Notes under the pieces: generated by a model | What the model saw: only the letters and a program-made list of their open reading frames with translations | Databases searched by the model: none | What the model was told of the DNA's origin: nothing | NCBI GenBank assembly: GCA_963674745.2 | Contig: CAXXDV010000003.1 | Location: 1,760,001-1,824,000, forward strand | Reading direction: 5' to 3' | Origin: Desulfosudaceae bacterium | Lineage (GTDB): Bacteria > Desulfobacterota > Desulfobacteria > Desulfobacterales > Desulfosudaceae | Length of the DNA stretch: 64,000 nucleotides | Program-made: the position numbers and the translations under genes | Part shown: one piece after another, positions 1 to 64,000 of the stretch | Layout of the letters: every line of letters begins with the position of its first letter | How positions within the stretch are numbered: position 1 is the first letter of the stretch

Positions 1-674
1 ATTTCTTCCGGAAGACCGTATCGCCTGAGTTCACAACGGCTGCCCAGTTTTTCGGCCTTTCCGGCCTGACGGGCATAGTCAAAAACCGGTTTGGTCATAC
101 CGGTCTCAATCAGCCCCGGGCAGACGGCATTCACGCGAATGTTGTATCCGCCGAGGTCACAGGCACTGGTCTGGGTAAAATTAATCAGGGCCGCTTTGCT
201 GGCGCTGTAGGCATTGGGACCGGCCCCGGAACGGATCCCGGCCACAGAGGAGATGTTGACGATGGCGCCTGCCTTCCGGGCCTGCATGTGCGGCGCCGCG
301 TATTTGGTGGCCATGACCGCCCCGATCAGGTTCACATCCAGCGCCATGCGCCAGCCTTCGACAGTCATCTCCTGCAGGGTACACATTTCACCGATGATCC
401 CGGCATTATTCACCAGGATATCAATTCGGGAATGGGTTTCCACAGTGCGTGATATGAGATGCTTTATATCGTCTTCAACGGCCACATCCGCCCTGACCGC
501 ATCGACACCCGGTTTAAGCCTGTCAGCTACGGACATCAACGCCTCTTCATTCAAATCGCAAATAACAATTATTGCCCCTTCACGTGAAAAAGTCTCGGCC
601 GTGGCTTTACCGATCCCGCTGGCAGCGCCGGTGATAACGGCGACTTTCCCTTTTAAACGTCCTTCCCGATTCAT
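1..674 (-). CDS. Short-chain dehydrogenase/reductase, 3' end outside the window
   Basis: Manual translation from the ATG at 674 gives MNREGRLKGKVAVITGAASGIGKATA (TGxxxGIG), then NNAG, YSASK and NAVCPG. ATGA overlap with the upstream stop. Absent from the ORF track because it is truncated. Confidence 0.9.
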   Translation of the reverse strand, partial: MNREGRLKGKVAVITGAASGIGKATAETFSREGAIIVICDLNEEALMSVADRLKPGVDAVRADVAVEDDIKHLISRTVETHSRIDILVNNAGIIGEMCTLQEMTVEGWRMALDVNLIGAVMATKYAAPHMQARKAGAIVNISSVAGIRSGAGPNAYSASKAALINFTQTSACDLGGYNIRVNAVCPGLIETGMTKPVFDYARQAGKAEKLGSRCELRRYGLPEE

Positions 675-2230
675 AGACACCTCTCCAGTAGATTTGCAGG
701 CAACCTTCCAAAAAACAGATCGACCATTCGATCATCCATATCCGGTACCGGCATCAGTTCAGCATTCCCGCCTTTCTTCAATAGTGTAAACAACCTGTGT
801 TCTGCAATTGATTTACCAACCACCATGTCATCAATCGTCGTGCGCTCATCGGTTTTTATCAGGTTCACGAGGCGACTCAACCTGAAGGCGGTTATCATCT
901 CCCGGGTGCTTAGCGATCGGTTCCAGGGATAGACTGAAGAGCCGGCACACAACGTCGGGTGAATCCCGGTAAAAATTTTCTTACCCGTAAAACCGGGTAT
1001 GCCGGGGACCGGATAAAAAAACGAAATACCCACCCGGGTCGGTTGGCCGGCCAGGTAACAGACGGTTTCAACAATTTTTTCCCGGGTATCATGTTTCAGG
1101 CCGCAGATAAAATAAGTAACACAGGGAATACCATGTTTCTCTAAAACGTTTGTAATGGTTTCATACTGCTTCAGACAGGCCGCTCTTTGTTCATGTTCCA
1201 GCATTTGTTCATCAACACTGACCATGGACAGATTGAACTGTTTCATTCCGTATCGAATCAGTTTTTCCAGGATTTCAGGTGTTATCAGGGTATAGTCGAT
1301 GCCATTTTCGGCCAGAAAGCCCGCCTTCGGAAAAACCATTTTAAATACGTCCAGCACCTTAAAGAAATACGGGGCATTGCAGAGAAAATTATCATCTTCG
1401 AAATTGATAAGAACCTGTTTGTCCGGCTCTATTTCACTTCGGGTCAACCCCTGCAGAAAAGATCGAATCGTTTCCAGTGGAACCGTGCGAAACTGTCTTC
1501 CGTGTGAGATAAAATTGGAACAGAAACGACAGGCTTTGGGGCATCCGCGGCTGAGCGTGGTCGAATAGTAGACCGCGCCGGACGTTTCAAACGTTTTATT
1601 CAATACAAACGCTATTTCTCCGGCATCGGTTTGCTTTACCTTTATCGGGGGCCGGATGTCTGCGTTGTTCTTTTGAAAAAGATTCGGTACCCGGTCATAA
1701 TCTCCGGAACCGGACGTAATGGTATCCAGAAATACCGGCAATGAAACCTCTGCTTCCCCTGTCAATGCGAAATCAACCGCAGCGTTGTCTAAAAAAAACG
1801 CCGGATAGGCGCTGACACCGGCGCCGCCGACAACAATCATCGGGCGGGGATCTGACTGTCGAATCTGACGGGCCAGATCCAGTGCGGTTTGAGCGTAACA
1901 GTAGGCAAAACAGGAAATAAAGATCACGTCCGGGCCGGAGACAAGCGTTTGCCGGGCACATTCTTCCAGGCAAGGACCGAATCGCTTGTATTGATTAAAA
2001 AAAGACGTTTTTCCGAATTCGCCGTCTATAAGACAGGGCTTTAAATGGTCTAACACCGGGGGCAAAGACTGTTTTTTCGCTTTTTTTGCCAGCCGCGGAA
2101 AATTCAGCAGCCGGGCCTGCCAGCCGCTTTCCGTCAAAAGTCTTAAAACGACTTCCGCCCCCAGGCCGGAGGACCGGTGCGGTGTATAATAAAAATCAAA
2201 CACCGGGGGTATTACGACAATCGCGTTCAA
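671..2230 (-). CDS. B12-binding domain radical SAM protein
   Basis: SRGCPKACRFC (CxxxCxxC) and a VVGGAG...GEAE cobalamin-binding region. Confidence 0.85.
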   Translation of the reverse strand: MNAIVVIPPVFDFYYTPHRSSGLGAEVVLRLLTESGWQARLLNFPRLAKKAKKQSLPPVLDHLKPCLIDGEFGKTSFFNQYKRFGPCLEECARQTLVSGPDVIFISCFAYCYAQTALDLARQIRQSDPRPMIVVGGAGVSAYPAFFLDNAAVDFALTGEAEVSLPVFLDTITSGSGDYDRVPNLFQKNNADIRPPIKVKQTDAGEIAFVLNKTFETSGAVYYSTTLSRGCPKACRFCSNFISHGRQFRTVPLETIRSFLQGLTRSEIEPDKQVLINFEDDNFLCNAPYFFKVLDVFKMVFPKAGFLAENGIDYTLITPEILEKLIRYGMKQFNLSMVSVDEQMLEHEQRAACLKQYETITNVLEKHGIPCVTYFICGLKHDTREKIVETVCYLAGQPTRVGISFFYPVPGIPGFTGKKIFTGIHPTLCAGSSVYPWNRSLSTREMITAFRLSRLVNLIKTDERTTIDDMVVGKSIAEHRLFTLLKKGGNAELMPVPDMDDRMVDLFFGRLPANLLERCL

Positions 2231-2490
2231 ACCTGTGCGCCTTTTTTATATATTCATTTAATCAAAACATACCGCATAACCAACAATTCGATGTAATGAT
2301 AAACATTTCCAGCTATAGCATGTCCTGACACAAACCTCATTATTTTAATCCACGTACGTCAATAAGCATACCTTGCAAAATGAAATAATCTGGTCTACAA
2401 TAGTCTAAATTAACCCAGTAAAACCGGGGGGTTTTTCAAAAAGCAAATTTGGTTTGCGCGTAATGACGGTTAAAAGGACAGCCGGTAGAA

Positions 2491-3309
2491 ATGGAACCGA
2501 TTCAGGGCATTATTCTTGGCATTATTCAGGGTTTGACGGAATTTCTGCCGGTCAGCAGCTCAGGGCACCTTGTTCTCGGGCAGCACTTGTTCGGGATCAC
2601 TGAACCGGCCCTTTTTTTTGATGTCAGCGTGCATGTGGGCACCCTGTTTGCGGTGCTGATCGTCTTTCGGCAGGATCTCTATCAGATAATGCTGGCGTTG
2701 TGGCATGAATTACTTTTACGGCTGAAAGGAGACGACCTGCGCACCGATTCGCACCAGGACAGCATGAAACTGATGACGTTCATCATCGTGGGGTCAGTCC
2801 CCACCGGTCTGATCGGACTCGGCTTAAAACATGCCGAGCATGTTTTTTCATCCCTGCCACTGGTCGGTGCCATGCTCCTGATCACGGGCATGATATTGTG
2901 GGCCACCCGAAAATGGACTGCCGGCAGCGGCGTGGCTGATTTTGCATGGCCAAAGGCCGTCGGTGTCGGAGTCGTTCAGGGACTGGCCGTGCTGCCCGGT
3001 GTTTCAAGGTCCGGCACGACAATCGCGGCCGGTCTGTTTTTCGGGCTGGACCGTTCCACGGCAGCCCGATTTTCTTTTCTGCTTTCCATACCGGCCATTG
3101 TTGGTGCCGAACTTCTTTCCGCCGGCGACCTTTTAGACGGTACGGTGAAACTGGACGCGACGGTCCTGTGGGGTACGTTAACCGCTTTTGTGGTCGGTTA
3201 TGGTGCTTTGAAAGTTTTATTAAAAATCGTTCACCAGGGCAGATTCTATCTTTTTGCGCCATACTGTTTTGCCGTAGGCGGCTTAACCCTCTGGTTATCC
3301 GTCAGATAA
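2491..3309 (+). CDS. uppP: Undecaprenyl-diphosphate phosphatase
   Basis: GIIQGLTEFLPVSSSGHL and PGVSRSG signature motifs. Confidence 0.95.
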   Translation: MEPIQGIILGIIQGLTEFLPVSSSGHLVLGQHLFGITEPALFFDVSVHVGTLFAVLIVFRQDLYQIMLALWHELLLRLKGDDLRTDSHQDSMKLMTFIIVGSVPTGLIGLGLKHAEHVFSSLPLVGAMLLITGMILWATRKWTAGSGVADFAWPKAVGVGVVQGLAVLPGVSRSGTTIAAGLFFGLDRSTAARFSFLLSIPAIVGAELLSAGDLLDGTVKLDATVLWGTLTAFVVGYGALKVLLKIVHQGRFYLFAPYCFAVGGLTLWLSVR

Positions 3310-3432
3310 CAGTCGTTTGATGATATATTGGTTAAAAAATTCAAACGTCTTTTTTTTTACGACCTCAAGTCGGATAAAGGGGAACAACATGGTTATAAAA
3401 GCAAATATAATATCCAGACAAGGGAGGAAATA

Positions 3433-4359
3433 ATGAGGCTTTTAACGCGATCAGATTTTGACGGACTGGGGTGTGCGGTGCTGCTAAAAGAAGTGGGGGT
3501 GATCGATGACATCAAATTTGTGCACCCCAAGGATGTGCAGGATGGACAGGTTGACGTCAACGAAAACGATGTACTGGCAAATGTCCCGTATGTCAAAGGA
3601 TGCGGTCTCTGGTTTGATCATCATTCCAGCGAAAAAGAACGAAGTGCGTACGGTGATTTTGAAGGCGCCAGTGTTCCCTCCGCCCCCAGCGCCGCACGGG
3701 TTATTTACGACTACTACGGCGGAAAGGGTCAATTTTCGGACCAGCATTTTACGGAACTTGTCAGTGCCGTCGACAAGGCGGATACAGCCGATTTTACACA
3801 AGATGAAATACTGGAACCCAAAGGCTGGGTCCTGCTTTCTTTTATCATGGACCCCCGCACCGGTCTCGGTCGCTACAAGGATTACCGGATCAGTAATTAC
3901 CAGTTGATGGAAAACATGATCGAATATTGCCGGACCAAAACGATCGATCAAATCCTGGCCATTGATGATGTAGAGGAAAGGATAAGACGATATTTTAAAC
4001 AGGAAACACCGTTTCAGGAAATGATAAAAGACAACGCCGTCATTAATGAAAATGTCGTTATTCTGGATCTGCGAAAACAGGATGAAATTTTCACCGGCAA
4101 TCGTTTTGTGCTTTATGCCTGGTACCCGGACCAGAATGTTTCCCTGCAGATCATCTGGGGATTGAACAAGCAGAATGTAGTGGCTACCTGCGGCCACAGC
4201 ATCTTGAACAGAACATGTAAGACAGACGTCGGCTCTTTGATGCTCAAGTACGGCGGTGGCGGCCACCGTAAAGTCGGAACCTGTCAGCTTCCTGTAGAAA
4301 CCGCGGACAAAGCGATCAAAGACATTATCAACCAGCTGAAAGCCGACAACAACGGTTGA
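3433..4359 (+). CDS. DHH-family phosphoesterase (exopolyphosphatase/nanoRNase-like)
   Basis: MRLLTRSDFDGL start after the GGAGG RBS; DHH motif; GGGGH DHHA1 motif. Confidence 0.85.
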   Translation: MRLLTRSDFDGLGCAVLLKEVGVIDDIKFVHPKDVQDGQVDVNENDVLANVPYVKGCGLWFDHHSSEKERSAYGDFEGASVPSAPSAARVIYDYYGGKGQFSDQHFTELVSAVDKADTADFTQDEILEPKGWVLLSFIMDPRTGLGRYKDYRISNYQLMENMIEYCRTKTIDQILAIDDVEERIRRYFKQETPFQEMIKDNAVINENVVILDLRKQDEIFTGNRFVLYAWYPDQNVSLQIIWGLNKQNVVATCGHSILNRTCKTDVGSLMLKYGGGGHRKVGTCQLPVETADKAIKDIINQLKADNNG

Positions 4360-4440
4360 AAAATGTGGTTCATCTCCCGATTAGTGGTAGTAAACAAATT
4401 GTATAAAGTTCATTGAAGTCGATGTTTTTTTAGTAGGAGC

Positions 4441-5937
4441 CTAGACCCCTTGAATCCTTGACCCCTTGGCTCTGGCCCAGACATAAAAAGCGATGGCGGC
4501 GGCGGTGGCGGCGTTCAGGGACTCCACGGTTTCACTGATGGGAATGGCAACCGTCCGGTTTTTCAAATGCGCCGGCAAGCCCTGCCCTTCCATGCCGGGT
4601 AAAAAAGCAAAGGTGTCTGGAAAAGCGGTGTTTGAGATATCTTTTCCTTCCCTGGAAAGCGACATTACCGGCAAATTGTCGGGGATATCATTCAATGCCG
4701 GCCCCTCCAGCAGATTCGCTTTCAGGACGGCCCCGCCGGACGCCCGAAGCGCCTTGGGGTGAAAGGGATTGGCGCTTTCAGAGAGCAGGATGATGTTGTC
4801 CAACCCGAAGGCCATCGCCGATCGGATAATCGTGCCCACGTTTTCCGGGTCCTGAAACGGCACCAGGACCGAGCAGCCCGGCGGCAGGCCGTCGACAGGA
4901 ATCCATTTCCTGATTTCAGGTGTTTCGACCATCAATAAAGGGGCATTTGTACCGATGGTATCAATTTTTTTAAATAATGGCGCAGACAACTGATACCAGG
5001 CGACATGGGCCGGCGTTTTTTCCGGCGGCGGGAGGTTATCTCCCGCGGTTATCCAGGCCCGGCTTTGTTCCGGACAATCCCGCAGGAGCTCTTCCACCTG
5101 TTTTGAACCGGAGACCAGGGCCATCCCCTGTTTTTTGATGCCACGGCCGCTTAAAAGCCGTTTCAAGTCCTTAAAAATTGTGTTCTGTTCGCTTTCGATG
5201 GAACGGGAATCATGACGATTCATGGCTGTCTGCCTTTTTTTATGAAGCGGTTGATCAACGCGCTGAAATAAAACCAACCGCCTGGCATGGGGTGTATGGG
5301 GAATCTCGTAATCGATCTGCCGGAGGAACCGGAACCGGGATTTATTCTTTTCTTTAGCCTCTGCAATTTCAATCGCACAATCCGGGCCTTTCATGAATAT
5401 AACCTGTCCGCCTGAATCAAGGCAGCCGCTGACACGATCAAGCGTCAGGCTGATGGCTTCAACCGCACGTGTAATCACCCCCTGAACGGGTGTTTCAAAA
5501 GCAGGGGTGATGGTTTTTCCGACCACAACCGTATCTTTAATTTGAAGCCGGTCCACAGCCATCTTCAAAAAATCGACCCGTTTACCGCGGCTTTCCGCCA
5601 ATGTTATTTTCAAATCAGGAAAAGCGATTTTCAATGGAATGCCCGGCATTCCCGGACCGGTTCCCAGGTCTAGCAAAGAATCCGGCAAATCGACGAGGCG
5701 GCCGGGCAGAATGGAATCCACGTAAAGCTTCAGTACCATGTTGGCAAAATTGTGAATGCGGGTCAGGTTTAACCGGGCGTTGTATTGTCGAAGCAGGTTA
5801 TGATAGGTCCATAGTTGTTCAAGCTGAGCCGGAGAAAGGGCAATCTCCGAGCGGACCAGTAACCGGTCCATGTCATTCAGCCCGTATTCTCCTGCCTGCT
5901 TTGAGATATTGCTTTTCTGATAATGGGGCATAATCAA
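4441..5937 (-). CDS. rsmG: RsmG 16S m7G527 methyltransferase fused to a TrmH/SpoU RNA methyltransferase
   Basis: N-half has NLTRI, LDLGTGPGMPG and TRA. C-half has QDPENVGTIIRSA, GMEGQGL and ESLNAATAAAI. Start codon uncertain. Confidence 0.85.
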   Translation of the reverse strand: MIMPHYQKSNISKQAGEYGLNDMDRLLVRSEIALSPAQLEQLWTYHNLLRQYNARLNLTRIHNFANMVLKLYVDSILPGRLVDLPDSLLDLGTGPGMPGIPLKIAFPDLKITLAESRGKRVDFLKMAVDRLQIKDTVVVGKTITPAFETPVQGVITRAVEAISLTLDRVSGCLDSGGQVIFMKGPDCAIEIAEAKEKNKSRFRFLRQIDYEIPHTPHARRLVLFQRVDQPLHKKRQTAMNRHDSRSIESEQNTIFKDLKRLLSGRGIKKQGMALVSGSKQVEELLRDCPEQSRAWITAGDNLPPPEKTPAHVAWYQLSAPLFKKIDTIGTNAPLLMVETPEIRKWIPVDGLPPGCSVLVPFQDPENVGTIIRSAMAFGLDNIILLSESANPFHPKALRASGGAVLKANLLEGPALNDIPDNLPVMSLSREGKDISNTAFPDTFAFLPGMEGQGLPAHLKNRTVAIPISETVESLNAATAAAIAFYVWARAKGSRIQGV

Positions 5938-6291
5938 GTTTAACAGACATCACAGAATTATGTTTTGTCCGCTCACTCCTCTTTCCCGGTAATTTTCTGC
6001 TGATCCTTTATAAGTCAGACGTTTTGCAGAATCAAGAAGATCACGTTTTTGTTTTCGTTGGCCGGTTGACAACAGGGACAAATTCTGTTTTATAAAAACT
6101 AATCAAGATTTGGATATATGTTGATGTTCGCGTTTTAAAGGCTCTTTTTTCGAGCTATCAGACTGAACAGCCGTTTTTTAACTGTTCATCAGTAATATTC
6201 AAAAATTCAAAAAAAACTGGGCGCCAGTATTTTTTTCACTGCGGCCAGATAACTTTTTTGCAAAAACAATAAATAAAAAGAAGGGGTTAGC

Positions 6292-7482
6292 ATGACAGAA
6301 AAGATTCTGATCGAAAATTTGTATAAAATTTTCGGTCCTCATCCCGAAACCGCCCTGAAAATGCTTCAGGACGGTGCCGGCAAAGAAGAAATCATGGAAA
6401 AAACCAAGCACGGAGTTGGTGTGGCCGATGCATCATTTACCGTCAACGAAGGCGAAATCCTGGTGGTCATGGGCCTGTCCGGCAGTGGCAAATCCACCCT
6501 GGTGCGCTGCATCAACCGCCTGATCGCCCCTTCCGCCGGCAAGGTTATTGTCGACGGCACGGATGTAACCGGGTTGGATGTTGAGCAGTTAAGGCGATTC
6601 CGACTGGAACACTTCGGCATGGTTTTTCAGAACTTTGCCTTGTTTCCCCACCGGACGGTGATCGAAAACGTGGCCTACGGTCTTGAAATTCAAAAAGTTC
6701 CCAAAGAAGAACGTCTCAAGCGGTCTGCGGAAGCACTGACCCAGGTCGGACTGGAAGGATGGAACGATTCATATCCCGCTCAGCTCAGCGGCGGCATGCA
6801 GCAACGGGTCGGCCTGGCGCGCGCCCTGGCCCTGGATGCGGATATCATGCTCATGGATGAAGCCTTCAGCGCCCTGGATCCGCTGATTCGCAGCGATATG
6901 CAGGATGAATTGCTGATGCTTCAGGATAAAATGCAGAAAACCATTGTGTTCATCAGCCACGATCTGGACGAAGCCCTCAAACTCGGCGACCGGATCGTCC
7001 TGATGAAAGACGGTTATATCGTCCAGACCGGGACAGCCGAAGAAATTCTGACCAATCCTGCCAATGCTTACGTGGCCAAATTCGTTGAAGATGTGGATAT
7101 GGCCAAAGTCATTACCGCTGAAAATGTCATGATCAAACCCAAAGATGTGGCCCATTTTAAAACCGACGGCCCCAAAGCAGCCCTGCGCAAAATGCATCAT
7201 AGCAAAATTTCCCAGCTGTTTGTCAGAAAGGATAAAAAGCTGTACGGCTATATAACCGCTGACGACGCGGCCGAAGCAGCCAAGCGGGGAGATGAGACAC
7301 TGGAAAAAATTGTCAGGACGGACATTGAAATCGTAAAACTGGATACGCCGGCTGTAGATATCATTCCCCTCCTGGCCCGGCTGCCCTATCCGGTTCCGGT
7401 TGTCAACGAGGAGCATAAGCTCAAAGGACTAATTATCAAGGGATCGCTGCTGGCCGGTCTTTCGGAAAGGGGGACGGACTAA
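6292..7482 (+). CDS. proV: Glycine betaine/proline ABC transporter ATPase with CBS domains
   Basis: GLSGSGKS, LSGGMQQRVGLARAL, MDEAFSALDPLIR. Confidence 0.95.
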   Translation: MTEKILIENLYKIFGPHPETALKMLQDGAGKEEIMEKTKHGVGVADASFTVNEGEILVVMGLSGSGKSTLVRCINRLIAPSAGKVIVDGTDVTGLDVEQLRRFRLEHFGMVFQNFALFPHRTVIENVAYGLEIQKVPKEERLKRSAEALTQVGLEGWNDSYPAQLSGGMQQRVGLARALALDADIMLMDEAFSALDPLIRSDMQDELLMLQDKMQKTIVFISHDLDEALKLGDRIVLMKDGYIVQTGTAEEILTNPANAYVAKFVEDVDMAKVITAENVMIKPKDVAHFKTDGPKAALRKMHHSKISQLFVRKDKKLYGYITADDAAEAAKRGDETLEKIVRTDIEIVKLDTPAVDIIPLLARLPYPVPVVNEEHKLKGLIIKGSLLAGLSERGTD

Positions 7483-8324
7483 TGAATATATACAGAATAC
7501 CAATCGGAGAAACCATTGAAACGGGCATTGATTTTTTTGTGGATAATTTTTCTTTTGCCACCAAAGCATTTTCCAAAGTAACTGAAAACGGAATGGATGT
7601 TATTGTCAATGTAATGATGTACTTTCCCCCCTGGGTCCTGATCCTGATTTTTACCGGACTGGCCTGGTTCCTGAGCAAAAGACGGGGCGTTGCACTGTTC
7701 ACCCTGATCGGGCTTATGCTGATTTGGAATATGGAGCTGTGGGCACCGACCGTCAGCACCATCGCCCTGATCCTGATCGCCGTGATGTTTGCCATTGTCA
7801 TCGGCGTTCCCCTGGGCATTATTTCCGCTTTGAGTGAGGTTGCCTACCGGATTATTACCCCTGTCCTGGACGTTATGCAGACCATGCCCGCATTTGTTTA
7901 TCTGATTCCGGCGATCCCGTTTTTCGGTCTTGGCGCGGTGGGTGCTATTTTCTCGACGGTCATATTTTCCGTTCCGCCCTGCATCCGCCTGACCTGTCTG
8001 GGCATTAAACAGGTCCCCAAAGAGTTGATCGAAGCGGCCGATGCCTTCGGCAGCACCAGGTGGCAAAAACTCATTAAGGTACAGTTGCCGATCGCCAAAA
8101 CCACGATCATGGCCGGGATCAACCAGACCGTCATGCTGGCCCTGTCCATGGTGGTCATTGCCGCTATGATCGGCGCCAAAGGGCTCGGCGGTGAAGTCTG
8201 GAAAGCCATTCAAAGACTGGAACCCGGCCGGGGGTTTGAAGCCGGCATCGGTATTGTCATCGTGGCCATTATTCTGGACCGCGTCATGCAGCGCCTGGCC
8301 GGCGGTAAACAACAAGCGGTATAA
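7482..8324 (+). CDS. proW: Glycine betaine ABC transporter permease
   Basis: LDVMQTMPAFVYLIP and the EAA loop. Confidence 0.95.
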   Translation: MNIYRIPIGETIETGIDFFVDNFSFATKAFSKVTENGMDVIVNVMMYFPPWVLILIFTGLAWFLSKRRGVALFTLIGLMLIWNMELWAPTVSTIALILIAVMFAIVIGVPLGIISALSEVAYRIITPVLDVMQTMPAFVYLIPAIPFFGLGAVGAIFSTVIFSVPPCIRLTCLGIKQVPKELIEAADAFGSTRWQKLIKVQLPIAKTTIMAGINQTVMLALSMVVIAAMIGAKGLGGEVWKAIQRLEPGRGFEAGIGIVIVAIILDRVMQRLAGGKQQAV

Positions 8325-8376
8325 TTTTTTGCGAAAAGGTTTTTTTATTACTAATTAATTTATAGAGGAGGTTCTT

Positions 8377-9237
8377 ATGAAAACGTATCGGTTAATTTTA
8401 ATCACCTTAATGATCGGTATCGGTCTGACCCTGGGCATGAGTGATACTGTTCCGGCCAAAGATAAAAAGGCTGAAATTGTATATGTGGAATGGTCTTGTG
8501 CCACGGCTTCGGCCAACGTTGTCAAGGCTGTTATGGAAACTAAAATGGGATACGATGTAGAACTGACGCCCGTTAGTGCGGCCGCCATGTGGCAGGCCCT
8601 GGCCACCGGCGACGTGGATGCCTGTACCACCGCCTGGCTGCCGACCACCCACGGCCATTACTATGATAAAGTCAAAGACAAGGTCGAAGATGTGGGCCAC
8701 AATCTGGTCGGCACACGGATCGGGCTGGTCGTGCCCACCTATGTTACCATTGACTCTATTGCTGAGATTGACGCCAATGCCGAAAAATTTGACGGCCAGA
8801 TTACGGGTATTGATCCGGGTGCCGGCATCATGTCCAAAACAGAACTGGCCATGAAAGAATACGGCATGAAAAATATGGAACTGATGGAAGGCAGCGGCGC
8901 CATGATGACGGCTGTGTTAAAAGACAAGATCAAAAACAAGGAATGGGTTGTCGTCACCGGCTGGACCCCGCACTGGAAATTCGGCAAGTGGGATCTGAAA
9001 TACCTGGAAGACCCCAAAAACATTTACGGCGGTGCCGAGTATATTGACACCATCGTCCGTAAAGGCCTCAAAGAAGACAAGCCGGACATGTATGCTTTTC
9101 TGAAAAAATTTCAGTGGACCCCTGCAGACATTCAGACGGTTATGGCCTGGAATCAGGAAAAAAACGCAACACCTGAAGAAAATGCGCTGAAGTGGGTCAA
9201 GCAGAACGCGGACAAGGTAGCTGCCTGGTTACCGTAA
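8377..9237 (+). CDS. proX: Glycine betaine ABC transporter substrate-binding protein (OpuAC/ProX)
   Basis: Signal peptide, WLPTTH, GIDPGAG, GWTPHW. Confidence 0.9.
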   Translation: MKTYRLILITLMIGIGLTLGMSDTVPAKDKKAEIVYVEWSCATASANVVKAVMETKMGYDVELTPVSAAAMWQALATGDVDACTTAWLPTTHGHYYDKVKDKVEDVGHNLVGTRIGLVVPTYVTIDSIAEIDANAEKFDGQITGIDPGAGIMSKTELAMKEYGMKNMELMEGSGAMMTAVLKDKIKNKEWVVVTGWTPHWKFGKWDLKYLEDPKNIYGGAEYIDTIVRKGLKEDKPDMYAFLKKFQWTPADIQTVMAWNQEKNATPEENALKWVKQNADKVAAWLP

Positions 9238-9253
9238 AAATGGTTACAACTCA

Positions 9254-9282
9254 ACGGGGGGCGTTGCCCCCCCGTGTTTTTT
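9254..9282 (+). terminator. Rho-independent terminator after proX
   Basis: ACGGGGGG stem pairing with CCCCCCGT, followed by a T tract. Confidence 0.75.
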
Positions 9283-9545
9283 GTATCTTTACAATCTGTA
9301 TTGATGCCATCAAAAATCAGTAACAAATATTTTACGTGCTGCCTGCCTGAACTTTGTATTTCTCTGATACGGCCGAAAAATCTGCTGTGTAGTGTTTCTC
9401 ATTTAAAAAGCCGTTTAAACACAACGTCTAAGAAACCACCTGTCCGGTTCTGGTGTACCGGTATCCGGTGGAATACACGTTCTTTTTTCGGGCAGTATGT
9501 TGCCAGTCAGTTCATTTTATAATCTTTTTATGAAAGGGGAAAAAG

Positions 9546-10772
9546 ATGAAAAATAGCCGATTGTTTATCTTCTTTTTAGCTGGATTAATGTTATTGTGCC
9601 TGCCGATTGCTTCACCGGCTTTTCAAGTCGGCAATTTCAAAATCGGCGGCGCCATGCGGGTTAACTACACCTTCGGTGATTATAGTCCTGAACTCGATCG
9701 TTCCTCAAGGGCGGAAGACGATCGCGGTGCCGTTGCCCTGGACACCTTCAGGTTCAACCTGGGTTATGAAAACGGCCCCTGGATCGGAAAAGCCGAGTAC
9801 CGGTTTTATCCCGGATACGGCGCCAATAATCATGACAGCTATCACTTTCCGCATACCGGTTGGGTCGGGTATAATTTTGAAAACGGCAGCCAGGTTCAAG
9901 TCGGTCTGAACCGGGTCCCCTTCGGGCCGACTGCCTATGGCGTATCCCAGAGCTGGTTTTTCGATCAGCATTACTATGTGGGGCTGGCGGATGATATGGA
10001 TATCGGTGTTAAATACACAACATCGTTTGATGATTTGATCCTGGATATGGCCTTATACGCCTGTGACGAAGGAACGCATAACGGCGCCAATTTTTCCAGT
10101 GACAGCGTGCGCTATTCTTATGACGTGGTTGATGAAACCGGTGACGGGTATGAAGAGAGAAATCAGGTCAACCTGCGTGCCGTCTATCCGGTGGAAACCG
10201 GCGACGTCAAGGCTGACCTGGGTGTTTCGCTTCAATACGGACAGCTGAAAAGCAGGGGCCCCCAGCGTGACGGTGATCACTGGGCCGGGTCCTTACATGC
10301 CATCATCAAGTTTTCCGGATTTAACCTGACCCCGCAGTTGACTTATTATGCTTATGATGTCGACGATGAACAGCCCCTGGGAACCGGTGACCTGGTTCAG
10401 TTCGGCGCCTGGGATTTTCCCACCCTGGTCGCCGCCAGAGCCTATATTCCCGCTGTGTCCCTCAGCTACACCATCAAAACACCCCAGGTGGACTGGCTGA
10501 GCTACGTCGTGCCGTATGTTGAATACAGCAGCATTGTAAAATCGGAAAGCGGTTTTAATGACAGTGAGTTGTACACCATCGGGGCCGCCTGGGCCAACGG
10601 CGGCTGGTATATTTACACCGACCTGGTTTATTCCAATGGTAACGATTTCGTGGGGAACGAATCAGGCTACGGTGACAACCCGGCGCCGGGATTTTCCAGC
10701 AACCGTGTCGGCGCCAACCCGGAACATCACGGAGAATATCGTTTCAATATCAACTTTGGATATTACTTCTAA
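9546..10772 (+). CDS. Outer-membrane beta-barrel/porin next to the betaine uptake operon
   Basis: Signal peptide, alternating beta-strand pattern, C-terminal aromatic NINFGYYF. Confidence 0.7.
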   Translation: MKNSRLFIFFLAGLMLLCLPIASPAFQVGNFKIGGAMRVNYTFGDYSPELDRSSRAEDDRGAVALDTFRFNLGYENGPWIGKAEYRFYPGYGANNHDSYHFPHTGWVGYNFENGSQVQVGLNRVPFGPTAYGVSQSWFFDQHYYVGLADDMDIGVKYTTSFDDLILDMALYACDEGTHNGANFSSDSVRYSYDVVDETGDGYEERNQVNLRAVYPVETGDVKADLGVSLQYGQLKSRGPQRDGDHWAGSLHAIIKFSGFNLTPQLTYYAYDVDDEQPLGTGDLVQFGAWDFPTLVAARAYIPAVSLSYTIKTPQVDWLSYVVPYVEYSSIVKSESGFNDSELYTIGAAWANGGWYIYTDLVYSNGNDFVGNESGYGDNPAPGFSSNRVGANPEHHGEYRFNINFGYYF

Positions 10773-10972
10773 TCCGAATATTTTATGAAATATCCGGGCT
10801 AAATCAATATTGTTCAAAATAGAAAAGATTTAATCCTGGACAATAGTGACGTTTAATTGACTGTTGAACCGGCAAAACCGATTATGTTATATCCACTGGG
10901 AGTATGTGAACGACCTGACGACCGGGTTGCTGAATGACTTTTATGGATAACAAAACATAATCGGTTGGGCCG

Positions 10973-11734
10973 GTGAACAATCAACTTTCCAATTTCTTTA
11001 TCCCCTCATGGCCGGTACTTTACGCCGATAATCATCTGCTGGCGGTTTACAAACCGGCCGGACTGCTGGTCCAGGGAGACCGCACCGGTGACATGACGAT
11101 GTTTGACCTGGCCAAACAGTGGGTCAAACAGCAGTACAATAAACCCGGCCAGGTATATCTCGGACTGGTCCATCGACTGGATCGGCCGGTGGCCGGCGTC
11201 ATTCTCTTCTGCCGCACGTCCAAAGCCGCCGGTCGTATCAGCGAACAATTCCGCACCGGGCAGACCCGAAAAAGATATATCGCCATTGTCGAGGGGAAAA
11301 TGGGAAAACCGGACGGCCGACTGGTCAATCATATTGAACGTCGGGGCAGTTCCGGCAGGATTGTGAAAAAGGCGACCGACAAATCCACCGAAGCCCGGCT
11401 TTCTTACCGATGCCTGGAGACACGCAACGACTCCAGCCTGGTTGAAATCGATCTTGAAACCGGCCGGCACCACCAGATCCGGCTGCAGTTCTCACATATC
11501 GGGCACCCGGTGATGGGCGACCTGAGATACGGTGCCTCCGCCCCCCTACCCCAAAAACAGATCGCACTTTTTGCCGAACGGTTGTCCGTCATGCATCCCA
11601 CCCTCGGGCAGGAACTGACCTTCACCTCTCCCCTGCCCCTTGATTGGCCCTGGCCCGGCCATGAACCCACGGCCGACGCCCCGCCCTGGAATTGGAGTCA
11701 AATTGAAAAGGTTTTAAGGTTCGAGGGTTTTTAA
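10973..11734 (+). CDS. RluA-family pseudouridine synthase
   Basis: KPAGL, VHRLDRPVAG, TGRHHQIR. Confidence 0.92.
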   Translation: MNNQLSNFFIPSWPVLYADNHLLAVYKPAGLLVQGDRTGDMTMFDLAKQWVKQQYNKPGQVYLGLVHRLDRPVAGVILFCRTSKAAGRISEQFRTGQTRKRYIAIVEGKMGKPDGRLVNHIERRGSSGRIVKKATDKSTEARLSYRCLETRNDSSLVEIDLETGRHHQIRLQFSHIGHPVMGDLRYGASAPLPQKQIALFAERLSVMHPTLGQELTFTSPLPLDWPWPGHEPTADAPPWNWSQIEKVLRFEGF

Positions 11735-11745
11735 TGTTCGGTATT

Positions 11746-11773
11746 GTAGGGGCGACCGGCGGGTCGCCCCTAC
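11746..11773. repeat. GTAG-type REP palindrome
   Basis: GTAGGGGCGACC-GGCG-GGTCGCCCCTAC perfect hairpin. Confidence 0.8.
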
Positions 11774-12126
11774 GCATGGACCATTGCCGTCGGGGCCGCC
11801 TCTTCAACTCATCTCCAAATAATTCCAATAACAACAATGAAACGTTTTATCAGTGGATAATTGCAAATATTTGAAACACCACGCAAGAATGTCATTTCGT
11901 CGGATAATTTAAAAATCGTAATAGCGTTGTCTAAACATAGGGGCACCTCTAAAATTAGAATTTTGGTTCGAGGGGTCAAGTAAACAGCCACAACAGCTCC
12001 TTGAGTCCTTGTACCCTTGGTCCCTTTTGCAAGGTGCAGGAGGCTATAAGTGTAGTGGAGGGCTTCAGCCAGTAAAATTGTAAGGGTTGACGAAAGCAAA
12101 TGAGACGGGCGTGATTGGAGATGAAT

Positions 12127-14424
12127 TTAACGGTTTTTCGACAAGTTCTGGTAAAAAGCGGTGTGACGAAGATTGTTCAAATCCGTATCTGAAAGTAAAA
12201 GGTCCCAGTTGTCATAGCCTTTTTCAACGGCATTTTTGAGAGCAGTTACGGCCTTGTCGATCTGGTTTTGCCTGGCATAAAGGCACGCTAAATTATAATC
12301 GATCGATGGGTCATGCGGCATCAGCATGGAAAGATGCTGGAATTGTTTTGTAGCAAGGTCGTTGTCTTCAATCAAGGCATATAAATTTCCTAATCTGTAA
12401 AGCAATTCCGGGCGACTGCCGGTGTTGCTTAAAATTGTTTCCAACCGGTTGATCTCAGATCGTACGGTTTCGATTTTGTGTTTAATTTTTTCCAGATTTG
12501 CTTGAGCCAGGGTGTAGGTGTTGTCTATTGAGAGGGCTCTACTGATGCAATCCTTGGCCTGAAGAATACATCCGTTTTGGAAAAAGGATATTCCGAGGTT
12601 GTTTAGGGCTTCAGTGGACCGGGGATTCACACTTAAGGCTTTCTGAAAATAGTAGATGGCATTGCCGGTTTCCCCGGTTTTTTGGCACAATGCACCAAGA
12701 TCGATGTAAGTCGTTTCAGAATGAGGATTCAACCTTAAAACCTGTTCCAAATGGTGTCTCGCCAGGGCATAGTTACCGGTTTGCATATATGCCAAGCCCA
12801 GGAGAGAATGGGCAGTTTCTGAATCGGGATTGATTCTGACTGCCTCACTGAAATGTTTTACGGCTTTGATTATCTGCTGGTCTCTTTGAAGAGCTTTTCC
12901 CAGACAGATCCGCGCTTCTTCATTATCGGGATCAAGGCTGACGGCTTCCCGGAAATATGTTAGGGCTTCATCAGGCCGATTTTGGTTTAACCATAAAGTG
13001 CCCAGATTGATAAAGGGCGAAATATAGTTACGATCCAATCGTCTTCCCAACGCAATCGCTTTCTGATAATGATTGATCGCCATTTCGACTTGTCCGGCTT
13101 TTTGAAAAGAAGCTCCGAGATTAGTATGGACGATTGGAGAATAAACATTTTTCCGGGCACAGTCCTGAAATATGCCGATATCGGATGACCACAAAGCGTT
13201 CCTTTGCCATGTCCAGATGCTACAGGTAGCAATCAAGAAGGTCAACAAACCGGTTACGATCCATTCTGACCTGATATATCGATATAGCAGGTATACTAGT
13301 AATATAGGGATGAACATGGAAGGGAGATAGGTCCGGTGTTCGAAAATGAGGGCCAACGCGATCGCAGAGCTCTCAAGAACCAGGTTGATTAAAAACCAGA
13401 CAAGGGTAAAAGAGAACAAACGGCTTCTTCCGGCTAAGTATACGGCTGAAAAAACCATCAGGGACAAGGCCACCAGAGCAAGGAGAGTGGTCAATGGATC
13501 AGTCAGCCCGTACGAAAGGGGAAAATCGTAGAGCAGGTTTAATCGGGCGGGATGGGGGAAAAACAGTAATGACAGGTAATAAACAATCACCTGCGGTTCA
13601 GTCAACAGGCGTTGAGCCGGTTTAAACCCCAGGGTATTTTCAAATTTATCCCGCATCATATCCAAGAAAGAACTGTTGACGAGGTAGAGGGCTGTGGCAA
13701 TCAGCAATGCCAAGATTATTATAGCAATCCACCGTAATTGCCCCTTTAACCAGGCGGGGTCGAGACGCTGAAAAAAGTACCATTCATAGAGAAAAATCAA
13801 GGCCGGCAGGGTGACGGTAATCTCTTTTGAAGCCATTCCTAAAAGACCGGAGAGAAGACAGAGCGCGTAAAGTATGTACCGCCGGACACGGTGTTTCCCG
13901 GCCATGGTATCCACCATCCGGGCACGGATGTAGAAGAAGATCGTCAGCATGTAGAACATGGTCGCCAGGGATGTCATGCGCTGAACAATATAGGTAACCG
14001 ACTGGGTGTGAACGGGGTTGACCGACCAGAGGGCGGCGGCCAGAAATGGAGCCCAGGTGTTTTGAACTTTGCACAGGCTGAGAGTTTCCCGGGCGATTAA
14101 AAATAACAGCAGAGCCGTGATGGTATGGATGATCAGGTTGACTACATGGTAACCTCTGACATCATAGCCGTGAAAATAGTAGTTGATGGCAAAACTAAGG
14201 TTGGCCACGGGTCGGCGGGGGTTTATGCATTTAAACATGGATGTAACGATGTCGGGGGTAAGGGAGGTCATCCGAATGTGGGGGTTCTCGAGGATATTGT
14301 TTGTGTCGTCATATTTAAAGGGCGCGTTGAACGTATTGGCGTAGGCCAGTAAAACGAGTGTAATCAAGGTGATCATGGCCACAGCAGTCTGCTTGGGCTT
14401 GGCGCCTGAGAAGAGTCCTGTCAT
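12127..14424 (-). CDS. TMTC-like membrane glycosyltransferase (GT-C) with C-terminal TPR repeats
   Basis: N-terminal YDD motif, NPVHTQSVTYI, SKE and EHRTYLPS, many TM helices, then TPR repeats. Start moved to MTGLF after an RBS. Confidence 0.8.
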   Translation of the reverse strand: MTGLFSGAKPKQTAVAMITLITLVLLAYANTFNAPFKYDDTNNILENPHIRMTSLTPDIVTSMFKCINPRRPVANLSFAINYYFHGYDVRGYHVVNLIIHTITALLLFLIARETLSLCKVQNTWAPFLAAALWSVNPVHTQSVTYIVQRMTSLATMFYMLTIFFYIRARMVDTMAGKHRVRRYILYALCLLSGLLGMASKEITVTLPALIFLYEWYFFQRLDPAWLKGQLRWIAIIILALLIATALYLVNSSFLDMMRDKFENTLGFKPAQRLLTEPQVIVYYLSLLFFPHPARLNLLYDFPLSYGLTDPLTTLLALVALSLMVFSAVYLAGRSRLFSFTLVWFLINLVLESSAIALALIFEHRTYLPSMFIPILLVYLLYRYIRSEWIVTGLLTFLIATCSIWTWQRNALWSSDIGIFQDCARKNVYSPIVHTNLGASFQKAGQVEMAINHYQKAIALGRRLDRNYISPFINLGTLWLNQNRPDEALTYFREAVSLDPDNEEARICLGKALQRDQQIIKAVKHFSEAVRINPDSETAHSLLGLAYMQTGNYALARHHLEQVLRLNPHSETTYIDLGALCQKTGETGNAIYYFQKALSVNPRSTEALNNLGISFFQNGCILQAKDCISRALSIDNTYTLAQANLEKIKHKIETVRSEINRLETILSNTGSRPELLYRLGNLYALIEDNDLATKQFQHLSMLMPHDPSIDYNLACLYARQNQIDKAVTALKNAVEKGYDNWDLLLSDTDLNNLRHTAFYQNLSKNR

Positions 14425-14975
14425 GTTAATTTTATCGCCCCTGAGCGTGTAGCGTATTAAATACAAGCGTAAAATAATAAAAAGTTAAATGCGCCTTTTT
14501 TCCGTCCGGCTGATAGTCTTTTTTTCCTAAACACCTGAAGCCGAAATTTCCATAAGTTTTCTAAAAAAGCCGAACAAAAAATAAACAGAAGAAGTTATTT
14601 TATGGTCATCATCTATAGCAAGACATCTCTTGATGTGTCAATATTTTCCAGCTGCTATATGTTGATCGGCTTTTGGAGAAAATGACTTTGAATTATATAA
14701 AAGTCCATAATATCCGGTTTTGCTTTTTAACAGAGATTTTGAGCTCACTTGGATCATCTTTGGCGAACTAATGAAATATCCGGGTTAGCGTTTCAGCTTT
14801 TTGGAATGTGAGTATGTGGTTCGCGCTCCAACCTGCGTCTTCGGATCCAGTGATATAGACAACTTATTATTACTCGGAAAGAAGTTAAATGTTTTCTGAT
14901 TACACGGATGGCTCAAATTTTGAAAAAAACATTTCGTCTATAAAATCCGTGCAATCCGTGTCAAAATCGATCTTG

Positions 14976-16148
14976 TCAAACCGTTACTCTGTTCCGCCCC
15001 TTCTTTTTCGACTTATAAAGGGCTACATCCGCATCTTTCATGACTTTGGTAAGGCTTTTGCCGTCACAGGAATCGCCGGCACCGAAGCTCATGGTGATTT
15101 TGATGTTTTTTGATTTGGCCGGTTTTGATTTAACACCGGTTTTCTTATATTGTTTTCTGCTTTTGCGATTTCGAACGGTAAAGGGGGTTTGCGCGATTTT
15201 CATTCTAATGTGTTCAAGATGTTCGGCTGTGTCCTTTTTGTGTTTACCATTAAAAACAATAACAAACTCCTCACCACCGAACCGGAATGTTTTGCCCCCG
15301 CCACCAACCGTCGACAGAGCCCTGGCAACCAGTTTAAGCACCTCGTCGCCGGTGTCATGTCCGTAAGTATCATTGAACTTCTTGAAATGATCTATATCCG
15401 CCATGGCAATGGTGTATTTTGACCCCAGGGATGCCGTATACTCATTATATGCCCTTCTTCCCGGCAGCCCGGTCAGTTCATCAACGTAAGAGATGGTGTA
15501 AATGGAAGACAGTGTCCCGATAAACATCATCACACAAACAGCCAGCATGTTAAGCGCTGCCATTTCCATGCCCAGCGCGAAAAGCACGGTAAGCCCGAAA
15601 ACAGCACCCATTGCAAAAGATATATCGTAACTTCTGCCACGGACAATATTTCTAATTGCCGCGATCAGTAACAGCAAAAAGGGTAATATCGCGTAGGGCA
15701 GATATACAATTAAATGGAGATATTTTATAACGGGCTTTTCCAGTGCCTGATAAAAAGCATCATTATAAACCGTAAAGTAGTAAAGCAGACCGATCTGGAG
15801 AAGAATAAGAACAATCTTTTTTAATCCATGAATGGAAAAAACACCGCGTTCACTGGCGCTGGTCAGAAACAGAATATTCAACGAGAGTATAATCAGAAAC
15901 TCATTTTCAGGGATGGCGGCAAGACCGGGAATCCGGTTTTTAAAAAACCAGGCCAGCATAAGGACAAGCATAAAAGAGACCCGGCTTTTATTGAACCGCA
16001 GGCAGACCATAAACGTCAGACCGGCCAGAATGACAACCAGATTCGAAGAAATCTTCAGGTAATCTTTAATAAAAACAAAGTGCTGACTGAAACAGACAAT
16101 TACCGCGGAAACGATGATGAAAATGGCGGAAAAGATGCTTTGTTTCAT
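14976..16148 (-). CDS. Membrane diguanylate cyclase
   Basis: DELTGL, DIDHFKKFNDTYGH, RFGGEEF. Confidence 0.92.
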   Translation of the reverse strand: MKQSIFSAIFIIVSAVIVCFSQHFVFIKDYLKISSNLVVILAGLTFMVCLRFNKSRVSFMLVLMLAWFFKNRIPGLAAIPENEFLIILSLNILFLTSASERGVFSIHGLKKIVLILLQIGLLYYFTVYNDAFYQALEKPVIKYLHLIVYLPYAILPFLLLLIAAIRNIVRGRSYDISFAMGAVFGLTVLFALGMEMAALNMLAVCVMMFIGTLSSIYTISYVDELTGLPGRRAYNEYTASLGSKYTIAMADIDHFKKFNDTYGHDTGDEVLKLVARALSTVGGGGKTFRFGGEEFVIVFNGKHKKDTAEHLEHIRMKIAQTPFTVRNRKSRKQYKKTGVKSKPAKSKNIKITMSFGAGDSCDGKSLTKVMKDADVALYKSKKKGRNRVTV

Positions 16149-16182
16149 AAAAAACGTCTCAAGAAAAGTCTTTTCGATATAC

Positions 16183-17160
16183 TCAGGCCGTTATCCGCCA
16201 GCAGCGGTGAATGGGTGTTTTGCGTTTTTGATAATCTTCCGGAATGGTAGCCGACGTGATTTCCCGTATTTCTTTTGCCTTGAGCCCCTCCATGCGGGGT
16301 GTGAAATCCTGATGATTGGTGGAAAAAAAGATTGTCGCCCCGCTTCTCATAAGGGCCAGGGTCATCCCAAGCAGCCGGGGATGATCCCTGACGATATCCA
16401 TGTTATGGGCACCGTCCCGACTGGTGGCAAAAGACGGCGGATCCACCACTGCCAGGTCAAACCGTTGCTGATGATCAGCAGCCGCCTGTTTCAGAAAGTC
16501 AAAGACATGGGATTGGATCTGAACATGTCCCTTTTGAGGGATCTTGTTCAAGGCCAGATTTTCCCGCGTCCAGCGGATGGCGGTTTTAGCCCGGTCCACG
16601 GAAATGGTCGAGCCGGCGCCGCCTTTGGCCGCGTAACAGGTAAACGCGCCTGAATAACAGAAAAGGTTCAAAAAGTCTTTTCCTTCTGCCATTTCACGGA
16701 CCATCTGCCGGGTATCACGATGGTCGCCAAACAGGCCGGTGTCCACGAAATCATCCAGGTTGACGTAAAATTTCAGATCCCGTTCCGACATGGCAATCTT
16801 TTGTTCGGTCCGGGCCAGCCGCTCATAACGTTTCTTGCCGGGCCCTGAGGTAGTGCCGGTATGCCTTTGTTTGAGATGGGTCTTCTCAACCGGGACATCC
16901 AGGGCGTCAGCTACAGCCCGGCCCATCATGGGCAGCCATTCAGGGGTGGATTGTTTGCGGGTATATTCGCCGATCACCAGGTGACCGCCATACCAGTCGA
17001 CAACAGCCCGGATTTCGGGTATGTCCCAGTCGTAAATGCGAAAAATTTCGATATTCTGACGGGAAAAACGTTTTTTTAAATGCCGATACTGCTTTATGGC
17101 CCGGTTGGCCAGCATTTCAGCCTGTTGCCGGTACTTTTTTTCTAACGCAGCATCAAGCAC
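16183..17160 (-). CDS. RlmK/RlmI-like class I SAM-dependent rRNA methyltransferase
   Basis: DTGLFGDHR, LNLFCYSG, DPPSF. Confidence 0.85.
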   Translation of the reverse strand: MLDAALEKKYRQQAEMLANRAIKQYRHLKKRFSRQNIEIFRIYDWDIPEIRAVVDWYGGHLVIGEYTRKQSTPEWLPMMGRAVADALDVPVEKTHLKQRHTGTTSGPGKKRYERLARTEQKIAMSERDLKFYVNLDDFVDTGLFGDHRDTRQMVREMAEGKDFLNLFCYSGAFTCYAAKGGAGSTISVDRAKTAIRWTRENLALNKIPQKGHVQIQSHVFDFLKQAAADHQQRFDLAVVDPPSFATSRDGAHNMDIVRDHPRLLGMTLALMRSGATIFFSTNHQDFTPRMEGLKAKEIREITSATIPEDYQKRKTPIHRCWRITA

Positions 17161-17207
17161 TTCGCATTCTCACAAATAATGAACCGGATAAGCACCCGAT
17201 ATTAAAG

Positions 17208-18794
17208 TTACATCCCCATACCCGCGATATTGGGTATCTCCATGCCATGATGAAACAGGTAGGCGACAATGATCGCCACCGGAATAATAAACAGGAACAG
17301 AGAGACAAAATAGACCCAGACCATACGGCCGAATTTGGCCTCAGCCAGTTTTTTAAAATCCGTGATAACGCCCAGGCTCATAAATGTCAGCATGAACAGC
17401 AGCGTCCGCAACCCTTTCTCAACCGGTACCGCACCCGCCTTGACCGCTTTAAGCGTACCCAGTCCTTCCGGTGCCCCGGCTCCGGCTGAAAAGAAAATCC
17501 CCAGCAGAATAAACCAGGTGGCAAAATAACCAAGTACAAACTTGGGAAAACGGTGCCAGACCTCCGAGGCCGGCACGGTTTCACCTGGCCGCCGTTCCAC
17601 TACATAAACCCAGACCAGCGCCAGCACAAAGGCCCATAGACCGATAAACATATCTATCCAGACCTTGGTCATGACGGCGCTGGCCGTGATAATGCCTTCC
17701 GGCCAGACGACAGCGCCATTGGTTTCGGCGGTCACTTTATTGCGCATGAACACGTCCAGCAGTTCACCGGCGGCCGCGTCGGCGCCATCGGTTTTAACCG
17801 CCATACCCATAGCGGAACCGGCCACCAGCGGATCAGCCGTCTGGGGCCAGACATGAGTGAAAAAACCGGGCAGAACAACCAGTTCGATGACCGCCCAGAC
17901 CACCACCAGAGCTGATACCATGATCGGAACCACCGGTTTGGCCCGCACTGCCCCACCGGTAGCCACGGCGGCTGATACACCGCAGATGGAAATACCGGAA
18001 CCCAGTACAGCAGCGGTTTTGCGCGGCAACTTGAAAATCAGCCGGGCAATCGTGTACACCCCGGGCCAGAAGATCAGGTAGGCCACAATGGTAGCCACCG
18101 CACCGGCGATAAACAATTCACCGGTCAGCCCGGCCATTTTCTGCCCCAGTTCGGCGGAGGTGGCTGCGGCTTTAATCGGCAGGTACCCGATCTTCACTCC
18201 CAGAAAAACAATCGCAGTCTTGATATACCATTCGGGCTTGGCGGCTTCGGATAAAAATTTGGAAAACCCTTTGAATAAATTACCGATGATCAGCCCCACG
18301 GTCAGGGCCAGAATATAAGAAGCGCCACCACCAAGCGAAAGGCCGAACGGCAGACCGTATTTATCCCACTGAAGTTTGGTCGTAGTGAAAAAGGCATGGT
18401 GTCCGATAAACCAGACCGCAATGGTTAAGAAATAAAGGACCGTCCAGCCGAGAAAAAACTGTTTCAGATTCCATCTCATGCAGGCAGCGCCGATACAGGT
18501 CAAGACCGTTAAGACAACATAAGTAAAGAGGATACTCCACCAGCCCAGGGTGCCGTAAAAATCTTTGGCCGTGTTGCTGTATTTCCCGCCCAGGGCGTAA
18601 AAGGCCTTGCTGATGGCGCCGGTACCGTTGACCGGTTCAAATACCCAGGCCGAAGGATAAACGGCCCAGCCGACCAGATCAATATCAACCAGAGACAAAA
18701 GCCCCATGGCGAACAGAAAAAGGCCCATCCACACGGCCCACCAGTCTTCCTGGGAAAGCATCCCGGAATACCACTTACGATTTATTGCCGTCAT
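17208..18794 (-). CDS. YeiH/putative sulfate exporter family transporter
   Basis: EDWWAVW, GISICGVSAAVA, RFPKFVLG; polytopic membrane protein. Confidence 0.85.
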   Translation of the reverse strand: MTAINRKWYSGMLSQEDWWAVWMGLFLFAMGLLSLVDIDLVGWAVYPSAWVFEPVNGTGAISKAFYALGGKYSNTAKDFYGTLGWWSILFTYVVLTVLTCIGAACMRWNLKQFFLGWTVLYFLTIAVWFIGHHAFFTTTKLQWDKYGLPFGLSLGGGASYILALTVGLIIGNLFKGFSKFLSEAAKPEWYIKTAIVFLGVKIGYLPIKAAATSAELGQKMAGLTGELFIAGAVATIVAYLIFWPGVYTIARLIFKLPRKTAAVLGSGISICGVSAAVATGGAVRAKPVVPIMVSALVVVWAVIELVVLPGFFTHVWPQTADPLVAGSAMGMAVKTDGADAAAGELLDVFMRNKVTAETNGAVVWPEGIITASAVMTKVWIDMFIGLWAFVLALVWVYVVERRPGETVPASEVWHRFPKFVLGYFATWFILLGIFFSAGAGAPEGLGTLKAVKAGAVPVEKGLRTLLFMLTFMSLGVITDFKKLAEAKFGRMVWVYFVSLFLFIIPVAIIVAYLFHHGMEIPNIAGMGM

Positions 18795-18820
18795 TTATTC
18801 TCCCCCTGATATCACCAAAA

Positions 18821-18975
18821 TTGATGGCTTCGTAAACAGCCCAATATCTTCGTTGTGCTGCATCCTTCGGAATTTCACGTACTTTTATGTACGCTGCATT
18901 CCTCAGGATTTGCACGCCTTGATCTTGAACTTTTTACTTTGCCATACAAATTAGACTTTTTTCGGTTCAATATAA
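18821..18975. mobile_element. Degenerate MITE-like non-coding element
   Basis: Imperfect terminal inverted ends (TTGATGGCTTCGTAAA ... GACTTTTTTCGGTTCAA) and an internal CGTAC/GTACG palindrome; intergenic. Confidence 0.5.
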
Positions 18976-18991
18976 TTGAAAGTACGACACG

Positions 18992-19246
18992 CTACCCCAC
19001 GATTTCCAGCACCCGGTTGAAATAATGCTGCGCGTACTGGCGAATGACAGGCGGCAGGGTGGCATTATCAAACAACATGCGCACTTTTTTTGTCTCCCCG
19101 GCACGGATCAGACCGCGTTCTACCATCTTCAGTCGCAAGCGTTTATCCAGCAGGGTCAGGTCCGGTGCAGAGATCGATACCTGTTCATTGCGCAGGCACC
19201 AGTTGACACCGTCATGATGAATAATGAAATCCATTGTCATGTCCAT
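18992..19246 (-). CDS. Small protein, DUF5395-like
   Basis: HDGVNW...FDNATLPPVIRQYAQHYFNR; upstream of the YeiH gene. Confidence 0.65.
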   Translation of the reverse strand: MDMTMDFIIHHDGVNWCLRNEQVSISAPDLTLLDKRLRLKMVERGLIRAGETKKVRMLFDNATLPPVIRQYAQHYFNRVLEIVG

Positions 19247-19422
19247 TAGTGAAGGATCGAAGTCGGTACGAAAATAAGCCCGATCACCAGAACAACAATG
19301 GCTATTCCCAGGGACCAGAGGACCAGCTTGGTTTCAAACGGCTCCCAGGGTTCGGCGTCAGCCAGAACATCCTCAGCTTCATATTCATTCCCGCTTAACA
19401 TCCCTTTGTGTTCTTCAGCCAT
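19246..19422 (-). CDS. 58-aa single-TM small protein (not in the ORF track)
   Basis: Manual translation MAEEHKGMLSGNEYEAEDVLADAEPWEPFETKLVLWSLGIAIVVLVIGLIFVPTSILH; AAGGGGGG RBS; TAATG overlap with the next gene. Confidence 0.75.
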   Translation of the reverse strand: MAEEHKGMLSGNEYEAEDVLADAEPWEPFETKLVLWSLGIAIVVLVIGLIFVPTSILH

Positions 19423-19626
19423 GATTTCGCCCCCTTTTCAAAAGATAATCGGCATTATAACCCCTTCAAATTTAATAATTGACCACCAACCATAGAATTT
19501 GTCAAGGGATAGCGTTTCAGGATTCAGGGCATACCACCCATTCCCTGGCCGCCAGAACCGATTCGGACGATTGCGTCAAAGACCGTTCTGGCCACCCTGA
19601 ACATTCAGGACCGGTTTACGGATTAA

Positions 19627-19778
19627 GGGCAACCACAGGGGGTTGCCCCTACGGATCGTGGAGGGCGTTCATGAACAATGTAGGGGCAGGCCCCCGTGCC
19701 TGCCCGATGATGGGCAACCACAGGGGGGTGCCCCTACGGATCGTGGAGGGCGTTCATGAACAATGCAGGGGCAGGGGC
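19627..19778. repeat. REP doublet (BIME-like) tandem, about 85-bp period
   Basis: GGGCAACCACAGGGGGTTGCCCCTAC alternating with GTAGGGGCAGGCCCC..GCCTGCCC, with near-identical linkers. Confidence 0.85.
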
Positions 19779-19901
19779 TTAGGGATCAAAGATTTATCGT
19801 ATTTTTCCTGCATCAAGCAAAGATACTGGTATTTTTCTGTAAAAATATTATACTCAATATCAGTAAGTCATTAAATCACATCGTTTCAGGAGAAGCTATT
19901 C

Positions 19902-20300
19902 ATGTCCATACAGGAACAAATCAAAAAAGATCTGATGGTCGCCATGAAGGCCAAGGACGAAGAGAAAAAAAACGCGCTGCGGATTCTTATTGGCGAGTTC
20001 AGCCGGGGCGAGACAAAAACGGTCTCTGATGATGAGGCGGTAAAACATGTCAAGAAACTGATTAAATCGGAACGGGAAACACTGGAAAGATCAGGAACGG
20101 AGGGAACCAACCGGTATATTGAAATTCTGGAATCTTACCTGCCGAAAATGGCTGCTGACGAAGACATTATCCATTGGATCAACGAGAATATCAATTTTGA
20201 CGATTATAAAAATAAAATGCAGGCCATGCGGGATATCATGGCCCATTTTGGTTCCAGCGCCGACGGCAACCAGGTCAAAGGAATCCTTCAAAAATTCTAA
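19902..20300 (+). CDS. GatB/YqeY domain protein
   Basis: MSIQEQIKKDLMVAMKAKD...LESYLPK. Confidence 0.9.
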   Translation: MSIQEQIKKDLMVAMKAKDEEKKNALRILIGEFSRGETKTVSDDEAVKHVKKLIKSERETLERSGTEGTNRYIEILESYLPKMAADEDIIHWINENINFDDYKNKMQAMRDIMAHFGSSADGNQVKGILQKF

Positions 20301-20352
20301 TTTTAGAGACGCCTTACAACAAAGAATATACAACTCGAAAACGGAGGAGTGA

Positions 20353-21279
20353 GTGATGAACACGCAAAGCAGAGTGCTGGTACTACTGGACGGTTCGGAA
20401 CGGTCGAAGGAAACGGTATCGTATGTCGCCGCCCTCAAAGCGTTAAGGGACAAAACCATCGTACTGTATCATGTATACAGCGAAATTCCCGAATATTACT
20501 GGGATCTGGACCTGGATCCCCAGCATCCGCCTCACACCTTTCCGGGTTTTGAAGCCTGGCAAAAAGAAAAACTGGAAACCGTCAATGCCTTTATGGAAGA
20601 AGGCAAGGCCCGATTGTTGGAAGCCGGTTTCAAAGACGATCGGGTAGTGATCGACCTCCACAAAAGAGAAACCGGCATCGCCAGGGACATTTTAAAAGAA
20701 GCCGCCCAGGGTTATGAAGCCGTAATTATGCGTCGCCGGGGAATGAGCAAAACCACCGGCATCGTTCTGGGCAGTGTCTCGGTTAAACTGCTCTCAAAAC
20801 TTTCCGACACGCCGGTTCTGCTGGCCGGGAAGCGCGCCCTGACCGACAAGGTTCTGATTGCCGTCGATGGATCCGACGCTTCATTGCAGGCAGTTGATTT
20901 TGTGGCCAGCCAACTCGGGCCATTCGGATATGCCGTCCAATTATTACATGTCATCCGGGGCGGTTCCCTGAATCCGAACAACCCGGAATTCATTCCCCCG
21001 GAAGCAATTGAAATAATTACAAAAGAAATCTCAAAACAATTCGAGGACATGAAAAGCCGGTTAATCACAGCCGGATTCGAAGCCGATAAAGTGTCTGAAA
21101 AAATAATCAGTGGTGTTTCAAGCCGATCGCAAGCGATTGTCGCCGAAGCGGAAGACGGCGGCTTCGGCACCATCGTTATGGGGCGCAAGGGTGTTTCCCG
21201 CATTCAGGAATTTTTTATCGGCAGCGTAAGTGAAAAGGTCATTCACAGCGGCAGGGACTTTACGGTCTGGGTTGTTTAA
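20353..21279 (+). CDS. Tandem universal stress protein
   Basis: Two USP domains (LLDGS / IAVDGS; GSVS twice). Confidence 0.9.
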   Translation: MMNTQSRVLVLLDGSERSKETVSYVAALKALRDKTIVLYHVYSEIPEYYWDLDLDPQHPPHTFPGFEAWQKEKLETVNAFMEEGKARLLEAGFKDDRVVIDLHKRETGIARDILKEAAQGYEAVIMRRRGMSKTTGIVLGSVSVKLLSKLSDTPVLLAGKRALTDKVLIAVDGSDASLQAVDFVASQLGPFGYAVQLLHVIRGGSLNPNNPEFIPPEAIEIITKEISKQFEDMKSRLITAGFEADKVSEKIISGVSSRSQAIVAEAEDGGFGTIVMGRKGVSRIQEFFIGSVSEKVIHSGRDFTVWVV

Positions 21280-21561
21280 CCCGAACATTTCGTGAAACAT
21301 TCAGGCCAGATCAGGCCTTGTCCCCCGGAGTTGCCGAGGCAAAAAGCCCTTCGGCGTCGGACATGGTCTGATAAGTTGTCCTGTTTTCCGGCACCCGGCA
21401 CCCGGTCTCTGCTTCATCTGGCAGCTTATGATTTGGAAACTTTTGCAAAAAAAACAGTAAAATCGGAAATCATTATCCTGACGACCTGTTCACATAATAA
21501 TCTACTTCCGTCAAGGTTTGTAATATTTTTATCTACGACTGTGTAATATGGGGGAGGGACT

Positions 21562-23103
21562 ATGAACGGCCGTGCCTATTCGTATTTACAAACCATTTTA
21601 AAACAACCATACCGCGAAGAATACAACCGGGCCTTTAACGAATACCTGATCGAACAGATCAGGACCCTTCACCGGCCGGTCGGTTTTATCGCCATGGTCG
21701 CCTGGATCAATTTTGCTTTTCGCATTGACCCCCTGCTGCACCCTGAATTCCCAGGGCTCTTTTATTTCCGCATGGGCCTTACCATTTCCGGGGCCTATGT
21801 TTTCGTCGCCTCATTTTTTGAACCCCTCCGGGGTAAAGGCATGGGGCTATTTTACGTACTGGCGGTGTTTTCATTGCTGTCCTGTTCTTTTTTTACCGGA
21901 CGACTGGCGGACGACGCCGGTTATGTTGCCGGTATCCAGATATTGATTCTGATATTCATTCTCGGCCCCTGCCCTTATCGCGTTCTGGTCACCTTTTACA
22001 TTCTTTCCATCATGTTGTTTGTCAGCGCGGTATTGATCTACAAGCCCGATATCAGTTCGCCGGCCACCCAGTACAGCCTGAACAACCTGGTCATCACCTA
22101 TCTTCTGGGGTTTGTCGGCGGCTTCTTTCTTGACAGGATGCGCTTTAATGTGTTCCTGAACCAGGCCAGGCTCAACAATGCCCTGGATGAACTGCAACAG
22201 CTGATCAACAATGTAGCCGAGAAATCGGCCATTGTAACGACGTCATCCACCTCTTTGCTGTCGCTGTCCGACAAGATGGCCGACAGCACCAGAAAAATGG
22301 TCCTCAAAATGGAAGAGATATCATCAGCCGTCACCACTGCCATAACCCGCATGAACTCGAGTATGAACACCGTTACCGAGTATATGAAAAAATCATCTAA
22401 ATACATGTCCGTGGCGGAAACAGCGGCTGAAAATATTTCAAGTTCCATGCGGCAGATCAACGAGAACTCAAGGCAGGTCAGCGGCAGTATCAACAAGGTG
22501 GTCCCCCTGGTCGCCCGTGCCTCGGGCAGCGTCAGAGAACTTGGTCAGGCCGCCGGCACCATCAGCAATGTTTCCCAGGCAATTTCCGACATTTCCGGGC
22601 AGACCAACCTGCTGTCACTTAATGCCACCATAGAAGCGGCCAGGGCCGGAGATGCCGGCAAGGGGTTTGCCGTAGTCGCCGCCGAAGTAAAGCAGCTCGC
22701 CAGCCAGGCCGGTCAGGCCACTAAAGATATCAAACAGCAGATTGAACGAATAGAACTGACCACATCCGCCACCATGGCCGTCATTGATAAATTTTCAAAT
22801 GATATTACGCAAATCAATGAAATCGTATCTTCCACGACCAGCGGCATTGACAATCAACAGGACGCGGTCAATAGAATATTTGAGAACGTCAGCAAAGCCG
22901 CCGGCGGCATCCAGGATGCCGCAAGCAATATAGCCGGTACAACCGCCGTTTCTTCAGATGTTACCGGCAGGATTGCCGACCTGGAGAGCATTTCCCATGA
23001 GATGATGGATATTACCAGTCAGGTCAATGCCAGTGTTCAGGAGCTGTCCGACCTGGCCGACCAGTTAAACAACACCCTGGAAGGCATCAGAAGCAGGCAA
23101 TAG
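21562..23103 (+). CDS. Methyl-accepting chemotaxis protein with membrane sensor domain
   Basis: [27 protein letters not shown]. Confidence 0.93.
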
Positions 23104-23173
23104 ACCGGAAATTTCATGAATTTTACGGTTACAGAATGTTGTTACTGTTGCTACCTGGAAACTGGAAGCCTGA

Positions 23174-23319
23174 ACAGGCTGTCCCGCAACTCGTCATCCC
23201 GGGCAGTGGAGCGAAGCGGAACGTGACCCGGGATCCAGTATAAAATTGGTTTTATTCATTTTTCTGGATTCCGGCGCGGAGGCCGGAATGACGAATGTTG
23301 GTGTTATTGGACAGCCTGT
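23174..23319. mobile_element. MITE-like element with 11-bp terminal inverted repeats
   Basis: ACAGGCTGTCC ... GGACAGCCTGT ends enclosing GTCATCCCG...GATCCAG / CTGGATTCC...GGAATGAC palindromes. Confidence 0.65.
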
Positions 23320-23423
23320 GAAGGCTTCCGCTACAATTGACGATGGCGGCATAATAATGCAGCACGTAGCGGAAGGCTAGCCTTCCATCCGCATTTTAGC
23401 AACACCTTATAATTGACATGACA

Positions 23424-24809
23424 CTAGTTTTTGGCCCTGTATTCCTCGAGCGCCTTCAACATGTCGCTCATCAAATCCCGGGGAAATAGCCCTTTATCGA
23501 CAAGCTGTTCCCGCACTCTCATAGACGCCGCTTGAAGCTCTTTCAGATCAGAAGCAGAAAGGGTGACCGGTTTCATGCCGCATTTGGACTCAAACGCCTC
23601 CAGACTTTTTTCCTCAAAAACCCTGGTCGTTTTTTTCCAATTCTTTTCAAGGGTACCGACCTCATATACCAGCATCTCCTGAAAATTGTCGGCAAGCAGC
23701 TTGGACACACCGAACCGCTTGCGCAGCCTTTCCTTTGTTTTCACGCTGGTCAATGCAGCCCCGGGGGAATACAGCAGCGGCGGTTTGATAAAATAGTTCA
23801 GATATTGATAGGCCTGTATGCCAAGCAAATACCCGGAAGGGGCCATCATGGCGTCGGCCATGCCCGTACTGAGGGCTGAAACGGTTTCCGGAACCGCCAT
23901 CGGCGTGGCGTCAATCCCGAGTTCTTCATACAGCACGTTTTCAACCTCACCGTTGGTGGTCATAAATTTCTGTTTTCTAAGATCCGCCAGCCCGGTTACC
24001 CTATTTTTTGTAAACACATAGAAAAAACCGGTATCAATAAAGGAAGAAAGGATATACCCTCTCTCCTCAAAAAAGGTATCGATTCTTTTCCTGAATTTAT
24101 CGGTGATATAATCCACTTCATCATAGTTTCTGAAAAGACCCGGCAAAATCAGGACAGAGATTTCCGGAGCCGCAGCCGTAAGCCCCATGGCGGTGCATCC
24201 GCAACCGTCAAGTTGGCCGATATCCATTTTTCTCAAGATATCGGTATCCTCTCCCATGACACCGCCGGCGTATATTTTTACAACGAACTTGTTATTGCTC
24301 AACTTGGCCATCTGGGGGATCAGGGTTTCTTCGGGAATTTTAATCCACGGCGTTCCCGTCGGGGCAAGGGTACCAATGGTTATGACCATCTTTTCACCGT
24401 CAGGGATCAGGCTCGAGGACGCTTTCCAGACAAGCACTTTGACTTCTTCCCAATCCATATAGGGGCCAAGAAGGGCTTCAACGCGCCCGGGCATTTCTTT
24501 TAAAATATAGCGGGAAGTCCGGTGCTGACTCAAAATAGGTAGAAACATCTTCTCCAGCATGGAAACCAGTTCATCCTTGGTGATGGCCCCCTTCTCAAAC
24601 ATGGTTCTTAATGTCTGCTGCTGCTTCTGCAGCACCGGGCTGAATTTTTTCCCGGTCAGAAGGGCCGTCATACTCTCCTTTAACACGGTATCCACTTCTT
24701 TTTTGGTCAAATCTGCTGCCACAGAGATTGAAACAACACCGAAAATACACATTATAAGAAAAGAACAGACGATGTATCGGCTGGACTTGTGATGAAAGAC
24801 GTGAATCAT
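23424..24809 (-). CDS. dctP: TRAP transporter DctP-type substrate-binding protein with N-terminal extension
   Basis: GTLAPTGTPW, YAGGVMGED, RKMDIGQLDG; no dctQM in the window. Confidence 0.8.
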   Translation of the reverse strand: MIHVFHHKSSRYIVCSFLIMCIFGVVSISVAADLTKKEVDTVLKESMTALLTGKKFSPVLQKQQQTLRTMFEKGAITKDELVSMLEKMFLPILSQHRTSRYILKEMPGRVEALLGPYMDWEEVKVLVWKASSSLIPDGEKMVITIGTLAPTGTPWIKIPEETLIPQMAKLSNNKFVVKIYAGGVMGEDTDILRKMDIGQLDGCGCTAMGLTAAAPEISVLILPGLFRNYDEVDYITDKFRKRIDTFFEERGYILSSFIDTGFFYVFTKNRVTGLADLRKQKFMTTNGEVENVLYEELGIDATPMAVPETVSALSTGMADAMMAPSGYLLGIQAYQYLNYFIKPPLLYSPGAALTSVKTKERLRKRFGVSKLLADNFQEMLVYEVGTLEKNWKKTTRVFEEKSLEAFESKCGMKPVTLSASDLKELQAASMRVREQLVDKGLFPRDLMSDMLKALEEYRAKN

Positions 24810-25201
24810 GTATCTTCCCTTTCAATTAATAGGTGAGCAGAAAAACAAACAGGTCGGGTTTTGATAACAGGATTATGATCGTACGTCAATAACATATGTT
24901 AATACTTTTCGCATATTGAACATTGACAGCGTTCCTGGTTTATAGGGAACAACATGTGAAGAACGTCCCAACCGGGCCGGCCCGGAACCAAACCGGCAAG
25001 TAACAGGAGTCGTTTTGTGGGTAAAAGTTTTAAGGTTTTAGAGTTTTAAGGTTTTAATCAGGCCGTTTAAAAAAACATTTCATCCAAAAAATCCGTGAAA
25101 TCCGTATCAAAATTATTAAAATCCGGTATGGCCCGGAATCATTTTTTTAAAGAACAGGGTTGTTGGGAAAAAAGTTTTTCCCTTCGGTCTCGCCCTGATA
25201 A

Positions 25202-25891
25202 TTACGGGCCACCCGGACTGAACCTGTAGCCCACGCCGTAAACGGTATGAATGACGGTTTGTGCCGGCAGGTGATGCCCGATTTTTTTTCTCAGATTTTT
25301 GATATGACTGTCAATGGTCCGGTCATATCCTTCAAAGTCATACCCTTGAACATTTGCGATCAGGTCATTTCGTGAAAACACCCGGTCCGGCTGTTCCATA
25401 AAGACACGCATGAGTTGAAATTCTATGTTGGTCAAAGAAAGTGCTGCTTCATGGATGGAAATCCGATGTTTTGTTGTATCCAGCACAAAAGGTCCGACAA
25501 CCAGCGTCTCCTCAGCCGGCTCTGGTTGATTTCGACGCAAGACCGCCTTTACCCGGGCCACCACCTCCCGTGGAGAAAACGGCTTGCAGATATAATCATC
25601 CGCGCCCAATTCCAGACCGATAAGCCGGTCTATCTCTTCTACTTTTGCGGTCAGCATGATAATGGGAACCATGGACTTTTTGCGGATTTCACGGCAGATA
25701 TCCAGGCCGTCCCTGCCCGGCAGCATGATGTCAAGGATGATCAGATCCGGTGACGTTTTACGAAACTGCGGCACCACCTCGCTGCCATGACTGACAAGGA
25801 TTGTTGCATATCCCGCGTTCTCCAGGTACTCTTTCACAACCCGGGCGATCTTGGGCTCATCCTCGATGATCATAATCTGCTGACTGATCAT
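25202..25891 (-). CDS. baeR: OmpR-family response regulator, BaeR-like
   Basis: Receiver domain (LDIMLP, KPFSPRE) plus winged helix DRTIDSHIKNLRKK. Confidence 0.8.
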   Translation of the reverse strand: MISQQIMIIEDEPKIARVVKEYLENAGYATILVSHGSEVVPQFRKTSPDLIILDIMLPGRDGLDICREIRKKSMVPIIMLTAKVEEIDRLIGLELGADDYICKPFSPREVVARVKAVLRRNQPEPAEETLVVGPFVLDTTKHRISIHEAALSLTNIEFQLMRVFMEQPDRVFSRNDLIANVQGYDFEGYDRTIDSHIKNLRKKIGHHLPAQTVIHTVYGVGYRFSPGGP

Positions 25892-25926
25892 ATATATTCC
25901 TTTTCAGAGTGATCCGGATCATCACT

Positions 25927-27489
25927 TTACAATTTCTGTTTGCATATCGGCAGTTTTATGATGATCCGCAGTCCGCCTGCGGAGACGTTCTCCGCCCATA
26001 TTTGTCCCTGGAGGGCTTCGATGATTGTCTTACAGATGGACAAACCCAGGCCGGAACCGCCCAGTTCGCGCGTCCTGGCGGAATCGATCCGGTAAAGCCT
26101 GTCAAAGAGCCGGCCAAGACAGTCTTCAGGCACACCCGGACCGGTGTCTTCAATGCTGATCACAAAATGTTCTTTTAATTCCCGGCAATTAATGGCCACT
26201 GATTCTGAAGTTGTTGCATATCTTAATATATTTTCAAAAATATTGCCGAACACCTGAGCCAGCTTGTCGGCATCTCCCAATACAGTGAACCGGGCTGAAT
26301 CCGGGAAGGCCCTGTTTATGGCAATCTGATTGTCATTAAACCTGGATGAAAAGCGCTGAATCACATTTTCCAGCACCCTGATCGGATTGATCACCTCCTG
26401 CCGCATTTGAATGATACCGCTTTCCGTCTTCGCGATCAGGCTCAAGTCATCGACGATTTTGGCCAGAACCATTACCTCGCCATGCAACGAATTAATGGTT
26501 GCGGGGGTCACCTTTCTTATCCCGTCCTGAAGCGCTTCGATTTCCGCCCGAAGCACCGCCAGGGGGGTCCTCAACTCGTGGGCGATATCGCTTAACCACT
26601 GCCGGCGAATGCTTTCATGGCTTTGCAGCGCCTGCGCCATGGCATTAAAGTTCTCGGCCAGCTGGCCGAGTTCATCGTTGGAGGCCACCGCAATGCGCAG
26701 ATCAAACTGCCGGTTGCGAATGGCGTTGGTGGCTTGAGCGATTGTTCGCACAGGGGCTGTCAGGTGGCGTGAAAAAAAGATAGACACCACAACCGCCATG
26801 AACAGAACAATACCGCCGATAAAATAAAAAGTACGCGACTGGCGCTTTAAAAAAGAAATATCCGTAGGGGTCATTTTTTGCGTCTCTTTTTTCAATCCCA
26901 GCCAGCCGATGACCTGATTGTCAGCCGTTATGGGTTTAAGCGCCTGTTGGGCAAGGTCCGGATTTCCGGATACGACCCGTTTTTTCATATCAAAAAGAGA
27001 CAGCCGGCGGGCCATGTCGGATATTTCCAGGGGCCTTCGGGGAGGCGGTGGCGGGAGGGGCCGGGTTCGAAAATTTTCGGCGTTCAAGGTTTTTCTTTCG
27101 GTGGGAAAATTTCTCACAGGCGGAGGCGGCGGCCCGGGTCTTCTGTTACTATTAATGTTTTCCTCTGCCGGAAAATTCACCTGTGTCTGGTATAGGTCTC
27201 TTTCCGGTTGCCGCGAAAGGATCTGGCTGTCTGCCGGAAAAAACCGGATCAACGTCTCGTGCCAGATCCGGGGGTTGTGCCTGTATTTGTCCCAATTGTT
27301 GTTTAGTTGATAGTCCTCGGACAGTGCCTGAGCCAGAGCGCCAAGAGAATCCAGTTCCTGTTGTAATACAAAATCGGAAAAATTGCGGTACACAAAGAAC
27401 TGCATCGTTATGACCATCAGCACAACTACGGATACCGATGTCACAAGAAATGTCAGCAAAGATTTATAGAAGAGCTTCGATATCATCAA
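25927..27489 (-). CDS. baeS: HAMP sensor histidine kinase, BaeS-like
   Basis: DIAHELRTPL, GGSGLGL, HAMP domain, Pro-rich periplasmic loop. Confidence 0.8.
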   Translation of the reverse strand: MMISKLFYKSLLTFLVTSVSVVVLMVITMQFFVYRNFSDFVLQQELDSLGALAQALSEDYQLNNNWDKYRHNPRIWHETLIRFFPADSQILSRQPERDLYQTQVNFPAEENINSNRRPGPPPPPVRNFPTERKTLNAENFRTRPLPPPPPRRPLEISDMARRLSLFDMKKRVVSGNPDLAQQALKPITADNQVIGWLGLKKETQKMTPTDISFLKRQSRTFYFIGGIVLFMAVVVSIFFSRHLTAPVRTIAQATNAIRNRQFDLRIAVASNDELGQLAENFNAMAQALQSHESIRRQWLSDIAHELRTPLAVLRAEIEALQDGIRKVTPATINSLHGEVMVLAKIVDDLSLIAKTESGIIQMRQEVINPIRVLENVIQRFSSRFNDNQIAINRAFPDSARFTVLGDADKLAQVFGNIFENILRYATTSESVAINCRELKEHFVISIEDTGPGVPEDCLGRLFDRLYRIDSARTRELGGSGLGLSICKTIIEALQGQIWAENVSAGGLRIIIKLPICKQKL

Positions 27490-27564
27490 TTCCGCCCGGG
27501 AAAGGGATTATTAAGCTTGAGAAAAAAATAAACCAAAACATCACCCTTTGCAACCGGATATCGG

Positions 27565-27607
27565 TATCTCCACAGCAATCCCATGGTTTCTCCATACTTT
27601 CTCCATA
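27565..27607 (+). promoter_or_regulatory. Four direct repeats at 11-bp period; probable BaeR-like binding site
   Basis: TATCTCCACA (27565), CAATCCCATG (27576), TTTCTCCATA (27587), TTTCTCCATA (27598), upstream of the spy-like gene. Confidence 0.65.
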
Positions 27608-27667
27608 TTCCGCACTTATATTCTTAGTCAGGATGAAAACAAATATTATTAAAAAAAGGAGAACAAC

Positions 27668-28144
27668 ATGAACAGACATTTTCGAACACTGACATTGGTT
27701 GCCTGCCTGGTCATTACCGGCGCAACGATTGTAACCGCCAACCCGGACGGTTTCGATCGTCACGGAAAACAAGGCGTCAACCCCCTGGCCGATCTGGATC
27801 TCAGTGCCAAACAAACCCAAAAAATCAGATCCCTTCGTCAGGACTTTGAAGAAGCCATTGCGCCGCTAAAACTTCAGGAATTTGATATTAACGCGCGACT
27901 GAATATTTTGTGGCTCCAGATAACGCCTGACACAAAGAAGATCGAGACGGCGCAGGAAAAGCTTCATGATATCCGTTACCAGCTTATGAAAAAAGAAACC
28001 GATTTTCGTATTGCCGTACGGGGCGTGTTAACCGAAGACCAGATCTCGCGGATGCTGGCATTAGGGAGTAACCCTTGCCAGGGCCCTGGTGATAAACCCG
28101 GATTCCGGCCTCACCTGCAGCAAAGGCTTCGTGGAAGATTTTAG
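27668..28144 (+). CDS. Spy/CpxP-family periplasmic chaperone
   Basis: Signal peptide and LTxxQ-type motifs (LSAKQ, LTEDQ). Confidence 0.8.
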   Translation: MNRHFRTLTLVACLVITGATIVTANPDGFDRHGKQGVNPLADLDLSAKQTQKIRSLRQDFEEAIAPLKLQEFDINARLNILWLQITPDTKKIETAQEKLHDIRYQLMKKETDFRIAVRGVLTEDQISRMLALGSNPCQGPGDKPGFRPHLQQRLRGRF

Positions 28145-28246
28145 AGGTGACCCTCAAGATTAGCCCTAAAATAAAACCGAAGGCAGTTGGTCATCACCCT
28201 CCCCGTCCGCCACAACCGATTAAATATTAAATATGGAGGTTTTTCT

Positions 28247-28552
28247 ATGAACACGGTTAAAAAAGCATCAATTATTATCGCACTTCTGGGAATGCTTGTC
28301 CCCATCACTGTATTTGGAAGCGAATCCTCCCGGGGACAAGGCCGGGGAAGACATCAGGGACCGCCTCCGGAGGCGTATTCCGCCTGTGAAGGCAAAAGTG
28401 CCGGCGACACGGCGGAATTTATCAGCCCCCACGGGGATACGGTGACAGGCACCTGCGAACAGGAACCCGATGGTGACCGGCTCGTTCTGCGCCCAGACAA
28501 TCCGCCGAAAAAAGGACCCGGGGGCCGGCCAGAAAGAAACGATCAGGAATAA
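28247..28552 (+). CDS. Exported small protein with PPPEAYSAC motif
   Basis: ATG after GGAGG; signal peptide; two Cys. Confidence 0.7.
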   Translation: MNTVKKASIIIALLGMLVPITVFGSESSRGQGRGRHQGPPPEAYSACEGKSAGDTAEFISPHGDTVTGTCEQEPDGDRLVLRPDNPPKKGPGGRPERNDQE

Positions 28553-28602
28553 ACGGGAATAAATTATATTTCAACTACCGAATCCGGAAGGGGAAACGAC
28601 TT

Positions 28603-30816
28603 ATGACAAAACCGATTCATCCGGCAATAAAAATAAACTTGATACTTCTGGCAATCTGTCTGGCATTTTTCTCCGGATGTTCCGGCGGCGGATCGTCCGG
28701 CAGCAGTAATGAAGATGATTCCAGCATTGCTGACACAGAAACCGGGACAAGTTCCGGCCCCCTGGTGATCAATGAAATCGTTGCAAAAGCAACAGAAGGC
28801 GGCAACGACTGGATCGAGTTCTATGTTTCCGGATCAAACGAAGTAAATTTAAACGACTACACTGTTAGTGACGATAATGAGGAGAATGAACCCGTCGCAC
28901 TGCCGGTAGTCATATTAACGCCGGGAGAATTTTATGTAATTCAGGCCACAGACGATCCTCCGGAAGACGGGTCCGATTATGTGCCCATAAAACTGGGATC
29001 AGATGACTGTGTTAAACTGTTTCAGGGAAATGACCTGATTGACAAACTGGACTGGGATGATGGTGACGCACTGATCGGTTACAGCTATGGCTGTTATCCG
29101 GACGGTTCTAAAAATACGCAGACACTTTCTCCGACTCCGGGATATGAAAATACACCCGCCACACGCGGTCAGCTGGTGATCAATGAAATCATGTGCAAAG
29201 ACAGTGACGGCGGGTTTGACTGGTTTGAGCTGTACAATGCCGGCAATACGGTCGTAAATCCCGGAGATTACCTTATCGTAGACGACGACAAAGACCAGGA
29301 ACCGGCGGCTTTGCCGGATGTGGCCCTTGCTCCGGGCACATTTCTGGTAGTGTACGCAACAGGTGAGGATACCGATCAGACGCTTTATTCGGTCAAATTT
29401 AAACTGGGCGCTTCTGACAGCCTGAGCCTGATGTTAAACGATGAAGTTGTCGATTATATGGAATGGCAGAATTCAGATGCGCCGGAAGGGTTTTCTTATG
29501 GCCTGTATCCGGATGGGTCCTGGGATCATCAGACGCTGGAGGTAACGCCTTCTGCTGCAAATGAACCGGTTGATTTTTTCTCCGAAGATACGGTTGAAAA
29601 AATATATATCGACATGAGCCAGACAGACTGGAACAGTATTCTCGGCAATCCCATGGCTGAAGAATACCACCCTGCTTCCATTACCTATCGGGATGTCACT
29701 TTGGAAGATGTGGCTTTCCGGACCAAGGGCAATTCCAGCCTGAAACATGTTGCCACTACCAACAGCACCAGATTCAGCTTCAAAGTGGATATGAACTATT
29801 ACGTGGACGGCCAGAAGCTGCTGGGCATGAAAAAGATCAACCTGAACAATAATTTTAAAGACCCGTCTTACATGAGAGAGCGTATTGCCTATGATATGCT
29901 GCGTTCTCTTGATGTCCCGGCCCCGCGGCTTTCATATGTAAACCTTTACATCAACGGTTCGCTGCATGGCCTGTACACACTTGTGGAACAGGTTGACAGT
30001 GAATTTTTAGAGAAAAATTTTGATAATTCCGAAGGCGATCTTTACAAGCCGGACGGCACGGGCAGCGACCTGCTATGGCGGGGGACAAATTTTGCCTCAT
30101 ATTCAGGGGTTGAGCTGAAAACCAATGAAGAAAGTACTGAAAATGCCGCGTTTATTAACATGATTGATGAATTAGACAATGGTAATAACCTTGAATCAGT
30201 AATCGATGTGGATGAAGTCCTCCGGTACCTGGCGGTCAGCACCGCCTTGTCCAACCTGGACAGTTACCAGGGGCCGCTGGCGCACAACTACTACATATAT
30301 GAACAGGACGGTGTATTTTCCATCATCCCCTGGGATTTTAACGAGTCCTTCGGCTCTTTTACCATGGGCTGCCAGGACAGCAATGCCATGATCAGCCTCT
30401 ATATTGACGAGCCGACTTCCAGCACTCTGGCCGACCGGCCCCTTATTGCCAGGCTGCTTGAACAGGAAAATTATAAAGCCACTTATCACGAATACATTGA
30501 AGACCTGATATACGGGGTCATGAACCCGGCCATCATTGCCTGGACCATTGAGAATACGAAAAACCTGATCAGCAGCCATGTGGCCAATGATCCCACCGCC
30601 TTTTTTTCCTATGCGGAATTTGAAGCATCCCTGGGATACGTTAATATCGGAGAAATCTTCGGGCTGCAGAATTTTGTGGATAACCGCACGGAAAACATGA
30701 TCGAGCAGCTTTCAGGCATTGAACCCTCTTCCGGGGACGGAAGCGGAAGCTGTGGGGGCCAGGTAAATCCCGGCATGCCGGGTGGCGGACCGGGTATGCC
30801 GCCGCCCAGGCCTTAA
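28603..30816 (+). CDS. CotH kinase-family lipoprotein with two lamin-tail domains
   Basis: Lipobox FSGC; two LVINEI..DWxE domains; KGNSS, DPSYMRE, HNYY, IPWDFN. Confidence 0.88.
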   Translation: MTKPIHPAIKINLILLAICLAFFSGCSGGGSSGSSNEDDSSIADTETGTSSGPLVINEIVAKATEGGNDWIEFYVSGSNEVNLNDYTVSDDNEENEPVALPVVILTPGEFYVIQATDDPPEDGSDYVPIKLGSDDCVKLFQGNDLIDKLDWDDGDALIGYSYGCYPDGSKNTQTLSPTPGYENTPATRGQLVINEIMCKDSDGGFDWFELYNAGNTVVNPGDYLIVDDDKDQEPAALPDVALAPGTFLVVYATGEDTDQTLYSVKFKLGASDSLSLMLNDEVVDYMEWQNSDAPEGFSYGLYPDGSWDHQTLEVTPSAANEPVDFFSEDTVEKIYIDMSQTDWNSILGNPMAEEYHPASITYRDVTLEDVAFRTKGNSSLKHVATTNSTRFSFKVDMNYYVDGQKLLGMKKINLNNNFKDPSYMRERIAYDMLRSLDVPAPRLSYVNLYINGSLHGLYTLVEQVDSEFLEKNFDNSEGDLYKPDGTGSDLLWRGTNFASYSGVELKTNEESTENAAFINMIDELDNGNNLESVIDVDEVLRYLAVSTALSNLDSYQGPLAHNYYIYEQDGVFSIIPWDFNESFGSFTMGCQDSNAMISLYIDEPTSSTLADRPLIARLLEQENYKATYHEYIEDLIYGVMNPAIIAWTIENTKNLISSHVANDPTAFFSYAEFEASLGYVNIGEIFGLQNFVDNRTENMIEQLSGIEPSSGDGSGSCGGQVNPGMPGGGPGMPPPRP

Positions 30817-30864
30817 TGCCGTTTCAGCACGCTTCAACTACTTTAATTAACCGGGGACTTTGTT

Positions 30865-31797
30865 ATGCTGATTGACTCAGGAGTAAGCGATATGAAAACA
30901 AATAATGCCTTGCTGCAACACAGTTTTGAAGCCGGTAAACAGATTGTCGAACCCAACATAAGCCGAAAAGCAATTATGAAAAATTATCGGATTGAGTCTT
31001 TGCTGTCACGATTCAAGCCCCATCGTCTTGATGATCTGAACAATGCCGGCTTGATGAGTCGGGTGGATACAAAATATCTTCTGCCAAACAACAATCTGGA
31101 AAAATTACTGTCGATTCTTTCACCTTTCTATACCGTACTGGAAATAAACTTTTCACGAATATTTCCCTACCAGACGACTTATTTTGACACCTCCGAATTT
31201 GACTTTTATCTGATGCATCATAACGGCAAACAAAACAGGTTTAAAATCCGCCATCGATTATATGTTGATTCCGGTGATCAGTATGTAGAGGTGAAACATA
31301 AAACAAACAAACGGGTAACCCAAAAAGAGCGAATTCTCATCAATGGTAACAGCATCAACAGAGAAGGCCTTAACAATCTGGTTTCCAGGCCGTTTGAAGG
31401 GAACCGGGCACAGCTCTTCAAAACCCTGGTCTGCTCATACGTCAGAATTGCCATGGCAGATGAAAAAAATGGAGAACGGTTGACACTGGATTTTGACCTG
31501 TCGTTTAACGATCCGGATCAGACGCGTTTAAAACAATTAGATCAGGTTTTGATCGCGGAAGTAAAGAGAAGCAGCGTTAAAGCTTCTTCCCGGTTTATGG
31601 ACTTGATGGACCAATTCCGGCATAAACCTGTTTCTTTCTCCAAATACTGCATTGGCTGTGCCCTGCTTCATCCAGAGAGAATTAAGACCAATCGGTTTAA
31701 AGCAACCTTGATGGCCCTCGACAGGATTTCCCGCGAAAGGACCCTACCGGAGGCATTGACAAACAATATGGAGAATAAACATGTTCAACACGCTTGA
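30865..31797 (+). CDS. VTC-domain (polyphosphate polymerase-like) protein
   Basis: RVDTKY, YFDT, KIRHRLY, ERLTLD, FSKYC; start uncertain. Confidence 0.85.
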   Translation: MLIDSGVSDMKTNNALLQHSFEAGKQIVEPNISRKAIMKNYRIESLLSRFKPHRLDDLNNAGLMSRVDTKYLLPNNNLEKLLSILSPFYTVLEINFSRIFPYQTTYFDTSEFDFYLMHHNGKQNRFKIRHRLYVDSGDQYVEVKHKTNKRVTQKERILINGNSINREGLNNLVSRPFEGNRAQLFKTLVCSYVRIAMADEKNGERLTLDFDLSFNDPDQTRLKQLDQVLIAEVKRSSVKASSRFMDLMDQFRHKPVSFSKYCIGCALLHPERIKTNRFKATLMALDRISRERTLPEALTNNMENKHVQHA

Positions 31798-32455
31798 TAT
31801 TAATTTTTTGGGTCGGTTCCTGATCAACACGATGACGCTGTTTGTACTGGTGAAGTATTGTTATTATCGCCGGACACCCAACCGGGACTTCCTGTTCTCA
31901 TTCTTCCTGTTTGGAACCGGCGTATATATTGTGTCCTACCTGCTGCATAACGTCAAGGTGTCCATGGGATTCGCATTCGGTCTGTTTGCCATTTTTTCCA
32001 TGCTCAGATACCGCACGGAAGCCATTTCCATCAAATCCATGACTTATCTGTTTCTGGTCATCACTGTTTCATTATTGTCTGCCGTGGGTCAGACGACCAC
32101 GGTTGAACTGTTGTTACTAAACGCGTTGATATGTGTCTGCACGAGCCTGGCAGAGTCTAAGATGCTGACCCCGCAACTTGCCGAACAAATCGTGCGATAC
32201 GAAAAAATTGAAAATATCCGTCCGCAGAATCGAAAGGCTCTTTTGGATGACCTGCGCCTGCGAACCGGACTAGAGATACGTAATGTATTGATTGATAAAA
32301 TCGATTTTTTAAGAGACACCGCAACACTCAGAATATTTTATGTAGCGGAAGAAAATGCCCTGTTTGTACCGGAGTCATCAAACGTAATATCCTCCTTCTT
32401 TCAAAAACAGCCCTCCTGTACTGCTGAAAACACAAAGCAGACGCAAGAATTATAA
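31781..32455 (+). CDS. DUF4956 membrane protein
   Basis: GFAFGLFAIFSMLRYRT; directly after the VTC gene. Confidence 0.85.
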   Translation: MFNTLDINFLGRFLINTMTLFVLVKYCYYRRTPNRDFLFSFFLFGTGVYIVSYLLHNVKVSMGFAFGLFAIFSMLRYRTEAISIKSMTYLFLVITVSLLSAVGQTTTVELLLLNALICVCTSLAESKMLTPQLAEQIVRYEKIENIRPQNRKALLDDLRLRTGLEIRNVLIDKIDFLRDTATLRIFYVAEENALFVPESSNVISSFFQKQPSCTAENTKQTQEL

Positions 32456-32466
32456 AGGAACGTGTA

Positions 32467-33642
32467 ATGAAAAAACCAGTATCAGGAATTACCTTGCTGA
32501 TCATAGCCGGCATGATATTTTTTCCCGTGGTCGCTTCCGGTGAAATTGATGTCCGGTATACGGATGATGGTTTTAAGATTGCAAACGATGATCAATGGAT
32601 AAAAATCGGTGGTGTCTTAATGTGGGACGTTGATACCGCCAGCGGCACGTTCTGGGATTTTGAAGACGATGATGATGCCTGGCATACACGTTCCGAATTA
32701 AGGCGGGCACGGTTAAATATCAACACCAGGATGTCGAAGAACTGGAAGGCTAAACTTCAATTCAATTACGGGGATGAAGACGGCACTGTTGAAATAAAAG
32801 ATGCCTATGTCGAAAACAACCGATGGAAAATGCTGAATATCATTGTCGGTCAGGACAAAGAACCGTTCGGGCTTGAAAATCTCACCAGCTCTAAAAACCT
32901 GAGTTTTGTTGAACGATCCATGGTTTCCAGCGCTTTCGCGCCGGGACGGAATATTGGCATTTCTCTTAAAGGAGAGATTGCCGTTTTTAACTGGCAGGCA
33001 GGTGTCTATCAGGCTGAAACCCGGGAAGATGACGGCGGTACCTGCGCCCTGTCCGGACGACTGGCAGTTATGCCCTGGAAGACCGGGAACGGCTTTTTCC
33101 ATCTGGGCGTTTCAGGCTCATACCGGGATTATGATGGAGAAAAATTCGAAATTAAAGAATCCGCCCAGATCCATACGGCTGACAATATCATTTTCAGCGA
33201 CGAAATAGATACCGACCACCTTCTGCTATGTGGTCTTGAAACGGCTTTTGGCGTCGGCCCTTTCTCTTTTGCCGCTGAATATATGATGACGGATGTAAAT
33301 GCGATCGCAAAAGAAGATGATGCAGATCTTGAAGGATATTACCTGTCCGCAGGCTGGTTTCTGACAGGGGAAAAACGCCCCTTTAAAAACGGAACCTGGG
33401 GGCGCGTAAAACCAGAGTCACCTTATGGCGCCTTTGAACTGATTGCCAGGTACAGTAGTCTTGACGTTTCTGAAAATAAAATTGGCAGCACTGCAGATGC
33501 CTGCACCGCGGGTGTCAACTGGTATATCAACAATACCGTTTGCCTGATGACCGATTATATGTATTTATCGCTGACCGATAAAGAGACTGATGAAAAAATC
33601 AAAGGAGATGCGGTCTCGCTCCGACTTCAATGCATTTTTTGA
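32467..33642 (+). CDS. OprO/OprP-family phosphate-selective porin
   Basis: ELRRARL, GQDKEPFGLENLTSS, FVERS, GWFLTGE, GVNWY. Confidence 0.88.
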   Translation: MKKPVSGITLLIIAGMIFFPVVASGEIDVRYTDDGFKIANDDQWIKIGGVLMWDVDTASGTFWDFEDDDDAWHTRSELRRARLNINTRMSKNWKAKLQFNYGDEDGTVEIKDAYVENNRWKMLNIIVGQDKEPFGLENLTSSKNLSFVERSMVSSAFAPGRNIGISLKGEIAVFNWQAGVYQAETREDDGGTCALSGRLAVMPWKTGNGFFHLGVSGSYRDYDGEKFEIKESAQIHTADNIIFSDEIDTDHLLLCGLETAFGVGPFSFAAEYMMTDVNAIAKEDDADLEGYYLSAGWFLTGEKRPFKNGTWGRVKPESPYGAFELIARYSSLDVSENKIGSTADACTAGVNWYINNTVCLMTDYMYLSLTDKETDEKIKGDAVSLRLQCIF

Positions 33643-33768
33643 AGGATTATACCTCCGGGTATCCGTCTGGCCATGTAACTTGCGATATTTAAAAAGAATG
33701 CCTGCAATGTCAGCGTGATTATTTATGACATCGTTGTAAATTCTATCAAATTATGACAGAGGTGAAAT

Positions 33769-35337
33769 ATGAAATCGAATCGCAATAATTTCGGATATGT
33801 CGGGCTGATATGGGTTTTCTGCAGCATCCTGCCTTTTTCTATGATGTTAGCCGCCTGTAACAGCAGCGGCGGCGGAAGCAACAGCGGGACACAACCGACC
33901 ACCTGGTACCAGGATGCGGACAGAGACGGTTACGGCGATCCCGATACGACCCTGGAAGCAGAAACGCCACCCGAAGGCTATGTGACAGACAGCACGGACT
34001 GTAATGACAATAATGCCGGAGTTCATCCGGGTGCGGCTGAAATATGTGACGACGGTCTGGACAATGATTGTGACGGCAACATGGACTGTGATGACAACGA
34101 TTGCAGTGACGACCCGGATTGTGATGACGATGCAGGCGACGGCGTCGACCTGACGTTTCCGGTGGTCGATACGGGGCAGGCTATTTGTTATAACAGTACC
34201 GGAGCCATTATCCCCTCCCCTGCCCGGGGTGAAACCTTTTACGGTCAGGACGCACGGTATACCGGACTTCAACCGGATTATACTGACAACGAAGACGGTA
34301 CGGTCACGGACAACATTACCGGCCTGATGTGGCAACAGAATCCCGGCGACAAGATGACCTGGGACGAGGCAGTGGCCGGCGCCGCCGCTTTCAACCTGGC
34401 CGGTTACGACGACTGGCGCCTGCCGACAATCAAAGAGCTGTATTCCCTGATACTGTTTTCCGGTATCGATCCCAGCGGATATGAAGGTAATGATACGATC
34501 GGGCTAACACCATTTATTGACACGGACTACTTTAATTTTGAATACGGCGATCCCGCAGATGGTGATCGTATTATTGATTCCCAGTGGGCGACCGCGACAA
34601 AATACGTCAGCACGACCATGAACGGTGATGACACCATGTTCGGGGTCAACTTCGCGGATGGTCGGATAAAAGGCTATGGCACCGGCCCCATGCCGGGGCA
34701 GACGGAAGGCAAAAAATTCTTTGTGGTATATGTGCGCGGCAACGATCATTACGGTATCAATGATTTTGCGGACAATGACGACGGCACCATAACCGACAAG
34801 GCCACCGGGTTGATGTGGATGCAGCGGGACAGCGGCCATTTTGCAGCAGGCAGCCGTATGGATGGTTCCCTGACCTGGCAGGAAGCCCTTGCCTGGGCGG
34901 AAGAACTCGATTATGCCGGTTTTTCCGACTGGCGGCTGCCCAGTGCCAAGTCGCTTCAAAGCATCGTGGATTATACGCGATCACCCGCGACAACGGGATC
35001 CGCGGCCATTGACCCGGTATTTCTGTCATCGGTCATCATCGATGAAGGGGGGAATGCCAATTACCCCTTTTACTGGACATCCACCACCCATGCCAACATG
35101 CAGAACGGCGCCAATGCCGCTTACCTGGCCTTTGGCGAGGCCCTGGGATGGATGCAGGACCAGTTCGGCGGAGACTATGCATTGCTGGATGTTCACGGCG
35201 CCGGTGCCCAGCGCAGCGACCCCAAAACCGGTGATCCCGGTGATTACCCTTTCGGGCACGGTCCCCAGGGCGATGTCATCCGCATTTACAATTATGCCCG
35301 GTGTGTCAGGGACATGACGGCCGATAATATCGATTAA
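33769..35337 (+). CDS. DUF1566 (Lcl C-terminal) lipoprotein with Asp/Cys-rich putative metal-binding repeat
   Basis: Lipobox LAAC; DADRDGYG...DCND...EICDDGLDNDCDG; two TGLMWQ/DWRLP units. Confidence 0.85.
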   Translation: MKSNRNNFGYVGLIWVFCSILPFSMMLAACNSSGGGSNSGTQPTTWYQDADRDGYGDPDTTLEAETPPEGYVTDSTDCNDNNAGVHPGAAEICDDGLDNDCDGNMDCDDNDCSDDPDCDDDAGDGVDLTFPVVDTGQAICYNSTGAIIPSPARGETFYGQDARYTGLQPDYTDNEDGTVTDNITGLMWQQNPGDKMTWDEAVAGAAAFNLAGYDDWRLPTIKELYSLILFSGIDPSGYEGNDTIGLTPFIDTDYFNFEYGDPADGDRIIDSQWATATKYVSTTMNGDDTMFGVNFADGRIKGYGTGPMPGQTEGKKFFVVYVRGNDHYGINDFADNDDGTITDKATGLMWMQRDSGHFAAGSRMDGSLTWQEALAWAEELDYAGFSDWRLPSAKSLQSIVDYTRSPATTGSAAIDPVFLSSVIIDEGGNANYPFYWTSTTHANMQNGANAAYLAFGEALGWMQDQFGGDYALLDVHGAGAQRSDPKTGDPGDYPFGHGPQGDVIRIYNYARCVRDMTADNID

Positions 35338-35399
35338 CCACCGCGCGACATTAAAAAGGATAACGTTAATTGTTCGCCGTATCGGGACTTTGTTCCTGT

Positions 35400-37328
35400 T
35401 TATCGGTTCAAACTACGAAGATCGCCCTGCCTGACGGTAAATCCGATTTCATCCAGATATTCAAATACCAGCGTACCCTTTGTGCGGCCAAAGCCCAGAA
35501 TCTCTTTGCTTGCCGCCAGATGAATAGAATCGGTGGTTTTTGCCGCTTCTTTGACACGTTGTTTTATAACGGACAAAGACATTGGCAAAATATAATGATC
35601 GAAGCTGATGCGGACCAGTTCACCGTGACGGCAAAGATAATCAACAATCTGTAGCACTTCTTTTTTACTGATGCGGAGACGGGTGGTATGAAAGAAACTA
35701 CCGATTGAAAACGGCGAATCTCCATTTGCTTCAGCAAAAGCGATAATGCGCCGGCTCAAACGTTCCTGATCGGCGGTGAGATCGCCCTTGAATCCCGGTA
35801 TGGTAAAATCAGAACCATGCTGGTGGACGTTACCACTGTCCACAAGAACCGACAACAAAAAATTGAGCAATGTGTCACTCATTGACGGCTTAAGGTAAGC
35901 CTTTATTTCTTCTTTATTCAGCATAGGGACCAGAGGATGTCCGGCCAGTCTGTTTGTCATGGTTGTGATAATGTTTTCGATATATTTTTCATAGTTGTCT
36001 TTTAGAAAATAACTACCGTCATCCAGCCTGATAATTTTTCCGTTTTTCGTCATAGCCGTCATTTCTATCTGGATCGTAGAAACCGACAGGCCGGTGACGA
36101 CTGAAATTTCGTTTACATCGATTGACCGATCTGCATATCGTTGCAGACATGCCATGATCATTTCAACGGTCCGACCGTTTTTCATGGCGATCAGAAAGTC
36201 GACGGTTTCATCGACATTGTTTTCCTCTAACGAAGTCTCAGATAATTCCAGGATCATACCGCCCCCGATTACCGTCAGGTTGTCCGACAATGTAATGACG
36301 AATCGATCTCCCTTCGCGGCCATAATCGTTTCAACCAGCTCTAACTGCACAAAACCGCTTTCATTTAGGGTCAATGATTTTGTCCGTATCATTTTCAACA
36401 TAGAAATTGTTGCGGTTGTCCCGACATATATAACCACCTGCTGTTCATCGACGACAGGCGAAAAAACTGTCAGAGCAGCATTAATATATCGACTTGTCTT
36501 CCATACGCCCGGCGCGGCCAGGGCCATACCCCAGACGACACTATCAAGAGGAATTCGAGGCAGATTTATTCCGACCCGTTGACCGGCAACGGCTTTATCA
36601 ACCCGAACATGATGGACCTCCAGTGAACGGGCTTTAGTGGTTTTGTTTATCGGCAGCATTACAAACGGGTCGTCAACACAAACCCTGCCTGAAAGAATCG
36701 TACCGCAGACGACCGTACCCACGCCGGGCTTGGCCGTGGCTTTGTCGATCCACATTCGAAAAGGATGATCAATCGGTTTTGGTGGTATTGTTTTCAAGAC
36801 ATCAGACAGACAAGCCATCACATCATTTTTACCGGCATAAGATACGGCTGAAAAAGAAACCACCGGTAAATTCTGTAAAAACGAGCTTTTGATCGCTTCT
36901 CTGACTTCATCCTCAGCCAGACGACTCAACTCTTCATCTACCAGGTCGGTCCGAGATAAAACAATAAATCCATGCCGAATTCCGAACCATCGCATTAAAT
37001 TCAAAAAAGCTATTGTCTGGGGCATTACGCCGTCATCCGCGGCAACCACCAGAATAACCATATCCACCCCACAAAGCCCCCGGAAACTGTCAAGCAGATC
37101 CCGCTGACATACGGGAATTTCGATCAGCGCCGCGACATTGCCAATGTCTGTTTTTAATGGCGTAACATCGCAGCCGAAGGATAACTCGGGCAGTGATCTC
37201 TCTTGAGGCTGCGCAACGGCATCTGTCCCGGTCAGGCAACGGATCAGCATGGATTTGCCGTGGCCAGTGTGACCGGCAACACCGACCGTAACCGCGGGTG
37301 GTTCATGTCGAATATTTTCTGTCTTCAT
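35400..37328 (-). CDS. SelB-like elongation factor paralog with degenerate GTPase motifs
   Basis: VAADDGVMPQT, GVGTVVCGT, AGQRVGINL and C-terminal EYLDEIGFTVRQGDLR winged helix; G1 GHTGHGKS, G3 EIPVC, G4 SRTD. Start placed at MKTEN. Confidence 0.8.
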   Translation of the reverse strand: MKTENIRHEPPAVTVGVAGHTGHGKSMLIRCLTGTDAVAQPQERSLPELSFGCDVTPLKTDIGNVAALIEIPVCQRDLLDSFRGLCGVDMVILVVAADDGVMPQTIAFLNLMRWFGIRHGFIVLSRTDLVDEELSRLAEDEVREAIKSSFLQNLPVVSFSAVSYAGKNDVMACLSDVLKTIPPKPIDHPFRMWIDKATAKPGVGTVVCGTILSGRVCVDDPFVMLPINKTTKARSLEVHHVRVDKAVAGQRVGINLPRIPLDSVVWGMALAAPGVWKTSRYINAALTVFSPVVDEQQVVIYVGTTATISMLKMIRTKSLTLNESGFVQLELVETIMAAKGDRFVITLSDNLTVIGGGMILELSETSLEENNVDETVDFLIAMKNGRTVEMIMACLQRYADRSIDVNEISVVTGLSVSTIQIEMTAMTKNGKIIRLDDGSYFLKDNYEKYIENIITTMTNRLAGHPLVPMLNKEEIKAYLKPSMSDTLLNFLLSVLVDSGNVHQHGSDFTIPGFKGDLTADQERLSRRIIAFAEANGDSPFSIGSFFHTTRLRISKKEVLQIVDYLCRHGELVRISFDHYILPMSLSVIKQRVKEAAKTTDSIHLAASKEILGFGRTKGTLVFEYLDEIGFTVRQGDLRSLNR

Positions 37329-37553
37329 AGACCAATAACCCCAAACAATCGCTATTCGGACGAGCAGTCTGTGTTGCGATTCGTTATCCAGCCGAGTAAC
37401 CAAACGCATGGGCGACCGCCGGGCGCCCATGCAGAGCTAGCCACGATGGCGAGTTGTGGGACAGGCTGTTCAGCTTTTCGCTTAACGGATTAACTCCTGC
37501 GCCTTGCAAAAGGCGCCGGGGATTCAGGTTCGGATCCTGTGAGATATTTTGGA

Positions 37554-37862
37554 CTAATCCGCTCCACAATTACCGCAACAACTGCCGCATCCCCCGCCCA
37601 GTTCCAGATTGGAAGTGATTTTAAATCCCCATTCGTTAAAATCAACTTCGATTGGTTGGGCTTTTATCAGCAGGTTTTTGTCGATGACATAAGTAAACTC
37701 ACCCATTTTAAATGACTTGTCCTCAGCCTTTTGTACGTCTACGGCCATGGCGAACTGAGAACCGCTGCAACCCTGGTTTAAAAAAATCCGTATCGGTTGA
37801 ACCTCCTTGCCTTCAAAGTAACGGCCGATTTCCTCATTGGCGCTTTCAGTTACATTCAACAT
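37554..37862 (-). CDS. IscA/HesB-family protein, Cys form
   Basis: MLNVTESA...IRIFLNQGCSGSQFAMAVD and a C-terminal GGGCGSC; RBS AAGGGGAG. Confidence 0.85.
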   Translation of the reverse strand: MLNVTESANEEIGRYFEGKEVQPIRIFLNQGCSGSQFAMAVDVQKAEDKSFKMGEFTYVIDKNLLIKAQPIEVDFNEWGFKITSNLELGGGCGSCCGNCGAD

Positions 37863-37904
37863 ATCAATTCTCCCTTTAAACACTGATAATGATCCTGACT
37901 GTTC

Positions 37905-38273
37905 TCAATTGCTCCTCTCAACCAGATGCAGGTTCTGCTGTATAATCTTCCGGTGCAGCAGGTGATTTATCTGTTGGCATAGATCCATGCAGATAAACCT
38001 CAGATACCGAGCCTGGCAACCGCGGTTCGGATCGATATTTTCCAGAAAATAATGAAAAAAAATCGTGTCCGGTCCCATGGTCTCAAGCAATGCAGTCAGC
38101 CGTTCGGCCAGCGGATAATAATCATCGATATCGACCGGCTCCAAAATGATTTGATTAACAATCTTCCTGATTTCTGAAAACTCGATTGGATGATCACGGA
38201 TCGCTGACTCTGATTTACTGATGCTAGCCTGACAATTCTGTACTAATTTTTCCATCGGCTTAATTTGACTCAT
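37905..38273 (-). CDS. Hypothetical protein
   Basis: 122-aa ORF with RBS, tightly packed in the operon. Confidence 0.65.
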   Translation of the reverse strand: MSQIKPMEKLVQNCQASISKSESAIRDHPIEFSEIRKIVNQIILEPVDIDDYYPLAERLTALLETMGPDTIFFHYFLENIDPNRGCQARYLRFICMDLCQQINHLLHRKIIQQNLHLVERSN

Positions 38274-38292
38274 GCGTATTCCTTATCGCTCT

Positions 38293-39603
38293 TTAATAAC
38301 CCGGCAGATTCACTTCGGCCAAATCCGGCCACAGGTATGTTCTTTCGTTTTCGCCCAGTATTCCCAGAGAGAGGGCGATAATCGTCCATAAATGAACGGC
38401 ACGGTAAGCCCCATCTCCGTGATGTTCACCCAGTTCTTCGATCTGGGCATGACAGTTGTGGCAGGGCGTAATGACATAGGGCGCGCCGGTAGCCATTACC
38501 TGGCGGTGTTTCAGCAACCCATAAGCCAACCGTTGCTCTTTATAACCGGATTGCAAAAATCCGCCCCCACCGCCACAACAGAAATTATTGGACTTGTTGG
38601 GCGTTACTTCGATAAAATTTTCTTCACCGACACAGGTCTTAATAACAAACCGCAAATCATCTGCCAGGGGATCACCAAAGCTTTTGCGGACCTGTTGACA
38701 GGGGTCCTGAACCGTAAATTTTACCTGTAGATCTTTGTTCCAATCGGCGTTAACCTTCAACCTGCCCTCACGGATCCAGCGGGCGTAATACGGCACAATA
38801 GGTTCAATTTCCAGGTCGGTTGGAATGTTATGGCGCTTCTGGCCCATCCACACCGAATATGTGGCGTGACCGCATTCGGTGTTCAAATATACTTTGCATC
38901 CGAGTTCACCGGCTCTATCCAGCGATTTTTGGGTTACGGTCTTCCAGCCCTCATCATCAGCCAGAAACATGCAATAATTTTCTCCGCCCCAACCGACACG
39001 ACTGTAAGTCCAGTCCGCTCCGGCCAGATGAAGAATTTTCCAGAGCGGAACCATTTCTTCCGGTTCCGTTACAGGTTCGCGTGAATTCTGAGTCAGAAAA
39101 AAATGGGCATTCTGCTTATCGATCGGCGCCTGCAGGTCCTCCCACTCGGACTGCGTATCTCGGACTTCATCCAGTATATCCTCAACGACAAACTGAAAAT
39201 CATCTTCCGGTGTTCCCATGGCACTGCAACTGTCGTTTTTCAAGGCCATATCACATGAACCGAGAATCCCCCTGGGTCGTTCTTCCCGTGGCCAGAGCTG
39301 CCTTGCTTCATAAACAATGGCGGCGATATCAATTTCCATCGGGCAGACATGAACACAACGTTTGCACATGGAACACATCCAAACCCATGGATGCTTAGAT
39401 ATGGCATCTTCCATGCCCAGGGAAACCATACGCACGAATTTTCTCGGGTCCATGTTTTCCAGACCGGTCGCCGGGCAGCCGGAGGCACAGGCGCCACATG
39501 TCAAACAAAGATTCATGTTGGCACCATTAGGAATCTTGTTCATAATTTTTTCTTTAAAAGGTGAACTGACTTGCTCACTAATTTTAACCGCTTCAGTTGT
39601 CAT
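38293..39603 (-). CDS. HdrD-like (Fe-S)-binding CCG-domain oxidoreductase
   Basis: CLTCGACASGCP, CSMCKRCVHVCP, QDPC, CCGGGGG, PCHNC. Confidence 0.88.
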   Translation of the reverse strand: MTTEAVKISEQVSSPFKEKIMNKIPNGANMNLCLTCGACASGCPATGLENMDPRKFVRMVSLGMEDAISKHPWVWMCSMCKRCVHVCPMEIDIAAIVYEARQLWPREERPRGILGSCDMALKNDSCSAMGTPEDDFQFVVEDILDEVRDTQSEWEDLQAPIDKQNAHFFLTQNSREPVTEPEEMVPLWKILHLAGADWTYSRVGWGGENYCMFLADDEGWKTVTQKSLDRAGELGCKVYLNTECGHATYSVWMGQKRHNIPTDLEIEPIVPYYARWIREGRLKVNADWNKDLQVKFTVQDPCQQVRKSFGDPLADDLRFVIKTCVGEENFIEVTPNKSNNFCCGGGGGFLQSGYKEQRLAYGLLKHRQVMATGAPYVITPCHNCHAQIEELGEHHGDGAYRAVHLWTIIALSLGILGENERTYLWPDLAEVNLPGY

Positions 39604-39740
39604 TTCCTTCTCCTCTCTAATCCAGCGTTAAACTTTTACAGAATTCAGATCGACTAAAAAGGGTATGAAGCTTCGGCCGGTCTGATTTTTAGTCTTACAA
39701 AACCGAGCTCCGGCCGGAATCCTGAAACAGTCTGAAAATT

Positions 39741-39863
39741 CTAGATAGTGCCGATAAGGGGAAAAGATGAACTGCACATCGATTTTTCAGCTGCTTCAGC
39801 ACCTACCGAACCCGGGCAGGTTGGGATACAATTTGCTCAAGTAAAGCCGAAAAACCGGTACAT
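39741..39863 (-). CDS. Candidate selenocysteine-containing leader peptide (40 aa with read-through)
   Basis: ATG at 39863; MYRFFGFT-UGA(39837-39839)-ANCIPTCPGSVGAEAAEKSMCSSSFPLIGTI-TAG; hairpin ACCTGCC-CGGGTTC-GGTAGGT starts 15 nt after the UGA. Confidence 0.45.
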
Positions 39864-39893
39864 AAAATTTTGCCTTATAAAAATTTTGATGCT

Positions 39894-39968
39894 AATTTAT
39901 TGTGATGGCGCCTGAATGTCAAAGTGATTATATTGATAATTATAATAAATATTATTGATAGAATCTAT
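39894..39968 (-). promoter_or_regulatory. Sigma70 promoter with two LysR-like boxes (island promoter 1)
   Basis: ATAGATTCTATCAAT, 16 nt, ATCAATATAATCACT, TTGACA, 17 nt, TAAATT. Confidence 0.65.
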
Positions 39969-40051
39969 ATACTGGTTCCAACACTTACCGGCGATAATGA
40001 GCGTAATATTACCCCAAACGGTGAACATATTTAAAAATACGAAAGAGAGAC

Positions 40052-40666
40052 TTGATGACACGAAAACATTTTTTTACCATGGCCGTCATCGCCATATTGG
40101 CTTTCATGTTGAGTGGTTGCGGCTTTACCGCCATAAACCTGAACCCGGATGTGCCGATTATTATAAGAGCAGAGCCGGATTATCCTAAAGCCATTGTAAT
40201 ATTTGACAGCTGGAGCGGCAATACCACCCTGGTGGCGGAAGTAATAGCCGAACAGCTGAATGCCCCGGCTGTCTCGGTGGCCCAAACCTGCGATTACGAC
40301 ATGGCTGATTTTGATTTGATTGTCGTGGGGTCTCCGGTTCACGGCGGGCGGCCGACCGAAGAGATAAAGGCTTTTCTGGCTGAACTCCCCAAACCCTGCA
40401 TGTCAGCGGTGTTTGTCACCTTCGGAGCACCGCTGTTCGGGCCGATGACGGCTAACGCCTGCCTGAAGAAAATGGAAAAAAGCCTGCAGGGAACCAGCCT
40501 GGGCAAATTTAAGTGTCACGGACGCCACAAAATCCTCCGTACCTATCCCAGTCACCCGGATGAAAAAGATACCGCAGACGCAACACGTTTTGCTCTTGAA
40601 CTGCTCGATCGCTGCCAGAACAATAGCCAGTCAATATCGTCGGAGCCAATTGACGAAGAAAATTGA
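40052..40666 (+). CDS. Flavodoxin-family lipoprotein
   Basis: Lipobox LSGC; SWSGNT; VGSPVH. Confidence 0.82.
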   Translation: MMTRKHFFTMAVIAILAFMLSGCGFTAINLNPDVPIIIRAEPDYPKAIVIFDSWSGNTTLVAEVIAEQLNAPAVSVAQTCDYDMADFDLIVVGSPVHGGRPTEEIKAFLAELPKPCMSAVFVTFGAPLFGPMTANACLKKMEKSLQGTSLGKFKCHGRHKILRTYPSHPDEKDTADATRFALELLDRCQNNSQSISSEPIDEEN

Positions 40667-40726
40667 TCAGGTCGGATTAAATAATGAAATATCCAGGCTA
40701 CGACCGAACAAACCGGCACGATAACG

Positions 40727-41728
40727 TCACTTATCCGTGGCAAAAAATTTTGACGACCCCTCCAATGTTTCACAGCCACATTCTTTAAAAAGAGCCTGAC
40801 AACTGGGGACGCTTTCTCCCCTTCCTTCTTCAGTTTTTTCCCGATTATCCCGGGGGTTAGCGCCGACTTCCGCCCAGAAAAGACTGGCCCCGGCCAAACC
40901 ACCGAGTGTACATGGTTCGTGGGTGCAATTACCCTTAACTGTTCGGGGCATTCCCAGTCGAGTGACTGCAACAATCTGGGCCATCCGCAATTCTGTAATC
41001 ATGCCCAGTTTTGCCATCTCCGTACCTGGAATGGAAATTCTCCGTGCCGCACCGCTGTAAGCCGGATTTAATGAAGCGGTCAACAGAATCATATCGGCCA
41101 GTTCTTCATTGGAATGTTCAGGACCGACCGGCTCCACACAAGTGCCCACCATTAAACCTGCTTCCTGAAAATTACGAATACTTGCAATCCTGGCCTCTGG
41201 ATTAAGGCCCGTGTCTTTTCCTTCTCTTAATCGCCTGGCGTGATATACCCCTGAATATCCGGCATCTTTAATCTTTCTGGCATTCTCCAGGGACTGATCA
41301 CCGATATTGGCGATCATCATGGTTGATGGGTCCAAGTTCTTTCTGATTTCCTGAGAAATCTCAATAAACGCCGAAAAAGAATAATTAGCCGTGATCATAA
41401 CATAAACCGCATTAGCGCCATCGGCTTCAAATTGTCTGGCATAAGCAATGGCATCGTCTATGCTGATAATCGTTTCATCTTGAAAAACACCGTTAATCGT
41501 TGCAAATGAACAAAATTTGCAATTGCAGGGACAGGGCGCAAGATTTAGGGCAAACTGGGCATGAACTTCCGCCTTGTTATCTGTCAGCTCCTTTGATATC
41601 CGGTTGGCTTCAGCCATGATTAGAAAAGACTCAACAGAATCCGATGGAAAACTAAGCATACGAACCAGTTCTTCGCGCGAAAAGCGTATGCCGTCCCCTG
41701 ATTTTTTTATCAGATCATCTATATGCAT
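40727..41728 (-). CDS. Radical SAM protein, biotin-synthase-like fold
   Basis: CPCNCKFCSF; CVEPVGPEH; GANPRD. Confidence 0.85.
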   Translation of the reverse strand: MHIDDLIKKSGDGIRFSREELVRMLSFPSDSVESFLIMAEANRISKELTDNKAEVHAQFALNLAPCPCNCKFCSFATINGVFQDETIISIDDAIAYARQFEADGANAVYVMITANYSFSAFIEISQEIRKNLDPSTMMIANIGDQSLENARKIKDAGYSGVYHARRLREGKDTGLNPEARIASIRNFQEAGLMVGTCVEPVGPEHSNEELADMILLTASLNPAYSGAARRISIPGTEMAKLGMITELRMAQIVAVTRLGMPRTVKGNCTHEPCTLGGLAGASLFWAEVGANPRDNREKTEEGRGESVPSCQALFKECGCETLEGSSKFFATDK

Positions 41729-41749
41729 TCAATAACCTCATAATAAATT

Positions 41750-41781
41750 GAGCAGCCATCGGCTCAAGCCGAAGGCTGCTC
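41750..41781 (-). terminator. Intergenic hairpin (terminator or mRNA stabiliser)
   Basis: GAGCAGCC-A-TCGGCT-CA-AGCCGA-A-GGCTGCTC. Confidence 0.5.
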
Positions 41782-41841
41782 ATCGTTATAACAACTTCTG
41801 TACGCTCTAATCAATGAATTTAATCAGCCCTTTTGAGCCGT

Positions 41842-44652
41842 TTATTCAGGCACACCGGTCTCCCTGTCATGTTCAGAGTCATAAGTCCACAAAAACCACC
41901 CGCCTTCATAGTTTGCGGCAGGCCAGCCAAGCAGATAAGCATAAAAGGTATATTGCGCTGATCGGGCGCCACCGCCGCAATAAAAATACATTTTTTTATC
42001 GGGTGACAGGCCGAGTTCTCTCCAATTGGATTCTGCAATGGTATAAGTTATAAACGACTGATTATTGTCACGTGGGCGTGCAATATCATACCAGTCGCCT
42101 ATCCATACAGCGGTCGGAATCCGGCCGTATTCTTCAAACCACCAGTAGTATGAATTCGTCTCACCGGTATATTCATCCCAGGCCCGGTCATCAACAATCA
42201 CCGAATCATGATCGATACCGTCAACAACATCTTCGACGTCTTCGGTCGTTGCCAGGTATTCCAGGTTCCCCTGTGATTCACCAAAATCCGCGACAGGGGC
42301 CCAGGCAGTCGGTCCTGTCTCGACCATGTATCCGCCTGCCACCCAGGCATCATATCCGCCGTTCAAAATGCGCACATCATCAACCCCGGCATACAAAAGA
42401 CCCCAGGCGATTCGTCCCGCGGTCATGGGCGTAATATCGTCGTCCGCGTAAACAACAACGGTCGTATCCTTTGTAATACCCATACTTGCGAAAAGGGCTT
42501 GAAGATCCGGAAGCGCTTTTACATAAGACTCACTCGGACTTGCATATCCGTCTCCATACTCGGAGCCTGGGCCGGTTTCTATGGAGTACGTATCCAGAAA
42601 TATCGCACCCGGGATATGCCCTTCCGTGGCAAAGGGGGTTCCGGTACCGGTAGTGGATACCTCGTTTGTTTCCCATCGCGGCCACCATGATGTAAAGACA
42701 ACGACATATCCGTTTCCGGGATATGTCGGCGGATTTTCGTCATTAATCAGCTGGTCTACCCAGTCCGGATACACCAGGGCCTGGTAATTGGCCATCTGTT
42801 CCATGGGGTAACAGGCGGGACAGTCAACAGAAGCCGTCGCCCAATCCATAATTGAGCCGTCATAATTTGAAGCCCGATCATATCCCATGAGGCGACAGAG
42901 GAAATACGCAAAACCACTGCGAATACCGATCGTGCAGTAGGATGCAACCTCCTTGTCTTTTGTTACCCCCCGGGATTCGTACAAATCCTTCATTTCAGTA
43001 TATGGCAGAAGGGTCTTGTCGGATTGAAAATTCCATTCATACGGGATCTGAACCGCACCGGTAATATGGCCGCCCCGGGCCTCCCCATATAATGTCCAGC
43101 CGTTGTATTCCTCATCGGTACGGGTATCGATGATCACGAAATCATTATCACCCATCCGGTTTTTAATATGCGCCCTGGTCGAGGTTGCATCTGAATCTGC
43201 CAGCGCTGTAAATGTTGCCCCGGGAAGGACATTAGCGGTTGTCTCCGCCTGGTTGCCGTCAGCTGCCCATTTATCCCAGCCGCCGTTCAAAATACTGACA
43301 TGACTGCATCCCAGCGACTCAAACATCCAGAACAAACGACCTGACGCGCCCCAGGAGGTGGTGGTATCGTCATAGATAATCATCCGGGACGTCCTGGTCA
43401 ACCCGGACTGCCCCAGCAAAATCTCAAGTTGCCCGACCGGTAAAAGCATATTATCCGCATCAACGAACGTCTGCCAGCGCAGGTTCAAAGCACCCGGAAT
43501 ATGGCCGTCATTATATGCATCCTCGCTTCTGGCATCCAAAATAATGACATCGGAGGAATTTAAATCATCGGCATCTGCCAGGAGGCTGTCGTTTGGATAT
43601 CTGCCCGGATCCCCTGTTTCAACCGGACGGGTCGGATCAGCGATCCAGTCGTACCACCCGGAATCCCAGTTCTTAACATCAATATAACCCATCATATAAG
43701 CATACCAGCAGGCGAATCCCGATCTCTGGCCGATGGTACAGATAAACGCAATCGTCTTGCTGTCCGTTACGCCAAGCGCTTCCAGCTCGGTCCTGACCTC
43801 ATCGAAATCACGCAGCATGGCATCTTCGCCGTCAACGCCGCCTTCGATCATACTGAGGTACGGATAATACAAGGAACCGGGAACGCGGCCGGGCGTGCTG
43901 ATGTATGAATGATAATCGTCCGCGCCGATATATTCGTCCCAGGTACGGGTATCCAGCATGATGGCACCGTCCGGATCATTCATGTAAGTTTCCATATCAG
44001 CGGTCGTGGCATTATATTTCGATAATGTCGGATCAGGTATTATTCCGGTGTACGTGACAGGTGTCCTGGCGTTTATTGCGGTTTCAACGGTTCCGCCATA
44101 TGCCTCCCAGGCGGTCACGCCGCCGTTTAATACGCGTACGTCTTCAACGCCTACACACATCAGCGCCCAGGCAACCCTGCCGTAGAGCGTTGCCCATTTA
44201 CTGCAGATCACTACGGTCATATCATGCTCAATACCGATTTCTTCCAGTTTGGCCTTCATTTCAGCCGGTGCCTTAAGGTTGCCACCGTCTGGTGTGGTCG
44301 GATTTTTTGTTTCTTCCTTATTTAACTCCCACCAGCTCACAGGGATGGCGCCCGGCACGTGACCGGCATCATATCCCCCTCCCCAGTTATCAAGATCAAT
44401 AATAATATATCCTTTTCCGGGGTAGTCATCAGGCGTTCCCGCTTTCCCGGGATTACCGCCTTTTATCAGCGCATCAACCCAGGCCGGGGTGACCAGCATT
44501 TTATGCATTCGTGTGTCATTGGTATTACCATCAATTTTTTTACTGCTGCTGCTACTGCCCCCTGTGCCGATGATGGCCACCAGGCCGATCAGAACAATCA
44601 AAAGCATAAAAGTATACCGCAAGATATTAGAAAAATGGACATTTCTCTTCAT
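41842..44652 (-). CDS. Exported multi-rhodanese sulfurtransferase (three tandem rhodanese pairs)
   Basis: Repeated GHxPGA and LNGG motifs; catalytic loops CTIGQRS, CTIGIRS and CGGGARS; start MKRN after AAGGAG. Confidence 0.88.
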   Translation of the reverse strand: MKRNVHFSNILRYTFMLLIVLIGLVAIIGTGGSSSSSKKIDGNTNDTRMHKMLVTPAWVDALIKGGNPGKAGTPDDYPGKGYIIIDLDNWGGGYDAGHVPGAIPVSWWELNKEETKNPTTPDGGNLKAPAEMKAKLEEIGIEHDMTVVICSKWATLYGRVAWALMCVGVEDVRVLNGGVTAWEAYGGTVETAINARTPVTYTGIIPDPTLSKYNATTADMETYMNDPDGAIMLDTRTWDEYIGADDYHSYISTPGRVPGSLYYPYLSMIEGGVDGEDAMLRDFDEVRTELEALGVTDSKTIAFICTIGQRSGFACWYAYMMGYIDVKNWDSGWYDWIADPTRPVETGDPGRYPNDSLLADADDLNSSDVIILDARSEDAYNDGHIPGALNLRWQTFVDADNMLLPVGQLEILLGQSGLTRTSRMIIYDDTTTSWGASGRLFWMFESLGCSHVSILNGGWDKWAADGNQAETTANVLPGATFTALADSDATSTRAHIKNRMGDNDFVIIDTRTDEEYNGWTLYGEARGGHITGAVQIPYEWNFQSDKTLLPYTEMKDLYESRGVTKDKEVASYCTIGIRSGFAYFLCRLMGYDRASNYDGSIMDWATASVDCPACYPMEQMANYQALVYPDWVDQLINDENPPTYPGNGYVVVFTSWWPRWETNEVSTTGTGTPFATEGHIPGAIFLDTYSIETGPGSEYGDGYASPSESYVKALPDLQALFASMGITKDTTVVVYADDDITPMTAGRIAWGLLYAGVDDVRILNGGYDAWVAGGYMVETGPTAWAPVADFGESQGNLEYLATTEDVEDVVDGIDHDSVIVDDRAWDEYTGETNSYYWWFEEYGRIPTAVWIGDWYDIARPRDNNQSFITYTIAESNWRELGLSPDKKMYFYCGGGARSAQYTFYAYLLGWPAANYEGGWFLWTYDSEHDRETGVPE

Positions 44653-44758
44653 AGCTGACTCCTTTGTCATAGCCGGGTAGTCCCGGTCAGATTTTTATTA
44701 CACTAATGAAGCCCTCGAAAACCGGTGCTCAAAAGATGTATGATGCCGTGAAATGTGT

Positions 44759-44834
44759 AGATTAAGACGTGGAGAGGCAGATTGTCCAATACTAAATATT
44801 GATATTAAAAATTTTTAAAATAGTTTTTATCTAT
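44759..44834 (-). promoter_or_regulatory. Promoter with two LysR-like boxes (island promoter 2)
   Basis: ATAGATAAAAACTAT, 16 nt, ATCAATATTTAGTAT, TGGACA, 18 nt, TAATCT. Confidence 0.55.
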
Positions 44835-44839
44835 AGATA

Positions 44840-45700
44840 CTAAGGCACCATTTTATTCCACTCGGCCGTGCCGCCTTCAAAATTGACTGCCGAAGGAGAC
44901 CCGGCCATTTGATGGACCAACCAGGCATACCCGGACCTGATACCGCCCGTGCAGTAGTACACGACGGTCCCGTCCGGTTTGATATCATCATTTGCCAGCA
45001 GTGATTTTAGTTCGGAACGGCCGATCGGTTGCCGGTGTGGACCGGTAAAAAATTTTTCCCATGAGATATGCACGGAATCAGGAATGCGCCCTTTGATCCA
45101 CTCAAAAGTCGAACGGGTATCGACCAGCTGATAAGACGATGGATCGTTTCGAATTTCTTGTGCCGAGATGTTAAGCGAGGGGTTAATCTGATAATGATAG
45201 ACAGATGCCGCTTTATTCAAATTTTTTGCACCGGTTTTCACAGAAAGTCCCTTACCGGTCCAGGCCTGTATACCGCCATTGAGCAGGCGGACCTTGCCCT
45301 GATGACCGATCCAGGCCAAGGCCCAGCAGGCCCAACCTTCTCCGCCCCAACTTGTATCGGCGTCTCCGTAAACAACAAGAGCGGCGTTTTCGCTTATTCC
45401 CATTTCACCCAGTGCTTCAGCCAGCTGATCGGGCGGAAATGTCCGGTAAGGTATGCCTTTTTCGTCGGTTCTGGTATAGTCCTCCCAGCAAAAGGAAGCT
45501 GCTCCGGGTATATGACCGGCCTGCCATTCTTTTTGGGGTCTTGCGTCCAGAATAGTCCAGGCCGAAAGGGTTTGACTCAATTCACCCGTTTCGATTAAAC
45601 CAAGATCAAATGCCTGAGATTTCCCGGGGACTGCAAAATAAGCTGATAATGCAAAAACAATCGCCATGACAAATGCTTTTCGATATAAAAACGTGTACAT
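44840..45700 (-). CDS. Exported two-domain rhodanese/sulfurtransferase
   Basis: Signal peptide, GHIPGA, YCTGGIRS; GGGAG RBS. Confidence 0.9.
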   Translation of the reverse strand: MYTFLYRKAFVMAIVFALSAYFAVPGKSQAFDLGLIETGELSQTLSAWTILDARPQKEWQAGHIPGAASFCWEDYTRTDEKGIPYRTFPPDQLAEALGEMGISENAALVVYGDADTSWGGEGWACWALAWIGHQGKVRLLNGGIQAWTGKGLSVKTGAKNLNKAASVYHYQINPSLNISAQEIRNDPSSYQLVDTRSTFEWIKGRIPDSVHISWEKFFTGPHRQPIGRSELKSLLANDDIKPDGTVVYYCTGGIRSGYAWLVHQMAGSPSAVNFEGGTAEWNKMVP

Positions 45701-47072
45701 AATCAGTCTCCCGCTGATAATTTTTTTGTCCTATTTGATGGCGGCACGGTTGCCGGATTTACGTTTTTCTATTCCCGAGCTGATCGGCTTCAACACCTTG
45801 ATTATCATACTTCTGGCATTGATTCCTGTTCTGAACAAGCAGATTCAGACAGGCTGGTCTCCCGGTTTCATCCTCCTTGTGTCGGCTATCCTGCGCCTGA
45901 TGTTTATATGGCGCATTCCCGAGCTTTCGGATGATATTTTCCGGTACCTTTTTGACGGTCTTATGTCCCTCCATGGGAATAATCCCTACGCAGCCGCACC
46001 TGCGGATATGCTGACAAAGGCCCCATACCTGCAATCGATGATCTCCCGGATCAACCACCCGCACCTTCCAACCATTTATCCGCCTGCGGCCCAGTTTGTG
46101 TTTACCGTAGGCGCCGGTATCGGTGGGATAACGGGCATGAAACTATGTCTGGTCGTGATTGATCTGCTGAGCTGCGCGCTGATAATAATGATCTTAAACA
46201 AACTTGAACTCGATCGCGCCAATGCCGTCCTGTATGCCTGGCATCCCCTGCCGGTCATTGAAGTCGCCGCCTCCGGCCACGTTGACGCAGCCGGAATCTT
46301 CTTCCTTTATTTAACACTGGCCGTCATTATTTCTCTGAAGATCGGCAGCCGACAGAAAAAAAGCGCGCCTGGCAAAACATTACGGTCTCATTCATCAAAA
46401 TCATGGGCCTGTTTCGCCGGACTGATATTTGCCCTGGCGGTTTTGACCAAATGGGCGCCTTTAATGTTTCTGCCAGGTATTCTGCTGTTAATACCTTCCG
46501 GTTCCAGAAAATTCGCAACCCTTGGTTTTCTATCCGCTGCCATCACAATGATCGCCTTTTTCCTGCCTGAAATTACAAACAGTTTTCATACCCTTTCCGT
46601 GTTCACGGCCAACTGGGAATTTTCCGGATTTATCTTCCGTTCACTAAGGGCAATTACCGGCTCCGGGCAAGCGGCCCGGATGTTTATCGTTACAGGATTT
46701 ACAATTATCTCGGTAATCATCTATGGCCGCTTTCTTAAAACACGCCGGTCACCAGCGCTTTTTCGAACAAGAATGTTATTCAAAACATTTTATTTTCTGT
46801 CCATAACGTTCCTGCTGCTGACCCCCACGCTTCATCCCTGGTATGCCCTGTACCTGGCCGCTTTTCTGCCGTTTGCGGCCGGACCCGCCGGAATCGTCTT
46901 TTCCTGGTCTGTCTTTCTCGCCTACCGGGTGCTTTTATTGTACGGCGTGACCGGGCAATGGGTTGAAAACGATTTTATTCCGTTTCTTATTTTTATCGGA
47001 CCGGTAAGCGCGTTTTGCGCCAGCTCAATAATCCGCATGTTGACCGGCAAAAAACATTCGGTTCAGCCCTGA
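45666..47072 (+). CDS. GT-C membrane glycosyltransferase (GT87/DUF2029-like)
   Basis: LSDDIFRYLFDG, TIYPP, YAWHPL, GHVD, HPWY; true start may be 45738. Confidence 0.8.
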   Translation: MTNAFRYKNVYIISLPLIIFLSYLMAARLPDLRFSIPELIGFNTLIIILLALIPVLNKQIQTGWSPGFILLVSAILRLMFIWRIPELSDDIFRYLFDGLMSLHGNNPYAAAPADMLTKAPYLQSMISRINHPHLPTIYPPAAQFVFTVGAGIGGITGMKLCLVVIDLLSCALIIMILNKLELDRANAVLYAWHPLPVIEVAASGHVDAAGIFFLYLTLAVIISLKIGSRQKKSAPGKTLRSHSSKSWACFAGLIFALAVLTKWAPLMFLPGILLLIPSGSRKFATLGFLSAAITMIAFFLPEITNSFHTLSVFTANWEFSGFIFRSLRAITGSGQAARMFIVTGFTIISVIIYGRFLKTRRSPALFRTRMLFKTFYFLSITFLLLTPTLHPWYALYLAAFLPFAAGPAGIVFSWSVFLAYRVLLLYGVTGQWVENDFIPFLIFIGPVSAFCASSIIRMLTGKKHSVQP

Positions 47073-47086
47073 TATTTCATGCTTAC

Positions 47087-47230
47087 GGGGGCACGGCACG
47101 CCGTGCCCCTACGGCAAGCCGTACCCGGATACCGTACCCGTTTGCGGAACGCAATAATGTAGGGGCACGGCGTGCCGTGCCCTATGGCGTGCCGTGCCCT
47201 ATCATCGGGCGACCGCGGGTCGCCCCTACA
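47087..47230. repeat. Cluster of GTAG-type REPs
   Basis: GGGCACGGCACGCCGTGCCCCTAC, GTAGGGGCACGGCGTGCCGTGCCC, GGGCGACCGCGGGTCGCCCCTAC; another copy at 48180-48203. Confidence 0.8.
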
Positions 47231-47303
47231 GCGGCCAGCGACACAGCAGAGGGAGCCAGGGGCTCGGGTTCAAGGTGAATCGCCCGGGCTATTATTTTCG
47301 GGG

Positions 47304-48149
47304 TCAGGGCATCTGATATGTGACCGCCACTGACCAGTTTTCCCCGGCGGAAATGTTTTTGCCGTATATCTCTTTACGGTACCCAAGTTCCGTTCCCCAG
47401 TTATCGGAAATTTTAAATCCCAGGACCGCTTCCAGTTTACCCAGGTCATAATCATACGTGGCACTTGGATTGTCGCTGAAGGCGGACCTTTTTTCGGCAT
47501 TGCCCATGCCGTAAGTGCCGTCCAGCTTAATCCGGCCATATAGTTTTTTCGTAAGATCAGCACCGAACTCAAGCAGGTATTTCAGTTCATCAGCCGGCGC
47601 TTCTGCCCGGAACCGGTAACCGGATTCGAGGTTCAAGTAGCCCGGGAAATGCGGATACAAGGACTGACCATACAGAAACCGGAATTCATAATCATACTGA
47701 GCGTTTCCCAATGGAACCGCGTCGTCTTCATCATAGGCTTCCGGGATCTTGATCAATGTCTGTATCGAGCAAACGCCGCCGTTTTTCTCAAACAGGCGGT
47801 ATTTGAGCCCCAGTTCCAGGTCCGAAAATCCGCTTGTTTCATTGCTGATCAGGTCATTTTCATATTCCAGCCATTTATGTGACCAGGAACCGATGACCGT
47901 CAGGTTGTCGGCCAGACCGTATTCCAGATAAAGACTTATGTTGTCATCGCTGAACTCACCATCGTCGGTAAAATCTTCTTTACTGCCGCCGTTATCAAAA
48001 TTTTCGTCGGCCGTGTAGTTATTGGCCGTTATTTGTGCGTACAGGCCGCCTTTATCTCGGGTCCAGGCACCGGCAAAGACAGGTCCGGCAATAAAGACCG
48101 AGATCAAAGCGCTTAAGAATAAAATTTTTACTGGTCTGTAATCAGACAT
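47304..48149 (-). CDS. Putative outer-membrane beta-barrel protein
   Basis: Signal peptide ending AGAW; YLEYGL; beta-strand pattern; start MSDY after AAGGAG. Confidence 0.65.
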   Translation of the reverse strand: MSDYRPVKILFLSALISVFIAGPVFAGAWTRDKGGLYAQITANNYTADENFDNGGSKEDFTDDGEFSDDNISLYLEYGLADNLTVIGSWSHKWLEYENDLISNETSGFSDLELGLKYRLFEKNGGVCSIQTLIKIPEAYDEDDAVPLGNAQYDYEFRFLYGQSLYPHFPGYLNLESGYRFRAEAPADELKYLLEFGADLTKKLYGRIKLDGTYGMGNAEKRSAFSDNPSATYDYDLGKLEAVLGFKISDNWGTELGYRKEIYGKNISAGENWSVAVTYQMP

Positions 48150-48273
48150 TTGGGTTTTCTCCTTTTCCAACCATCTTAAGGGCACGGCACGCCGTGCCCC
48201 TACATTCATTTGCGTTCTGTATAGGGCATGATACGCGGTCCCCATACATGAATTTTCGTCCTGCACCAAATTA

Positions 48274-50121
48274 TTATTTTCCCCTGGAACGAACATAGCG
48301 GTAGACCACGGGCAGCAGCATCACTGCGCCGATTAGGGCGAGACCGACGCCAAAGGCCGGTGAGACCCTGCCCCGGACCAGGTCCGGCAGGGAACTTGAA
48401 AATACAATAAAGGCAATGCAGGCCGGCAACATACATATAAACGAAACCACGGCATAATGAAGAAACGGTATAGCGGTCAGCCCGAAGGCATAGTTGAGTA
48501 AATTGAAAGGAAAAACAGGTATAAGCCTGGTAAAGGCCACAATTTTCCACCCATGCCGGGACACGCCTTCATCAAGTTTATTCCACCCGGGACCGGTCAG
48601 GCGCTGTTTGATCAGATCCCTGGCTGCGTACCGGGCGACTAGAAACGACAGGCTGGCGCCGGATGTGGCGCCGATAATGGCATACACCACACCCCAGAAA
48701 GGACCGAACAGAATACCGCCGACCACGGTGATGGGAAGGCCGGGCAGAAACAGGACCGGGGCAATTGTATAAATCAGTATATACAAAATGGGCGCGAATA
48801 CACCCCAGGATTCAACCCATTGACGAAGGTAGGCCTGATCCAGCAGGCGCGTCCCCCCGGCCATATTAAAAGCGCCGATAACGGCGGCCAGAAACAGCAG
48901 AATAAAAATCTGCTTGAAAGGTTTCTTCTTTGAGACCGGATCGGCTGAGAATGATCGTTCCCGCGTGACATCACCGGGCACATGCTTTTTAAAAAATTGT
49001 TTGAGACGTAAACGGTTAAGATATGTCAACGGGGATTTGGACACTTTGACCTTGCCTGATTCAACCGCCCCGGGATCTAAGACAGCGTCCAGAATATGAC
49101 ATACAGGCATCTGTTGATTCAGCCTGTCCGCGCATCCGGCGCAGTAGGTCAACAACATCCGGCCGTCTGCTTCCTCCCGGCGCCGGCCTGTCCAGTTGTT
49201 GGCTAACGCCGGAGAAACCAATCCGACACAGCCCCCTTCCCCGCAGCAGATGGTGTTGCCGCGCGCATGCAGCATATCCACAATGGAAAAACCTTTTGCC
49301 TCGGCCAGTTTTCTGACGGCTTTATGGATCTCTCCCCGTGTTCTGGTGACACAGGGATCATGGATGGATACAACCATACCGTCCTCAATTCGACCGGTAT
49401 CGGGCAAACCGTTCTGAGCCAGGACTTCATATACGGAAGTAACCTGAAGCGGTTCACCATATTCCTTAAACACGGTATAACAATTGGGACAGGCGGTAAT
49501 AATCTCTTTAATCCCGTGACCGACCAGAAAAATTTTCATTTCATCCATCATGGCCGAAAAATAATCCGAACGGCCCAGGTCATGTGACGGTTTGCAGCAG
49601 CAATCAAGCACCACACCCAGAACAGGATCCGTTTGTTTTAAATGTTCATAGATCGCGATGGTCTGATTCGGCCGGGATCCGGGCAGCGTACAACCGGGGA
49701 AAAAGACCGTATGACAGTCCCGGGGAAGACTGTAATAAGAAAATCGCCGGGATGCGCCCCGCCGTTCATAAGACATCAAAACCCCGTGTTCCGGCAACGG
49801 CGCCGTGTTACGATCGACCGCCTCTCTTCTCATCTCCAGGAACATTTTTTCCGGTTGCAGCCCGACAGGGCAGACCTGACCGCAAAGCCCGCACAGGCTG
49901 CATTCATAGGCCATTAACAACCAGCGGTTTTCAGCAGGATCGTAATTTAAAGCAATCTCACGTGGTGTTCCGTATTGCTCCAGAAAAGCGCACTCCGCCC
50001 GGCATTTGGGACAATCGATACAGCGCTGTTTCACATCGTCGATAAGCGTATCAAGCCCCGACCGGAAATCGGACTGACGTTTTTCGTTATTCTGCAGATT
50101 TTGATTTTTCATCTTTTCCAT
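48274..50121 (-). CDS. (Fe-S)-binding CCG oxidoreductase fused to a VTT/DedA (TVP38) domain
   Basis: CIDCPKC, CSLCGLCGQVCP, HDPC, CCGEGG; C-terminal RLIPVFPFNLLNY. Confidence 0.85.
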   Translation of the reverse strand: MEKMKNQNLQNNEKRQSDFRSGLDTLIDDVKQRCIDCPKCRAECAFLEQYGTPREIALNYDPAENRWLLMAYECSLCGLCGQVCPVGLQPEKMFLEMRREAVDRNTAPLPEHGVLMSYERRGASRRFSYYSLPRDCHTVFFPGCTLPGSRPNQTIAIYEHLKQTDPVLGVVLDCCCKPSHDLGRSDYFSAMMDEMKIFLVGHGIKEIITACPNCYTVFKEYGEPLQVTSVYEVLAQNGLPDTGRIEDGMVVSIHDPCVTRTRGEIHKAVRKLAEAKGFSIVDMLHARGNTICCGEGGCVGLVSPALANNWTGRRREEADGRMLLTYCAGCADRLNQQMPVCHILDAVLDPGAVESGKVKVSKSPLTYLNRLRLKQFFKKHVPGDVTRERSFSADPVSKKKPFKQIFILLFLAAVIGAFNMAGGTRLLDQAYLRQWVESWGVFAPILYILIYTIAPVLFLPGLPITVVGGILFGPFWGVVYAIIGATSGASLSFLVARYAARDLIKQRLTGPGWNKLDEGVSRHGWKIVAFTRLIPVFPFNLLNYAFGLTAIPFLHYAVVSFICMLPACIAFIVFSSSLPDLVRGRVSPAFGVGLALIGAVMLLPVVYRYVRSRGK

Positions 50122-50136
50122 ATATCATTTTTTTGT

Positions 50137-50211
50137 TTCATAGGCAGAAAGACCAAATAAGTCAAATTGAAATTATCAATAGCTTTATCCACACCTATAC
50201 ATAATTTCAAT
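50137..50211 (-). promoter_or_regulatory. Promoter with two LysR-like boxes (island promoter 3)
   Basis: ATTGAAATTATGTAT, 16 nt, ATTGATAATTTCAAT, TTGACT, 17 nt, TATGAA. Confidence 0.6.
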
Positions 50212-51736
50212 GTCGCACAAACCATTAGACAAACACCCGCCGATCATGCTACTTCCACTTTCCATGATTGCCTATTTGATTACGATCGGGGTTGTTTTAC
50301 ACATCATCAGCATGGCCGGGCTGATCGTTTTCGGATGCCACCGGTTATGGCTTCTTTTCTGCTGGTGGCGATCGACCGACGATTTACCGCCCCTGCCCGC
50401 GTACCCCGATCGACAGCCTCGCGTAACCATACAGATCCCCTTGTATAATGAACCGTCAGTGGCCGGCAGAATCATTGATGCCGTGGCCGGCATCTCCTGG
50501 CCCGCAGAACGACTGGACATACAGTTACTGGACGACTCCACCGATCAGACCAGACATATTGTTGACGACAGGGCCGCCTGCTGGGCGAAACAGGGGCGCT
50601 TTATCCAGGTGATTCGACGCAGGTCCAGGGACGGCTATAAAGCCGGCGCTCTGGCCCACGGGTTAAAATATGCAAAAGGTGAGTTTGTTGCCATATTTGA
50701 TGCTGATTTTGTTCCGCCGGCTGATTTTCTTAAAAAAACCATGCCGTATTTTTCTCGCCCGGATATCGGTATGGTTCAAGCCCGTTGGGGCTTTTTAAAC
50801 GCCGGATATTCTTTGTTGACACGCATCCAGGCCATGCTGCTGGCCCCCCATTTCAGTGTGGAACATAACGTCCGGTTCAGTCGTTCGCTTTTTTTCAATT
50901 TTAACGGCACTGCCGGTATCTGGCGCAAGTCCGCCATTGAAGACGCCGGTGGATGGCAGGCGGATACGGTCACAGAAGACCTGGATATCAGCTACCGGGC
51001 CCAGCTGGCCGGCTGGCGATTCGTTTATTTAAACGGCGTTGTGGTTCCATCCGAACTGCCGGTGTTCCTGTCTGATTTTCGCATTCAGCAGCAAAGATGG
51101 AGCAAGGGATCTATTCAGACCGCCAGAAAAATTCTGCCCCTGATCTGCAAATCCCGTTTACCTGTCGGTATTAAAATAGAAGCCTTCGCCCATCTGCTGG
51201 CAAACCTCTGCTGGCTGTTCGGGTTTTTCGCAACTCTCACGCTTTTCCCGCTGATTTTAAGCCGGGCGGGAATCGGGCCTTACCAGATTATCAGGATCGA
51301 TATCCCGGTATTTCTTTTCTCCGGCGGCGCTTTCTTGACTTATTATCTGGTTCATATCCTTTCAAACGGTCAAAGAGAATCGCTTCGATACCTGTTGTTT
51401 CTCCCGGCATTGAGTATCGGCCTGGCGCCATCTCTTTCGCTGGCGATTGTCAGCGGGCTGTTTTCAAACGGTGGGCACTTCAACCGTACGCCCAAGCTCG
51501 GCATCAGGGGAAAGTCAAACCATATAAAAATCGCTTTTACGGGAAAACGCCCCGGGACAGTCGTCTTTTTGATGGACCTGGTGCTGCTCGTTTATACTTT
51601 TGCCCCGATCGGGCTGGCCATTGACCGGGGAACCTGGATCGCAATCCCTTTTCTGTTTCTTTTTCCATCGGGGTTCCTGTTGGTCATCGGAAAAAGCCTG
51701 CACGAAAGTCTCTTTTCGCGGGTCAGGATTGATTAA
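50210..51736 (+). CDS. GT2 membrane glycosyltransferase (cellulose-synthase-like)
   Basis: PLYNE, DDSTD, KAGAL, FDADF, TED, QQQRW. Confidence 0.9.
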   Translation: MSHKPLDKHPPIMLLPLSMIAYLITIGVVLHIISMAGLIVFGCHRLWLLFCWWRSTDDLPPLPAYPDRQPRVTIQIPLYNEPSVAGRIIDAVAGISWPAERLDIQLLDDSTDQTRHIVDDRAACWAKQGRFIQVIRRRSRDGYKAGALAHGLKYAKGEFVAIFDADFVPPADFLKKTMPYFSRPDIGMVQARWGFLNAGYSLLTRIQAMLLAPHFSVEHNVRFSRSLFFNFNGTAGIWRKSAIEDAGGWQADTVTEDLDISYRAQLAGWRFVYLNGVVVPSELPVFLSDFRIQQQRWSKGSIQTARKILPLICKSRLPVGIKIEAFAHLLANLCWLFGFFATLTLFPLILSRAGIGPYQIIRIDIPVFLFSGGAFLTYYLVHILSNGQRESLRYLLFLPALSIGLAPSLSLAIVSGLFSNGGHFNRTPKLGIRGKSNHIKIAFTGKRPGTVVFLMDLVLLVYTFAPIGLAIDRGTWIAIPFLFLFPSGFLLVIGKSLHESLFSRVRID

Positions 51737-51816
51737 CCCGAAGATTTCACGAGTCGAATTTAATGCAACCATCCAGGGCCTTGGCCGCCTTCTGCAAGGC
51801 ACAGGGTTCTGCTATC

Positions 51817-51875
51817 GTAGGGGCACCCCCCTGTGGTTGCCCTTTTGCCGGGCAGGCACGGGGGCCTGCCCCTAC
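51817..51875. repeat. REP doublet
   Basis: GTAGGGGCACCCCCCTGTGGTTGCCC ... GGGCAGGCACGGGGGCCTGCCCCTAC. Confidence 0.8.
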
Positions 51876-51957
51876 AAAATCCGCGGACGAAATGCAAAAC
51901 ATCAGAAGGGGCAGGGGGATGGTTTAAGTTGATGCACCCGAAGAATAAAATGTTCGG

Positions 51958-52827
51958 TTAAGCCCGATTGTAGTATTTCCGATACAGCTTGACTGTGTCC
52001 GGGTCCGACCACAAACGGCGAATCAGATATGTTGTTACCTGCCTTAAAACCCAGGGCGCATTTCGAAAACCGGTCTTATCCCATCGCCTGGTGGAGACAA
52101 GGACGTTGCCGATCAGGTAAATCTGTCGACCCAGCCGATGAAGTCTTATGGAAAATTCCACATCTTCCATCAGGGCGATACCCGGAAACATATCCCGGTC
52201 AACAACCGGCTGTCTACGAAAAAACTGGACCTGATCACCGAAACTGATTTTAAAAAATGCGGCCCGGAAGTCATTGGCCAGTTCGATAAACCGGAACCAT
52301 AATCGGGAAGAATCAAACCGGCAGCCCACGGCGCCGCCGATAACACCGGGATGTTTATTCAGAGCGGCAAGTACCCGGTCAATTTCTTCGGCCGGCAACA
52401 TAGCATCGGCATGAAGGATCATCACCACATCACCTTTAGCTGCGTCGATGCCGGATTTGATCTGTCCGCCCCGCCCGCCGCCGTCTTCAATCGGTTGATC
52501 ATGAATAATCACCCGGGCGCCGGATTCTCTCGCCAGTATGCAGGTCCGATCTTCAGACCCGGCATCAATCACAAGCGTTTCCACCACACGCGCATTATCC
52601 GAAAAGGCCTGCAAACATCGGACGATATGATTTTCTTCGTTTAAAGTCGGGATAATAATTGATACGGAATGGCAGGGTGATGATGGGAATTTTTTTCTTT
52701 TTTCCCTCCATGTTTGAACGTCTTCATATGCGAACAAAAACAAAAAAGGCAATCGTGCCGCCATTTGCGCCCCGACCGGCAGACCATGCGCAACTGTCTT
52801 CAGCTTTTCAGCAAGACTATCTTTCAT
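51958..52827 (-). CDS. GT2 glycosyltransferase resembling the rSAM/selenodomain-associated TIGR04283 family
   Basis: SIIIPTLNEE, LHAD, FGDQ, LMEDV, STRRW. Confidence 0.75.
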   Translation of the reverse strand: MKDSLAEKLKTVAHGLPVGAQMAARLPFLFLFAYEDVQTWREKRKKFPSSPCHSVSIIIPTLNEENHIVRCLQAFSDNARVVETLVIDAGSEDRTCILARESGARVIIHDQPIEDGGGRGGQIKSGIDAAKGDVVMILHADAMLPAEEIDRVLAALNKHPGVIGGAVGCRFDSSRLWFRFIELANDFRAAFFKISFGDQVQFFRRQPVVDRDMFPGIALMEDVEFSIRLHRLGRQIYLIGNVLVSTRRWDKTGFRNAPWVLRQVTTYLIRRLWSDPDTVKLYRKYYNRA

Positions 52828-53042
52828 TCATAATCGATTTCTTTTATCAGATCCTGAATCAATTGCTTCAGATCCAAATTATATTTTCCAGCAACGGTCT
52901 TTAATGGATCAAACAATGCCTGGCAGCAGATACATTCTCCGGCAATATGATCATATTTTTTAAAAACCGCTTCAGTTGACCGGAACCGGCTGACGATGTC
53001 AAGTACGGTCATATCGGGGCTTATTTTTTCGATGTCTTCCAT
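52824..53042 (-). CDS. Small DUF1858-like protein
   Basis: ISPDMTVLDIV...CICCQALF. Confidence 0.65.
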   Translation of the reverse strand: MEDIEKISPDMTVLDIVSRFRSTEAVFKKYDHIAGECICCQALFDPLKTVAGKYNLDLKQLIQDLIKEIDYE

Positions 53043-53070
53043 GGCGGTTTTTTCCAGTCGTGTCTAGATA

Positions 53071-53360
53071 AAAGGGCAACCACAGGGGGTTGCCCCTACG
53101 GGTTTGTCCAGGCCGATCATGAGCATTGTAGGGGCAGGCCCCTGTGCCTGCCCAGTAAAAGGGCAACCACAGGGGGTTGCCCCTACGGGTTTGTCCAGGC
53201 CGATCATGAGCATTGTAGGGGCAGGCCCCTGTGCCTGCCCAGTAAAAGGGCAACCACAGGGGGTTGCCCCTACGGGTTTGTCCAGGCCGATTATGAGCAT
53301 TGTAGGGGCAGGCCCCTGTGCCTGCCCGGCAAAGGGCACCCACTGGGGGTTGCCCCTGCA
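53071..53360. repeat. BIME-like tandem array: three 87-bp REP-doublet units plus a partial fourth
   Basis: GGGCAACCAC recurs at 53074, 53161 and 53248, with a variant at 53334; linkers nearly identical. Confidence 0.92.
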
Positions 53361-53384
53361 TGGCAGAACAATCCGAGAGATATT

Positions 53385-54524
53385 CTACAGACCAAATGCC
53401 ACCTGAAATGTAACAATGTCAACGGTATTGGTATCATCATCCACCTGTGACCATTCCAGGGTCAGTTTATTGGCCGGACCTTTTAAATAATAGTTACACC
53501 CGACCCCGTAAACGGTCGTATCATCCGTGCCGGGATCGTCGGGCATGATGGTTTCGTAATGCGCGAAAGGTTGAATATTACCGGCCAGCAGCACACCGGC
53601 TTTGGCCGTGAAAATATCCCCGTCCGTTCCGGAAGTCAGGTCGGACCAGGTCACGCTGTTGACAATATTATCAAGCCAGATATAGGCAAACTCGGCTGTA
53701 ATGGCGCAGGCTTCCATGGGGATGTCCAGATGAATGTCTGCAGTAAACCCCGTGTAGTCCTCTTTGTTACCGCCCATCATCAGGTCCGGCTGATAATCAA
53801 AACCGCCCCCGATAGCAACGATATTCTTTTTACCCAGATAAGTACCGCCATTAAACCAGGCTGTCTCAGTGTCAAACAGGTTCAGGCTCAAGCGACCGGC
53901 CAGCCGGATCTTATCATCCGGATTAACCGTGCTGTTTTCTACGCCTTCTCCAACCATCAGGCGGTACTGCAGTTTATCTTCCAGCACATTACCCCAGAGG
54001 GTAACACTGTCATCCCGTCCCACCTTTGTGGGGTACAGAATGCCGCTGCGCAGTCCGCCCTGGCCCCAGTCCAGTTCGGTCGTCAGCAAAGACTTGGTGG
54101 AAGTGGTGCCGTAGTTCCGGGTGAAGGGCACATACATTCGCCCGACCTGGATCATAAAATCATCTCCCAGCAGTTTATAATTGACCCAGCCGTCCCGCAA
54201 GGCCAGCCCTGTGCCCAGGCCCATGCCGGAATTATCCAAACCTTCCTGGCCGATCCGGTCCCCGGCGTAATGAACAAAAAAACTGATTTTCGGTGTCACG
54301 GTTCCACTGACGCTGAAATAAGTGCGGCGCACCATGAAATCATTCAGCTCGTCATCCCATTCACCATCTCCGTCACGGTCATAATCTCCTACATACTGAT
54401 ACCAGGCCTGTCCCCAGAAGCCCACATTCAAACTCATATCACCGTCTTTATACACTTCCACGGCTCCGGCCAGCGATGGCAATAACATTGCCCCGATACA
54501 GAAAAACACCAGCTTTTTCAACAT
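53385..54524 (-). CDS. Porin, ExtI-like (phosphate-selective porin fold)
   Basis: Signal peptide, F..RR.Y, RDGWV, VPFTR, GRDD; C-terminal beta strand; located in the yedE operon. Confidence 0.7.
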   Translation of the reverse strand: MLKKLVFFCIGAMLLPSLAGAVEVYKDGDMSLNVGFWGQAWYQYVGDYDRDGDGEWDDELNDFMVRRTYFSVSGTVTPKISFFVHYAGDRIGQEGLDNSGMGLGTGLALRDGWVNYKLLGDDFMIQVGRMYVPFTRNYGTTSTKSLLTTELDWGQGGLRSGILYPTKVGRDDSVTLWGNVLEDKLQYRLMVGEGVENSTVNPDDKIRLAGRLSLNLFDTETAWFNGGTYLGKKNIVAIGGGFDYQPDLMMGGNKEDYTGFTADIHLDIPMEACAITAEFAYIWLDNIVNSVTWSDLTSGTDGDIFTAKAGVLLAGNIQPFAHYETIMPDDPGTDDTTVYGVGCNYYLKGPANKLTLEWSQVDDDTNTVDIVTFQVAFGL

Positions 54525-55423
54525 GTCTCCCTCTCCTTTGTTTTGTTTAAAATGGTATTATGTTTATCCTCATTAAGAAAAGACGCGGCGCATTCGGAAA
54601 GGCACCGGATAATATCGATCACTTGTGAACCGGGATCAGGACGGGCCGTCTCTCCGGCCAGGCGGCTGATGGCAGAAGCATGGCAGCAGGCGATGGGAAT
54701 CTCATATCCCAGACCGGTCAGAGCCGCCACCAGCCCGGTCAGAATGTCCCCGGTTCCGCCGATGGCTTCCAGGACCGCCACCATAGGTTCGGATACGGCC
54801 TGAATGATTCCATCAGCATCCGCCAATACATCCTGTTCACCCTTGATTAACAGGTACCGGGCGGCGTTTTGGTATTGATAGGCCCTTGCAATCAACTCCG
54901 GAACACGATTTGATTCATGAAATATAAACCCCCGTGTATAAAATGGATGGGGCGCGGATTCATCGGCCAGAAAAGCCAGTTCACCGATATCCGGTGTAAA
55001 AATATCGTAAAAATCGGCATACCCGCTCATTTTGGCGGCATACATGAATCCGGCATCCGCAATGACGACCGGGCGGGGCGACATTTTCTCCATGGCCAGC
55101 ATGACCCGGTTATGCCAGTCGACGTCCGGTTGAATATAATGAAAGGTCAGGCTGCCAAACTTTTGGGACGGCAGATCGGCTTCCAGATGGCTATAAAGTT
55201 TCCGGCTGCCGGCACCGGTCCCGATGTCACCGACCAGGTACGCGAACGGGGGCGGCGCGTTGAAATAATCACAGATATTGACCGCAGCGGCCAGCAAGGC
55301 CGGTGTACCCCGGTTAACGGCAAGACGGTGGCCATTGATCTCAAGCATCCGACCGGACAAGGCGACCTGCCCGCAGGTTAAAGGGAACTGCTGATCCGGG
55401 ACTGTACCGACTACGGCGAACAT
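54518..55423 (-). CDS. Ribokinase-like/carbohydrate-kinase (NnrD-like) protein associated with yedE clusters
   Basis: IADAG, TPDIGEL, GGTGDILTG. Confidence 0.78.
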   Translation of the reverse strand: MFAVVGTVPDQQFPLTCGQVALSGRMLEINGHRLAVNRGTPALLAAAVNICDYFNAPPPFAYLVGDIGTGAGSRKLYSHLEADLPSQKFGSLTFHYIQPDVDWHNRVMLAMEKMSPRPVVIADAGFMYAAKMSGYADFYDIFTPDIGELAFLADESAPHPFYTRGFIFHESNRVPELIARAYQYQNAARYLLIKGEQDVLADADGIIQAVSEPMVAVLEAIGGTGDILTGLVAALTGLGYEIPIACCHASAISRLAGETARPDPGSQVIDIIRCLSECAASFLNEDKHNTILNKTKERETC

Positions 55424-55959
55424 TGGCGCTCCATTTCCTCATAAGCCAGTTGCAGCGCGTACCCGCACAAGGTATGCCCGATACTGCGGGGAGACGGCGC
55501 TTCATCCAGGCTTTTGCCGACCATCTCGGCGGCCAGATAAGGCACATCCGGACATCCGCCACCGGAAATATTGACCACGGTCCGGGTTTCTTTTTCCACT
55601 GTGATTTTCATATTCGCGGCCCGGACCATCAGAAACCGGCCATAATCGGTGGTAAAAAAAATATCGACCGGCTCCAGCAGCGGGCTGGAGACAGGCACGA
55701 TCTGAAGCGGAGCAATCTGGCCTGATTCCAGGACCCGCAGAATCTCGAGTTCCTCGATCAGGGGAAATTCAATCACCAGGTCACAACCGGTCCGGATTTC
55801 CGGCGGCGGGCCCATGACCCGTATTTTCCACCCGTTTTTGGCAAGCAGGTTTTCCGCCTGGATCACTTCGCTGGTGTTCTCAAATACCAGGATACCGCGA
55901 TCCTTCAAACCGGCAACACCGGCCGACGGCTTCTTTTTGAAAAAATCAAAAATCCCCAC
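55411..55959 (-). CDS. DUF3343 domain protein
   Basis: FENTSEVIQAE, PPEIRTGCD. Confidence 0.8.
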   Translation of the reverse strand: MGIFDFFKKKPSAGVAGLKDRGILVFENTSEVIQAENLLAKNGWKIRVMGPPPEIRTGCDLVIEFPLIEELEILRVLESGQIAPLQIVPVSSPLLEPVDIFFTTDYGRFLMVRAANMKITVEKETRTVVNISGGGCPDVPYLAAEMVGKSLDEAPSPRSIGHTLCGYALQLAYEEMERQCSP

Positions 55960-55962
55960 ACC

Positions 55963-56178
55963 TTACCCCTTGCGGATCTCAAGCCGATAGGTTTCATCTT
56001 CAGAGGTAATACCAGCCACCTGCCATCCCTGGCTCTCAACCGCCCGGCTGACATTCTCTTTTGAGGCCTCGGTATCCACCAGCACCAGAAATTCATCGGC
56101 AGTTGCCTTTTTTAAAGCATCTACGGTCATTAACACCGGTTGCGGGCAGGACAGCCCCCGGGCGTCGATTGTTTCCAT
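55963..56178 (-). CDS. yedF: TusA/SirA-family sulfur/selenium carrier
   Basis: IDARGLSCPQPV. Confidence 0.88.
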   Translation of the reverse strand: METIDARGLSCPQPVLMTVDALKKATADEFLVLVDTEASKENVSRAVESQGWQVAGITSEDETYRLEIRKG

Positions 56179-56259
56179 ATTATTTCTCCTTCTTGTTCGT
56201 GTTGGTATATCTTGTTCGTGATCAATGAAACCACTGTCAGGGCGACCGGCGGGCCGCCC

Positions 56260-57339
56260 CTACTTCTGCTTAACAGTGAAACCGATGACCACACATACAA
56301 CCAGGCCGATCACTACCGCGGCCAACCCATGAGGACCGATGCCCTTTGGTGAACTGGCCAAACCGAAATTATGGGCAAAAGCGGCCCCGGCCACCATGCC
56401 GACGACAAAAATGCCGGCGTCCGTGTCCCCTTCCCCGGATAAAAACAACTGTCGGCCGGGACATCCACCGGCCAGGGCAAAGGCCAGGCCGGCCAGGACC
56501 ATGCCCAACGCATTCCAGACATGCTGGGTATGCGCCACCGGTTGGCCTTCGAACCCGGGTTTGAACTGCCCCAGGATCAAGTTGGTGACGAACGCGAAAA
56601 CAATCAGGGCCACAACACCTGAAAACAGATGAATCTGTTTGAACAGAATCAGATCGCGGAAAGCGCCCATGGTGCAGAACCGGCTCCGCTGGGCGAAAAA
56701 ACCGATCACCAGACCGACCAAAATAGAGATAATCAGGGGGGCGTGCATGGCGCCCGGACCTTTTGAGCTGTAAAACAATACCCCGCTCTGGGCTTCCCCT
56801 TCCGCCTGGGGATAAATCAGCATGAGCAGTAAAAACCCGATGGCCAGAACCGGCAGAATCAATCCCGCGGCCGGAGAGAATTTATGGGTCCGACCGAGGT
56901 TGTACCCGCTTTTTAAAAACCGGGTGCCGATCCAGACACCAATTACAAGGCCGAACAGACCGAGAATCGCGTTCCAGTCGCCACCGGCCAGACGCAGCAT
57001 GGCCCGCCAGGGGCACCCCAGAAAAACCAGGGCGCCGATCATGGCAAAAGCCCCAAGGATAAAACGAACCAGCGGGGAGGATCCGCCCCTTGGTCTGAAT
57101 TCTTTAAAAATAAGGGCTGCAACCAGGGAACCGATGACAAACCCGATAATCTCCGGCCGCATATACTGGACCACGCCGGCCCGATGCAAACCCAGGGCAC
57201 CGGTAATATCCCTGACAAAACAGGCCACGCAGATCCCCATATTCCCCGGGTTACCCCAGTACTGCAACAGCGCGGCGATGACGCCGATAAAAGCGCCTAC
57301 ACCGATGATCCCCCACCGTGTCGCAAAAACATTCTTCAT
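56260..57339 (-). CDS. yedE: YedE-family putative selenium transporter
   Basis: GNPGNMGICVACF, LGCPWR, QRSRFC, GGCPGRQ. Confidence 0.92.
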   Translation of the reverse strand: MKNVFATRWGIIGVGAFIGVIAALLQYWGNPGNMGICVACFVRDITGALGLHRAGVVQYMRPEIIGFVIGSLVAALIFKEFRPRGGSSPLVRFILGAFAMIGALVFLGCPWRAMLRLAGGDWNAILGLFGLVIGVWIGTRFLKSGYNLGRTHKFSPAAGLILPVLAIGFLLLMLIYPQAEGEAQSGVLFYSSKGPGAMHAPLIISILVGLVIGFFAQRSRFCTMGAFRDLILFKQIHLFSGVVALIVFAFVTNLILGQFKPGFEGQPVAHTQHVWNALGMVLAGLAFALAGGCPGRQLFLSGEGDTDAGIFVVGMVAGAAFAHNFGLASSPKGIGPHGLAAVVIGLVVCVVIGFTVKQK

Positions 57340-57427
57340 TACACCACCCTCTCCTTTATAAATTTCATTTCAAACATAAAAGTGCACAAAAGGCCGTTGC
57401 AGCCGACATTTGTGACCTGAATTATTA

Positions 57428-57503
57428 ACCATAATGTTGCGTTTACAAATAAGTAAAATAGTAAATTTCTATATATTAGCATCGACCGATCAGGATTATC
57501 TAT
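57428..57503 (-). promoter_or_regulatory. Promoter with two LysR-like boxes (island promoter 4)
   Basis: ATAGATAATCCTGAT, 16 nt, ATAGAAATTTACTAT, TTTACT, 18 nt, TATGGT. Confidence 0.55.
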
Positions 57504-57656
57504 GGGCCGCAATCGGGAAATCCATGACAACCGTCCAAAAAGAAAAAGGGGTTTGCCATCAAAGCGAATTCTGATATTGGTATAGATTAACGTTAAAATT
57601 CGGTTTTATGATAAACGGATATATCAAAAATATGATGCAACCGAAGGGAAAACAAC

Positions 57657-58985
57657 ATGAGCAAACACACCGTCTCCATCGTCAAATATGAAGAACCGGG
57701 TAAATCCGTTCGCCGGGCCGTGGAACTGGCCGGTGGTCTGGACCACCTGCCTGCCGATGCCAACGTCTTTATCAAGCCCAACATCGTTTTCTGGACCAAG
57801 TCGGTTCAGTTTCCCAAGTGGGGCGTCATCACCACTTCCCGGGTGATCGAAGATATCGTGGTGATGTTAAAGGAACGCGGCGTAAAAAGCATCACCATCG
57901 GCGAAGGTATTGTCGTGACCGACCCCAGGGACACCGAGACCCCGGCCCATGCTTTTAAAACACTGGGATATGGAACGTTGAAAAAGAAATACGGGGTCGA
58001 ATCCGTCAACGTGCTGGAAGCGCCTTTTAAAAAAGTCGATCTTGGAGACGGTATCGAGCTTAATTTCAACGCCCAGGCCATGGAAAGTGATTTTCTGGTG
58101 GATATACCGGCCATGAAAACCCACAACCAGACCACGGTCAGCCTGGGCATCAAAAACCTCAAGGGCCTGATCGACTTTAAATCCAGAAAAAAGTGCCATA
58201 ATGCCGACCCGGAAAAGGACCTTTATTTCATGATCGCCCGGCTGGCAGACCCCATGCCGCCCATGCTGACGGTTCTCGACGGTATTTATACCATAGAACG
58301 CGGGCCCGGATTCGACGGCAAAATGCGGCGCAGCAATCTTTTGCTGGCTTCACGTGATGTGTTTTCAGCCGATATCGTGGGGGCCAAAGTACTGGGCCAT
58401 GACGCGGCCGATATTCCTTACCTGGTTCACGCGGCCGACAACCGCAACCGGCCGACTGACCTGTCCGACATCGAGGTAGTCGGCGAAACCATCGACGATG
58501 TTGCCTCTTATCACGAATTTGATTTCGCTTACCAGGAGGACGAAGACGCCTGCCTGCCGACGCCCATGGCCAAAGGCGGGCTCAAAGGCATCTACTACCG
58601 TAAATTCGACACTTCCATGTGCACCTACTGTTCCGGTGTCAACGGGCTCATTTTGCAGGCCATCCGTTATGCCTGGAAAGGCGAGCCCTGGGACCACATC
58701 GAAGTGCTGACCGGGAAAATGATGAAACCCACACCGGGCATGAAAAAAACCATCCTGGTGGGCAAATGCATGTACGAAGCACACCGCAATAACCCGGATA
58801 TCCAGGAAATGATCGCCATCAAGGGCTGCCCGCCCAAGCCGGAGAACATTTACAAGGCCCTGACCCAGGCGGGTTTTGATGTCAATGCCGACCTGTTTGA
58901 CAAGTTTGACGAGCTGCCGGCTTTTTTCATGAGCCGCTACGCCGACAAACCGGAATTCGAGGAAGCCTTTTTCCAGGTAAAATAA
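57657..58985 (+). CDS. DUF362 domain protein
   Basis: IKPN, KTH, SLGIKNLKG, GP; C-terminal CTYC and GCPP. Confidence 0.85.
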   Translation: MSKHTVSIVKYEEPGKSVRRAVELAGGLDHLPADANVFIKPNIVFWTKSVQFPKWGVITTSRVIEDIVVMLKERGVKSITIGEGIVVTDPRDTETPAHAFKTLGYGTLKKKYGVESVNVLEAPFKKVDLGDGIELNFNAQAMESDFLVDIPAMKTHNQTTVSLGIKNLKGLIDFKSRKKCHNADPEKDLYFMIARLADPMPPMLTVLDGIYTIERGPGFDGKMRRSNLLLASRDVFSADIVGAKVLGHDAADIPYLVHAADNRNRPTDLSDIEVVGETIDDVASYHEFDFAYQEDEDACLPTPMAKGGLKGIYYRKFDTSMCTYCSGVNGLILQAIRYAWKGEPWDHIEVLTGKMMKPTPGMKKTILVGKCMYEAHRNNPDIQEMIAIKGCPPKPENIYKALTQAGFDVNADLFDKFDELPAFFMSRYADKPEFEEAFFQVK

Positions 58986-58995
58986 CGTATCCGGC

Positions 58996-59367
58996 CTAGA
59001 TTACCCGGCAAGGGTAAAGGGCGATCTTGGGATCATCCGTCATGAGGGGATAGCTGTTCGCCATACTCTGTGCGATAAGCATTCGATCAAAAGGATCTTC
59101 ATGATGGAACGGCATGTCCTTGAGCAATAAGGCTGCTTCCGCGGAAAAATCAAGAAGCGCAAACCCGCTTTCACCGGCCATGGCCACCGGGTCAAAGTCC
59201 ATCGCAAGCTTTCCGACTGACGCTTTTATCATGAGTTCTGCAATGGTGACAGCGCTGACATATATCGTATTTGACAAATCTTCCAATATCGATCGTTTGG
59301 TATCGTCTATTCTGCCCGGATCGGATAATGCCCAGAGAAAAATATGAGTATCAATAATGATGTTCAT
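58996..59367 (-). CDS. vapC: VapC-family PIN toxin
   Basis: IDTHIFLW, HEDPFDRMLIAQ. Confidence 0.92.
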   Translation of the reverse strand: MNIIIDTHIFLWALSDPGRIDDTKRSILEDLSNTIYVSAVTIAELMIKASVGKLAMDFDPVAMAGESGFALLDFSAEAALLLKDMPFHHEDPFDRMLIAQSMANSYPLMTDDPKIALYPCRVI

Positions 59368-59600
59368 TGATCGTCACCATAAAACATGGCTGTGATATCA
59401 GCATCCTCATTCATTATATTATCCGGAGCCGTAAATTTTCCCGCCAGCAGACCGAGCTTTCTTTTGCCTTCAGGTTTGTGAATGACCAGATCCACAAGCG
59501 GCAGGTTGTTCTTGGCGATAACGACCTTCTCTCCACGGTAAACAAGCGCAACCAGTTTGGAAAGATTAGTTTTTGCTTCTGAAATATTAACGATCTTCAT
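59364..59600 (-). CDS. Phd/YefM-family antitoxin
   Basis: MKIVNISEAKTNLSKL; GAGG RBS; ATGA overlap with the toxin. Confidence 0.9.
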   Translation of the reverse strand: MKIVNISEAKTNLSKLVALVYRGEKVVIAKNNLPLVDLVIHKPEGKRKLGLLAGKFTAPDNIMNEDADITAMFYGDDQ

Positions 59601-59616
59601 GGCAACCTCACTGTTT

Positions 59617-59653
59617 TTGACCCGACAAGGCCAACTTGGTCTTGTCAGGTCAA
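59617..59653. promoter_or_regulatory. 37-bp palindrome, probable TA operator
   Basis: TTGACCCGACAAGGCCAA-C-TTGGTCTTGTCAGGTCAA (two mismatches), just upstream of the antitoxin. Confidence 0.6.
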
Positions 59654-59710
59654 GTATACCTAAAAAGGTCAACTCTGGTCAATAATATTCTGAGGTCATT
59701 TACAAAGTCA

Positions 59711-60499
59711 TTAAATCTCCAGGACCAGCCCCACCGGGCAATGATCCGAGCCGAAAACAGTATTGTCGATAAAGGCGTCCTTGAGCCAGCCTTTGGACAC
59801 GATATCTTCGGTTACAAAGAAATAATCGATACGCCACCCGACATTCCGGTCCCGGGCTTTGAAGCGATAGGTCCACCACGAATACTTGACAGTATCCGGA
59901 TACAGATGCCGGAACGTATCCACATAACCGTCGTCGATTATCCGGTCCAGCCAGTCCCGCTCGATCCGCATAAAGCCTGATGTTTTCTCATTAGCCTTGG
60001 GGTTTTTCAGATCGATCTCGTTGTGAGCGGTATTATAATCCCCGCAGATCACCAGGCTCCGCCCCTGCTTGCGGTATTCATCCGCATAAGCAAAAAAATC
60101 ACGATAAAAATCAAGCTTATATGTGAGCCGCTCGTCACTCATCTGACCGTTGGGAAAATAAATGTTAAAATAAATAAAATCGCCCAGATCCAGCTCAAGG
60201 ATACGCCCTTCATTATCGTATTCCGGCCGGCCGATGCCGGTTTTAACCTTTTGAGCCGCCATCCGGGAATATGCGGCCACCCCACTGTATCCTTTTTTTA
60301 CCGAGGCATAAGACCAGAAAGAGTCGTAGCCGTCAATGCTCGCCATTTCATCAGTGACCTGGGCTTCCTGCAGCTTGGTTTCCTGTATCCCGACCACATC
60401 GGCATCCAGGCTTTTAAAGGTCTCTAAAAACCCTTTTCCCATAACCGCCCTCAGACCGTTGACGTTCCAGGATACCAGTTTAATCTTTCGTTTGGCCAT
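59711..60499 (-). CDS. xth: Exodeoxyribonuclease III
   Basis: SWNVNGLRA, QETK, GDYN, GWRIDYF, SDHCP. Confidence 0.95.
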   Translation of the reverse strand: MAKRKIKLVSWNVNGLRAVMGKGFLETFKSLDADVVGIQETKLQEAQVTDEMASIDGYDSFWSYASVKKGYSGVAAYSRMAAQKVKTGIGRPEYDNEGRILELDLGDFIYFNIYFPNGQMSDERLTYKLDFYRDFFAYADEYRKQGRSLVICGDYNTAHNEIDLKNPKANEKTSGFMRIERDWLDRIIDDGYVDTFRHLYPDTVKYSWWTYRFKARDRNVGWRIDYFFVTEDIVSKGWLKDAFIDNTVFGSDHCPVGLVLEI

Positions 60500-60983
60500 T
60501 CGATCCCCTTGTTCGTCTATTGCAGGTTGGCTGTTCTTTTGACACCATTATCCATACCATGTAAAATGGTAAAAGTTCAAATTATCAATCGGATCGTTTT
60601 TTCTTGTATTCGGCTCTCAAACCACCACACTTAAAAATCCAACGGGCTCTTAACCCCCATCCGATTTTTCGGGCCACAAAGTACCGAACCTGCTCTTTCG
60701 AAACGATTGACTTTGAAAACAAACAATTACTGAACTCTTCCATAGTTCCGCCCTGAACCTGAAAACAAATTGATAAGTAAAACCAAAATTATCGAGAAGT
60801 TCCGACTAAGACACCCATATGGCACGAAAACAAGAATGGCAAAACTATTAAAATTTAGCCTTATTTAATATAAAATATTGATTTCTATTTATTTATCTGT
60901 ACAAATAGAGCTTAACATAATTCGCTTGTAATTAATAAAAGTTATAGCTAATTATATCCATGGGGGATGTAATCGAGAAATTC

Positions 60984-61004
60984 TATCTAATAACATTGTT
61001 ATAT
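60984..61004 (+). other. Putative attI site (first crossover G/TTATAT at 60998)
   Basis: TATCTAATAACATT-GTTATAT. GTTATATT is the complement of AATATAAC, which ends cassette 1, and no attC arm lies upstream. Confidence 0.55.
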
Positions 61005-61083
61005 TTATTAATCATCGAATAGATTTATGAGAAGATAAAATCGATTTAATTACCAAAAAAATAGAAAAATTTGATCTTAAAAA

Positions 61084-61284
61084 ATGAAAATGGAAAATGA
61101 TTCACCAATACTCGTATCTATTTTGATTATTATAGCTGTTCTATCAACTGTGTTAATATGTTTTGGAGATGTCTTTCTCGCTATTTGTTTGGAAGGAATA
61201 GGGACCGGGGTTGTATTGATTATATATCTTATAAAAATTAAATTCTTTTCTCGTAAATCAGATGAGCTGACTAATAAAATATGA
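61084..61284 (+). CDS. Cassette 1: small 2-TM hypothetical protein
   Basis: ORF ends immediately before attC1. Confidence 0.6.
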   Translation: MKMENDSPILVSILIIIAVLSTVLICFGDVFLAICLEGIGTGVVLIIYLIKIKFFSRKSDELTNKI

Positions 61285-61408
61285 ATATAACAACGCCACC
61301 CACACGGACTCGCAGGGGCGGGCTTCTTTTGTCCTGGCATAGTTTGGTGTTGAACTCACTTTAGCGAAGTCTGCAACCCCTCCTCGCCGGTGGTGGCGGA
61401 CGTTGTGC
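61285..61408 (+). repeat. attC site 1 (type A)
   Basis: ATATAAC...GCCACCCAC / GTGGTGGC...GTTGTGC. Confidence 0.88.
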
Positions 61409-61426
61409 CTACAAGAAGAAGGCGTT

Positions 61427-61834
61427 ATGGAAAACACCAAATCAAAGATTTCAAGCTCATCTGAAAACAGTTTAGAGGTTTTGCCACCTTCAAAAAATGG
61501 AAAAGGCATAGTGATACTTGGTGGTATTATCACTTTTTTCGGATGTATGATTTTATTTATCCCGATTGTTCATATCTTGCCTGAAGGATTCAAAAGGCAA
61601 TACACGCCGGTAATCGTTATTGGAGCACTTGTGTTGATGATAGGCATAGGATTGATACGAAGATATTACTGGGCCTGGATTGCAAGTATCTGCATCTTTA
61701 CATTAAGTGTTGCGAGCAGTATCATTAACATTGCGACAAGGCATGATCAAAAGGCCATTTCAAATGCAATAATTGCTTTGCTTATATTAATTGCTTTAGC
61801 CAAATTCAAAAATCAGATAAAACGCAAGCATTAG
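61427..61834 (+). CDS. Cassette 2: 4-TM hypothetical protein
   Basis: MENTK start after GAAGG; hydrophobic helices. Confidence 0.7.
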   Translation: MENTKSKISSSSENSLEVLPPSKNGKGIVILGGIITFFGCMILFIPIVHILPEGFKRQYTPVIVIGALVLMIGIGLIRRYYWAWIASICIFTLSVASSIINIATRHDQKAISNAIIALLILIALAKFKNQIKRKH

Positions 61835-61857
61835 TATTTTAGACATAATTTATTTTG

Positions 61858-61984
61858 GCACAACAAGGCCGCGCAAAGGAGAGCCAGGGCATTCGGTTTT
61901 GAAAAGTCGGGGGAGAACGAACATTAACCATCTTTAAGGCAAGTCAGTGGAAGCCCTGGCTCCCATTGGCGGCCGACGTTATAT
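61858..61984 (+). repeat. attC site 2 (type B)
   Basis: GCACAAC...GGCCGCGCAA / TTGGCGGCC...GTTATAT. Confidence 0.88.
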
Positions 61985-62396
61985 GCAAAATGGAATGAAC
62001 AAAAATACACAAATTTATTACAGCTTTTATAGCCTTTTTCTTGGTATATTTATTTCATCTGGAATTCTATTTTGGACAAATAAATTAAATTGGTTGTTCA
62101 TCGTATTTTTGGGCTTTTTTTGTTTTATCCTTACTTACTTTTTTTTGAACAAACTATCCATTGTGATAATTAGTAGCTTTTTATTAGCGTTTTTCTGGGC
62201 AATTACTGCACCAGGCTGGATCGATTCAAATGATCCCAACAGTTATGAGCGCGTTAATCTATTAGGGTATTTTGCTGGTTTTTGCTTTTTGATTTTTATT
62301 GTGAGTGTTGTCCTGTCACTGACGAAACGTATAGTATCTCGATATAGCATTTCAGAAAATATTGATGAAAAAAACAATAATTCAGGGAGCATATAA
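61983..62396 (+). CDS. Cassette 3: membrane hypothetical protein
   Basis: Stop TAA lies within the ATATAAC inverse core, as is typical of cassettes. Confidence 0.7.
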   Translation: MQNGMNKNTQIYYSFYSLFLGIFISSGILFWTNKLNWLFIVFLGFFCFILTYFFLNKLSIVIISSFLLAFFWAITAPGWIDSNDPNSYERVNLLGYFAGFCFLIFIVSVVLSLTKRIVSRYSISENIDEKNNNSGSI

Positions 62397-62518
62397 CAAG
62401 GCCGCGCAAAGGATCGCCAGGGCACTCGGCTTTTGAACATTCGGGGGAAATCGAAAATAAAACATCTTTAAGGCAAGTCAGTGGAAGCCCTGGCTCCCAT
62501 TGGCGGCCGCCGTTGTGT
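62391..62518 (+). repeat. attC site 3 (type B)
   Basis: ATATAAC...GTTGTGT; close copy of site 2. Confidence 0.88.
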
Positions 62519-62534
62519 GTATAAAGAATATGCG

Positions 62535-63032
62535 ATGGGCAACAAAGCAAAAGTAAAAATCAACAATGAATGTAAACTCAAATACAAACCAGATCATATA
62601 TACGTCATCAATAAGATATTAGAAAAAATCCCTGACAAATATCTTGAAGGCCTTGAAGAAATAAACTTCTATGACGATGAAAAATATCCAATTGTTCGAT
62701 ATGCGAAAGGGAAACCTTTTTCGAGACCATCACGAATTGATGTGTTTATGGGAGGAGTTGCTTCATCACAGAAATATTCTTTGATGCACTTTAATATTGC
62801 GATTAATCCTACAATTGTGCAGCACATTGTTCAATACCTACAGCCAAAATCAAAGGATCAGGAGATCTTATCTTATAAAAGTGGCAGGTATGATCCAAAT
62901 TGGCTATACTTGGGAGCTTGGAGCCCACTATTGATCCCAATTAGTGTGGGACGGTTCATGTACAATAAAGTAGCATTATTTCGATCATTGACAGATGCTA
63001 AAATTAAACACTTACTCAATAAAAAAAATTAA
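62535..63032 (+). CDS. Cassette 4: hypothetical protein
   Basis: MGNKAK... ORF filling the cassette. Confidence 0.7.
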   Translation: MGNKAKVKINNECKLKYKPDHIYVINKILEKIPDKYLEGLEEINFYDDEKYPIVRYAKGKPFSRPSRIDVFMGGVASSQKYSLMHFNIAINPTIVQHIVQYLQPKSKDQEILSYKSGRYDPNWLYLGAWSPLLIPISVGRFMYNKVALFRSLTDAKIKHLLNKKN

Positions 63033-63037
63033 GAATC

Positions 63038-63161
63038 ACACAACAACGCCACTCACACAGACTCGCAGGGGCGCCCTGCCTTAGTTTTTGCATGGTGTGG
63101 CGTTGAACTAACATTTAAGGAGTCCGCAACCCCTGCTCGCCGGTGGTGGCGGACGTTATGC
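63038..63161 (+). repeat. attC site 4 (type A)
   Basis: ACACAAC...GTTATGC; close copy of site 1. Confidence 0.88.
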
Positions 63162-63204
63162 CTATAAAATGTTTTAGAAAATTACACAAAGTGATTGGGG
63201 GAAT

Positions 63205-63516
63205 ATGAAAATACTATTTATAATTTCCACTGACGATGCAGAAACATCATATAATGCTATGCGCTTAGCAAATGTCGCTGTGAACAAGGGTGATGAGGTT
63301 AGCGTTTTCATGCTTGGCAAAGGCGTTCTTTTTGAGAAAACCAGCAACGATCAATTTAATGTCATTGAACAGGTCAACCAATTCGAAGGGGATTTTTATG
63401 TCTGAGGGGTGTGCATGAAATCCCACGGTCTGGAGGGATCAAGCTCATGTCCCATCGCTTGGATGGATGACCTTTATGAATTGTCAATGGAAGCTGAGAA
63501 GGTTTTAACTTTTTAA
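63205..63516 (+). CDS. Cassette 5: DsrE-family protein, probable selenoprotein (UGA 63403-63405, UxxC)
   Basis: Read-through gives ...GDFYV-U-GVCMKSHGLEGSSSCPIAWMDDLYELSMEAEKVLTF, a complete 103-aa DsrE-like protein, with a SECIS-like hairpin after the UGA. Confidence 0.85.
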
Positions 63517-63530
63517 ATAACAGAATAATG

Positions 63531-63658
63531 GCATAACCATCAAGCTCAAGTGGACAGCAAGGGCACTCGGGTTTTGAAAAATCTGGTGAAATTGAACAAC
63601 CATAATCTTTAACCAAGTTGGTGGAAGCCCTTGCTGCCATTGGCTTGAGACGTTGTGT
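63531..63658 (+). repeat. attC site 5 (diverged type B)
   Basis: GCATAAC...TCAAGCTCAA / TTGGCTTGA...GTTGTGT. Confidence 0.85.
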
Positions 63659-63677
63659 GCTTGGGATTTGAGCCTAT

Positions 63678-64000
63678 ATGCAAATCATTTATGACAAAGT
63701 GTCCACCGATTATATATATCCATTGGGCGCTCGATCGGACATAGATGAATTAAAGGGCAAAATTGACGATCACCTTTTAAATAAAATTTCAAAAATTCGA
63801 TTTGGCTGTAATTTAAAAACAACCCAGGAAGCCCGTCTTGTTCAACGAGGCGAAAAATTTGAAATTAGGATTAATTTTTGCCTCAAAGAATACAGATCCC
63901 CGATAATCACAGACAAAAAGGATTGGCTGCAGACCATTGAAAAGTTTGGCGGAAAACCTGATCCCAAAAGAAATACTGTACAGTGGAGCTTAGAAAGTGC
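63678..64000 (+). CDS. Cassette 6: hypothetical protein, truncated by the window end
   Basis: Manual translation MQIIYDKVSTDYIYPLG..., open to 64000. Confidence 0.6.
   Translation, partial: MQIIYDKVSTDYIYPLGARSDIDELKGKIDDHLLNKISKIRFGCNLKTTQEARLVQRGEKFEIRINFCLKEYRSPIITDKKDWLQTIEKFGGKPDPKRNTVQWSLES

Follow-up and report, generated by a model that had tools for sequence, protein, structure and literature searches.

A SelB*-class paralogue with a decayed GTPase site and no selC* tRNA in a Desulfosudaceae genome

SelB*, known from the Desulfobacterales and Syntrophobacterales, is a second SelB normally encoded just downstream of selC*, a tRNA-Sec-like tRNA-Cys of 8/4 shape with a UCA anticodon, according to its original description (Mukai et al. 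2017, NAR 45:2776, PMC5389517). Delivery of Cys-tRNA to UGA codons is the role proposed for it and is still a hypothesis (PMC5389517; review PMC7609411). In one subgroup only, cysS*, encoding a CysRS with no anticodon-binding domain, lies downstream (PMC5389517). The archaea have a SelB-like family of their own, aSelBL (Atkinson et al. 2011, PMC3037878; PMC4342817), beside which MM1309 (PMC4329189) may be set. Here we describe a SelB paralogue from a Desulfosudaceae genome that belongs to the SelB* class but has neither the selC* tRNA nor the catalytic motifs of a translational GTPase. It is encoded in the window, by which we mean the whole 64,000-nucleotide stretch that was analysed (C3:1760001-1824000).

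In canonical SelB, the winged helices WH3-WH4 bind SECIS RNA. Domain II forms the pocket for the aminoacyl end in factors of the EF-Tu type, and the switch I threonine and the glycine of DxxG read the gamma-phosphate of GTP. The E. coli SelB protein also regulates its own synthesis, by way of a SECIS-like element that lies in the leader of selAB. This autoregulation (PMC8124441) sets a precedent for the use of a SelB-type protein's SECIS-binding end on an mRNA leader, outside decoding.

The features of the locus are listed in Table 1. The longest open frame at the selB-like gene is 35400..37430 on the minus strand (676 aa); the 642-aa form begins at the ATG at 37328, in agreement with the three closest homologues, whose starts fall a few residues away at most. 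The initial annotation had read this gene as an intact 642-aa frame with full SelB architecture, and Pfam, TIGR00475 and the frame at 35400-37328 bear it out. Pfam recognizes GTP_EFTU (residues 83-178 only), GTP_EFTU_D2, Beta-barrel_SelB and SelB-wing_3 (25.0 bits, cut-off 23.2), with WH2 below its cut-off (17.8 vs 22.3 bits), and the domain order is that of canonical bacterial SelB: G domain, domains II and III and four winged helices, WH1-4. The NCBIfam model TIGR00475 (selB) matches end to end (protein 13-640 to profile 1-579 of 581), at 240.1 bits in the protein search and 239.9 in the whole-genome scan, both slightly below the cut-off of 242.25. The nearest solved chains are SelB structures (4zu9_A and 5lzb_z, E = 1.3e-47 and 3.8e-36). 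The C-terminal winged helix was correctly called as retained: the terminal ...GRTKGTLVFEYLDEIGFTVRQGDLRSL is present in the protein and SelB-wing_3 scores above its cut-off.

Table 1. Features of the selB* locus and its surroundings in the window
Feature	Coordinates	Strand	Basis
SelB*-class paralogue, 642 aa + stop, intact frame	35400..37328	(-)	ORF, Pfam, NCBIfam, tree
WH3-WH4, residues 506-642	35403..35813	(-)	Pfam SelB-wing_3, sub-clade identity
Domain II, residues 190-280, SelB*-class signature FRMWID	36489..36761	(-)	motif + identity
G domain, residues 13-180, decayed catalytic motifs	36789..37292	(-)	motif comparison
G4 SRTD	36945-36956	(-)	motif comparison
G3 EIPVC	37107-37121	(-)	motif comparison
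G1 GHTGHGKS	37251-37274	(-)	motif comparison
iscA-selB* spacer, selC* site in syntenic loci, no tRNA	37329..37553	(-)	ARAGORN, selC* model
IscA/HesB-family gene, NF038090 97.5 bits	37554..37862	(-)	NCBIfam
unk122, conserved 122-aa protein	37905..38273	(-)	conserved in G222, G027
HdrD-like Fe-S/CCG protein, Cys form (NTECGH)	38293..39603	(-)	Pfam/NCBIfam, alignment
Conserved structured leader RNA	39764..39863	(-)	conserved pairing; about 100 nt
Leader P1 strands	39846-39854 + 39783-39791	(-)	conserved pairing
Leader apical hairpin, loop CGGGUUC	39802-39820	(-)	stem 39815-39820/39802-39807, loop 39808-39814
BioB-like radical-SAM gene	40727-41728	(-)	Pfam/NCBIfam; also beside G222 cluster
Six-domain rhodanese	41842-44670	(-)	Pfam/NCBIfam; also beside G222 cluster
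Two-domain rhodanese	44840-45700	(-)	Pfam/NCBIfam

The genome uses selenocysteine, and the window protein is not its tRNA-Sec factor. A separate canonical selB, the second copy that the initial annotation had proposed to look for, is present at C1:1156265-1158157 (369.8 bits) with every G motif intact. The remaining Sec genes were reported as absent from the window and are all located outside it, selA at C1:1763363, selD at C1:326061 and selC, the single tRNA-Sec gene, at C3:1015585. With selA, selB, selC and selD all present, the suspicion that the window protein is probably not the working elongation factor is confirmed. The protein is a paralogue as had been proposed, collinear with the canonical SelB of its own genome over 635 columns, but at 25% identity it is no decayed duplicate of that gene and belongs to the SelB* class.

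The readings of a decayed G1, G3 and G4 hold against the genome's own canonical SelB, and those of G1 and G3 also against 81 canonical sequences. In G1 the window protein has GHTGHGKS where the canonical copy has GHIDHGKS, so that the P-loop is kept and the aspartate is gone. Switch I has lost its threonine (ERSLPELSF vs EKRRGITIE). G3 reads IEIPVC vs VDVPGH, with Asp replaced by Glu, Gly by Val and the catalytic His by Cys. The REH segment has disappeared (MPQTIAFLN vs MPQTREHMD). G4, SRTD vs TKID, retains the aspartate of guanine specificity, and G5 (FSAVSYAG) retains the SA motif. Both GHxDHGK and DxPGH occur in 81 of the 81 canonical SelBs examined; the window protein has neither, and at the three motifs of an intact translational GTPase (GHxDHGK, switch I RG[I]T[I] and DxPGH) it carries GHTGHGKS, RSLPELS and EIPVC.

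When relatives are ordered by their identity to the window protein, G3 changes from DxPGH (P0155 and P0003, 43 and 42%) to EAPGH (P0154, 48%), then EIPAY (P0153, 57%, and P0002, 62%) and finally the EIPVC of the window protein, a series indicating that the motif was lost in steps along the lineage leading to it. SelB* proteins in general are prone to this loss: DxPGH is missing in 11 of 120 SelB*-class sequences and in none of the 81 canonical SelBs. The catalytic His is also gone from L111 (PGQ), and because this SelB* still has selC* alongside, loss of the motif in the class does not always mean loss of tRNA-linked function.

In a tree of 65 rows (quick IQ-TREE, SH-aLRT), the phylogeny that had been called for, the SelB* class stands apart from canonical SelB with a support of 99. 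The window protein clusters with the selC*-adjacent SelBs, in a clade of six rows (support 99) nested within one of 13 (support 97) that includes the selC*-adjacent L114 and L115; related loci include Desulfobacteraceae and Desulfatibacillum. It also bears two signatures of the class, R[LM]W[IV]D in domain II (FRMWID, where canonical SelB has RLP[IV]DR) and G[YF]GR...EYLDxIGFT in WH4, both derived in the present analysis and not from Mukai et al. A tRNA-Sec-like gene lies upstream on the same strand in 29 of 34 related loci, 28 with a UCA and one with a GCA anticodon, and the A1:U72 pair and UCA anticodon of these tRNAs agree with the published description (PMC5389517).

Unlike these relatives, the window protein has no selC*, adjacent or anywhere in its genome. 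ARAGORN finds no tRNA in the window and, of these types, one tRNA-SeC and one ordinary tRNA-Cys in the genome. With 29 selC* genes as its basis, a covariance model matches nothing in the window, and its one match in the genome, which is 99.96% complete, is the genuine tRNA-Sec (34.1 bits). No cysS* adjoins the gene; a second cysS-like match at C1:1551314-1552714 covers profile positions 1-458 of 466 and does not look truncated. The key event at this locus is the loss of the selC* tRNA, and the window gene is very probably an orphaned SelB* with a dead GTPase. A second tRNA-less SelB* clade (G172, G210, G272) is likewise linked to hdrD(Cys), at 68-70% identity, and joining the two tRNA-less clades is rejected by the AU test (p = 0.0096, for a group named after the tree had been seen).

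The sub-clade of the window protein consists of this protein and its three closest relatives, P0002, P0153 and P0154. Two metagenome scans gave no relative nearer than 33% identity, and no further member was found among 401 order (E<=1e-128), 401 class and 401 phylum (E<=1e-135) representatives, from which G335 (39% identity) was the sole additional relative. Of the 80 loci obtained by a contig search with generic patterns, most were canonical SelB and only L017, L018, L021 and L058 were useful. All four members of the sub-clade, at 48-62% identity, are full length (642-660 aa). Their mean pairwise identity is 48% in the G domain, 66.5% in domain II, 63% in WH3 and 74% in WH4, against 54% overall, which makes the G domain the least conserved large domain and WH3-WH4 the most conserved part, with domain II comparable. 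The selC*-linked SelB* proteins show the inverse pattern (G 62, II 53, WH3 37, WH4 51, overall 47%), and the figures for canonical SelB are G 62, II 52, WH3 24, WH4 40 and overall 44%. Judged by these identities, the weight of conservation in the sub-clade now lies on domain II and WH3-WH4 and no longer on the G domain, a shift that speaks against a pseudogene. Neutral evolution, which the initial annotation had named as a sign against its reading, is not what the four full-length lineages with their best-conserved WH3, WH4 and domain II exhibit, and the window gene is probably under purifying selection and hence functional. With its catalytic residues lost and its frame and fold-defining sequence kept under apparent selection, the protein has the predicted properties of a pseudo-GTPase.

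The genes around selB* are those of a selC*-bearing relative. In G222 the row reads hdrD(Cys) (72% identity), unk122, iscA/hesB, selC*, selB*, with rhodanese and radical-SAM genes, and G027 and G335 carry iscA-selC*-selB*; iscA/hesB adjoins selC*-selB* in all three. The window keeps the G222-type row without selC* in the spacer. G010, of the same genus, has the radical-SAM and rhodanese neighbours but nothing of the module from leader to selB*, so that this module is dispensable. The HdrD-like protein has a paralogue with Sec (NTEUGH), encoded beside the canonical selB on contig C1, with which it shares 68% identity. The iscA/hesB frame as listed extends to a GTG at 37883, with a purine-rich stretch upstream of the ATG at 37862. 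The unk122 family has no Pfam or NCBIfam match, and a protein atlas was uninformative (scores 0.80 or less). Sec codons in the neighbours were considered as local work for SelB* and ruled out: none occurs in the hdrD-like genes beside SelB* (7 loci) or in the window iscA/hesB, which uses Cys codons throughout and is free of in-frame TGA.

The 225-nt spacer before selB* may contain its own promoter, and co-transcription with the leader is putative. The best match to a selC* relic in it, at 37485-37566 on the opposite strand, reaches 10.5 bits with filters off and is unproven; its 7-nt loop contains GCA and a UCCA end is present, but it lacks a D arm and a T loop. The sense strand of this segment folds as a nested hairpin, and the whole spacer, taken as 242 nt, has a z of -1.16.

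A leader RNA stands at the head of the hdrD(Cys)...selB* row, as a single copy in the genome. The initial annotation had pointed to a hairpin at 39801-39821; this hairpin is real and conserved, although it is no lone element and forms the apex of a larger conserved structure about 100 nt long. The conserved box is read as RNA, and a sigma-54 or DNA site is rejected, because its 3' partner strand, on which the search pattern placed no demand, pairs in 98.6% of cells. A search of 35000-41000 against Rfam (E<=10) returned three chance-level matches only, leaving the leader, unlike that of E. coli selAB, without an Rfam family. In other genomes it precedes YedE, YedF, selC*, SelB* and members of (seleno)protein families in their Cys form, and the operon appears to belong to a selenium-status regulon. 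The leader was also found in 17 of 26 sampled genomes that have no SelB*-class gene (E<=1e-85), and its action therefore cannot depend on the window protein. The real SECIS elements of this genome, after the UGA of hdrD(Sec) and of selD, have G-rich apical loops too, two elements being too few to score.

These observations give the following picture. The ancestral module comprised the leader RNA, hdrD(Cys), unk122, iscA/hesB, selC* and selB*, as it still does in G222. In the present genome the module has been retained, with selC* lost from the spacer and the genome. The GTPase catalytic apparatus was dismantled step by step, leaving the P-loop and the aspartate of guanine specificity, and constraint left the G domain for domain II and WH3-WH4. 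The protein probably still binds nucleotide but would have no ribosome-activated GTPase action, and would therefore deliver tRNA no longer. Judged solely by the conservation of WH3-WH4, it may well bind RNA; its likeliest job would be to bind SECIS or SECIS-like hairpins through this end, as a competitor or regulator, inside an operon apparently of the selenium-status regulon. As a whole, the explanation of an orphaned SelB* with a dead GTPase, retained for an RNA-binding job independent of hydrolysis, has an even chance of being correct. Hydrolysis-independent RNA binding or regulation as the function itself is a tentative assignment, a little short of even. Rather unlikely is the more specific reading that the GTPase-dead SelB* is a dedicated regulator which would bind the SECIS-like apical hairpin of the leader, or selenoprotein SECIS elements, and tune the selenium-status regulon. 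That reading would also have the leader control Cys-form isoenzymes, the putative selenium transporter YedE, YedF and the UGA-to-Cys recoding by selC*/SelB* across the Desulfobacterales, a proposal that we likewise hold at low probability.

The alternatives differ in what they take from the same evidence. That the protein is a working, or second working, Sec elongation factor could be argued from its full SelB architecture and near-threshold TIGR00475 score; this is extremely improbable for a SelB*-class protein without the DxPGH and GHxDHGK of every canonical SelB examined, in a genome whose canonical selB has all motifs. It is unlikely that the gene is a slowly decaying relic, useless since selC* was lost and intact only because little time has passed. 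The missing tRNA, the lost catalytic motifs, the absence of the module from congeneric G010 and the rarity of the sub-clade, seen in no other genome among the order, class and phylum representatives, would all suit a relic, but four lineages at such divergence still have full-length frames, and neutral drift would not yield a WH4 at 74% beside a G domain at 48%, the opposite of working SelBs.

Two further readings grant the protein a function. It could still be a tRNA carrier, holding Sec-tRNA-Sec or Cys-tRNA with domains I and II and sequestering it or passing it on without ribosome-triggered hydrolysis. We regard this as quite unlikely, and no less so its corollary of a buffer for charged tRNA or a dominant-negative brake on Sec insertion. 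The loss of the switch I threonine and the DxxG glycine makes a GTP-dependent tRNA-binding conformation doubtful on general knowledge of GTPases, the residue after the domain II WID varies in the sub-clade (K, K, R, Q), and the genome has no dedicated tRNA. The P-loop (GHxxHGKS), the SRTD aspartate and the SA motif are nevertheless retained, and excess SelB may sequester Sec-tRNA-Sec, for which its affinity is very high (PMC8124441). Domain II, moreover, is as conserved as WH3-WH4, which would also suit a protein still holding tRNA and counts against the RNA-binding explanation. A role in the trafficking of sulfur, selenium or Fe-S through protein-protein contacts, with the HdrD-like protein, IscA/HesB, unk122 and the rhodaneses as partners in place of RNA, is improbable: the linkage to hdrD(Cys), unk122 and iscA/hesB across G222, G027 and G335, and the independent hdrD(Cys)-linked tRNA-less clade that the AU test sets apart, speak for it, but co-regulation under one leader explains the linkage equally well, and the best-conserved parts are the winged helices that bind RNA in canonical SelB.

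Among described systems, SelB* resembles the window protein in being the second SelB of a genome of this order that uses Sec; the window protein, however, has lost the aspartate of the P-loop, the threonine of switch I, the Asp and Gly of DxxG and the catalytic His. From canonical SelB it differs in its low identity, its score below the curated cut-off, its lost G motifs and its different domain II pocket motif. It shares with aSelBL the evolutionary theme of a SelB copy drifting from GTPase-driven tRNA delivery, although aSelBL is archaeal, comes from a separate duplication and has no bacterial winged-helix extension for SECIS binding. In E. coli the working factor is the regulator; here it would be a GTPase-dead paralogue, with putative binding. 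In the literature searched, a body that stops short of the 2018 follow-up, SelB* forms without the tRNA or with a dead GTPase are not described.

The locus shows the fate of an elongation factor after the loss of its tRNA partner: the factor was kept, its GTPase chemistry was shed and its RNA-binding end became more constrained. It is a natural experiment on how translational GTPases turn into pseudoenzymes and a bacterial parallel to archaeal aSelBL. The 2017 paper describes SelB* only as a second selB beside an unusual tRNA-Cys (PMC5389517); SelB* and selC* can now be placed under a conserved, unannotated leader RNA that they have in common with selenium-uptake and Cys-isoform genes, and selenium-status sensing in sulfate reducers becomes directly testable. 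If the dedicated-regulator reading is true, a translation elongation factor would have been converted into a dedicated RNA-binding regulator of a previously undescribed selenium-status regulon.

The window protein has an intact reading frame of 642 aa from the ATG at 37328; the longest open reading frame extends to 37430 (676 aa), and the shorter start agrees with the starts of the nearest homologues. Pfam recognizes GTP_EFTU (residues 83-178 only), EF-Tu domain 2, the SelB beta-barrel and SelB winged helix 3. The NCBIfam selB model aligns end to end at 240.1 bits, below its cut-off of 242.25, and the canonical SelB of the same genome is collinear across 635 columns (25% identity), in agreement with the full SelB architecture and whole frame described in the initial annotation. 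The motif calls made there are correct when set against this canonical SelB: the P-loop, GHTGHGKS, is retained minus its Asp, EIPVC replaces DxPGH and SRTD stands at G4. Switch I has likewise lost its Thr, IAF replaces REH, and the C-terminal winged-helix motif is still present, as had been claimed. Because GHxDHGK and DxPGH are each kept in 81 of 81 canonical SelB sequences examined, the motif loss does not represent ordinary variation. The genome (3 contigs, 5.55 Mb, 99.96% complete) does contain the second, canonical selB that the initial annotation proposed to look for, and selA, selC and selD, noted as absent from the window, all map outside it.

Coordinates of features in the window (no prefix) and elsewhere in the same genome, G000 (contigs C1 and C3)
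Feature	Position	Strand	Remark
CotH kinase-like (lamin-tail domains), VTC-domain, DUF4956 and phosphate-selective porin row	28603-33642	+	porin: weak ExtI-like match
Lcl_C/MopE-motif protein	33769-35337		follows the preceding row
selB* paralogue	35400-37328	-
Spacer	37329-37553		225 nt
Nested hairpin	37485-37566		tRNA-sized, directly after iscA stop
iscA/hesB	37554-37862	-
unk122	37905-38273	-	122 aa
hdrD(Cys)	38293-39603	-
Leader	~39764-39863	-	~100 nt
Sigma-70-like promoter match	39894-39922		just upstream of leader
Six-domain rhodanese protein	41842-44670	-	942 aa; weak match to ExtH (selenite/tellurite-reduction rhodanese)
Low-GC stretch	60001-64000		GC down to 0.38-0.40; about 0.50 in rest of window
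selD	C1:326061		one in-frame TGA
Canonical selB	C1:1156265-1158157		369.8 bits, every motif intact
Sec-form HdrD-like gene	G000:C1:1158500-1159840 (L164 8544-9839)	-	just upstream of canonical selB
Second cysS-like gene	G000:C1:1551314-1552714		352 bits, over cut-off; within 795-aa open frame
selA	C1:1763363
tRNA-Sec	C3:1015585-1015682		single copy in genome

A search of 1.84 billion representatives returned homologues at 63%, 42%, 39% and so on to about 30% identity, a series that grades into canonical SelB at about 28%; a 90%-clustered database added relatives at 57%, 48% and 43%. The 30-40% tier carries the G-domain signatures GVAGHVDHGKT, RGLSIE, DVPGHTDF and LSKxDL, the domain II signature FRLWIDQ (RLP[IV]DR in canonical SelB) and the C-terminal signature ILGYGR...EYLDxIGFTxRxGDxR. 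In 29 of 34 related loci a same-strand tRNA-Sec-like gene lies upstream (28 UCA, 1 GCA); of the exceptions, one (L117) is truncated by a contig end, one genome (G059) has selC* 9.6 kb upstream on the same contig, and three (L113, L116 and L130) form a separate tRNA-less clade. The 29 tRNAs share a mean alignment identity of 90% and have the A1:U72 and U73 features. The available text of Mukai et al. 2017 (PMC5389517) describes selB*, a second selB of Syntrophobacterales and Desulfobacterales that lies downstream of selC*; the latter is a tRNA-Cys of 8/4 tRNA-Sec-like shape, often with a UCA anticodon and the pair A1:U72. A 65-row tree splits the SelB* class from canonical SelB at SH-aLRT 99, and in it the window protein and its five nearest relatives form a clade (SH-aLRT 99) nested within a 13-row clade (SH-aLRT 97) containing selC*-adjacent proteins. 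The window protein is thus placed inside the SelB* class, which is itself already known. The second cysS-like gene, far from the window, does not have the appearance of the ABD-less CysRS*.

The partner tRNA has been lost. ARAGORN found no tRNA in the window, an Rfam search of 35000-41000 found nothing, and a covariance model built from the 29 selC* genes had no match in the window; across the whole genome it retrieved the genuine tRNA-Sec alone, at 34.1 bits, true selC* genes scoring 77-116 bits. Related genomes carry the rows hdrD-like (72% identity), unk122, iscA/hesB, selC*, selB* (G222, with a six-domain rhodanese and a radical-SAM gene close by), hdrD ... iscA, selC*, unk122, selB* (G027) and iscA, selC*, selB*, then a YedE-family putative selenium transporter (G335). 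The window keeps the gene row, but a spacer stands where relatives have the tRNA, and this synteny indicates its presumed former position. The best selC*-model match in the spacer, with filters off, scores 10.5 bits on the opposite strand and was not counted as a relic. Read on the plus strand, the nested hairpin offers an acceptor-like stem of 7 bp, a GCA-containing loop of 7 nt and a UCCA end; it has the same low score and no D or T arm, and may be an attenuator, a scrambled relic or simply a match by chance. A genome of the same genus (G010, 99% complete) retains the rhodanese and radical-SAM genes and is without the leader, hdrD(Cys), unk122, iscA and paralogue, which therefore behave as one dispensable module. 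The six-domain rhodanese is kept beside the selC*-selB* cluster in G222.

The catalytic residues decay stepwise. Ordered by identity to the window protein, G3 reads DxPGH in P0155 and P0003 (43% and 42%), EAPGH in P0154 (48%), EIPAY in P0153 (57%) and P0002 (62%), and EIPVC in the window protein. The inner sub-clade (the window protein, P0002, P0153 and P0154) consists of four full-length proteins (642-660 aa), and its per-domain identities reverse the pattern of the working factors, which points to domain II and the winged-helix end as the seat of the remaining function. A relic in early pseudogenisation by neutral evolution, as the initial annotation had considered, would fit a decaying G domain; the reversed domain identities and the complete frames argue against it, and we regard it as unlikely. 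The window protein is probably under selection.

Mean pairwise protein identity (%) per domain
Group	G	II	III	WH1-2	WH3	WH4	Overall
Window sub-clade	48	66.5	47	46	63	74	54
15 selC*-linked SelB*	62	53	47	29	37	51	47
11 canonical SelB	62	52	52	23	24	40	44

When 262 sequences were sorted by domain II motif, which also set apart the 81 canonical ones, the full-length SelB* class (n=120) had DxPGH in 109 and GHxDHGK in 104, with at least four separate replacements of the catalytic His (Tyr/Cys, Arg, Ser, Gln); four more, in which Thr, Glu or (in two) Asn takes its place, are among 49 sequences left unclassified by this motif. Arg, Ser, Thr, Asn or Glu are seen at this position in other SelB*-class members, and a Gln-for-His (DVPGQ) sub-lineage comprises P0179, P0195, P0224, P0240, P0241 and locus L111. 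At L111 selC* still adjoins the Gln form, so motif loss alone is no proof of a lost tRNA-linked role; in the window, motif loss and tRNA loss coincide. That the protein is a tRNA holder we consider quite unlikely. The second tRNA-less clade (loci L113/L140 in G210, L116/L138 in G272, L130/L139 in G172) has GHVGHGK with PGH intact and adjoins hdrD(Cys) and a 1480-aa HdrL-like fusion protein, in G172 also an FdhA-like gene. These three genomes have canonical selB and tRNA-Sec and are without selC*. Joining this clade, a group named after the tree was seen, to the window clade was rejected (delta lnL 53.2, p-AU 0.0096).

The paralogue sits in the genome's only gene row headed by a conserved leader. 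The hairpin noticed at 39801-39821 proved to be the tip of this larger element, also present at the related loci L165-L194; in addition to P1 it has a weaker middle helix and, at the apex, a hairpin with the loop CGGGUUC; box, variable linker and apical hairpin are common to hdrD(Cys) upstream regions. Its 5'-part pattern occurs in 32 of 401 genomes of the order, one copy each (zero matches for the reversed pattern), and is unique in this genome (77.7 bits). In an alignment of 30 sequences, pairing is present in 98.6% of cells for the P1 3' strand, which lay outside the search pattern, in 96% for the apical stem and in 70% for the middle helix; two-sided changes occupy 14 cells against 5.7 +/- 2.2 in shuffles, none of 500 being as high. 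The same long hairpin forms when the window copy is folded (z = -2.38). Sigma-70-like matches such as the one upstream are not enriched in the region. Downstream stand an HdrD-like gene in 18 of the 30 loci (window included; one just 30% identical), a YedE-family selenium transporter, a double-cubane reductase or the OS_HP2 (seleno)protein family in two each, FdhA-like then clade-B SelB in two (L191 and L192, the SelB neighbour seen at L192), a molybdo-enzyme small subunit after a small ORF in one, and selC* followed by SelB*, YedF or an ExtI-like porin in one each. selC* lies directly downstream in four loci, L167 being also in the HdrD-like group since selC* stands between leader and distant HdrD-like gene, and is divergent from the leader in one. 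Among 300 genomes covered by both searches, the strict pattern occurs in 26, a SelB*-class gene in 32 and both in nine; the two are thus associated and the leader does not depend on SelB*, figures that are descriptive only because the genomes are related and the pattern strict. The leader is not represented in Rfam 15, nor described in the accessible text of the literature on riboswitches and RNA motifs with YedE or selenium-responsive elements. We read it as a candidate for a leader tied to selenium status, either a riboswitch or a leader bound by protein.

The hdrD-like gene adjoining SelB* is of the Cys form in all seven loci checked. Canonical selB adjoins a Sec-form HdrD-like paralogue 68% identical to the hdrD(Cys) product of the window (NTEUGH vs NTECGH), whose in-frame TGA, at residue 244, is followed 17 nt later by a hairpin; selB and selB* thus each stand beside one isoform. 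The iscA/hesB family, NF038090, has selenoprotein members flagged by NCBIfam, and the window copy has Cys codons only. For a related sulfate reducer, the available part of PMC2702500 discusses Sec/Cys isoenzyme pairs that are swapped when selenium is limiting, and for Methanococcus the accessible text of PMC11097638 documents such replacement, with the yedE transcript up on selenium depletion. That the protein is a partner of Fe-S or sulfur proteins would suit its place beside hdrD(Cys) and iscA/hesB; the conservation of the winged helices WH3-WH4 counts against it, and we hold this reading to be quite unlikely. Elsewhere in the window, the row with the VTC-domain protein may be a cluster related to phosphate or polyphosphate, and the low-GC stretch may be a foreign segment.

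We conclude that the window protein is very probably an orphaned, GTPase-dead SelB*. The accessible text of the literature searched, a 2018 follow-up excepted, contains no account of a SelB* sub-clade that is without its tRNA, catalytically dead and inverted in its domain constraint, and this would be what is new inside a known class. With the switch I Thr, the DxxG Gly and the catalytic His gone, the protein would have no ribosome-activated GTPase function and, with selC* gone, no dedicated cargo; RNA recognition by the winged helices would be the simplest target of the remaining selection. To judge from sequence, it is tentatively read as an RNA-binding regulator or competitor, which could target the SECIS-like tip of the leader or SECIS elements in the mRNAs of selenoproteins. 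In E. coli autoregulation, SelB acts on a leader, which offers a precedent; the autoregulation is named in the available part of PMC8124441. The window protein may then act as a competitor or regulator while its operon is on.

Follow-up and report, generated by a model that had tools for sequence, protein, structure and literature searches.

The window, by which we mean the whole 64,000-nt stretch of Desulfosudaceae DNA analysed here, holds on its minus strand a single copy of a conserved cis-regulatory leader (39764-39922), followed by genes of which the first encodes an HdrD/GlpC-like protein. The features of the leader and of the genes behind it are as follows, in minus-strand order:

39923-39938 (minus): 16-nt motif adjoining the -35 box on its upstream side, a candidate transcription-factor site that has diverged in the window copy
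39894-39922 (minus): promoter TTGACA (39922-39917), 17-nt spacer, TAAATT (39899-39894), with 10 of 12 consensus matches
39873-39876 (minus): Shine-Dalgarno-like AAGG, 9 nt 5′ of the uORF ATG
39837-39863 (minus): uORF MYRFFGFT, that is, ATG (39863-39861) and 7 sense codons, then the candidate sensor codon TGA (39839-39837)
39846-39857 (minus): P1 5′ strand CGGUUUUUCGGC, equal to uORF codons 3-6, with its partner at 39791-39780
39801-39821 (minus): P2, a SECIS-like hairpin with a 7-bp stem and the loop CGGGUUC, starting 15 nt 3′ of the UGA (ACCTGCC 39821-39815, CGGGTTC 39814-39808, GGTAGGT 39807-39801)
39780-39791 (minus): P1 3′ strand GCUGAAAAAUCG, complement of 39857-39846, paired in the MFE fold
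39741-39836 (minus): read-through frame past the UGA, 31 codons and then TAG (39743-39741); the peptide is not conserved
39720-39779 (minus): G-poor, pyrimidine-rich tract 3′ of P1, holding UCAUCUUUUCCCCUUAUC at 39770-39753; candidate rut site or anti-SD
39652-39716 (minus): two crossing stems, exact complements 39716-39710/39680-39674 and 39694-39686/39660-39652, specific to the window copy
39601-39617 (minus): purine-rich RBS and ATG of the HdrD-like gene, read from the sequence
38293-39603 (minus): HdrD/GlpC-like CCG/4Fe-4S protein, Cys-type, with Cys where 22 of 30 related loci have an in-frame TGA
37905-38273 (minus): 122-aa protein with no assigned family; similar ORFs follow the HdrD-like gene in four relatives (L003, L005, L062, L067)
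37554-37883 (minus): IscA/HesB-family protein (NF038090 IscA_HesB_Se, 97.5 bits against a cut-off of 85)
35400-37430 (minus): SelB-like protein, a member of the selB* clade whose GTPase switch region is degenerate; translation probably begins at 37328

The promoter, the uORF with its 31 further open codons, the 7-bp hairpin 15 nt after the UGA and the HdrD-like, HesB-family and SelB-like genes had all been named in a preliminary description of this DNA, and each was found as described. The HdrD-like gene has a Sec-type paralogue in its own genome (G000:C1:1158543-1159838), and the 122-aa protein gave no match in Pfam or NCBIfam. The SelB-like protein matches TIGR00475 over its full length with 239.9 bits, below the cut-off of 242.25. 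It has the architecture of SelB and lies nearer to the SelB proteins linked to leaders and selC* (41-44% identity to the leader-associated copies) than to the canonical SelB of its own genome (29%); its GTPase motifs are not intact, with DVPGH changed to EIPVCQ in G3 and SKTD to SRTD in G4, and no selC* tRNA adjoins it. The window holds no tRNA, and the genome has a single tRNA-Sec above the cut-off. We infer that the window leader drives the Cys-type HdrD-like protein, the 122-aa protein, the HesB-like protein and a decayed SelB* copy.

Promoter-like sites numbered 3 in this region against 2.5 expected from shuffles, so the window promoter alone is not significant, and the same holds for the fold of the window leader by itself (z -1.56; 8 of 100 shuffles fold equally well). 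In the MFE fold, the pyrimidine tract at 39770-39753 is paired with the RBS of the next gene, as the proposal of a pairing between leader and RBS had anticipated. The two mutually incompatible stems proposed earlier are indeed exact complements in the window, but a comparison made partly by eye did not find them as a conserved feature in relatives. The beyond-chance status of the leader rests on the relatives, not on the window copy alone.

A search of 401 genomes of the order for FGFT-TGA with TGCC behind it returned 41 matches, spread over 37 genomes, and the reversed pattern gave 1. A covariance model (R1) built from these matches was run on 151 genomes of the order and had 58 hits in 43 of them, covering 39 of 109 genera; the window's own genome carries the leader once. 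In a sample of the phylum, 11 of 151 genomes had a match, including the window's own genome and one other of the same order. When the pattern was run over a set with a single genome for each species, the 80 loci listed were nearly all from Desulfobacterota, and the covariance model confirmed 75 of them. Confirmed copies occur in Dethiosulfatarculus sandiegensis SPR, which has three, and in Desulfocarbo indianensis SCBM. The other five, in Serratia, Amaricoccus and MAGs of Bacteroidales, Actinomycetes and Verrucomicrobiales, were unconfirmed by the model and were discarded as chance matches. The leader thus recurs as one unit of uORF, Shine-Dalgarno sequence, SECIS-like hairpin and P1, and this recurrence is not due to chance.

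Judged by its pattern of conservation, the uORF is translated. The frame from start codon to TGA was kept in 59 of 62 model-found leaders; in these 59 framed copies, each base of the ATG was present in 54-56 and the TGA in all, always directly after G-F-T. Indels in the uORF among relatives measured 3, 6 and 6 nt, all multiples of three, and the consensus consists of 8 codons, M-x-x-F-F-G-F-T, followed by the UGA. The F-G-F-T codons differ chiefly at their third positions (entropies at positions 1/2/3 of 0.12/0.60/1.05 for F, 0.21/0.00/1.09 for G, 0.12/0.21/0.76 for the second F and 0.12/0.25/1.67 for T), with all four third bases used in ACN, a type of variation favoured by model seeds that allowed synonymous F-G-F-T codons only. 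This restriction was broken by 14 of 59 model-found copies. Shine-Dalgarno-like 4-mers stood at -18 to -4 in 113 of 145 uORFs, compared with 8-15 of 145 in other upstream 15-nt windows; the AAGG that had been called weak is weak in the window copy, but this is peculiar to that copy.

Past the UGA, the conservation of the peptide ends. The read-through frame runs for 2-96 codons in relatives, closing 2-5 codons past the UGA in some copies, and its frame relative to the hairpin differs. A genuine small selenoprotein gene (M-x-x-FFGFT-U-...) with a working SECIS would likewise have its UGA in frame and a SECIS-like hairpin at the proper distance, but a post-UGA peptide without conservation, hairpins in different frames and read-through of such varied length make that reading of the uORF hardly credible, and we rejected it. 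The parallel drawn earlier between UxxC (T-U-xx-C-xxx-CP) past the UGA and the downstream Fe-S protein is for the same reason a coincidence, since neither sequence, frame nor length of this peptide is conserved. What the uORF shares with leaders that regulate by attenuation is that it is a short ORF with a Shine-Dalgarno sequence and start codon in a 5′ leader and that its diagnostic codon, the UGA, has a fixed position. In the trp/his/thr, erm/cat and tnaC leaders, the position of the ribosome at the diagnostic codon selects an RNA conformation that overlaps the ORF.

Such an overlapping helix is present here: P1 joins uORF codons 3-6 to a strand 3′ of the P2 hairpin, and it covaries. In relatives, the core of P1 was paired in 92-94% and P2 in 80-91%; overall, 78-79% of cells were paired, compared with at most 55% when the partners were slid. 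The covariation score was reached by none of 500 shuffles (alignments A3 and A5). Compensation in P1 is exemplified by the change from UUUUUCGGC:GCCGAAAAA to GAUUUUGGC:GCCAAAAUC, and P2, whose stem occurs as CUGCC/GGUAG, CUACC/GGUAG, CUAAC/GUUAG and GCGCC/GGCGC, is clearly compensated between CUGCC:GGUAG and CUAAC:GUUAG. The test set beforehand was that sequences ahead of the orthologous genes of other Desulfobacterota should keep the ATG-UGA frame and show a hairpin that covaries, and the leader passed it. The conserved structure, covarying and located in 5′ leaders of genes for selenium uptake and metabolism, would also suit a riboswitch for a small selenium compound (e.g. selenide or selenophosphate), with P1 and P2 as the aptamer and the ORF incidental. 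We regard this as very improbable: the structure is small, comprising two helices with few conserved unpaired bases, its conserved loop matches SelB-type SECIS loops and forms no pocket, and the codon periodicity, the Shine-Dalgarno sequence and a frame that runs exactly from the ATG into the UGA point to translation.

A bacterial SECIS is a stem-loop that comes directly after an in-frame UGA, at a distance of some 11-20 nt, and has an apical loop whose conserved G or GU is read by SelB. P2 agrees with this description in both distance and loop. The stem of the window copy begins 15 nt past the UGA and those of relatives 15-19 nt past it, and the loop CGGGUUY, with the conserved G/GU, is maintained across the model matches. 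In the Sec-type HdrD genes of relatives, the stem of the genuine SECIS begins about 15 nt after the UGA, and the SECIS loops of the window's own genome read GGUCU, GGGCC, UGGAA, UGGCA and AGGU on C-C/G-G closing pairs, so that P2 resembles both sets in its spacing and G-rich loop. A coding SECIS serves a product conserved on either side of Sec; since the peptide after this UGA is not conserved, P2 is SECIS-like rather than a coding SECIS. The leader matches no Rfam family, with no hit in Rfam 15 for the leader of the window (E up to 10) or for those of two relatives (L075 and L206). The genuine SECIS elements of L102 and L206 likewise escape the Rfam SECIS models, whose negative result is therefore uninformative here.

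The SECIS-like shape and conserved loop of P2, together with the selB-type genes that lie behind at least 12 copies of the leader, would also fit a hairpin that serves as an operator for SelB or SelB* without translation of the uORF, at which free SelB or SelB·Sec-tRNA represses or stabilises the transcript; the SECIS-like element in the selAB leader of E. coli reportedly acts in this manner. We consider this unlikely, because an operator leaves unexplained the Shine-Dalgarno sequence, the ATG with its in-frame UGA, the fixed length of 8 codons, the in-frame indels and the third-position variation of F-G-F-T, and it gives no reason for P1 to overlap the coding part.

Across 149 distinct copies, the predicted products of the genes associated with the leader are selenium-related. 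They included 29 for HdrD/GlpC-like proteins, 16 for double-cubane reductases and 14 for YedE, and a tRNA-Sec-like gene followed the leader in 21 of the 149 copies, with SelB next in 11. The tally further comprised MvhD-like proteins (8), OS_HP2, HdrA-like proteins and FdhA (7 each), SelD and an ExtI-like porin (4 each), and YedF (2). Scored only where the available part of the gene covers the Sec position, the redox enzymes were of the Cys type in 51 of 51 cases (HdrD 25, HdrA 7, MvhD 7, FdhA 5, OS_HP2 7). The window's genome has Sec-type paralogues of the HdrD, HdrA, MvhD, FdhA and OS_HP2 families; no leader was found within 1.5 kb of any of 22 Sec-type HdrD-like loci, nor of the Sec-type locus of the window's own genome. 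All four SelD genes behind the leader are of the Sec type.

Four genomes (G030, G071, G035 and G122) each had two SelB and two tRNA-Sec matches, and in each the lower-scoring pair lay directly behind the leader. As the available text of the publications describes it, the pair of a tRNA-Sec-like gene and a second SelB is the selC*/selB* system (PMC5389517, PMC7609411, PMC13582414). From these contents, the output of the leader appears to be a selenium-starvation regulon, in which uptake and activation of selenium (YedE, YedF, the ExtI-like porin, binding proteins and SelD) would be combined with selC*/selB* and Cys-type isoenzymes. Gene content of this kind also bears on whether the leader might instead sense general UGA termination or RF2 activity, or encode a stalling peptide that answers a non-selenium signal. 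The conserved nascent-peptide end adjoining the UGA stop, a feature that tnaC-type leaders likewise have beside their stop codon, would accord with such a sensor, but with downstream genes that are almost exclusively selenium-related and a hairpin that is SECIS-like, we give this reading very little credence.

Of 126 leaders, 83 had a TTGACA box in the 120 nt preceding the uORF, mostly at 61-80 nt from the ATG, where shuffled sequences would give 4.6; the leader thus has a conserved promoter, predicted to be of the sigma-70 type. Just 5′ of the TTGACA, the relatives share a motif of the TATCGGAAWWTCCAGT or TATAGATATTATCGAA type, where the window has TATCAATATAATCACT. This operator-like conserved motif 5′ of the -35 box could explain the co-regulation of the genes without the leader.

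Downstream of P1, the composition of the RNA is skewed: between +60 and +99 after the UGA, 144 leaders had 12-13% G and a C/G ratio of 2.0-2.5, compared with about 0.9 from +140 onward. The window copy showed no intrinsic terminator, and neither a canonical intrinsic terminator nor a conserved antiterminator was found for the leader. When the ribosome site was masked, the folds of the 144 leaders did not agree on an alternative structure. The P1 3′ strand, once freed, paired modestly better with the 90 nt that follow it than shuffled sequences did (-14.0 kcal/mol, compared with -12.5 for the shuffles; mean z -0.66, among related sequences). As judged by eye, one subfamily only (12 copies) had an additional block in common, some 90-97 nt past the UGA. 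Since the first downstream gene is a tRNA gene in 21 of 149 copies, some of the control, at least, would have to act on the transcript, through termination or stability. The output may involve Rho, a structure switch or masking of the RBS, and our preferred guess is Rho-dependent termination at the pyrimidine tract.

We consider it probable that the leader is a ribosome-mediated attenuator, which monitors whether SelB/Sec-tRNA decodes its own UGA and which switches on a selenium-starvation regulon. The preliminary description had proposed an attenuator that senses selenium or Sec-tRNA; that proposal gains support from the frame and the covariation and, independently, from the selenium-related gene content, its function being inferred. 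The content of the regulon argues for control in the direction of being on when Sec decoding fails.

In this attenuator, a ribosome would initiate at the Shine-Dalgarno sequence and ATG, read the sense codons of the uORF and meet the UGA with P2 at the canonical SECIS distance, where it would wait for SelB·GTP·Sec-tRNA(Sec). If the complex is available, the UGA would be decoded, and the ribosome would proceed, end at a nearby non-conserved stop and leave; P1 would then re-form, and the operon would be off. If Sec-tRNA is scarce, the ribosome would dwell on the UGA, with the nascent peptide end F-G-F-T slowing release by RF2. When the UGA occupies the A site, the ribosome encloses the P1 5′ strand, which lies 6-17 nt upstream, and a hairpin at least 15 nt downstream stays folded. 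The dwelling ribosome would thus keep the P1 5′ strand within itself and leave the purine-rich P1 3′ strand free to pair with the G-poor pyrimidine tract, or otherwise to alter the accessibility of that tract, and transcription and/or translation would continue into the downstream genes.

Because the read-through frame stops 2-5 codons past the UGA in some copies, this model needs a long dwell on the UGA without Sec, and the only pointer to such a dwell is the conservation of F-G-F-T. The Sec-type SelD genes behind the leader are awkward for the attenuator model, as synthesis of SelD would need the very thing that is scarce, yet they are compatible with it.

The full-text literature searched, with most subscription journals outside the search, contained no description of a UGA/SECIS leader. 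Like the trp/his/thr, erm/cat and tnaC leaders, the window leader has a short ORF, led by a Shine-Dalgarno sequence, in a 5′ leader and a helix that overlaps it; it is closest to tnaC in that the decisive event would occur at a UGA stop beside a conserved nascent-peptide end, with an output of the Rho type plausible. It differs from the classical attenuators in that its diagnostic codon would be a UGA recoded through a SECIS-like hairpin, in that the proposed sensed species is SelB·Sec-tRNA(Sec) rather than a canonical aminoacyl-tRNA or a free amino acid, and in that no terminator/antiterminator pair was found in it. Another relevant element is that of E. coli selAB, in whose 5′ leader Thanbichler and Bock (EMBO J, 2002) reportedly described a SECIS-like element bound by SelB. 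In both cases, a SECIS mimic outside a selenoprotein gene couples, or would couple, the expression of Sec machinery to the state of SelB. We know of no translated uORF with an in-frame UGA in the E. coli element, whereas in the present leader UGA, frame and peptide are conserved and the regulon extends far past the sel genes.

In Treponema primitia fdhF(Sec), according to the available text of the report, failure of UGA-SECIS decoding uncouples translation from transcription and truncates the transcript, which its authors likened to attenuation (PMC3892789). That event, as far as this text describes it, lies inside a selenoprotein gene, which is off without selenium, whereas the present leader is dedicated and the content of its regulon points to the opposite sign. 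The same text states that, as of its publication, attenuation of the leader type for a rare amino acid existed as an engineered construct and was unreported in nature (PMC3892789).

The selC*/selB*(/cysS*) genes and tRNA-ReC were described by Mukai et al. 2017 (PMC5389517), with a review in PMC7609411 and a further account in PMC13582414 citing Vargas-Rodriguez 2018. In the available portions of these sources, selC*/selB* is reported to place Cys at UGA-SECIS sites (PMC5389517, PMC7609411, PMC13582414). The gene pair stands behind at least 11 leaders, and the SelB-like gene of the window belongs to the same SelB clade. The published work, in its available portions, covers the tRNA, SelB* and CysRS*; those portions of the text and a supplementary file mention no upstream leader or regulation of selC*/selB*, and the word SECIS occurs 0 times in the main text.

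Replacement of selenoproteins by Cys-isoenzymes under selenium scarcity also has a likeness in Methanococcus, an archaeal host, where the Sec/Cys switch is controlled through a transcription factor and is not known to use a UGA-bearing leader. This selenium-responsive switch between Sec- and Cys-isoforms is treated in PMC11097638, in its available text, and Vhu/Vhc are mentioned in PMC2702500. The latter, the Desulfobacterium autotrophicum genome paper, raised the use of Cys paralogues under selenium limitation as speculation only (PMC2702500), and the regulatory network of selenium homeostasis is stated, in the abstract of a comparative-genomics study (PMC5322559), to be not understood.

More tentatively, and with somewhat less than even confidence, we suggest that the leader is the master cis-switch of the selenium-starvation programme in Desulfobacterota and changes the meaning of UGA-SECIS. 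An undecoded leader UGA would turn on selenium scavenging, the Cys-isoenzymes and selC*/selB* together, and the selC*/selB* pair would insert Cys at the UGA codons of selenoprotein mRNAs. Decoding of the leader UGA by SelB*·Cys-tRNA would in turn shut the system off, making it a homeostat for total UGA-decoding capacity, and the conserved F-G-F-T of the nascent peptide would be a new RF2-refractory stalling motif, holding a stop codon open until a recoding factor arrives.

How bacteria sense their selenium status and choose between selenoproteins and cysteine back-ups is an open question, to which the leader offers a concrete answer in the form of a translated leader whose recoding event would itself be the sensor. 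It defines a selenium regulon from sequence alone and supports a selenium role for the double-cubane reductases, OS_HP2, the DoxX-like and 157-aa proteins and the 122-aa protein of the window. The leader suggests a natural counterpart of the attenuators engineered for non-canonical amino acids and may be of use as a compact biosensor for selenium or Sec-tRNA. With it, the selC*/selB* Cys-recoding system would gain a physiological trigger.

On the minus strand ahead of the HdrD-like gene, all elements reported in the preliminary description were present: a promoter, an upstream ORF (uORF) with a UGA, a 31-codon read-through and a 7-bp hairpin (P2) 15 nt past the UGA. A further helix, P1, surrounds the UGA and P2 and was recovered by RNAfold.

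Leader, operon and neighbouring genes in the window
39922-39894, minus: sigma-70-type promoter (promoter scan)
39876-39873, minus: weak Shine-Dalgarno (SD) sequence, AAGG
39863 (ATG) to 39839-39837 (TGA), minus: uORF MYRFFGFT, the ATG plus seven sense codons
39857-39846, minus: P1 5' strand, CGGUUUUUCGGC, within the uORF, complementary to the 3' strand
39821-39801, minus: hairpin P2, loop CGGGUUC
39791-39780, minus: P1 3' strand, GCUGAAAAAUCG
from the TGA to a TAG at 39741, minus: read-through frame (ORF reading)
39770-39753, minus: pyrimidine-rich tract 3' of P1
39716-39652, minus: two crossing stems between the tract and the HdrD-like RBS
3' of the crossing stems, minus: purine-rich RBS of the HdrD-like gene
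38293-39603, minus: HdrD-like CCG/4Fe-4S protein, first gene behind the leader
37905-38273, minus: 122-aa protein, no Pfam or NCBIfam match, second gene
37554-37883, minus: IscA/HesB-family protein, third gene
35400-37430, minus: SelB-like protein, fourth gene
40052-40666, plus: flavodoxin-like lipoprotein gene, divergent, outside the operon
40727-41728, minus: radical SAM protein, after the rhodanese gene, outside the operon
41842-44670, minus: 942-aa protein with six rhodanese domains, outside the operon

In the window alone, promoter-like sites were no commoner than in shuffles and the leader fold (RNAfold, z = -1.56) had no statistical support; neither this leader nor those of L075 and L206 matched an Rfam family. 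The rhodanese and radical SAM genes lie just upstream of the divergent lipoprotein gene, and a strong 15-bp hairpin between them (41733-41811), with sub-threshold Rfam matches to BSnc120 and psRNA14, is probably a terminator.

Conservation of the ATG-UGA frame and hairpin upstream of orthologous HdrD-like genes, raised in the preliminary description, was borne out at three Cys-type loci (L003, L006 and L008), each with ATG, two variable codons, FFGFT, TGA, a spacer and a CUGCC-CGGGUU-GGUAG-type hairpin. Used as a search pattern, FGFT-TGA with TGCC behind it matched 41 times, in 37 of the order's 401 genomes (backwards pattern, 1), and 27 of these matches served to build a covariance model of the leader, R1. 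Run against 151 genomes of the order, this model matched 58 times, in 43 genomes and 39 of 109 genera, and in a phylum-wide sample it matched 11 of 151 genomes, including the window genome and one other of the same order. Pattern and R1 searches found a single copy in the window genome. A stricter pattern, applied to one genome per species across all bacteria and archaea, returned at least 116 stretches; R1 confirmed 75 of 80 among the matches listed, and these 75 came from Desulfobacterales, Desulfatiglandales, Syntrophales, Desulfarculales and Desulfobacca, with one MAG each under the labels Geobacteraceae, Chloroflexota and Acidobacteriota. The other five listed loci, from Serratia, from Amaricoccus and from MAGs of Bacteroidales, Actinomycetes and Verrucomicrobiales, agree in number with chance expectation and were rejected. 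At some loci (L059/L084 on G127:C230, L051 on G027:C31, L091 on G122:C1, and L061) two divergent leaders on opposite strands are separated by 300-500 nt, and each has its own operon; for instance, an HdrA-like gene is paired with an unseen gene, and HdrD-like genes with OS_HP2 or with selC*-selB*.

For the uORF we used the 62 distinct copies found by R1 and not by the pattern. An in-frame start and TGA were kept in 59 of them; per base, ATG was retained in 54-56 and TGA in all 59. Variation over the last four sense codons followed a three-base period (entropies by codon position 0.12/0.60/1.05, 0.21/0.00/1.09, 0.12/0.21/0.76 and 0.12/0.25/1.67), and the Thr codon used all four third bases, although R1 tolerates third-position change more readily because its seed held only synonymous FGFT codons. 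The FGFT pattern was broken in 14 of the 59 framed copies by single replacements (e.g. GFI, GYT, SGFT, GFS and GFN), and length changes stayed in frame (MAYRFFGFT, MFAFFSFGFT, MFLFFGFGFT). Across all 149 distinct copies, 87 of which came from a pattern requiring this, the frame was present in 145 and exactly eight codons long in 134. Of 145 copies, 113 had an SD-like 4-mer 4-18 nt ahead of the start; in neighbouring windows the number was 8-15. Together these features are evidence that the uORF is translated.

The RNA structure was likewise conserved, with pairing in relatives of 92-94% in the P1 core and 80-91% in P2. In two alignments (51 and 89 R1 hits), which were fitted to R1 itself and so favour the structure, 78-79% of cells were paired, against at most 55% with partners slid by 1-3 columns; double changes occurred in 18 of 23 pairs, and none of 500 shuffles reached the covariation score. 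The covarying hairpin sought in relatives was thus found: in the DFGFT subfamily CUGCC:GGUAG is replaced by CUAAC:GUUAG with the loop CGGGUUY unchanged, and P1 changes in compensation from UUUUUCGGC:GCCGAAAAA to GAUUUUGGC:GCCAAAAUC. In its spacing and G-rich loop the hairpin is similar to genuine SECIS elements found in the window genome and in relatives' Sec-type HdrD genes. Past the UGA, conservation was confined to the RNA level, with a varying hairpin frame and read-throughs of 2-96 codons, and a coding SECIS was therefore set aside. The tract after P1 was G-poor in 144 leaders (12-13% G, C/G 2.0-2.5 at +60 to +99). Pairing of the P1 3' strand with the tract reached -14.0 kcal/mol against -12.5 in shuffles (mean z -0.66), and folds of these leaders with the ribosome site masked gave no consistent alternative structure; a competing helix of this strand and the tract is weakly predicted.

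HdrD-like homologues occurred in 39 of 41 related genomes (homology search). An in-frame TGA at codon 243-246 was found in 22 of 30 loci retrieved, and the window protein has Cys there, which places it in a selenoprotein family as a Cys-type copy. The window genome has a Sec-type paralogue on a different contig, followed by the canonical selB. No leader lay within 1.5 kb of that locus or of the 22 Sec-type loci. Among the seven other Cys-type loci, three have one, and at a fourth it stands 4 kb upstream, ahead of a Cys-type FdhA gene. In the Cys-type orthologue L005 (G034:C341), codon 95 is an in-frame TGA, away from the usual Sec position, which could be an error, a pseudogene or a further recoding site.

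For each of the 149 copies we classed the first feature downstream with ARAGORN and NCBIfam; since NCBIfam results ended at protein 108 of 143, BLAST to NCBIfam-named representatives completed the classification.

First feature behind the leader (copies of 149)
HdrD/GlpC-like: 29
tRNA-Sec-like gene: 21 (anticodon UCA 18, GCA 3; SelB next in 11)
double-cubane-cluster reductase: 16
YedE putative selenium transporter: 14
unnamed 157-aa protein: 11
MvhD/VhuD-like: 8
OS_HP2 (seleno)protein family: 7
HdrA-like: 7
formate dehydrogenase alpha: 7
SelD: 4
ExtI-like porin: 4
binding proteins: 3
YedF: 2
a few others
unclassified, no tRNA ahead: 13
no ORF in available sequence: 6

All 51 redox enzymes whose sequence covers the position (HdrD 25, HdrA 7, MvhD 7, FdhA 5, OS_HP2 7) had Cys where paralogues have Sec; eleven more genes ended before the motif or lacked it. 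Sec-type paralogues in the window genome comprise HdrD, HdrA, MvhD, FdhA, OS_HP2 and SelD. The four SelD genes behind leaders (L206, L203, L140 and L115) carry TGA and are Sec-type (G-x-G-U-x-[ST]-K), so that the regulon includes one selenoprotein, which would itself need either the scarce Sec or Cys inserted by selC*/selB*. Double-cubane proteins and MtaA-like methyltransferases have been tied by others to selenium metabolism on bioinformatic grounds (PMC10418091). Two families without Pfam or NCBIfam match recur beside HdrD-like genes in leader operons, the 122-aa and the 157-aa proteins (the latter first seen at L055:1830-2300), and are candidates for selenium-related functions. The leader promoters are themselves conserved. 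A 16-nt motif abutting the -35 TTGACA (39923-39938, minus, diverged in the window) is kept at the same place in L045, L046, L049, L053, L066, L072, L075, L076, L089, L099 and others, usually as TATCGGAAWWTCCAGT, with the inverted repeat GGAA-N-TTCC, or as TATAGATATTATCGAA, and resembles a transcription-factor site common to the regulon.

In four genomes (G030, G071, G035 and G122), SelB (372-385 bits) and tRNA-Sec (75-76 bits) away from the leader are canonical, and those directly behind it score 264-303 and 52-55 bits; G069 likewise has two SelB. The leader-linked set is the published selC*/selB* arrangement, described as occurring in Desulfobacterales and Syntrophobacterales, with a Sec-like-shaped Cys tRNA (anticodon UCA or GCA) reported to read UGA ahead of a SECIS as Cys (PMC5389517, PMC7609411, PMC13582414). 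An upstream leader is mentioned neither in the passages of these papers that were consulted nor, by keyword search, in the supplement to PMC5389517. At L089 (G019:C128) and two further loci of the 149, a Sec-shaped tRNA with anticodon GCA (Cys codon) directly follows the leader, in agreement with the published GCA form of tRNA-ReC. Degenerate tRNA-Sec-like remnants lie about 120-200 nt past the UGA, before a protein gene, at L072 (G030:C100) and L073 (G034:C136; no tRNA detected by ARAGORN), which points to duplication of leader-plus-selC* units followed by decay of the tRNA. The window SelB-like protein groups by sequence with the second SelB (selB*) clade: it shares 41-44% identity with the SelB copies behind leaders and 29% with the canonical SelB of its genome. 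Its P-loop GHTGHGKS is intact, switch II DVPGH reads EIPVCQ and the NKxD-type SKTD reads SRTD. tRNA searches found no second tRNA-Sec and no partner selC* in the window genome; the protein looks like a decayed SelB*, or may be a repurposed RNA-binding SelB paralogue.

The preliminary description had proposed a Sec-tRNA-sensing attenuator and left the direction of control open. We consider the leader most likely to be an on-switch that acts through dwell at the UGA when Sec decoding fails. This sign is read from the regulon, which holds uptake genes, the Cys-recoding pair and Cys-isoenzymes and lacks Sec-type redox enzymes. By established ribosome geometry, a ribosome with the UGA in its A site encloses the P1 5' strand and leaves the hairpin folded, as it does at a genuine Sec codon. 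If SelB.Sec-tRNA is present, the UGA would be decoded, the ribosome would soon terminate and depart, and P1 would close, leaving the operon off. If it is lacking, the ribosome would dwell on the UGA and hold P1 open, and the freed purine-rich 3' strand would alter the state of the pyrimidine tract and turn the operon on. Dwell at the UGA is needed because some copies stop 2-5 codons past it; the F-G-F-T end of the nascent chain, judged from its conservation, is a candidate for slowing RF2. Since the first gene is a tRNA in 21 copies, control must act at least partly on the transcript, and for the output step we favour Rho acting on the G-poor tract. In the window, the predicted fold also allows the tract to mask the HdrD-like RBS.

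The element thus appears to work like a leader-peptide attenuator and to contain a SECIS mimic; it is most likely a ribosome-mediated attenuator with a recoded stop as sensor codon. One of its closest precedents is the E. coli selAB leader, which reportedly carries a SECIS-like element bound by SelB. The other is Treponema primitia fdhF(Sec), where a passage of PMC3892789 describes selenium-dependent transcript truncation; that event lies inside the selenoprotein gene, and the authors there note that attenuators of the leader type had been engineered for a rare amino acid and not seen in nature. The openly available full-text literature searched held no description of the leader. With the leader, a proposed selenium-starvation regulon can be delimited, the selC*/selB* system acquires a candidate trigger, and bacterial selenium sensing becomes directly testable.

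Follow-up and report, generated by a model that had tools for sequence, protein, structure and literature searches.

The closest described system is that of the archaeal regulator HrsM of Methanococcus voltae and M. maripaludis, which binds the frc-vhc intergenic region, mediates selenium-dependent transcription and acts at the transcriptional level (excerpts of PMC11097638). In M. maripaludis, yedE mRNA has been reported to rise by 5.28 log2-fold under selenium starvation, and the PstS gene is, like yedE, starvation responsive; the same excerpts state that a selenium-specific transporter has yet to be established for any organism and that selenium sensing and signalling by HrsM are unknown (PMC11097638). 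HrsM has been equated with the LysR_Se family, which was predicted to regulate selenium genes, with Sec-decoding genes as the proposed main targets, and which is expected where SelD and the trait of Sec decoding are present (Lin et al. 2015, PMC5322559, in excerpt). Neither ‘binding site’ nor ‘promoter’ is used in the available text of that paper (PMC5322559), and no description of a bacterial LysR_Se operator or regulon was found in the literature. The LysR-type family in general is characterized by T-N11-A dyads, a site beside the -35 and a divergent regulator gene; the regulatory (anchor) site lies near -65 and AS2 immediately upstream of -35, the BenM operator is ATAC-N7-GTAT, and a sliding-dimer model has been put forward (excerpts of PMC11495319). 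Finally, the rhodanese ExtH and the porin ExtI of Geobacter sulfurreducens have been implicated in selenite and tellurite reduction (excerpts of PMC5877670).

The window, i.e. the whole stretch of 64,000 nucleotides that was analysed, contains a selenium island with four two-box promoter sites, S1 to S4. The selenium-responsive genes of M. maripaludis (in the excerpts of PMC11097638) have counterparts here: the operator stands before yedE and PstS-like genes in the source genome (G000) or its relatives. HrsM, however, is archaeal and has been described as repressing Cys-isoform hydrogenase genes, whereas the sites described here lie in front of bacterial uptake and trafficking genes, at sigma-70-type promoters, and their geometry suggests activation. 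In contrast to the Sec-decoding targets proposed for LysR_Se in the excerpts of PMC5322559, selD, selA and the canonical selB of G000 have no operator site in the matrix scan. Compared with canonical LysR-type operators as excerpted from PMC11495319, the sites share 15-bp T-N11-A dyads, a proximal site in the AS2 position, a putative distal anchor and, in relatives, a divergent regulator gene; they differ in that the distal centre is predicted at about -74, one turn further upstream than -65, 31 bp separate the two centres, conservation is good in both dyads, a third, -10-proximal site is not evident and the regulator gene is unlinked in G000. The porin and rhodanese of the island score 133.9 bits against ExtI and 73.8 bits against ExtH, below the respective equivalog cut-offs of 150 and 200. 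Unlike the Ext system of G. sulfurreducens (PMC5877670, in excerpt), the island lacks ext cytochromes, and its genes adjoin yedE/yedF rather than an electron conduit.

Architecture of the four sites

Table 1. Sites, predicted promoters and operons of the island (window positions), with two further loci of G000 (contig positions)
Feature	Position	Strand	Sequence or remark
S1 distal box	39954..39968	(-)	ATAGATTCTATCAAT
S1 proximal box	39923..39937	(-)	ATCAATATAATCACT; ends against -35
S1 promoter	39894..39922	(-)	predicted; TTGACA, 17 nt, TAAATT; 10/12 consensus matches
S2 distal box	44820..44834	(-)	ATAGATAAAAACTAT; exact ATAG-N7-CTAT dyad
S2 proximal box	44789..44803	(-)	ATCAATATTTAGTAT
S2 promoter	44759..44788	(-)	predicted; TGGACA, 18 nt, TAATCT
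S3 distal box	50197..50211	(-)	ATTGAAATTATGTAT; kept in G002, G027, G024
S3 proximal box	50166..50180	(-)	ATTGATAATTTCAAT; ATTG-N7-CAAT dyad
S3 promoter	50137..50165	(-)	predicted; TTGACT, 17 nt, TATGAA
S4 distal box	57489..57503	(-)	ATAGATAATCCTGAT
S4 proximal box	57458..57472	(-)	ATAGAAATTTACTAT; exact ATAG-N7-CTAT dyad
S4 promoter	57428..57457	(-)	predicted; TTTACT, 18 nt, TATGGT
Operon A	35400..39603	(-)	behind S1; putatively co-transcribed, gaps 19-123 nt
HmcF/TmcB-like HdrD-type Fe-S protein (A)	38293-39603	(-)	
122-aa protein (A)	37905-38273	(-)	no assigned function
IscA_HesB_Se (A)	37554-37883	(-)	
SelB paralog (A)	35400-37430	(-)	
Operon B	40727..44670	(-)	behind S2
ExtH-like rhodanese (B)	41842-44670	(-)	six-domain
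BioB-like radical SAM protein (B)	40727-41728	(-)	
Operon C	47304..50121	(-)	behind S3
HdrD-like/VTT fusion (C)	48274-50121	(-)	related to ‘diclust_near_Sec’
330-aa protein (C)	47304-48296	(-)	possibly outer-membrane barrel
Operon D	51958..57339	(-)	behind S4; putative transcript extent
yedE selenium transporter (D)	56260-57339	(-)	
TusA-like YedF N-terminal part (D)	55963-56178	(-)	
DUF3343 Se/S carrier (D)	55411-55959	(-)	
Carb_kinase-like (D)	54518-55423	(-)	
ExtI-like porin (D)	53385-54524	(-)	
120-aa protein (D)	52999-53361	(-)	no assigned function
GT2 (D)	51958-52827	(-)	
Fifth site	C1:1700847		other contig; precedes PHP-hydrolase/yedF operon (YedF 209.8 bits)
ModE-N-like HTH_1 protein	C3:2045051-2045434		127 aa; TIGR00637 87.7 bits, below cut-off 98.5

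The eight boxes, their 16-nt spacers and the abutting hexamers were all found on the minus strand where the first-pass annotation had placed them (Table 1), and its counts were reproduced: three of the four distal boxes begin with ATAGAT and seven of the eight boxes fit T-N11-A, the exception being the proximal box of S1, which has C at position 14. In all four sites the last base of the proximal box directly precedes the hexamer. The operator can be described as two imperfect 15-bp dyads with a consensus of roughly ATNGAWA-N-TWTCNAT, T-N11-A included, with three helical turns (31 bp) from one centre to the other. The distal box extends from about -81 to -67 (centre about -74) and the proximal box from about -50 to -36, relative to the predicted start.

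Nineteen sites from nine genomes, among them the four window sites, went into the matrix used for the genome scans. Their dyad consensus is ATNGAW-N3-WTCNAT, in which the outer A/T columns were preset by the search pattern; G is found at position 4 of 18/19 distal boxes, where the pattern allowed only A or G, and C at position 12 of 17/19 proximal boxes, where A had been barred. The spacer is fixed in length and unconstrained in sequence. A TA that could start a -10 element, which the search left unconstrained, occurs 17 or 18 nt past the hexamer in 15 of the 19 sites (0-5 at other offsets), and this supports the hexamer as a -35. The A/T-rich boxes at -36 to -81 lie in the range of UP elements and bending proteins, and the -35 hexamers are strong, as would befit a regulator-free architecture in which UP-element-like A/T tracts or a nucleoid-protein site boost the promoters; such an explanation is nevertheless very unlikely in view of the dyad symmetry with its fixed G and C (partly pattern-restricted), the constant length of a spacer of free sequence, the roughly five genomic sites that all precede selenium genes, and the co-variation of the boxes with a regulator helix described below.

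Specificity and conservation

The genome comprises 5.5 Mb, or 11.09 M positions over both strands. With the 19-site matrix, five sites scored at least 30 at a spacer of 16, namely S1 to S4 (S1 reaching 44.3 as a whole two-box site) and the fifth site of Table 1; at spacers of 13, 14, 15, 17, 18 and 19 the counts were 0, 1, 0, 0, 0 and 0, and the numbers scoring at least 10 were flat across spacers (30-44). The strict regular expression of the first-pass annotation, combined with the hexamer, matched three times in the 11.09 M positions (S2 to S4). A degenerate two-box pattern gave nine matches at spacer 16 versus 22 for spacers 14, 15, 17 and 18 summed, and a -35-like hexamer follows only the four matches in the island. 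The matrix and many of these patterns score the very sites from which they were made; the evidence that is independent of this consists of the held-out ranks, the spacer controls and the conservation seen in other genomes. When each window site was left out in turn and scored with a three-site matrix, the held-out sites ranked in the top 5, 5, 16 and 115 of all positions.

The pattern is a post hoc one and its boxes are A/T-rich, and the first-pass annotation had itself raised the concern of a background frequency in A/T-rich intergenic DNA. The likelihood of a chance resemblance is negligible: it is refuted computationally by the held-out ranks, by an excess confined to the 16-nt spacer, by the 25 matches of pattern plus hexamer in 14 of 41 related genomes versus two for a reversed-pattern control, and by the retention of the architecture before orthologs in other families and phyla. 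The two-box pattern is genuine and far beyond chance. The same annotation had suggested a scan for enrichment before sel and selenoprotein genes; strong sites precede the four island operons and the PHP-hydrolase/yedF operon, and selD, selA and the canonical selB are without one.

Conservation extends well beyond the island. The arrangement of box, 16 nt, box and TTGACA precedes orthologs of yedE, yedF, HdrD-like, ExtH-like rhodanese and PstS-like genes in many Desulfobacterales and in further phyla, and before these orthologs the boxes are retained while the spacer sequence has diverged. Operators were found upstream of the HdrD-VTT genes of G002, G027 and G024, the ExtH-like rhodanese and yedE of G002, yedE of G023 and G038, the HmcF-like HdrD gene of G017 and the PstS-like genes of G009 and G027. 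In G002 the gene order of operon D is also kept, and the proximal box of S4, its hexamer and the 3 nt beyond differ by one base. A site scoring above 20 lies within 450 bp upstream of 13 of 22 yedE genes of relatives (that of G000 counted) and within 500 bp at 27 of 80 yedE loci from Desulfobacterota, Nitrospirota and Bacillota.

The candidate regulator

G000 contains exactly one LysR_substrate match (C1:85622-86548), on another contig and hence outside the window. Its product matches the model NF040786, ‘selenium metabolism-associated LysR family transcriptional regulator’, at 295.4 bits (cut-off 250), and its ortholog in G002 does so at 284.7 bits. The genome holds both SelD and Sec-decoding genes, the setting in which LysR_Se is expected (selD 368.6 bits with one in-frame TGA, selA 607.9, selB 369.8). 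In G000 itself lysR_Se adjoins none of the five sites, its upstream region holds no site (best score -9.7) and a divergent arrangement with a target around a common operator region is absent. Six relatives, spread over four genera, have lysR_Se transcribed divergently from a promoter with the operator, that of yedE in G002 and those of yedF in G004, G006, G009, G007 and G012; in G034, L142 and L156 it lies upstream on the same strand. Across 30 lysR_Se loci (about 116 kb) three sites score above 23, each at most 100 bp from the lysR start; for comparison, six positions score above 18 in the whole of G000.

The operator also co-varies with the recognition helix of the regulator, the type of helix-turn-helix going with the sequence of the proximal box. 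Helices of the form SQPT[VI]SSH pair with AT(A/C/T)GA-type boxes, and a proximal TTCCAGT ending occurs in 0/16 of these cases, whereas AQ[AP]SVSERI helices pair with the proximal box ATCGGnnnTTCCAGT in all five cases that have a site (G030, G034, G035, L142 and L156); G019 has a SERI-type regulator, yet no site was found. Some SSH-type genomes (G006, G007, G009 and G012) blur this co-variation with proximal boxes of the form TTCCG(G/T)T, and the co-variation itself may go back to one ancestral divergence of two regulator clades.

A genuine operator could be read by a different binder, such as the ModE-N-like protein of Table 1 or an unrecognised DNA-binding protein, in which case the linkage to lysR_Se would reflect mere selenium context. 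The existence of this second HTH_1 protein would be in keeping with such a binder, as would the distance of lysR_Se from all five sites in G000 and the lack of any regulator within 2.5 kb of most strong-site yedE loci. It is an improbable explanation, however: the ModE-like gene adjoins a formate-dehydrogenase/NuoG-like gene and no selenium genes, no other regulator family recurs near 24 high-scoring yedE loci (a single DtxR-type gene was seen), six genomes carry the operator between lysR_Se and its divergent neighbour, and the operator co-varies with the LysR_Se helix. S1 to S4 are regarded with good confidence as operators recognised by a common transcription factor, the most likely one being the LysR_Se protein (NF040786) encoded on C1. 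The first-pass proposal of a LysR protein encoded outside the window is supported by the conserved operator, linked to selenium genes and, in relatives, to lysR_Se, by the sole LysR of G000 and by the helix co-variation. Its companion proposal, that the island is one regulon, is supported for the minus-strand operons A to D with their common operator, and the predicted regulon reaches beyond the island, to the fifth site.

Proposed mechanism and significance

Computation shows that the architecture is conserved, confined to selenium genes, linked to lysR_Se and co-varying with its helix; from these observations we infer binding, oligomeric state, ligand, selenium signal and sign of control. 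A LysR_Se tetramer would place one dimer on the distal box, as the regulatory, anchoring site, and a second dimer on the proximal box beside the -35, in the sliding-dimer position for recruitment of RNA polymerase. The ligand state of the regulator would then set transcription of selenium acquisition and trafficking genes, i.e. the yedE/yedF transporter system, the ExtI-like porin, ExtH-like rhodaneses, HdrD-like reductases, IscA_HesB_Se and the SelB paralog. In CysB, sulfide is an anti-inducer, and by analogy our best guess, and the least secure step, is activation under selenium scarcity with selenide or selenophosphate as anti-inducer. Near-consensus -35 hexamers such as those found here are unusual at strictly activator-dependent promoters and would also be compatible with repression.

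A defined operator bears on how bacteria sense selenium and regulate its uptake: it ties LysR_Se, as the putative binder, to concrete promoters and gives a testable picture of how selenium uptake genes are switched on and off. The small regulon predicted from it points to candidates for uptake and trafficking, namely yedE/yedF, an ExtI-like porin, a multi-rhodanese, a PstS-like binder, and HdrD-like and double-cubane reductases. The pattern can be scanned for in any genome, and the ready-made, putatively selenium-responsive promoter has potential as a biosensor. On a wider reading, offered tentatively and with some doubt, this would be the first bacterial LysR_Se operator and regulon, in which an unusually extended dyad pair, with 31 bp between centres and its end against the -35, serves low-selenium activation of high-affinity scavenging with shut-off by a metabolite. 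The pathway would run through the outer-membrane ExtI-like porin, periplasmic rhodaneses and PstS-like binders, YedE/YedF, HdrD-like reductases and the SelB paralog; two operator dialects would be read by the SSH- and SERI-helix regulator clades, and LysR_Se would act as a selenium-status regulator across several phyla.

Two features of the geometry sit less easily with LysR_Se: the predicted distal centre is about 10 bp upstream of the canonical position, and the distance between centres exceeds BenM-type spacing by one turn. OxyR was rejected as the regulator, with 92.9 bits against NF008361 (cut-off 329) and selenium genes as the targets. The reduced form of OxyR binds pairs of dyads set further apart by one helical turn, and the 16-nt spacer resembles this extended spacing. 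Toledano et al. in 1994 are said to have described the OxyR operator as ATAG-N7-CTAT repeats, and two of the eight window boxes, the distal box of S2 and the proximal box of S4, match this motif exactly.

A predicted two-box operator shared by four promoters

Four promoters of the selenium island (S1-S4) share a predicted operator in which a 15-bp distal box, a 16-nt spacer and a 15-bp proximal box are followed directly by a -35-like hexamer. The first-pass annotation had placed these sites on the (-) strand, and re-reading of the window matched its positions exactly; three of the distal boxes do start with ATAGAT, and seven of the eight boxes fit T-N11-A. Exact dyads are found in the S2 distal and S4 proximal boxes (ATAG-N7-CTAT) and in the S3 proximal box (ATTG-N7-CAAT). 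The box interiors are nearly all A/T, whilst the spacer is of mixed composition and is not conserved; the search pattern left these columns free, and they show the behaviour of a protein site. In 15 of 19 sites, TA, with which a -10 element begins, follows 17 or 18 nt after the hexamer; at other offsets the count is 0-5. A simple promoter scan lists S1 only (TTGACA-17-TAAATT).

Two-box sites of the source genome, each with a 16-nt spacer, and associated genes (window positions unless contig C1 is named)
Feature	Position	Strand	Distal box	Proximal box	Hexamer	Predicted -10	Genes behind the site, or product
S1	39894-39968	(-)	ATAGATTCTATCAAT	ATCAATATAATCACT	TTGACA	39894-39899	HmcF/TmcB-like HdrD-type iron-sulfur protein; 122-aa unknown; IscA_HesB_Se (97.5 bits, cut-off 85); SelB paralog
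S2	44759-44834	(-)	ATAGATAAAAACTAT	ATCAATATTTAGTAT	TGGACA	44759-44764	six-domain ExtH-like rhodanese; BioB-like radical SAM protein
S3	50137-50211	(-)	ATTGAAATTATGTAT	ATTGATAATTTCAAT	TTGACT	50137-50142	HdrD-like/VTT fusion related to 'diclust_near_Sec'; 330-aa unknown
S4	57428-57503	(-)	ATAGATAATCCTGAT	ATAGAAATTTACTAT	TTTACT	57428-57433	yedE (TIGR04112, 501.7 bits); split yedF; Carb_kinase-like; ExtI-like porin; further genes
Fifth site (score 33.5)	C1:1700847		ATCGGCTTTTTCTAT	ATTGAAACAATCAAT	TTGATT		CehA/McbA-type PHP hydrolase; full-length yedF (209.8 bits)
Island 'selB'	35400-37430	(-)					paralog, 239.9 bits (TIGR00475 cut-off 242.25)
Canonical selB	C1:1156265-1158157						369.8 bits
selD	C1:326061-326981						one in-frame TGA
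lysR_Se	C1:85622-86548						308 aa, 295.4 bits (NF040786 cut-off 250)

Across both strands of the 5.55-Mb source genome, the regular expression of the first-pass annotation (AT-N11-AT, 16 nt, AT-N11-AT, T[TG][GT]AC[AT]) has three matches, all of them S2-S4; S1 is missed only because its proximal box ends in CT. When matrices were built from three sites, the held-out fourth fell in the top 5, 5, 16 and 115 of 11.09 million positions, ranks that count the three training sites too. A degenerate two-box pattern gave nine matches at spacer 16 and 22 in all at spacers 14, 15, 17 and 18, so that the background is about five per spacer, and only the four island matches continue into a -35-like hexamer. 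With a matrix of 19 sites from nine genomes (spacer columns zeroed, S1-S4 included among the 19), five sites scored >=30 at spacer 16, against 0, 1, 0, 0, 0 and 0 at spacers 13, 14, 15, 17, 18 and 19; at >=10 the counts were flat across spacers (30-44). Two other-spacer matches (C1:1513150 and C1:1518260) have a good proximal box and hexamer but lie in or between small ORFs. A 50-nt element in three copies with spacer 18 was rejected as a repeat. At three places in the genome, C1:1589421, C1:1211002 and C3:108956, the sequence is the same over 84 nt or more (ATAGGATTTTCGTTT...TTTACT and a further 30 nt); this stretch probably belongs to a repeat or mobile element.

Genes behind the operators

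The split yedF behind S4 consists of a TusA-like 71-aa part and a DUF3343 protein. The proposal that the island forms a single regulon is supported for the four units that sites precede, but the predicted regulon is not limited to the island: the genome-wide matrix scan found the fifth site on another contig. The same matrix search found no two-box site at selD, selA or the canonical selB, all of which lie away from the island. The product of selD is probably itself a selenoprotein, given its in-frame TGA. The island 'selB' is a paralog, and a second SelB-like factor falls inside the predicted regulon of LysR_Se, the selenium metabolism-associated LysR-type regulator.

Conservation in relatives and other phyla

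Judged from its nearest yedE relatives, the source genome belongs to the Desulfobacterales. Upstream of the HdrD-VTT ortholog, a congener (G002, 68% identity) has ATCGAAATAATGTAT-16-ATAGATAATATCGAT-TTGACA, and a genome from another family (G027) has ATAGAATTTTACACT-16-ATAGACGAAATCGAT-TTGACA; the spacer sequences of both are unrelated to that of the source genome. A pattern search of 41 related genomes gave 25 matches in 14 genomes, compared with two for a reversed-pattern control. About 18 of the 25 precede yedE, PHP/yedF, HdrD-like, rhodanese, PstS-family or double-cubane-reductase genes, and the remainder look like chance matches, for example upstream of lpxC or with no ORF downstream. Among yedE-bearing relatives, the source genome included, 13 of 22 have a site scoring >20 within 450 bp upstream. 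For 80 yedE loci of named public genomes (Desulfobacterales, Desulfatiglandales, Desulfovibrionales, Syntrophales, Nitrospirota and Bacillota), 27 score >20 and 14 score >33 within 500 bp upstream. One of the high scores, 39.7, belongs to the yedE upstream region of Desulfonema magnum, a cultivable relative. In relatives the same operator also stands before two genes for double-cubane-cluster reductases (473.5 and 416.4 bits) and before genes for PstS-family binding proteins (214.1 and 222.3 bits), at loci L031, L033 and L035 of G027 and L084 of G009; these are possible further selenium-handling components, absent from the window.

A candidate regulator

The first-pass annotation had attributed the boxes to a LysR-type protein encoded outside the window. 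Only one protein of the source genome matches the LysR substrate domain, the lysR_Se product on contig C1; the sole other HTH_1 protein, of 127 aa, is ModE-N-like and is encoded next to a formate-dehydrogenase-like gene. No regulator was found next to the island within the window. LysR_Se is tied to the boxes by linkage, lack of a competitor and co-variation, which, as far as sequence goes, support the attribution. In G002, whose yedE operon matches that of the window in gene order, lysR_Se and yedE are transcribed divergently and flank the operator; in G004, G006, G007, G009 and G012 lysR_Se is divergent from yedF, with a two-box/TTGACA site in between; and in G034, L142 and L156 the regulator gene sits a short way upstream in the same orientation. 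In the source genome the lysR_Se-ABC-F pair has apparently been split from yedE by rearrangement. At 24 yedE loci with strong site scores, the closest genes on the upstream side include no recurrent regulator. One complete genome with no LysR_Se match (G039) has yedE and no site, a single anecdote.

The recognition helix SQPT[VI]SSH, found in the source genome and most relatives, goes with AT(A/C/T)GA-type boxes. With the helix AQ[AP]SVSERI (G030, G034, G035, L142 and L156), the proximal box is ATCGGnnnTTCCAGT-TTGAC in all five cases where a site was found, compared with none of 16 proximal boxes in SSH-type genomes. This co-variation may reflect one inherited split, and TTCCG(G/T)T proximal boxes in four genomes of the SSH type make it less clear-cut. 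In G019, which has a SERI-type regulator, no two-box site was found with a CC-type pattern. A looser pattern, ATNNNNNNTTCCNGTTTGAC, proved noisy (29 matches vs 9 in the control), and only its ATCGG...TTCCAGT-form matches were kept.

The LysR_Se family was predicted in 2015 by Lin et al. (PMC5322559), who equate it with archaeal HrsM, a member linked experimentally to selenium; a 2022 review (PMC9312934) only restates the prediction. A literature search that covered few subscription journals found no account of a binding site or regulon for a bacterial LysR_Se. The shared two-box architecture stands as first observed, and its LysR interpretation is supported.

Proposed mechanism

The predicted operator has the architecture of LysR-type operators with two departures: its distal site lies one helical turn farther upstream, and a -10-proximal site is not apparent. 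In the sliding-dimer model, as PMC11495319 describes it, a regulatory site near -65 serves as the anchor of a LysR tetramer, and in the active state the second dimer sits just upstream of -35 and recruits RNA polymerase. Relative to predicted starts, the proximal box lies at about -50 to -36, the activating position of that model, and the centre of the distal box falls near -74, at a distance of three helical turns, which would put both dimers on the same helix face. Because of this recruiting position and shared face, the conserved box pair is read here, by analogy, as the probable activating configuration of LysR_Se; plain repression of the promoters is a possible alternative.

Taken together, the predicted targets (an outer-membrane porin, periplasmic rhodaneses, PstS-like binders, YedE/YedF, reductases and Fe-S/Se carriers) make up an acquisition pathway. 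In Methanococcus maripaludis, according to PMC11097638, selenium starvation raises yedE mRNA 5.28 log2-fold and upregulates a PstS gene among other loci, and HrsM acts under selenium-adequate conditions. In the logic preferred here, for which we infer binding, ligand and sign, selenium scarcity would lead to activation and a selenium metabolite would act as anti-inducer. A detoxification logic with selenite as inducer, which the Ext-like genes might suggest, is likewise possible.

Other features of the promoter regions and the window

A 284-nt leader (39604-39893, (-) strand) separates the S1 promoter from the HdrD-like start codon and holds a short ORF that begins at ATG 39863, has TGA in frame as its ninth codon and continues into Cys-rich codons. 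The G017 ortholog has just 74 nt from hexamer to start codon, so an S1-type leader is not universal. Rfam gave no match in the whole window at gathering thresholds, and a known riboswitch thus explains neither the promoter regions nor this leader. No convincing in-frame TGA extension of any operon's first gene was found. The three sequencing runs listed for the organism, all of one study, include none recorded as RNA. The S3 distal box (50197-50211) overlaps the annotated ATG (50210) of a GT2 glycosyltransferase gene that runs divergently, which points either to a misplaced start or to an effect of the regulator on this gene as well.

The only regulator seen in the window is an OmpR-type two-component pair (25202-27489), which forms a cluster (25202-33642) with CotH kinase, VTC-domain, DUF4956 and phosphate-porin genes; this cluster is unrelated to the operator. 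Four island ORFs have no significant Pfam/NCBIfam family: 37905-38273 (-), 52999-53361 (-), 47304-48296 (-), which encodes 330 aa with only a weak AcfA-family match (E 0.0016), and 45666-47072 (+). The last, of 468 aa, breaks the series of (-) strand genes; the AT skew changes sign at this ORF, suggesting a real gene.

Follow-up and report, generated by a model that had tools for sequence, protein, structure and literature searches.

Selenoproteins of the DsrE-like family that carry a UxxC motif were described in 2005 by Zhang, Fomenko and Gladyshev, whose passages on the subject also give a small apical loop with a guanosine as a common feature of bacterial SECIS elements (PMC1088965), and DsrE-like selenoproteins are listed in the corresponding passages of a 2026 review (PMC13188914). 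The DsrE-like domain at the C-terminus of YedF carries a CGXC motif, and the passages that describe it place the protein in selenium metabolism (PMC5322559). Escherichia coli YchN is listed by its depositors only as a hypothetical protein (PDB 1jx7).

Here we describe a locus in a 64,000-nt stretch of DNA from a Desulfosudaceae bacterium (hereafter the window), which was analysed as a follow-up of a prediction made from the sequence alone. Positions 63205–63516 (+ strand) probably encode a 103-residue selenoprotein of the DsrE/YchN fold, with a UGA codon recoded by means of a hairpin inside the ORF, as the sole ORF of a unit bounded by attC sites. Considered separately, the selenoprotein reading is very likely right, and the cassette reading is likely right. 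In the proposed mechanism, UGA codon 67 would be read as selenocysteine, directed by the hairpin within the ORF; the hairpin would be bound by the SelB that the window also encodes; and the selenocysteine would lie at the end of a strand and the start of a helix, with U-G-V-C corresponding to the C-G-x-C of Cys-containing relatives. The array, low in GC and co-oriented, would comprise at least six units, each having one ORF bounded by attC-type sites, with the DsrE unit as the fifth, and the full protein would be made from the cassette only in a host with selA, selB, selC, and selD.

A DsrE-family reading frame containing an in-frame UGA

Under translation table 11, the ORF at 63205–63405 encodes 66 aa and terminates at TGA 63403–63405. 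With this TGA read as a residue, the frame continues as GVCMKSHGLEGSSSCPIAWMDDLYELSMEAEKVLTF, 36 codons leading to TAA 63514–63516, with a gap of 14 nt between the TAA and the GCATAAC box (63531–63537) of a downstream attC-like site; the frame is therefore open beyond the TGA and ends 14 nt before the site, as originally predicted. The resulting gene comprises 103 codons plus TAA, with codon 67 as the putative Sec codon of a U-G-V-C motif. The read-through product matches the Pfam DsrE profile (PF02635) with an E-value of 1.6e-11 and 44.8 bits (cut-off 22.7) over profile positions 1–116 of 116, and the 66-residue piece matches profile positions 1–63 only. None of the NCBIfam models matches the read-through protein, and a tblastn search for a second DsrE-like gene returned the gene itself as the sole match.

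An AlphaFold2 model of the protein, computed with a 74-row alignment, has a pLDDT of 95.5 and a pTM of 0.88, and places residue 67 at the end of a strand (63–67) and immediately before a helix that starts at residue 68 (68–73). A Foldseek search of the PDB with this model identified the Sulfolobus DsrE/DsrF-like protein (3mc3, TM 0.84), YchN (1jx7, TM 0.83), DsrE of DsrEFH (2hy5_A, TM 0.83), and TusD (2d1p_E, TM 0.76). In a profile search of PDB sequences, YchN was the best match among solved structures (E 2.8e-8), with its C-K-T-C placed under the C-G-T-C column. By analogy with its family, the protein most likely has a selenol/thiol redox role or serves as a carrier of sulfane sulfur or selenium.

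To place codon 67 in a family context, we scanned one genome per species and kept the best 80 of 222 loci. The loci were recovered with a search pattern consisting of the upstream peptide, and a second pattern admitted only Trp or Cys codons at the site; because the productive pattern was the upstream peptide, the search is unbiased towards TGA. Codon 67 is TGA in 79 of these best 80 loci and TGG in 1 and, with the window included, TGA in 80 of 81 genes. The 81 genes are each distinct in nucleotide sequence, and every one is 312 nt long. The 36 codons 3′ of the TGA are open to the same stop position in 81 of 81 genes, and residues invariant in this part are encoded by variable codons: L90 uses at least four codons, and D88 is GAT in 64 genes and GAC in 17. 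Residues thus remain constant while codons vary, indicating protein-level selection on the part downstream of the UGA.

These data bear on the simplest alternative, which is that the TGA is a true stop, that the gene is a truncated remnant or encodes a 66-residue product, and that the downstream frame is open by chance. Standard gene calling does yield 66 aa, and among the best 120 database clusters, 95 end directly before the UGA position, of which 83 are exactly 66 aa, as anticipated in the original prediction, which held that standard pipelines would truncate the gene. We nevertheless regard a true stop as very improbable, since the downstream codons are open and conserved as protein in all 81 genes, with synonymous variation, since the end of the Pfam profile is reached only with read-through, and since full-length homologues with Cys exist.

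Those homologues were obtained by searching 1.84 billion cluster representatives, which returned 397 matches at E ≤0.001, and by aligning the 73 sequences with full-length coverage, at 28–50% identity. Position 67 is Cys in 71 of the 73, Ser in 1, and Trp in 1, and position 70 is Cys in 72 of the 73. The original prediction had stated that DsrE-like proteins have a CxxC at this position and had proposed an alignment of Cys with the UGA as a check, and both are borne out by these counts. Judged from the alignment, the CGxC of the distant homologues and the UGVC of the window would constitute a classic Sec/Cys pair. One distant homologue of 133 aa (P0264) has a W aligned with the Sec/Cys position, and may represent a further Sec-containing branch in which TGA was translated as Trp.

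A second alternative is that UGA encodes tryptophan, or another standard residue, through a changed code or general read-through. In particular, among the 23 read-through entries of the best 120 database clusters, 20 have W at the site, 2 have C, and 1 has S, and one related locus (L056) has TGG. Trp in homologues, which the original prediction had named as evidence against itself, is thus found superficially, in 20 of 23 read-through entries, but not in the DNA, where TGG occurs in 1 of 80 loci. Three of the W entries (P0005, P0007, and P0024) run beyond the normal C-terminus and show W at the terminal stop position as well, and the genome loci that match them (L031, L035, and L036) have TGA at that stop; these entries have therefore been translated with TGA as Trp. 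From the sequences compared, Trp in the database homologues would in general appear to be TGA translated as Trp. Further arguments against a Trp codon are that TGA is the terminal stop in 42 of the 81 genes, that Cys, and not Trp, occupies the position in 71 of the 73 distant homologues, that codon 39 of the TGG locus, which lies on a contig labelled with a coverage of 3, is an in-frame TAG, and that a reassigned codon would need no conserved hairpin. Overall, we consider UGA as tryptophan the least probable of the readings weighed here, and extremely so. Because TGA terminates 42 of 81 of these genes, it is still a stop codon in these organisms, and the recoding is local. Selenocysteine remains our reading of codon 67.

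Two of the loci call for separate remarks. For the sole TGG locus (L056, 540–848), either decay of the copy or an assembly error at low coverage may be the explanation. The gene of one locus in a bin labelled Saccharibacteria (L031) is nearly identical to that of a locus in a Desulfobacterales bin (L035), with matching flanks, and this near-identity is probably a binning error.

Most database entries of the DsrE-like selenoprotein are consequently cut at the UGA (95 of the best 120 clusters), and others are mistranslated with Trp. Users of such entries work with the wrong protein, from which the active site has been lost.

A SECIS-like hairpin and the selenium genes of the window

A SECIS-like hairpin lies inside the ORF at 63413–63444 (+ strand), as identified by a consensus fold, by pair counts, and by a synonymous diversity of about zero at codons 72–78. 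The hairpin begins 7 nt after the UGA, and its apical loop begins 21 nt after the UGA, within the reading frame. The upper stem and loop span 63421–63438 (+ strand), with the apical loop, GGTCTG, at 63427–63432. The loop includes GG, and it appears similar to the loop of GGUC type in the fdhF element of E. coli.

Codons 72–78, which encode K S H G L E G, are near-frozen across the 81 genes: AAA in 81/81, TCC in 77/77, CAC in 81/81, GGT in 80/80, CTG in 73/81, GAG in 67/67, and GGA in 79/81. Synonymous diversity at the remaining degenerate codons is 0.45–2.5 bits, mostly at least 0.7. In the consensus fold, columns 18–22 and 24 pair with columns 31 and 33–37. Over 75 distinct homologous sequences, 99.7% of cells are paired in the inner stem, formed by ATCCC (63420–63424) and GGGAT (63435–63439), and the lower helix (columns 11-42, 12-41, 14-39, 15-38, and 16-37) is kept in at least 72 of the 75 rows. 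A compensatory change from U-A to G-C occurs in two of the 75 rows, and third-position changes at 11-42, 12-41, and 14-39 preserve wobble pairs. Covariation in the SECIS is thin because its core is invariant, and our assignment of the hairpin over codons 72–78 as a putative bacterial SECIS is argued chiefly from the frozen synonymous sites.

The original prediction had named both the inner ATCCC/GGGAT hairpin and an outer CATGA/TCATG stem. The inner hairpin is present and conserved, as given above. The outer stem is present in the window, but it is paired in only 68% of cells, and, of its five pairs, two are not formed in 49 and 45 of the 75 rows. We rejected this register, since the alternative register, the lower helix described above, is the one that is kept. 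A search against Rfam at gathering thresholds returned no family in the window, the SECIS hairpin included.

Because a bacterial SECIS lies inside the ORF, a cassette carrying this gene would bring with it all gene-specific needs for Sec insertion. Other components of selenium metabolism are encoded in the window. A gene for SelB, the selenocysteine-specific elongation factor, lies at 35400–37430 (- strand): the Pfam Beta-barrel_SelB and SelB-wing_3 models match above their cut-offs, and TIGR00475 matches with E 6e-71 and 239.9 bits, 2 bits below its cut-off of 242.25. A putative selenium transporter of the YedE family is encoded at 56260–57339 (- strand; TIGR04112, E 9e-151, 501.7 bits versus a cut-off of 200) and adjoins a gene for a putative Se/S carrier-like protein at 55411–55959 (- strand; PF11823, E 2.5e-24), such that the selenium island that had been predicted about 6 kb away is real. 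Within the 64-kb window there is no selA, selD, or tRNA-Sec, and ARAGORN detects 0 tRNAs. Together, the conserved TGA, the Cys homologues, the SECIS-like hairpin, the coding conservation after the TGA, and the presence of SelB and YedE in the window uphold the original identification of a selenoprotein.

Several further genes lie in this part of the window. Next to SelB are two small ORFs without an assigned family (37554–37883 and 37905–38273) and a gene for an HdrD-like Fer4/CCG protein (38293–39603). Between 41842 and 45700, the window encodes two rhodanese proteins, one of 942 residues with six domains and one of 286 residues with two. A radical SAM gene at 40727–41728, near the rhodanese proteins, has the same Pfam match coordinates as a radical SAM gene located immediately 3′ of the DsrE-Sec gene in one related locus (L064).

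The attC-like array and its counterparts in other genomes

The gene lies in a candidate cassette of 497 bp at 63156–63652 (+ strand), which begins between the G and the TT in the GTT of the attC upstream and ends with the G of the GTT in the attC that is its own. Five attC-like sites, all on the + strand, were recognised by alignment, folding, and a covariance model of their own: site a at 61285–61408, site b at 61858–61984, site c at 62391–62518, site d at 63038–63161, and site e at 63531–63658. Site d (103 bits) is part of the upstream cassette, and the left boundary of the DsrE cassette is formed by the GTTATGC box of this site. Site e (135 bits) is the DsrE cassette's own, with GCATAAC at 63531–63537 and GTTGTGT at 63652–63658. 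The sites are 124–128 nt long, share 75% mean column identity, start with a heptamer ending in AAC (xxxxAAC), end with GTTxxxx, and are each located directly 3′ of an ORF on the same strand, with GTT-to-GTT spacings of 576, 534, 643, and 497 bp. Their bottom strands form long imperfect hairpins with single-base bulges (z -3.46 for site e). Compared with shuffles, the hairpins of three of the five sites are clearly better (z -3.5, -2.1, and -4.3), and two are weaker (-1.5 and -0.5). GC content is 0.35–0.42 in the array, versus 0.46–0.58 to the left of 60.5 kb, and none of the neighbouring cassette ORFs matches a Pfam family above cut-off. The gene is thus flanked by attC-like sites within an array of five, consistent with the cassette of the original prediction.

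The term integron, by contrast, is not supported. Scanning 54 window ORFs for integron integrase and tyrosine recombinase families gave no match; the side on which intI would be expected carries xthA (59711–60499) and a PIN/Phd pair, and the array continues off the window end at 64000. In view of the missing integrase match and of xthA on the expected side, we describe an array without a visible integrase and do not call it an integron. It is a CALIN-like array, not a demonstrated integron; CALIN is the term of the IntegronFinder literature for attC clusters without an integrase. The PIN-domain toxin and Phd/YefM antitoxin genes (58996–59672, - strand) are separated by about 1.6 kb from the first attC-like site to their right. 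The 580 bp of AT-rich DNA that separate xthA from the first cassette ORF (60500–61080, GC 0.35) contain no ORF longer than 52 aa and no attC-like site.

Expression of the gene in this setting is uncertain, since the cassette contains no promoter-like site and since a terminator-like hairpin (63065–63079, within site d) lies just upstream of the gene. The two attC-like sites of what we call type A each have, on the coding strand, a GC-rich hairpin (61309–61322 and 63065–63079) with a T-run after it, and these hairpins might stop transcription between cassettes. At the left edge of the array, a near-consensus sigma-70-like site directed into the array (60539–60567; TTGACA, 17 nt, TAAAAT; 11/12) was observed; the total of sigma-70-like sites in the region shows no excess over shuffles.

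The main alternative to a cassette is that the repeats belong to another intergenic palindromic family and are not attC sites, in which case the selenoprotein gene would be an ordinary chromosomal gene located in a low-GC island rich in repeats. This explanation, which we consider unlikely, gains from the integrase search, which was negative for the window ORFs and also for 60 large ORFs in the 16 related loci with cassette marks, and from the fact that the attC assignment was made by inspection, by folding, and by a model built from the same five sites. These five sites score 103–137 bits with that covariance model, which is their own; beyond them it found a reverse-strand echo and, over the 80 loci, nothing comparable except a weak match in one locus (L006, E 0.02), and it is too specific for surveying other genomes. 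A home-made attC scan, which combined AAC...GTT ends with constrained DNA folding, was discarded as non-discriminating: over 77 loci, the plus strand gave 70 matches, the minus strand 63, and reversed sequence 83, the controls scoring as many matches as the real sequence. A position-restricted version was weak: 4 of 240 control positions attained a score that was equalled or exceeded in 4 of 80 loci and in the window. In addition, about 66 of the 80 related loci have no boundary motif.

Against another repeat family stands the architecture of the array, with one co-oriented site per ORF, AAC and GTT ends, and a bulged hairpin of 124–128 nt, as do the boundaries of the gene in other genomes. 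Specifically, within the first 40 nt 3′ of the stop, the motif YATAAC is present in 9 of 80 loci (in 8 of them at 16–17 nt), versus 1.2% of random positions (P 7e-7), and the motif GTTAT[GTA] is present in 12 of the 80 at 25–80 nt 5′ of the ATG, versus 3.1% of controls (P 7e-6). In most of the 80 loci, blastn comparisons with the window show homology limited to the ORF. The last homologous position is 63537, which closes the AAC box, in L003, L016, and L021, and 63539 in L033; in L018, homology begins at 63155, the G of the GTT box. Breaks such as those at the GTT box for L018 and at the AAC box for L003, L016, and L021 are as expected for cassettes. Clear attC-like hairpins are present beside the gene in five loci of unrelated contexts (L013, L014, L016, L018, and L028), those of L003 and L008 are truncated or decayed, and the upstream site of L013 looks terminator-like. 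Hairpins upstream of the gene in L039 and L068, which had been flagged by the heuristic, were dropped, as they look like generic GC-rich hairpins.

Across the 16 loci with cassette marks, the neighbouring genes are unrelated. The attC-like sequences differ among genomes, and no excision or insertion event was observed. In a quick nucleotide tree, two groups with 42 rows together include 14 marked genes, and a further clade of 39 rows (starred in the tree) includes none, a distribution that fits a mobilised sub-lineage. The two loci of the starred clade that were examined (L064 and L075) share a context of an ArsR-type regulator and pieces of a pyridine-nucleotide oxidoreductase, and L064 also has a radical SAM gene. 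The gene seems, in short, to be packaged as a cassette here and in a few relatives.

Two observations in the related loci may merit attention in their own right. Upstream of the DsrE-Sec gene in L064 (4013–4784) and L075 (4133–4730), the pyridine-nucleotide-disulfide oxidoreductase is present as pieces of 161–166 aa, each covering half of the profile, which may be another interrupted or recoded gene. In L003 (about 4720 onward), only about 25 nt remain of the attC-like site that follows the DsrE-Sec gene, and the next ORF may begin like a REP-associated/IS200-type transposase.

Comparison with described systems

The published DsrE-like selenoproteins and the window protein have in common the PF02635 domain, the UxxC motif, and an in-ORF hairpin with a G in the apical loop, as far as the passages on the family describe it (PMC1088965). 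From family and motif only, matched to those passages, we infer that the window protein belongs to the published DsrE-like UxxC subfamily. The passages on these selenoproteins in both sources mention no cassette or integron context (PMC1088965, PMC13188914).

E. coli YchN (1jx7) is similar in size and is the closest match in fold and profile, but it has Cys, not Sec, and is about 20% identical. DsrE of DsrEFH and TusD of TusBCD share the fold (2hy5_A, 0.83; 2d1p_E, 0.76), but the TusD/DsrE model TIGR03012 does not match the window protein, and the cassette has no DsrF/H or TusB/C partner genes. The CGXC of YedF, as given in the passages on that protein (PMC5322559), resembles the UGVC of the window protein, and a YedE gene lies 6 kb from the window selenoprotein gene. 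The YedF model TIGR03527 matches the Cys homologues weakly (E 3e-5 to 2e-3, about 20 bits versus a cut-off of 110) and does not match the window protein, which is without the SirA-like N-terminal domain.

As to its context, the array resembles integron cassettes and CALIN in having short ORFs, each with an imperfect palindrome running from AAC to GTT, in the common orientation and low GC of its units, and in neighbours without an assigned family. It differs from them in that no intI or attI is seen here and in that its sites were judged attC-like by inspection. Chromosomal integron arrays have closely alike sites, as do the five sites of the window.

A bacterial selenoprotein gene fits the one-ORF format of a cassette, because the recoding signal lies within the ORF. 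We put forward, tentatively and at somewhat less than even confidence, that the DsrE-like selenoprotein gene is a recurrently mobilised, self-contained recoded cassette of sulfate-reducer-type bacteria, borne by attC sites and useful only in Sec-competent hosts. If recurrent mobilisation is true, genes of this kind are systematically mis-called as fragments of 66 residues in cassette metagenomes and in integron surveys, and a hidden class of recoded genes would be present in the cassette pool. It also raises the question of the Sec machinery of the host as a limit on the spread of a mobile gene.

A full-text literature search, with most subscription journals outside its coverage, returned no report of a cassette-borne selenoprotein. 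The nearest item in the literature, according to the passages concerned, is a Vibrio cassette for a selenocysteine lyase, an enzyme that is not itself a selenoprotein (PMC1382264). Relative to these described systems, the family of the window protein is already known, and its cassette context is a modest and possibly new observation.
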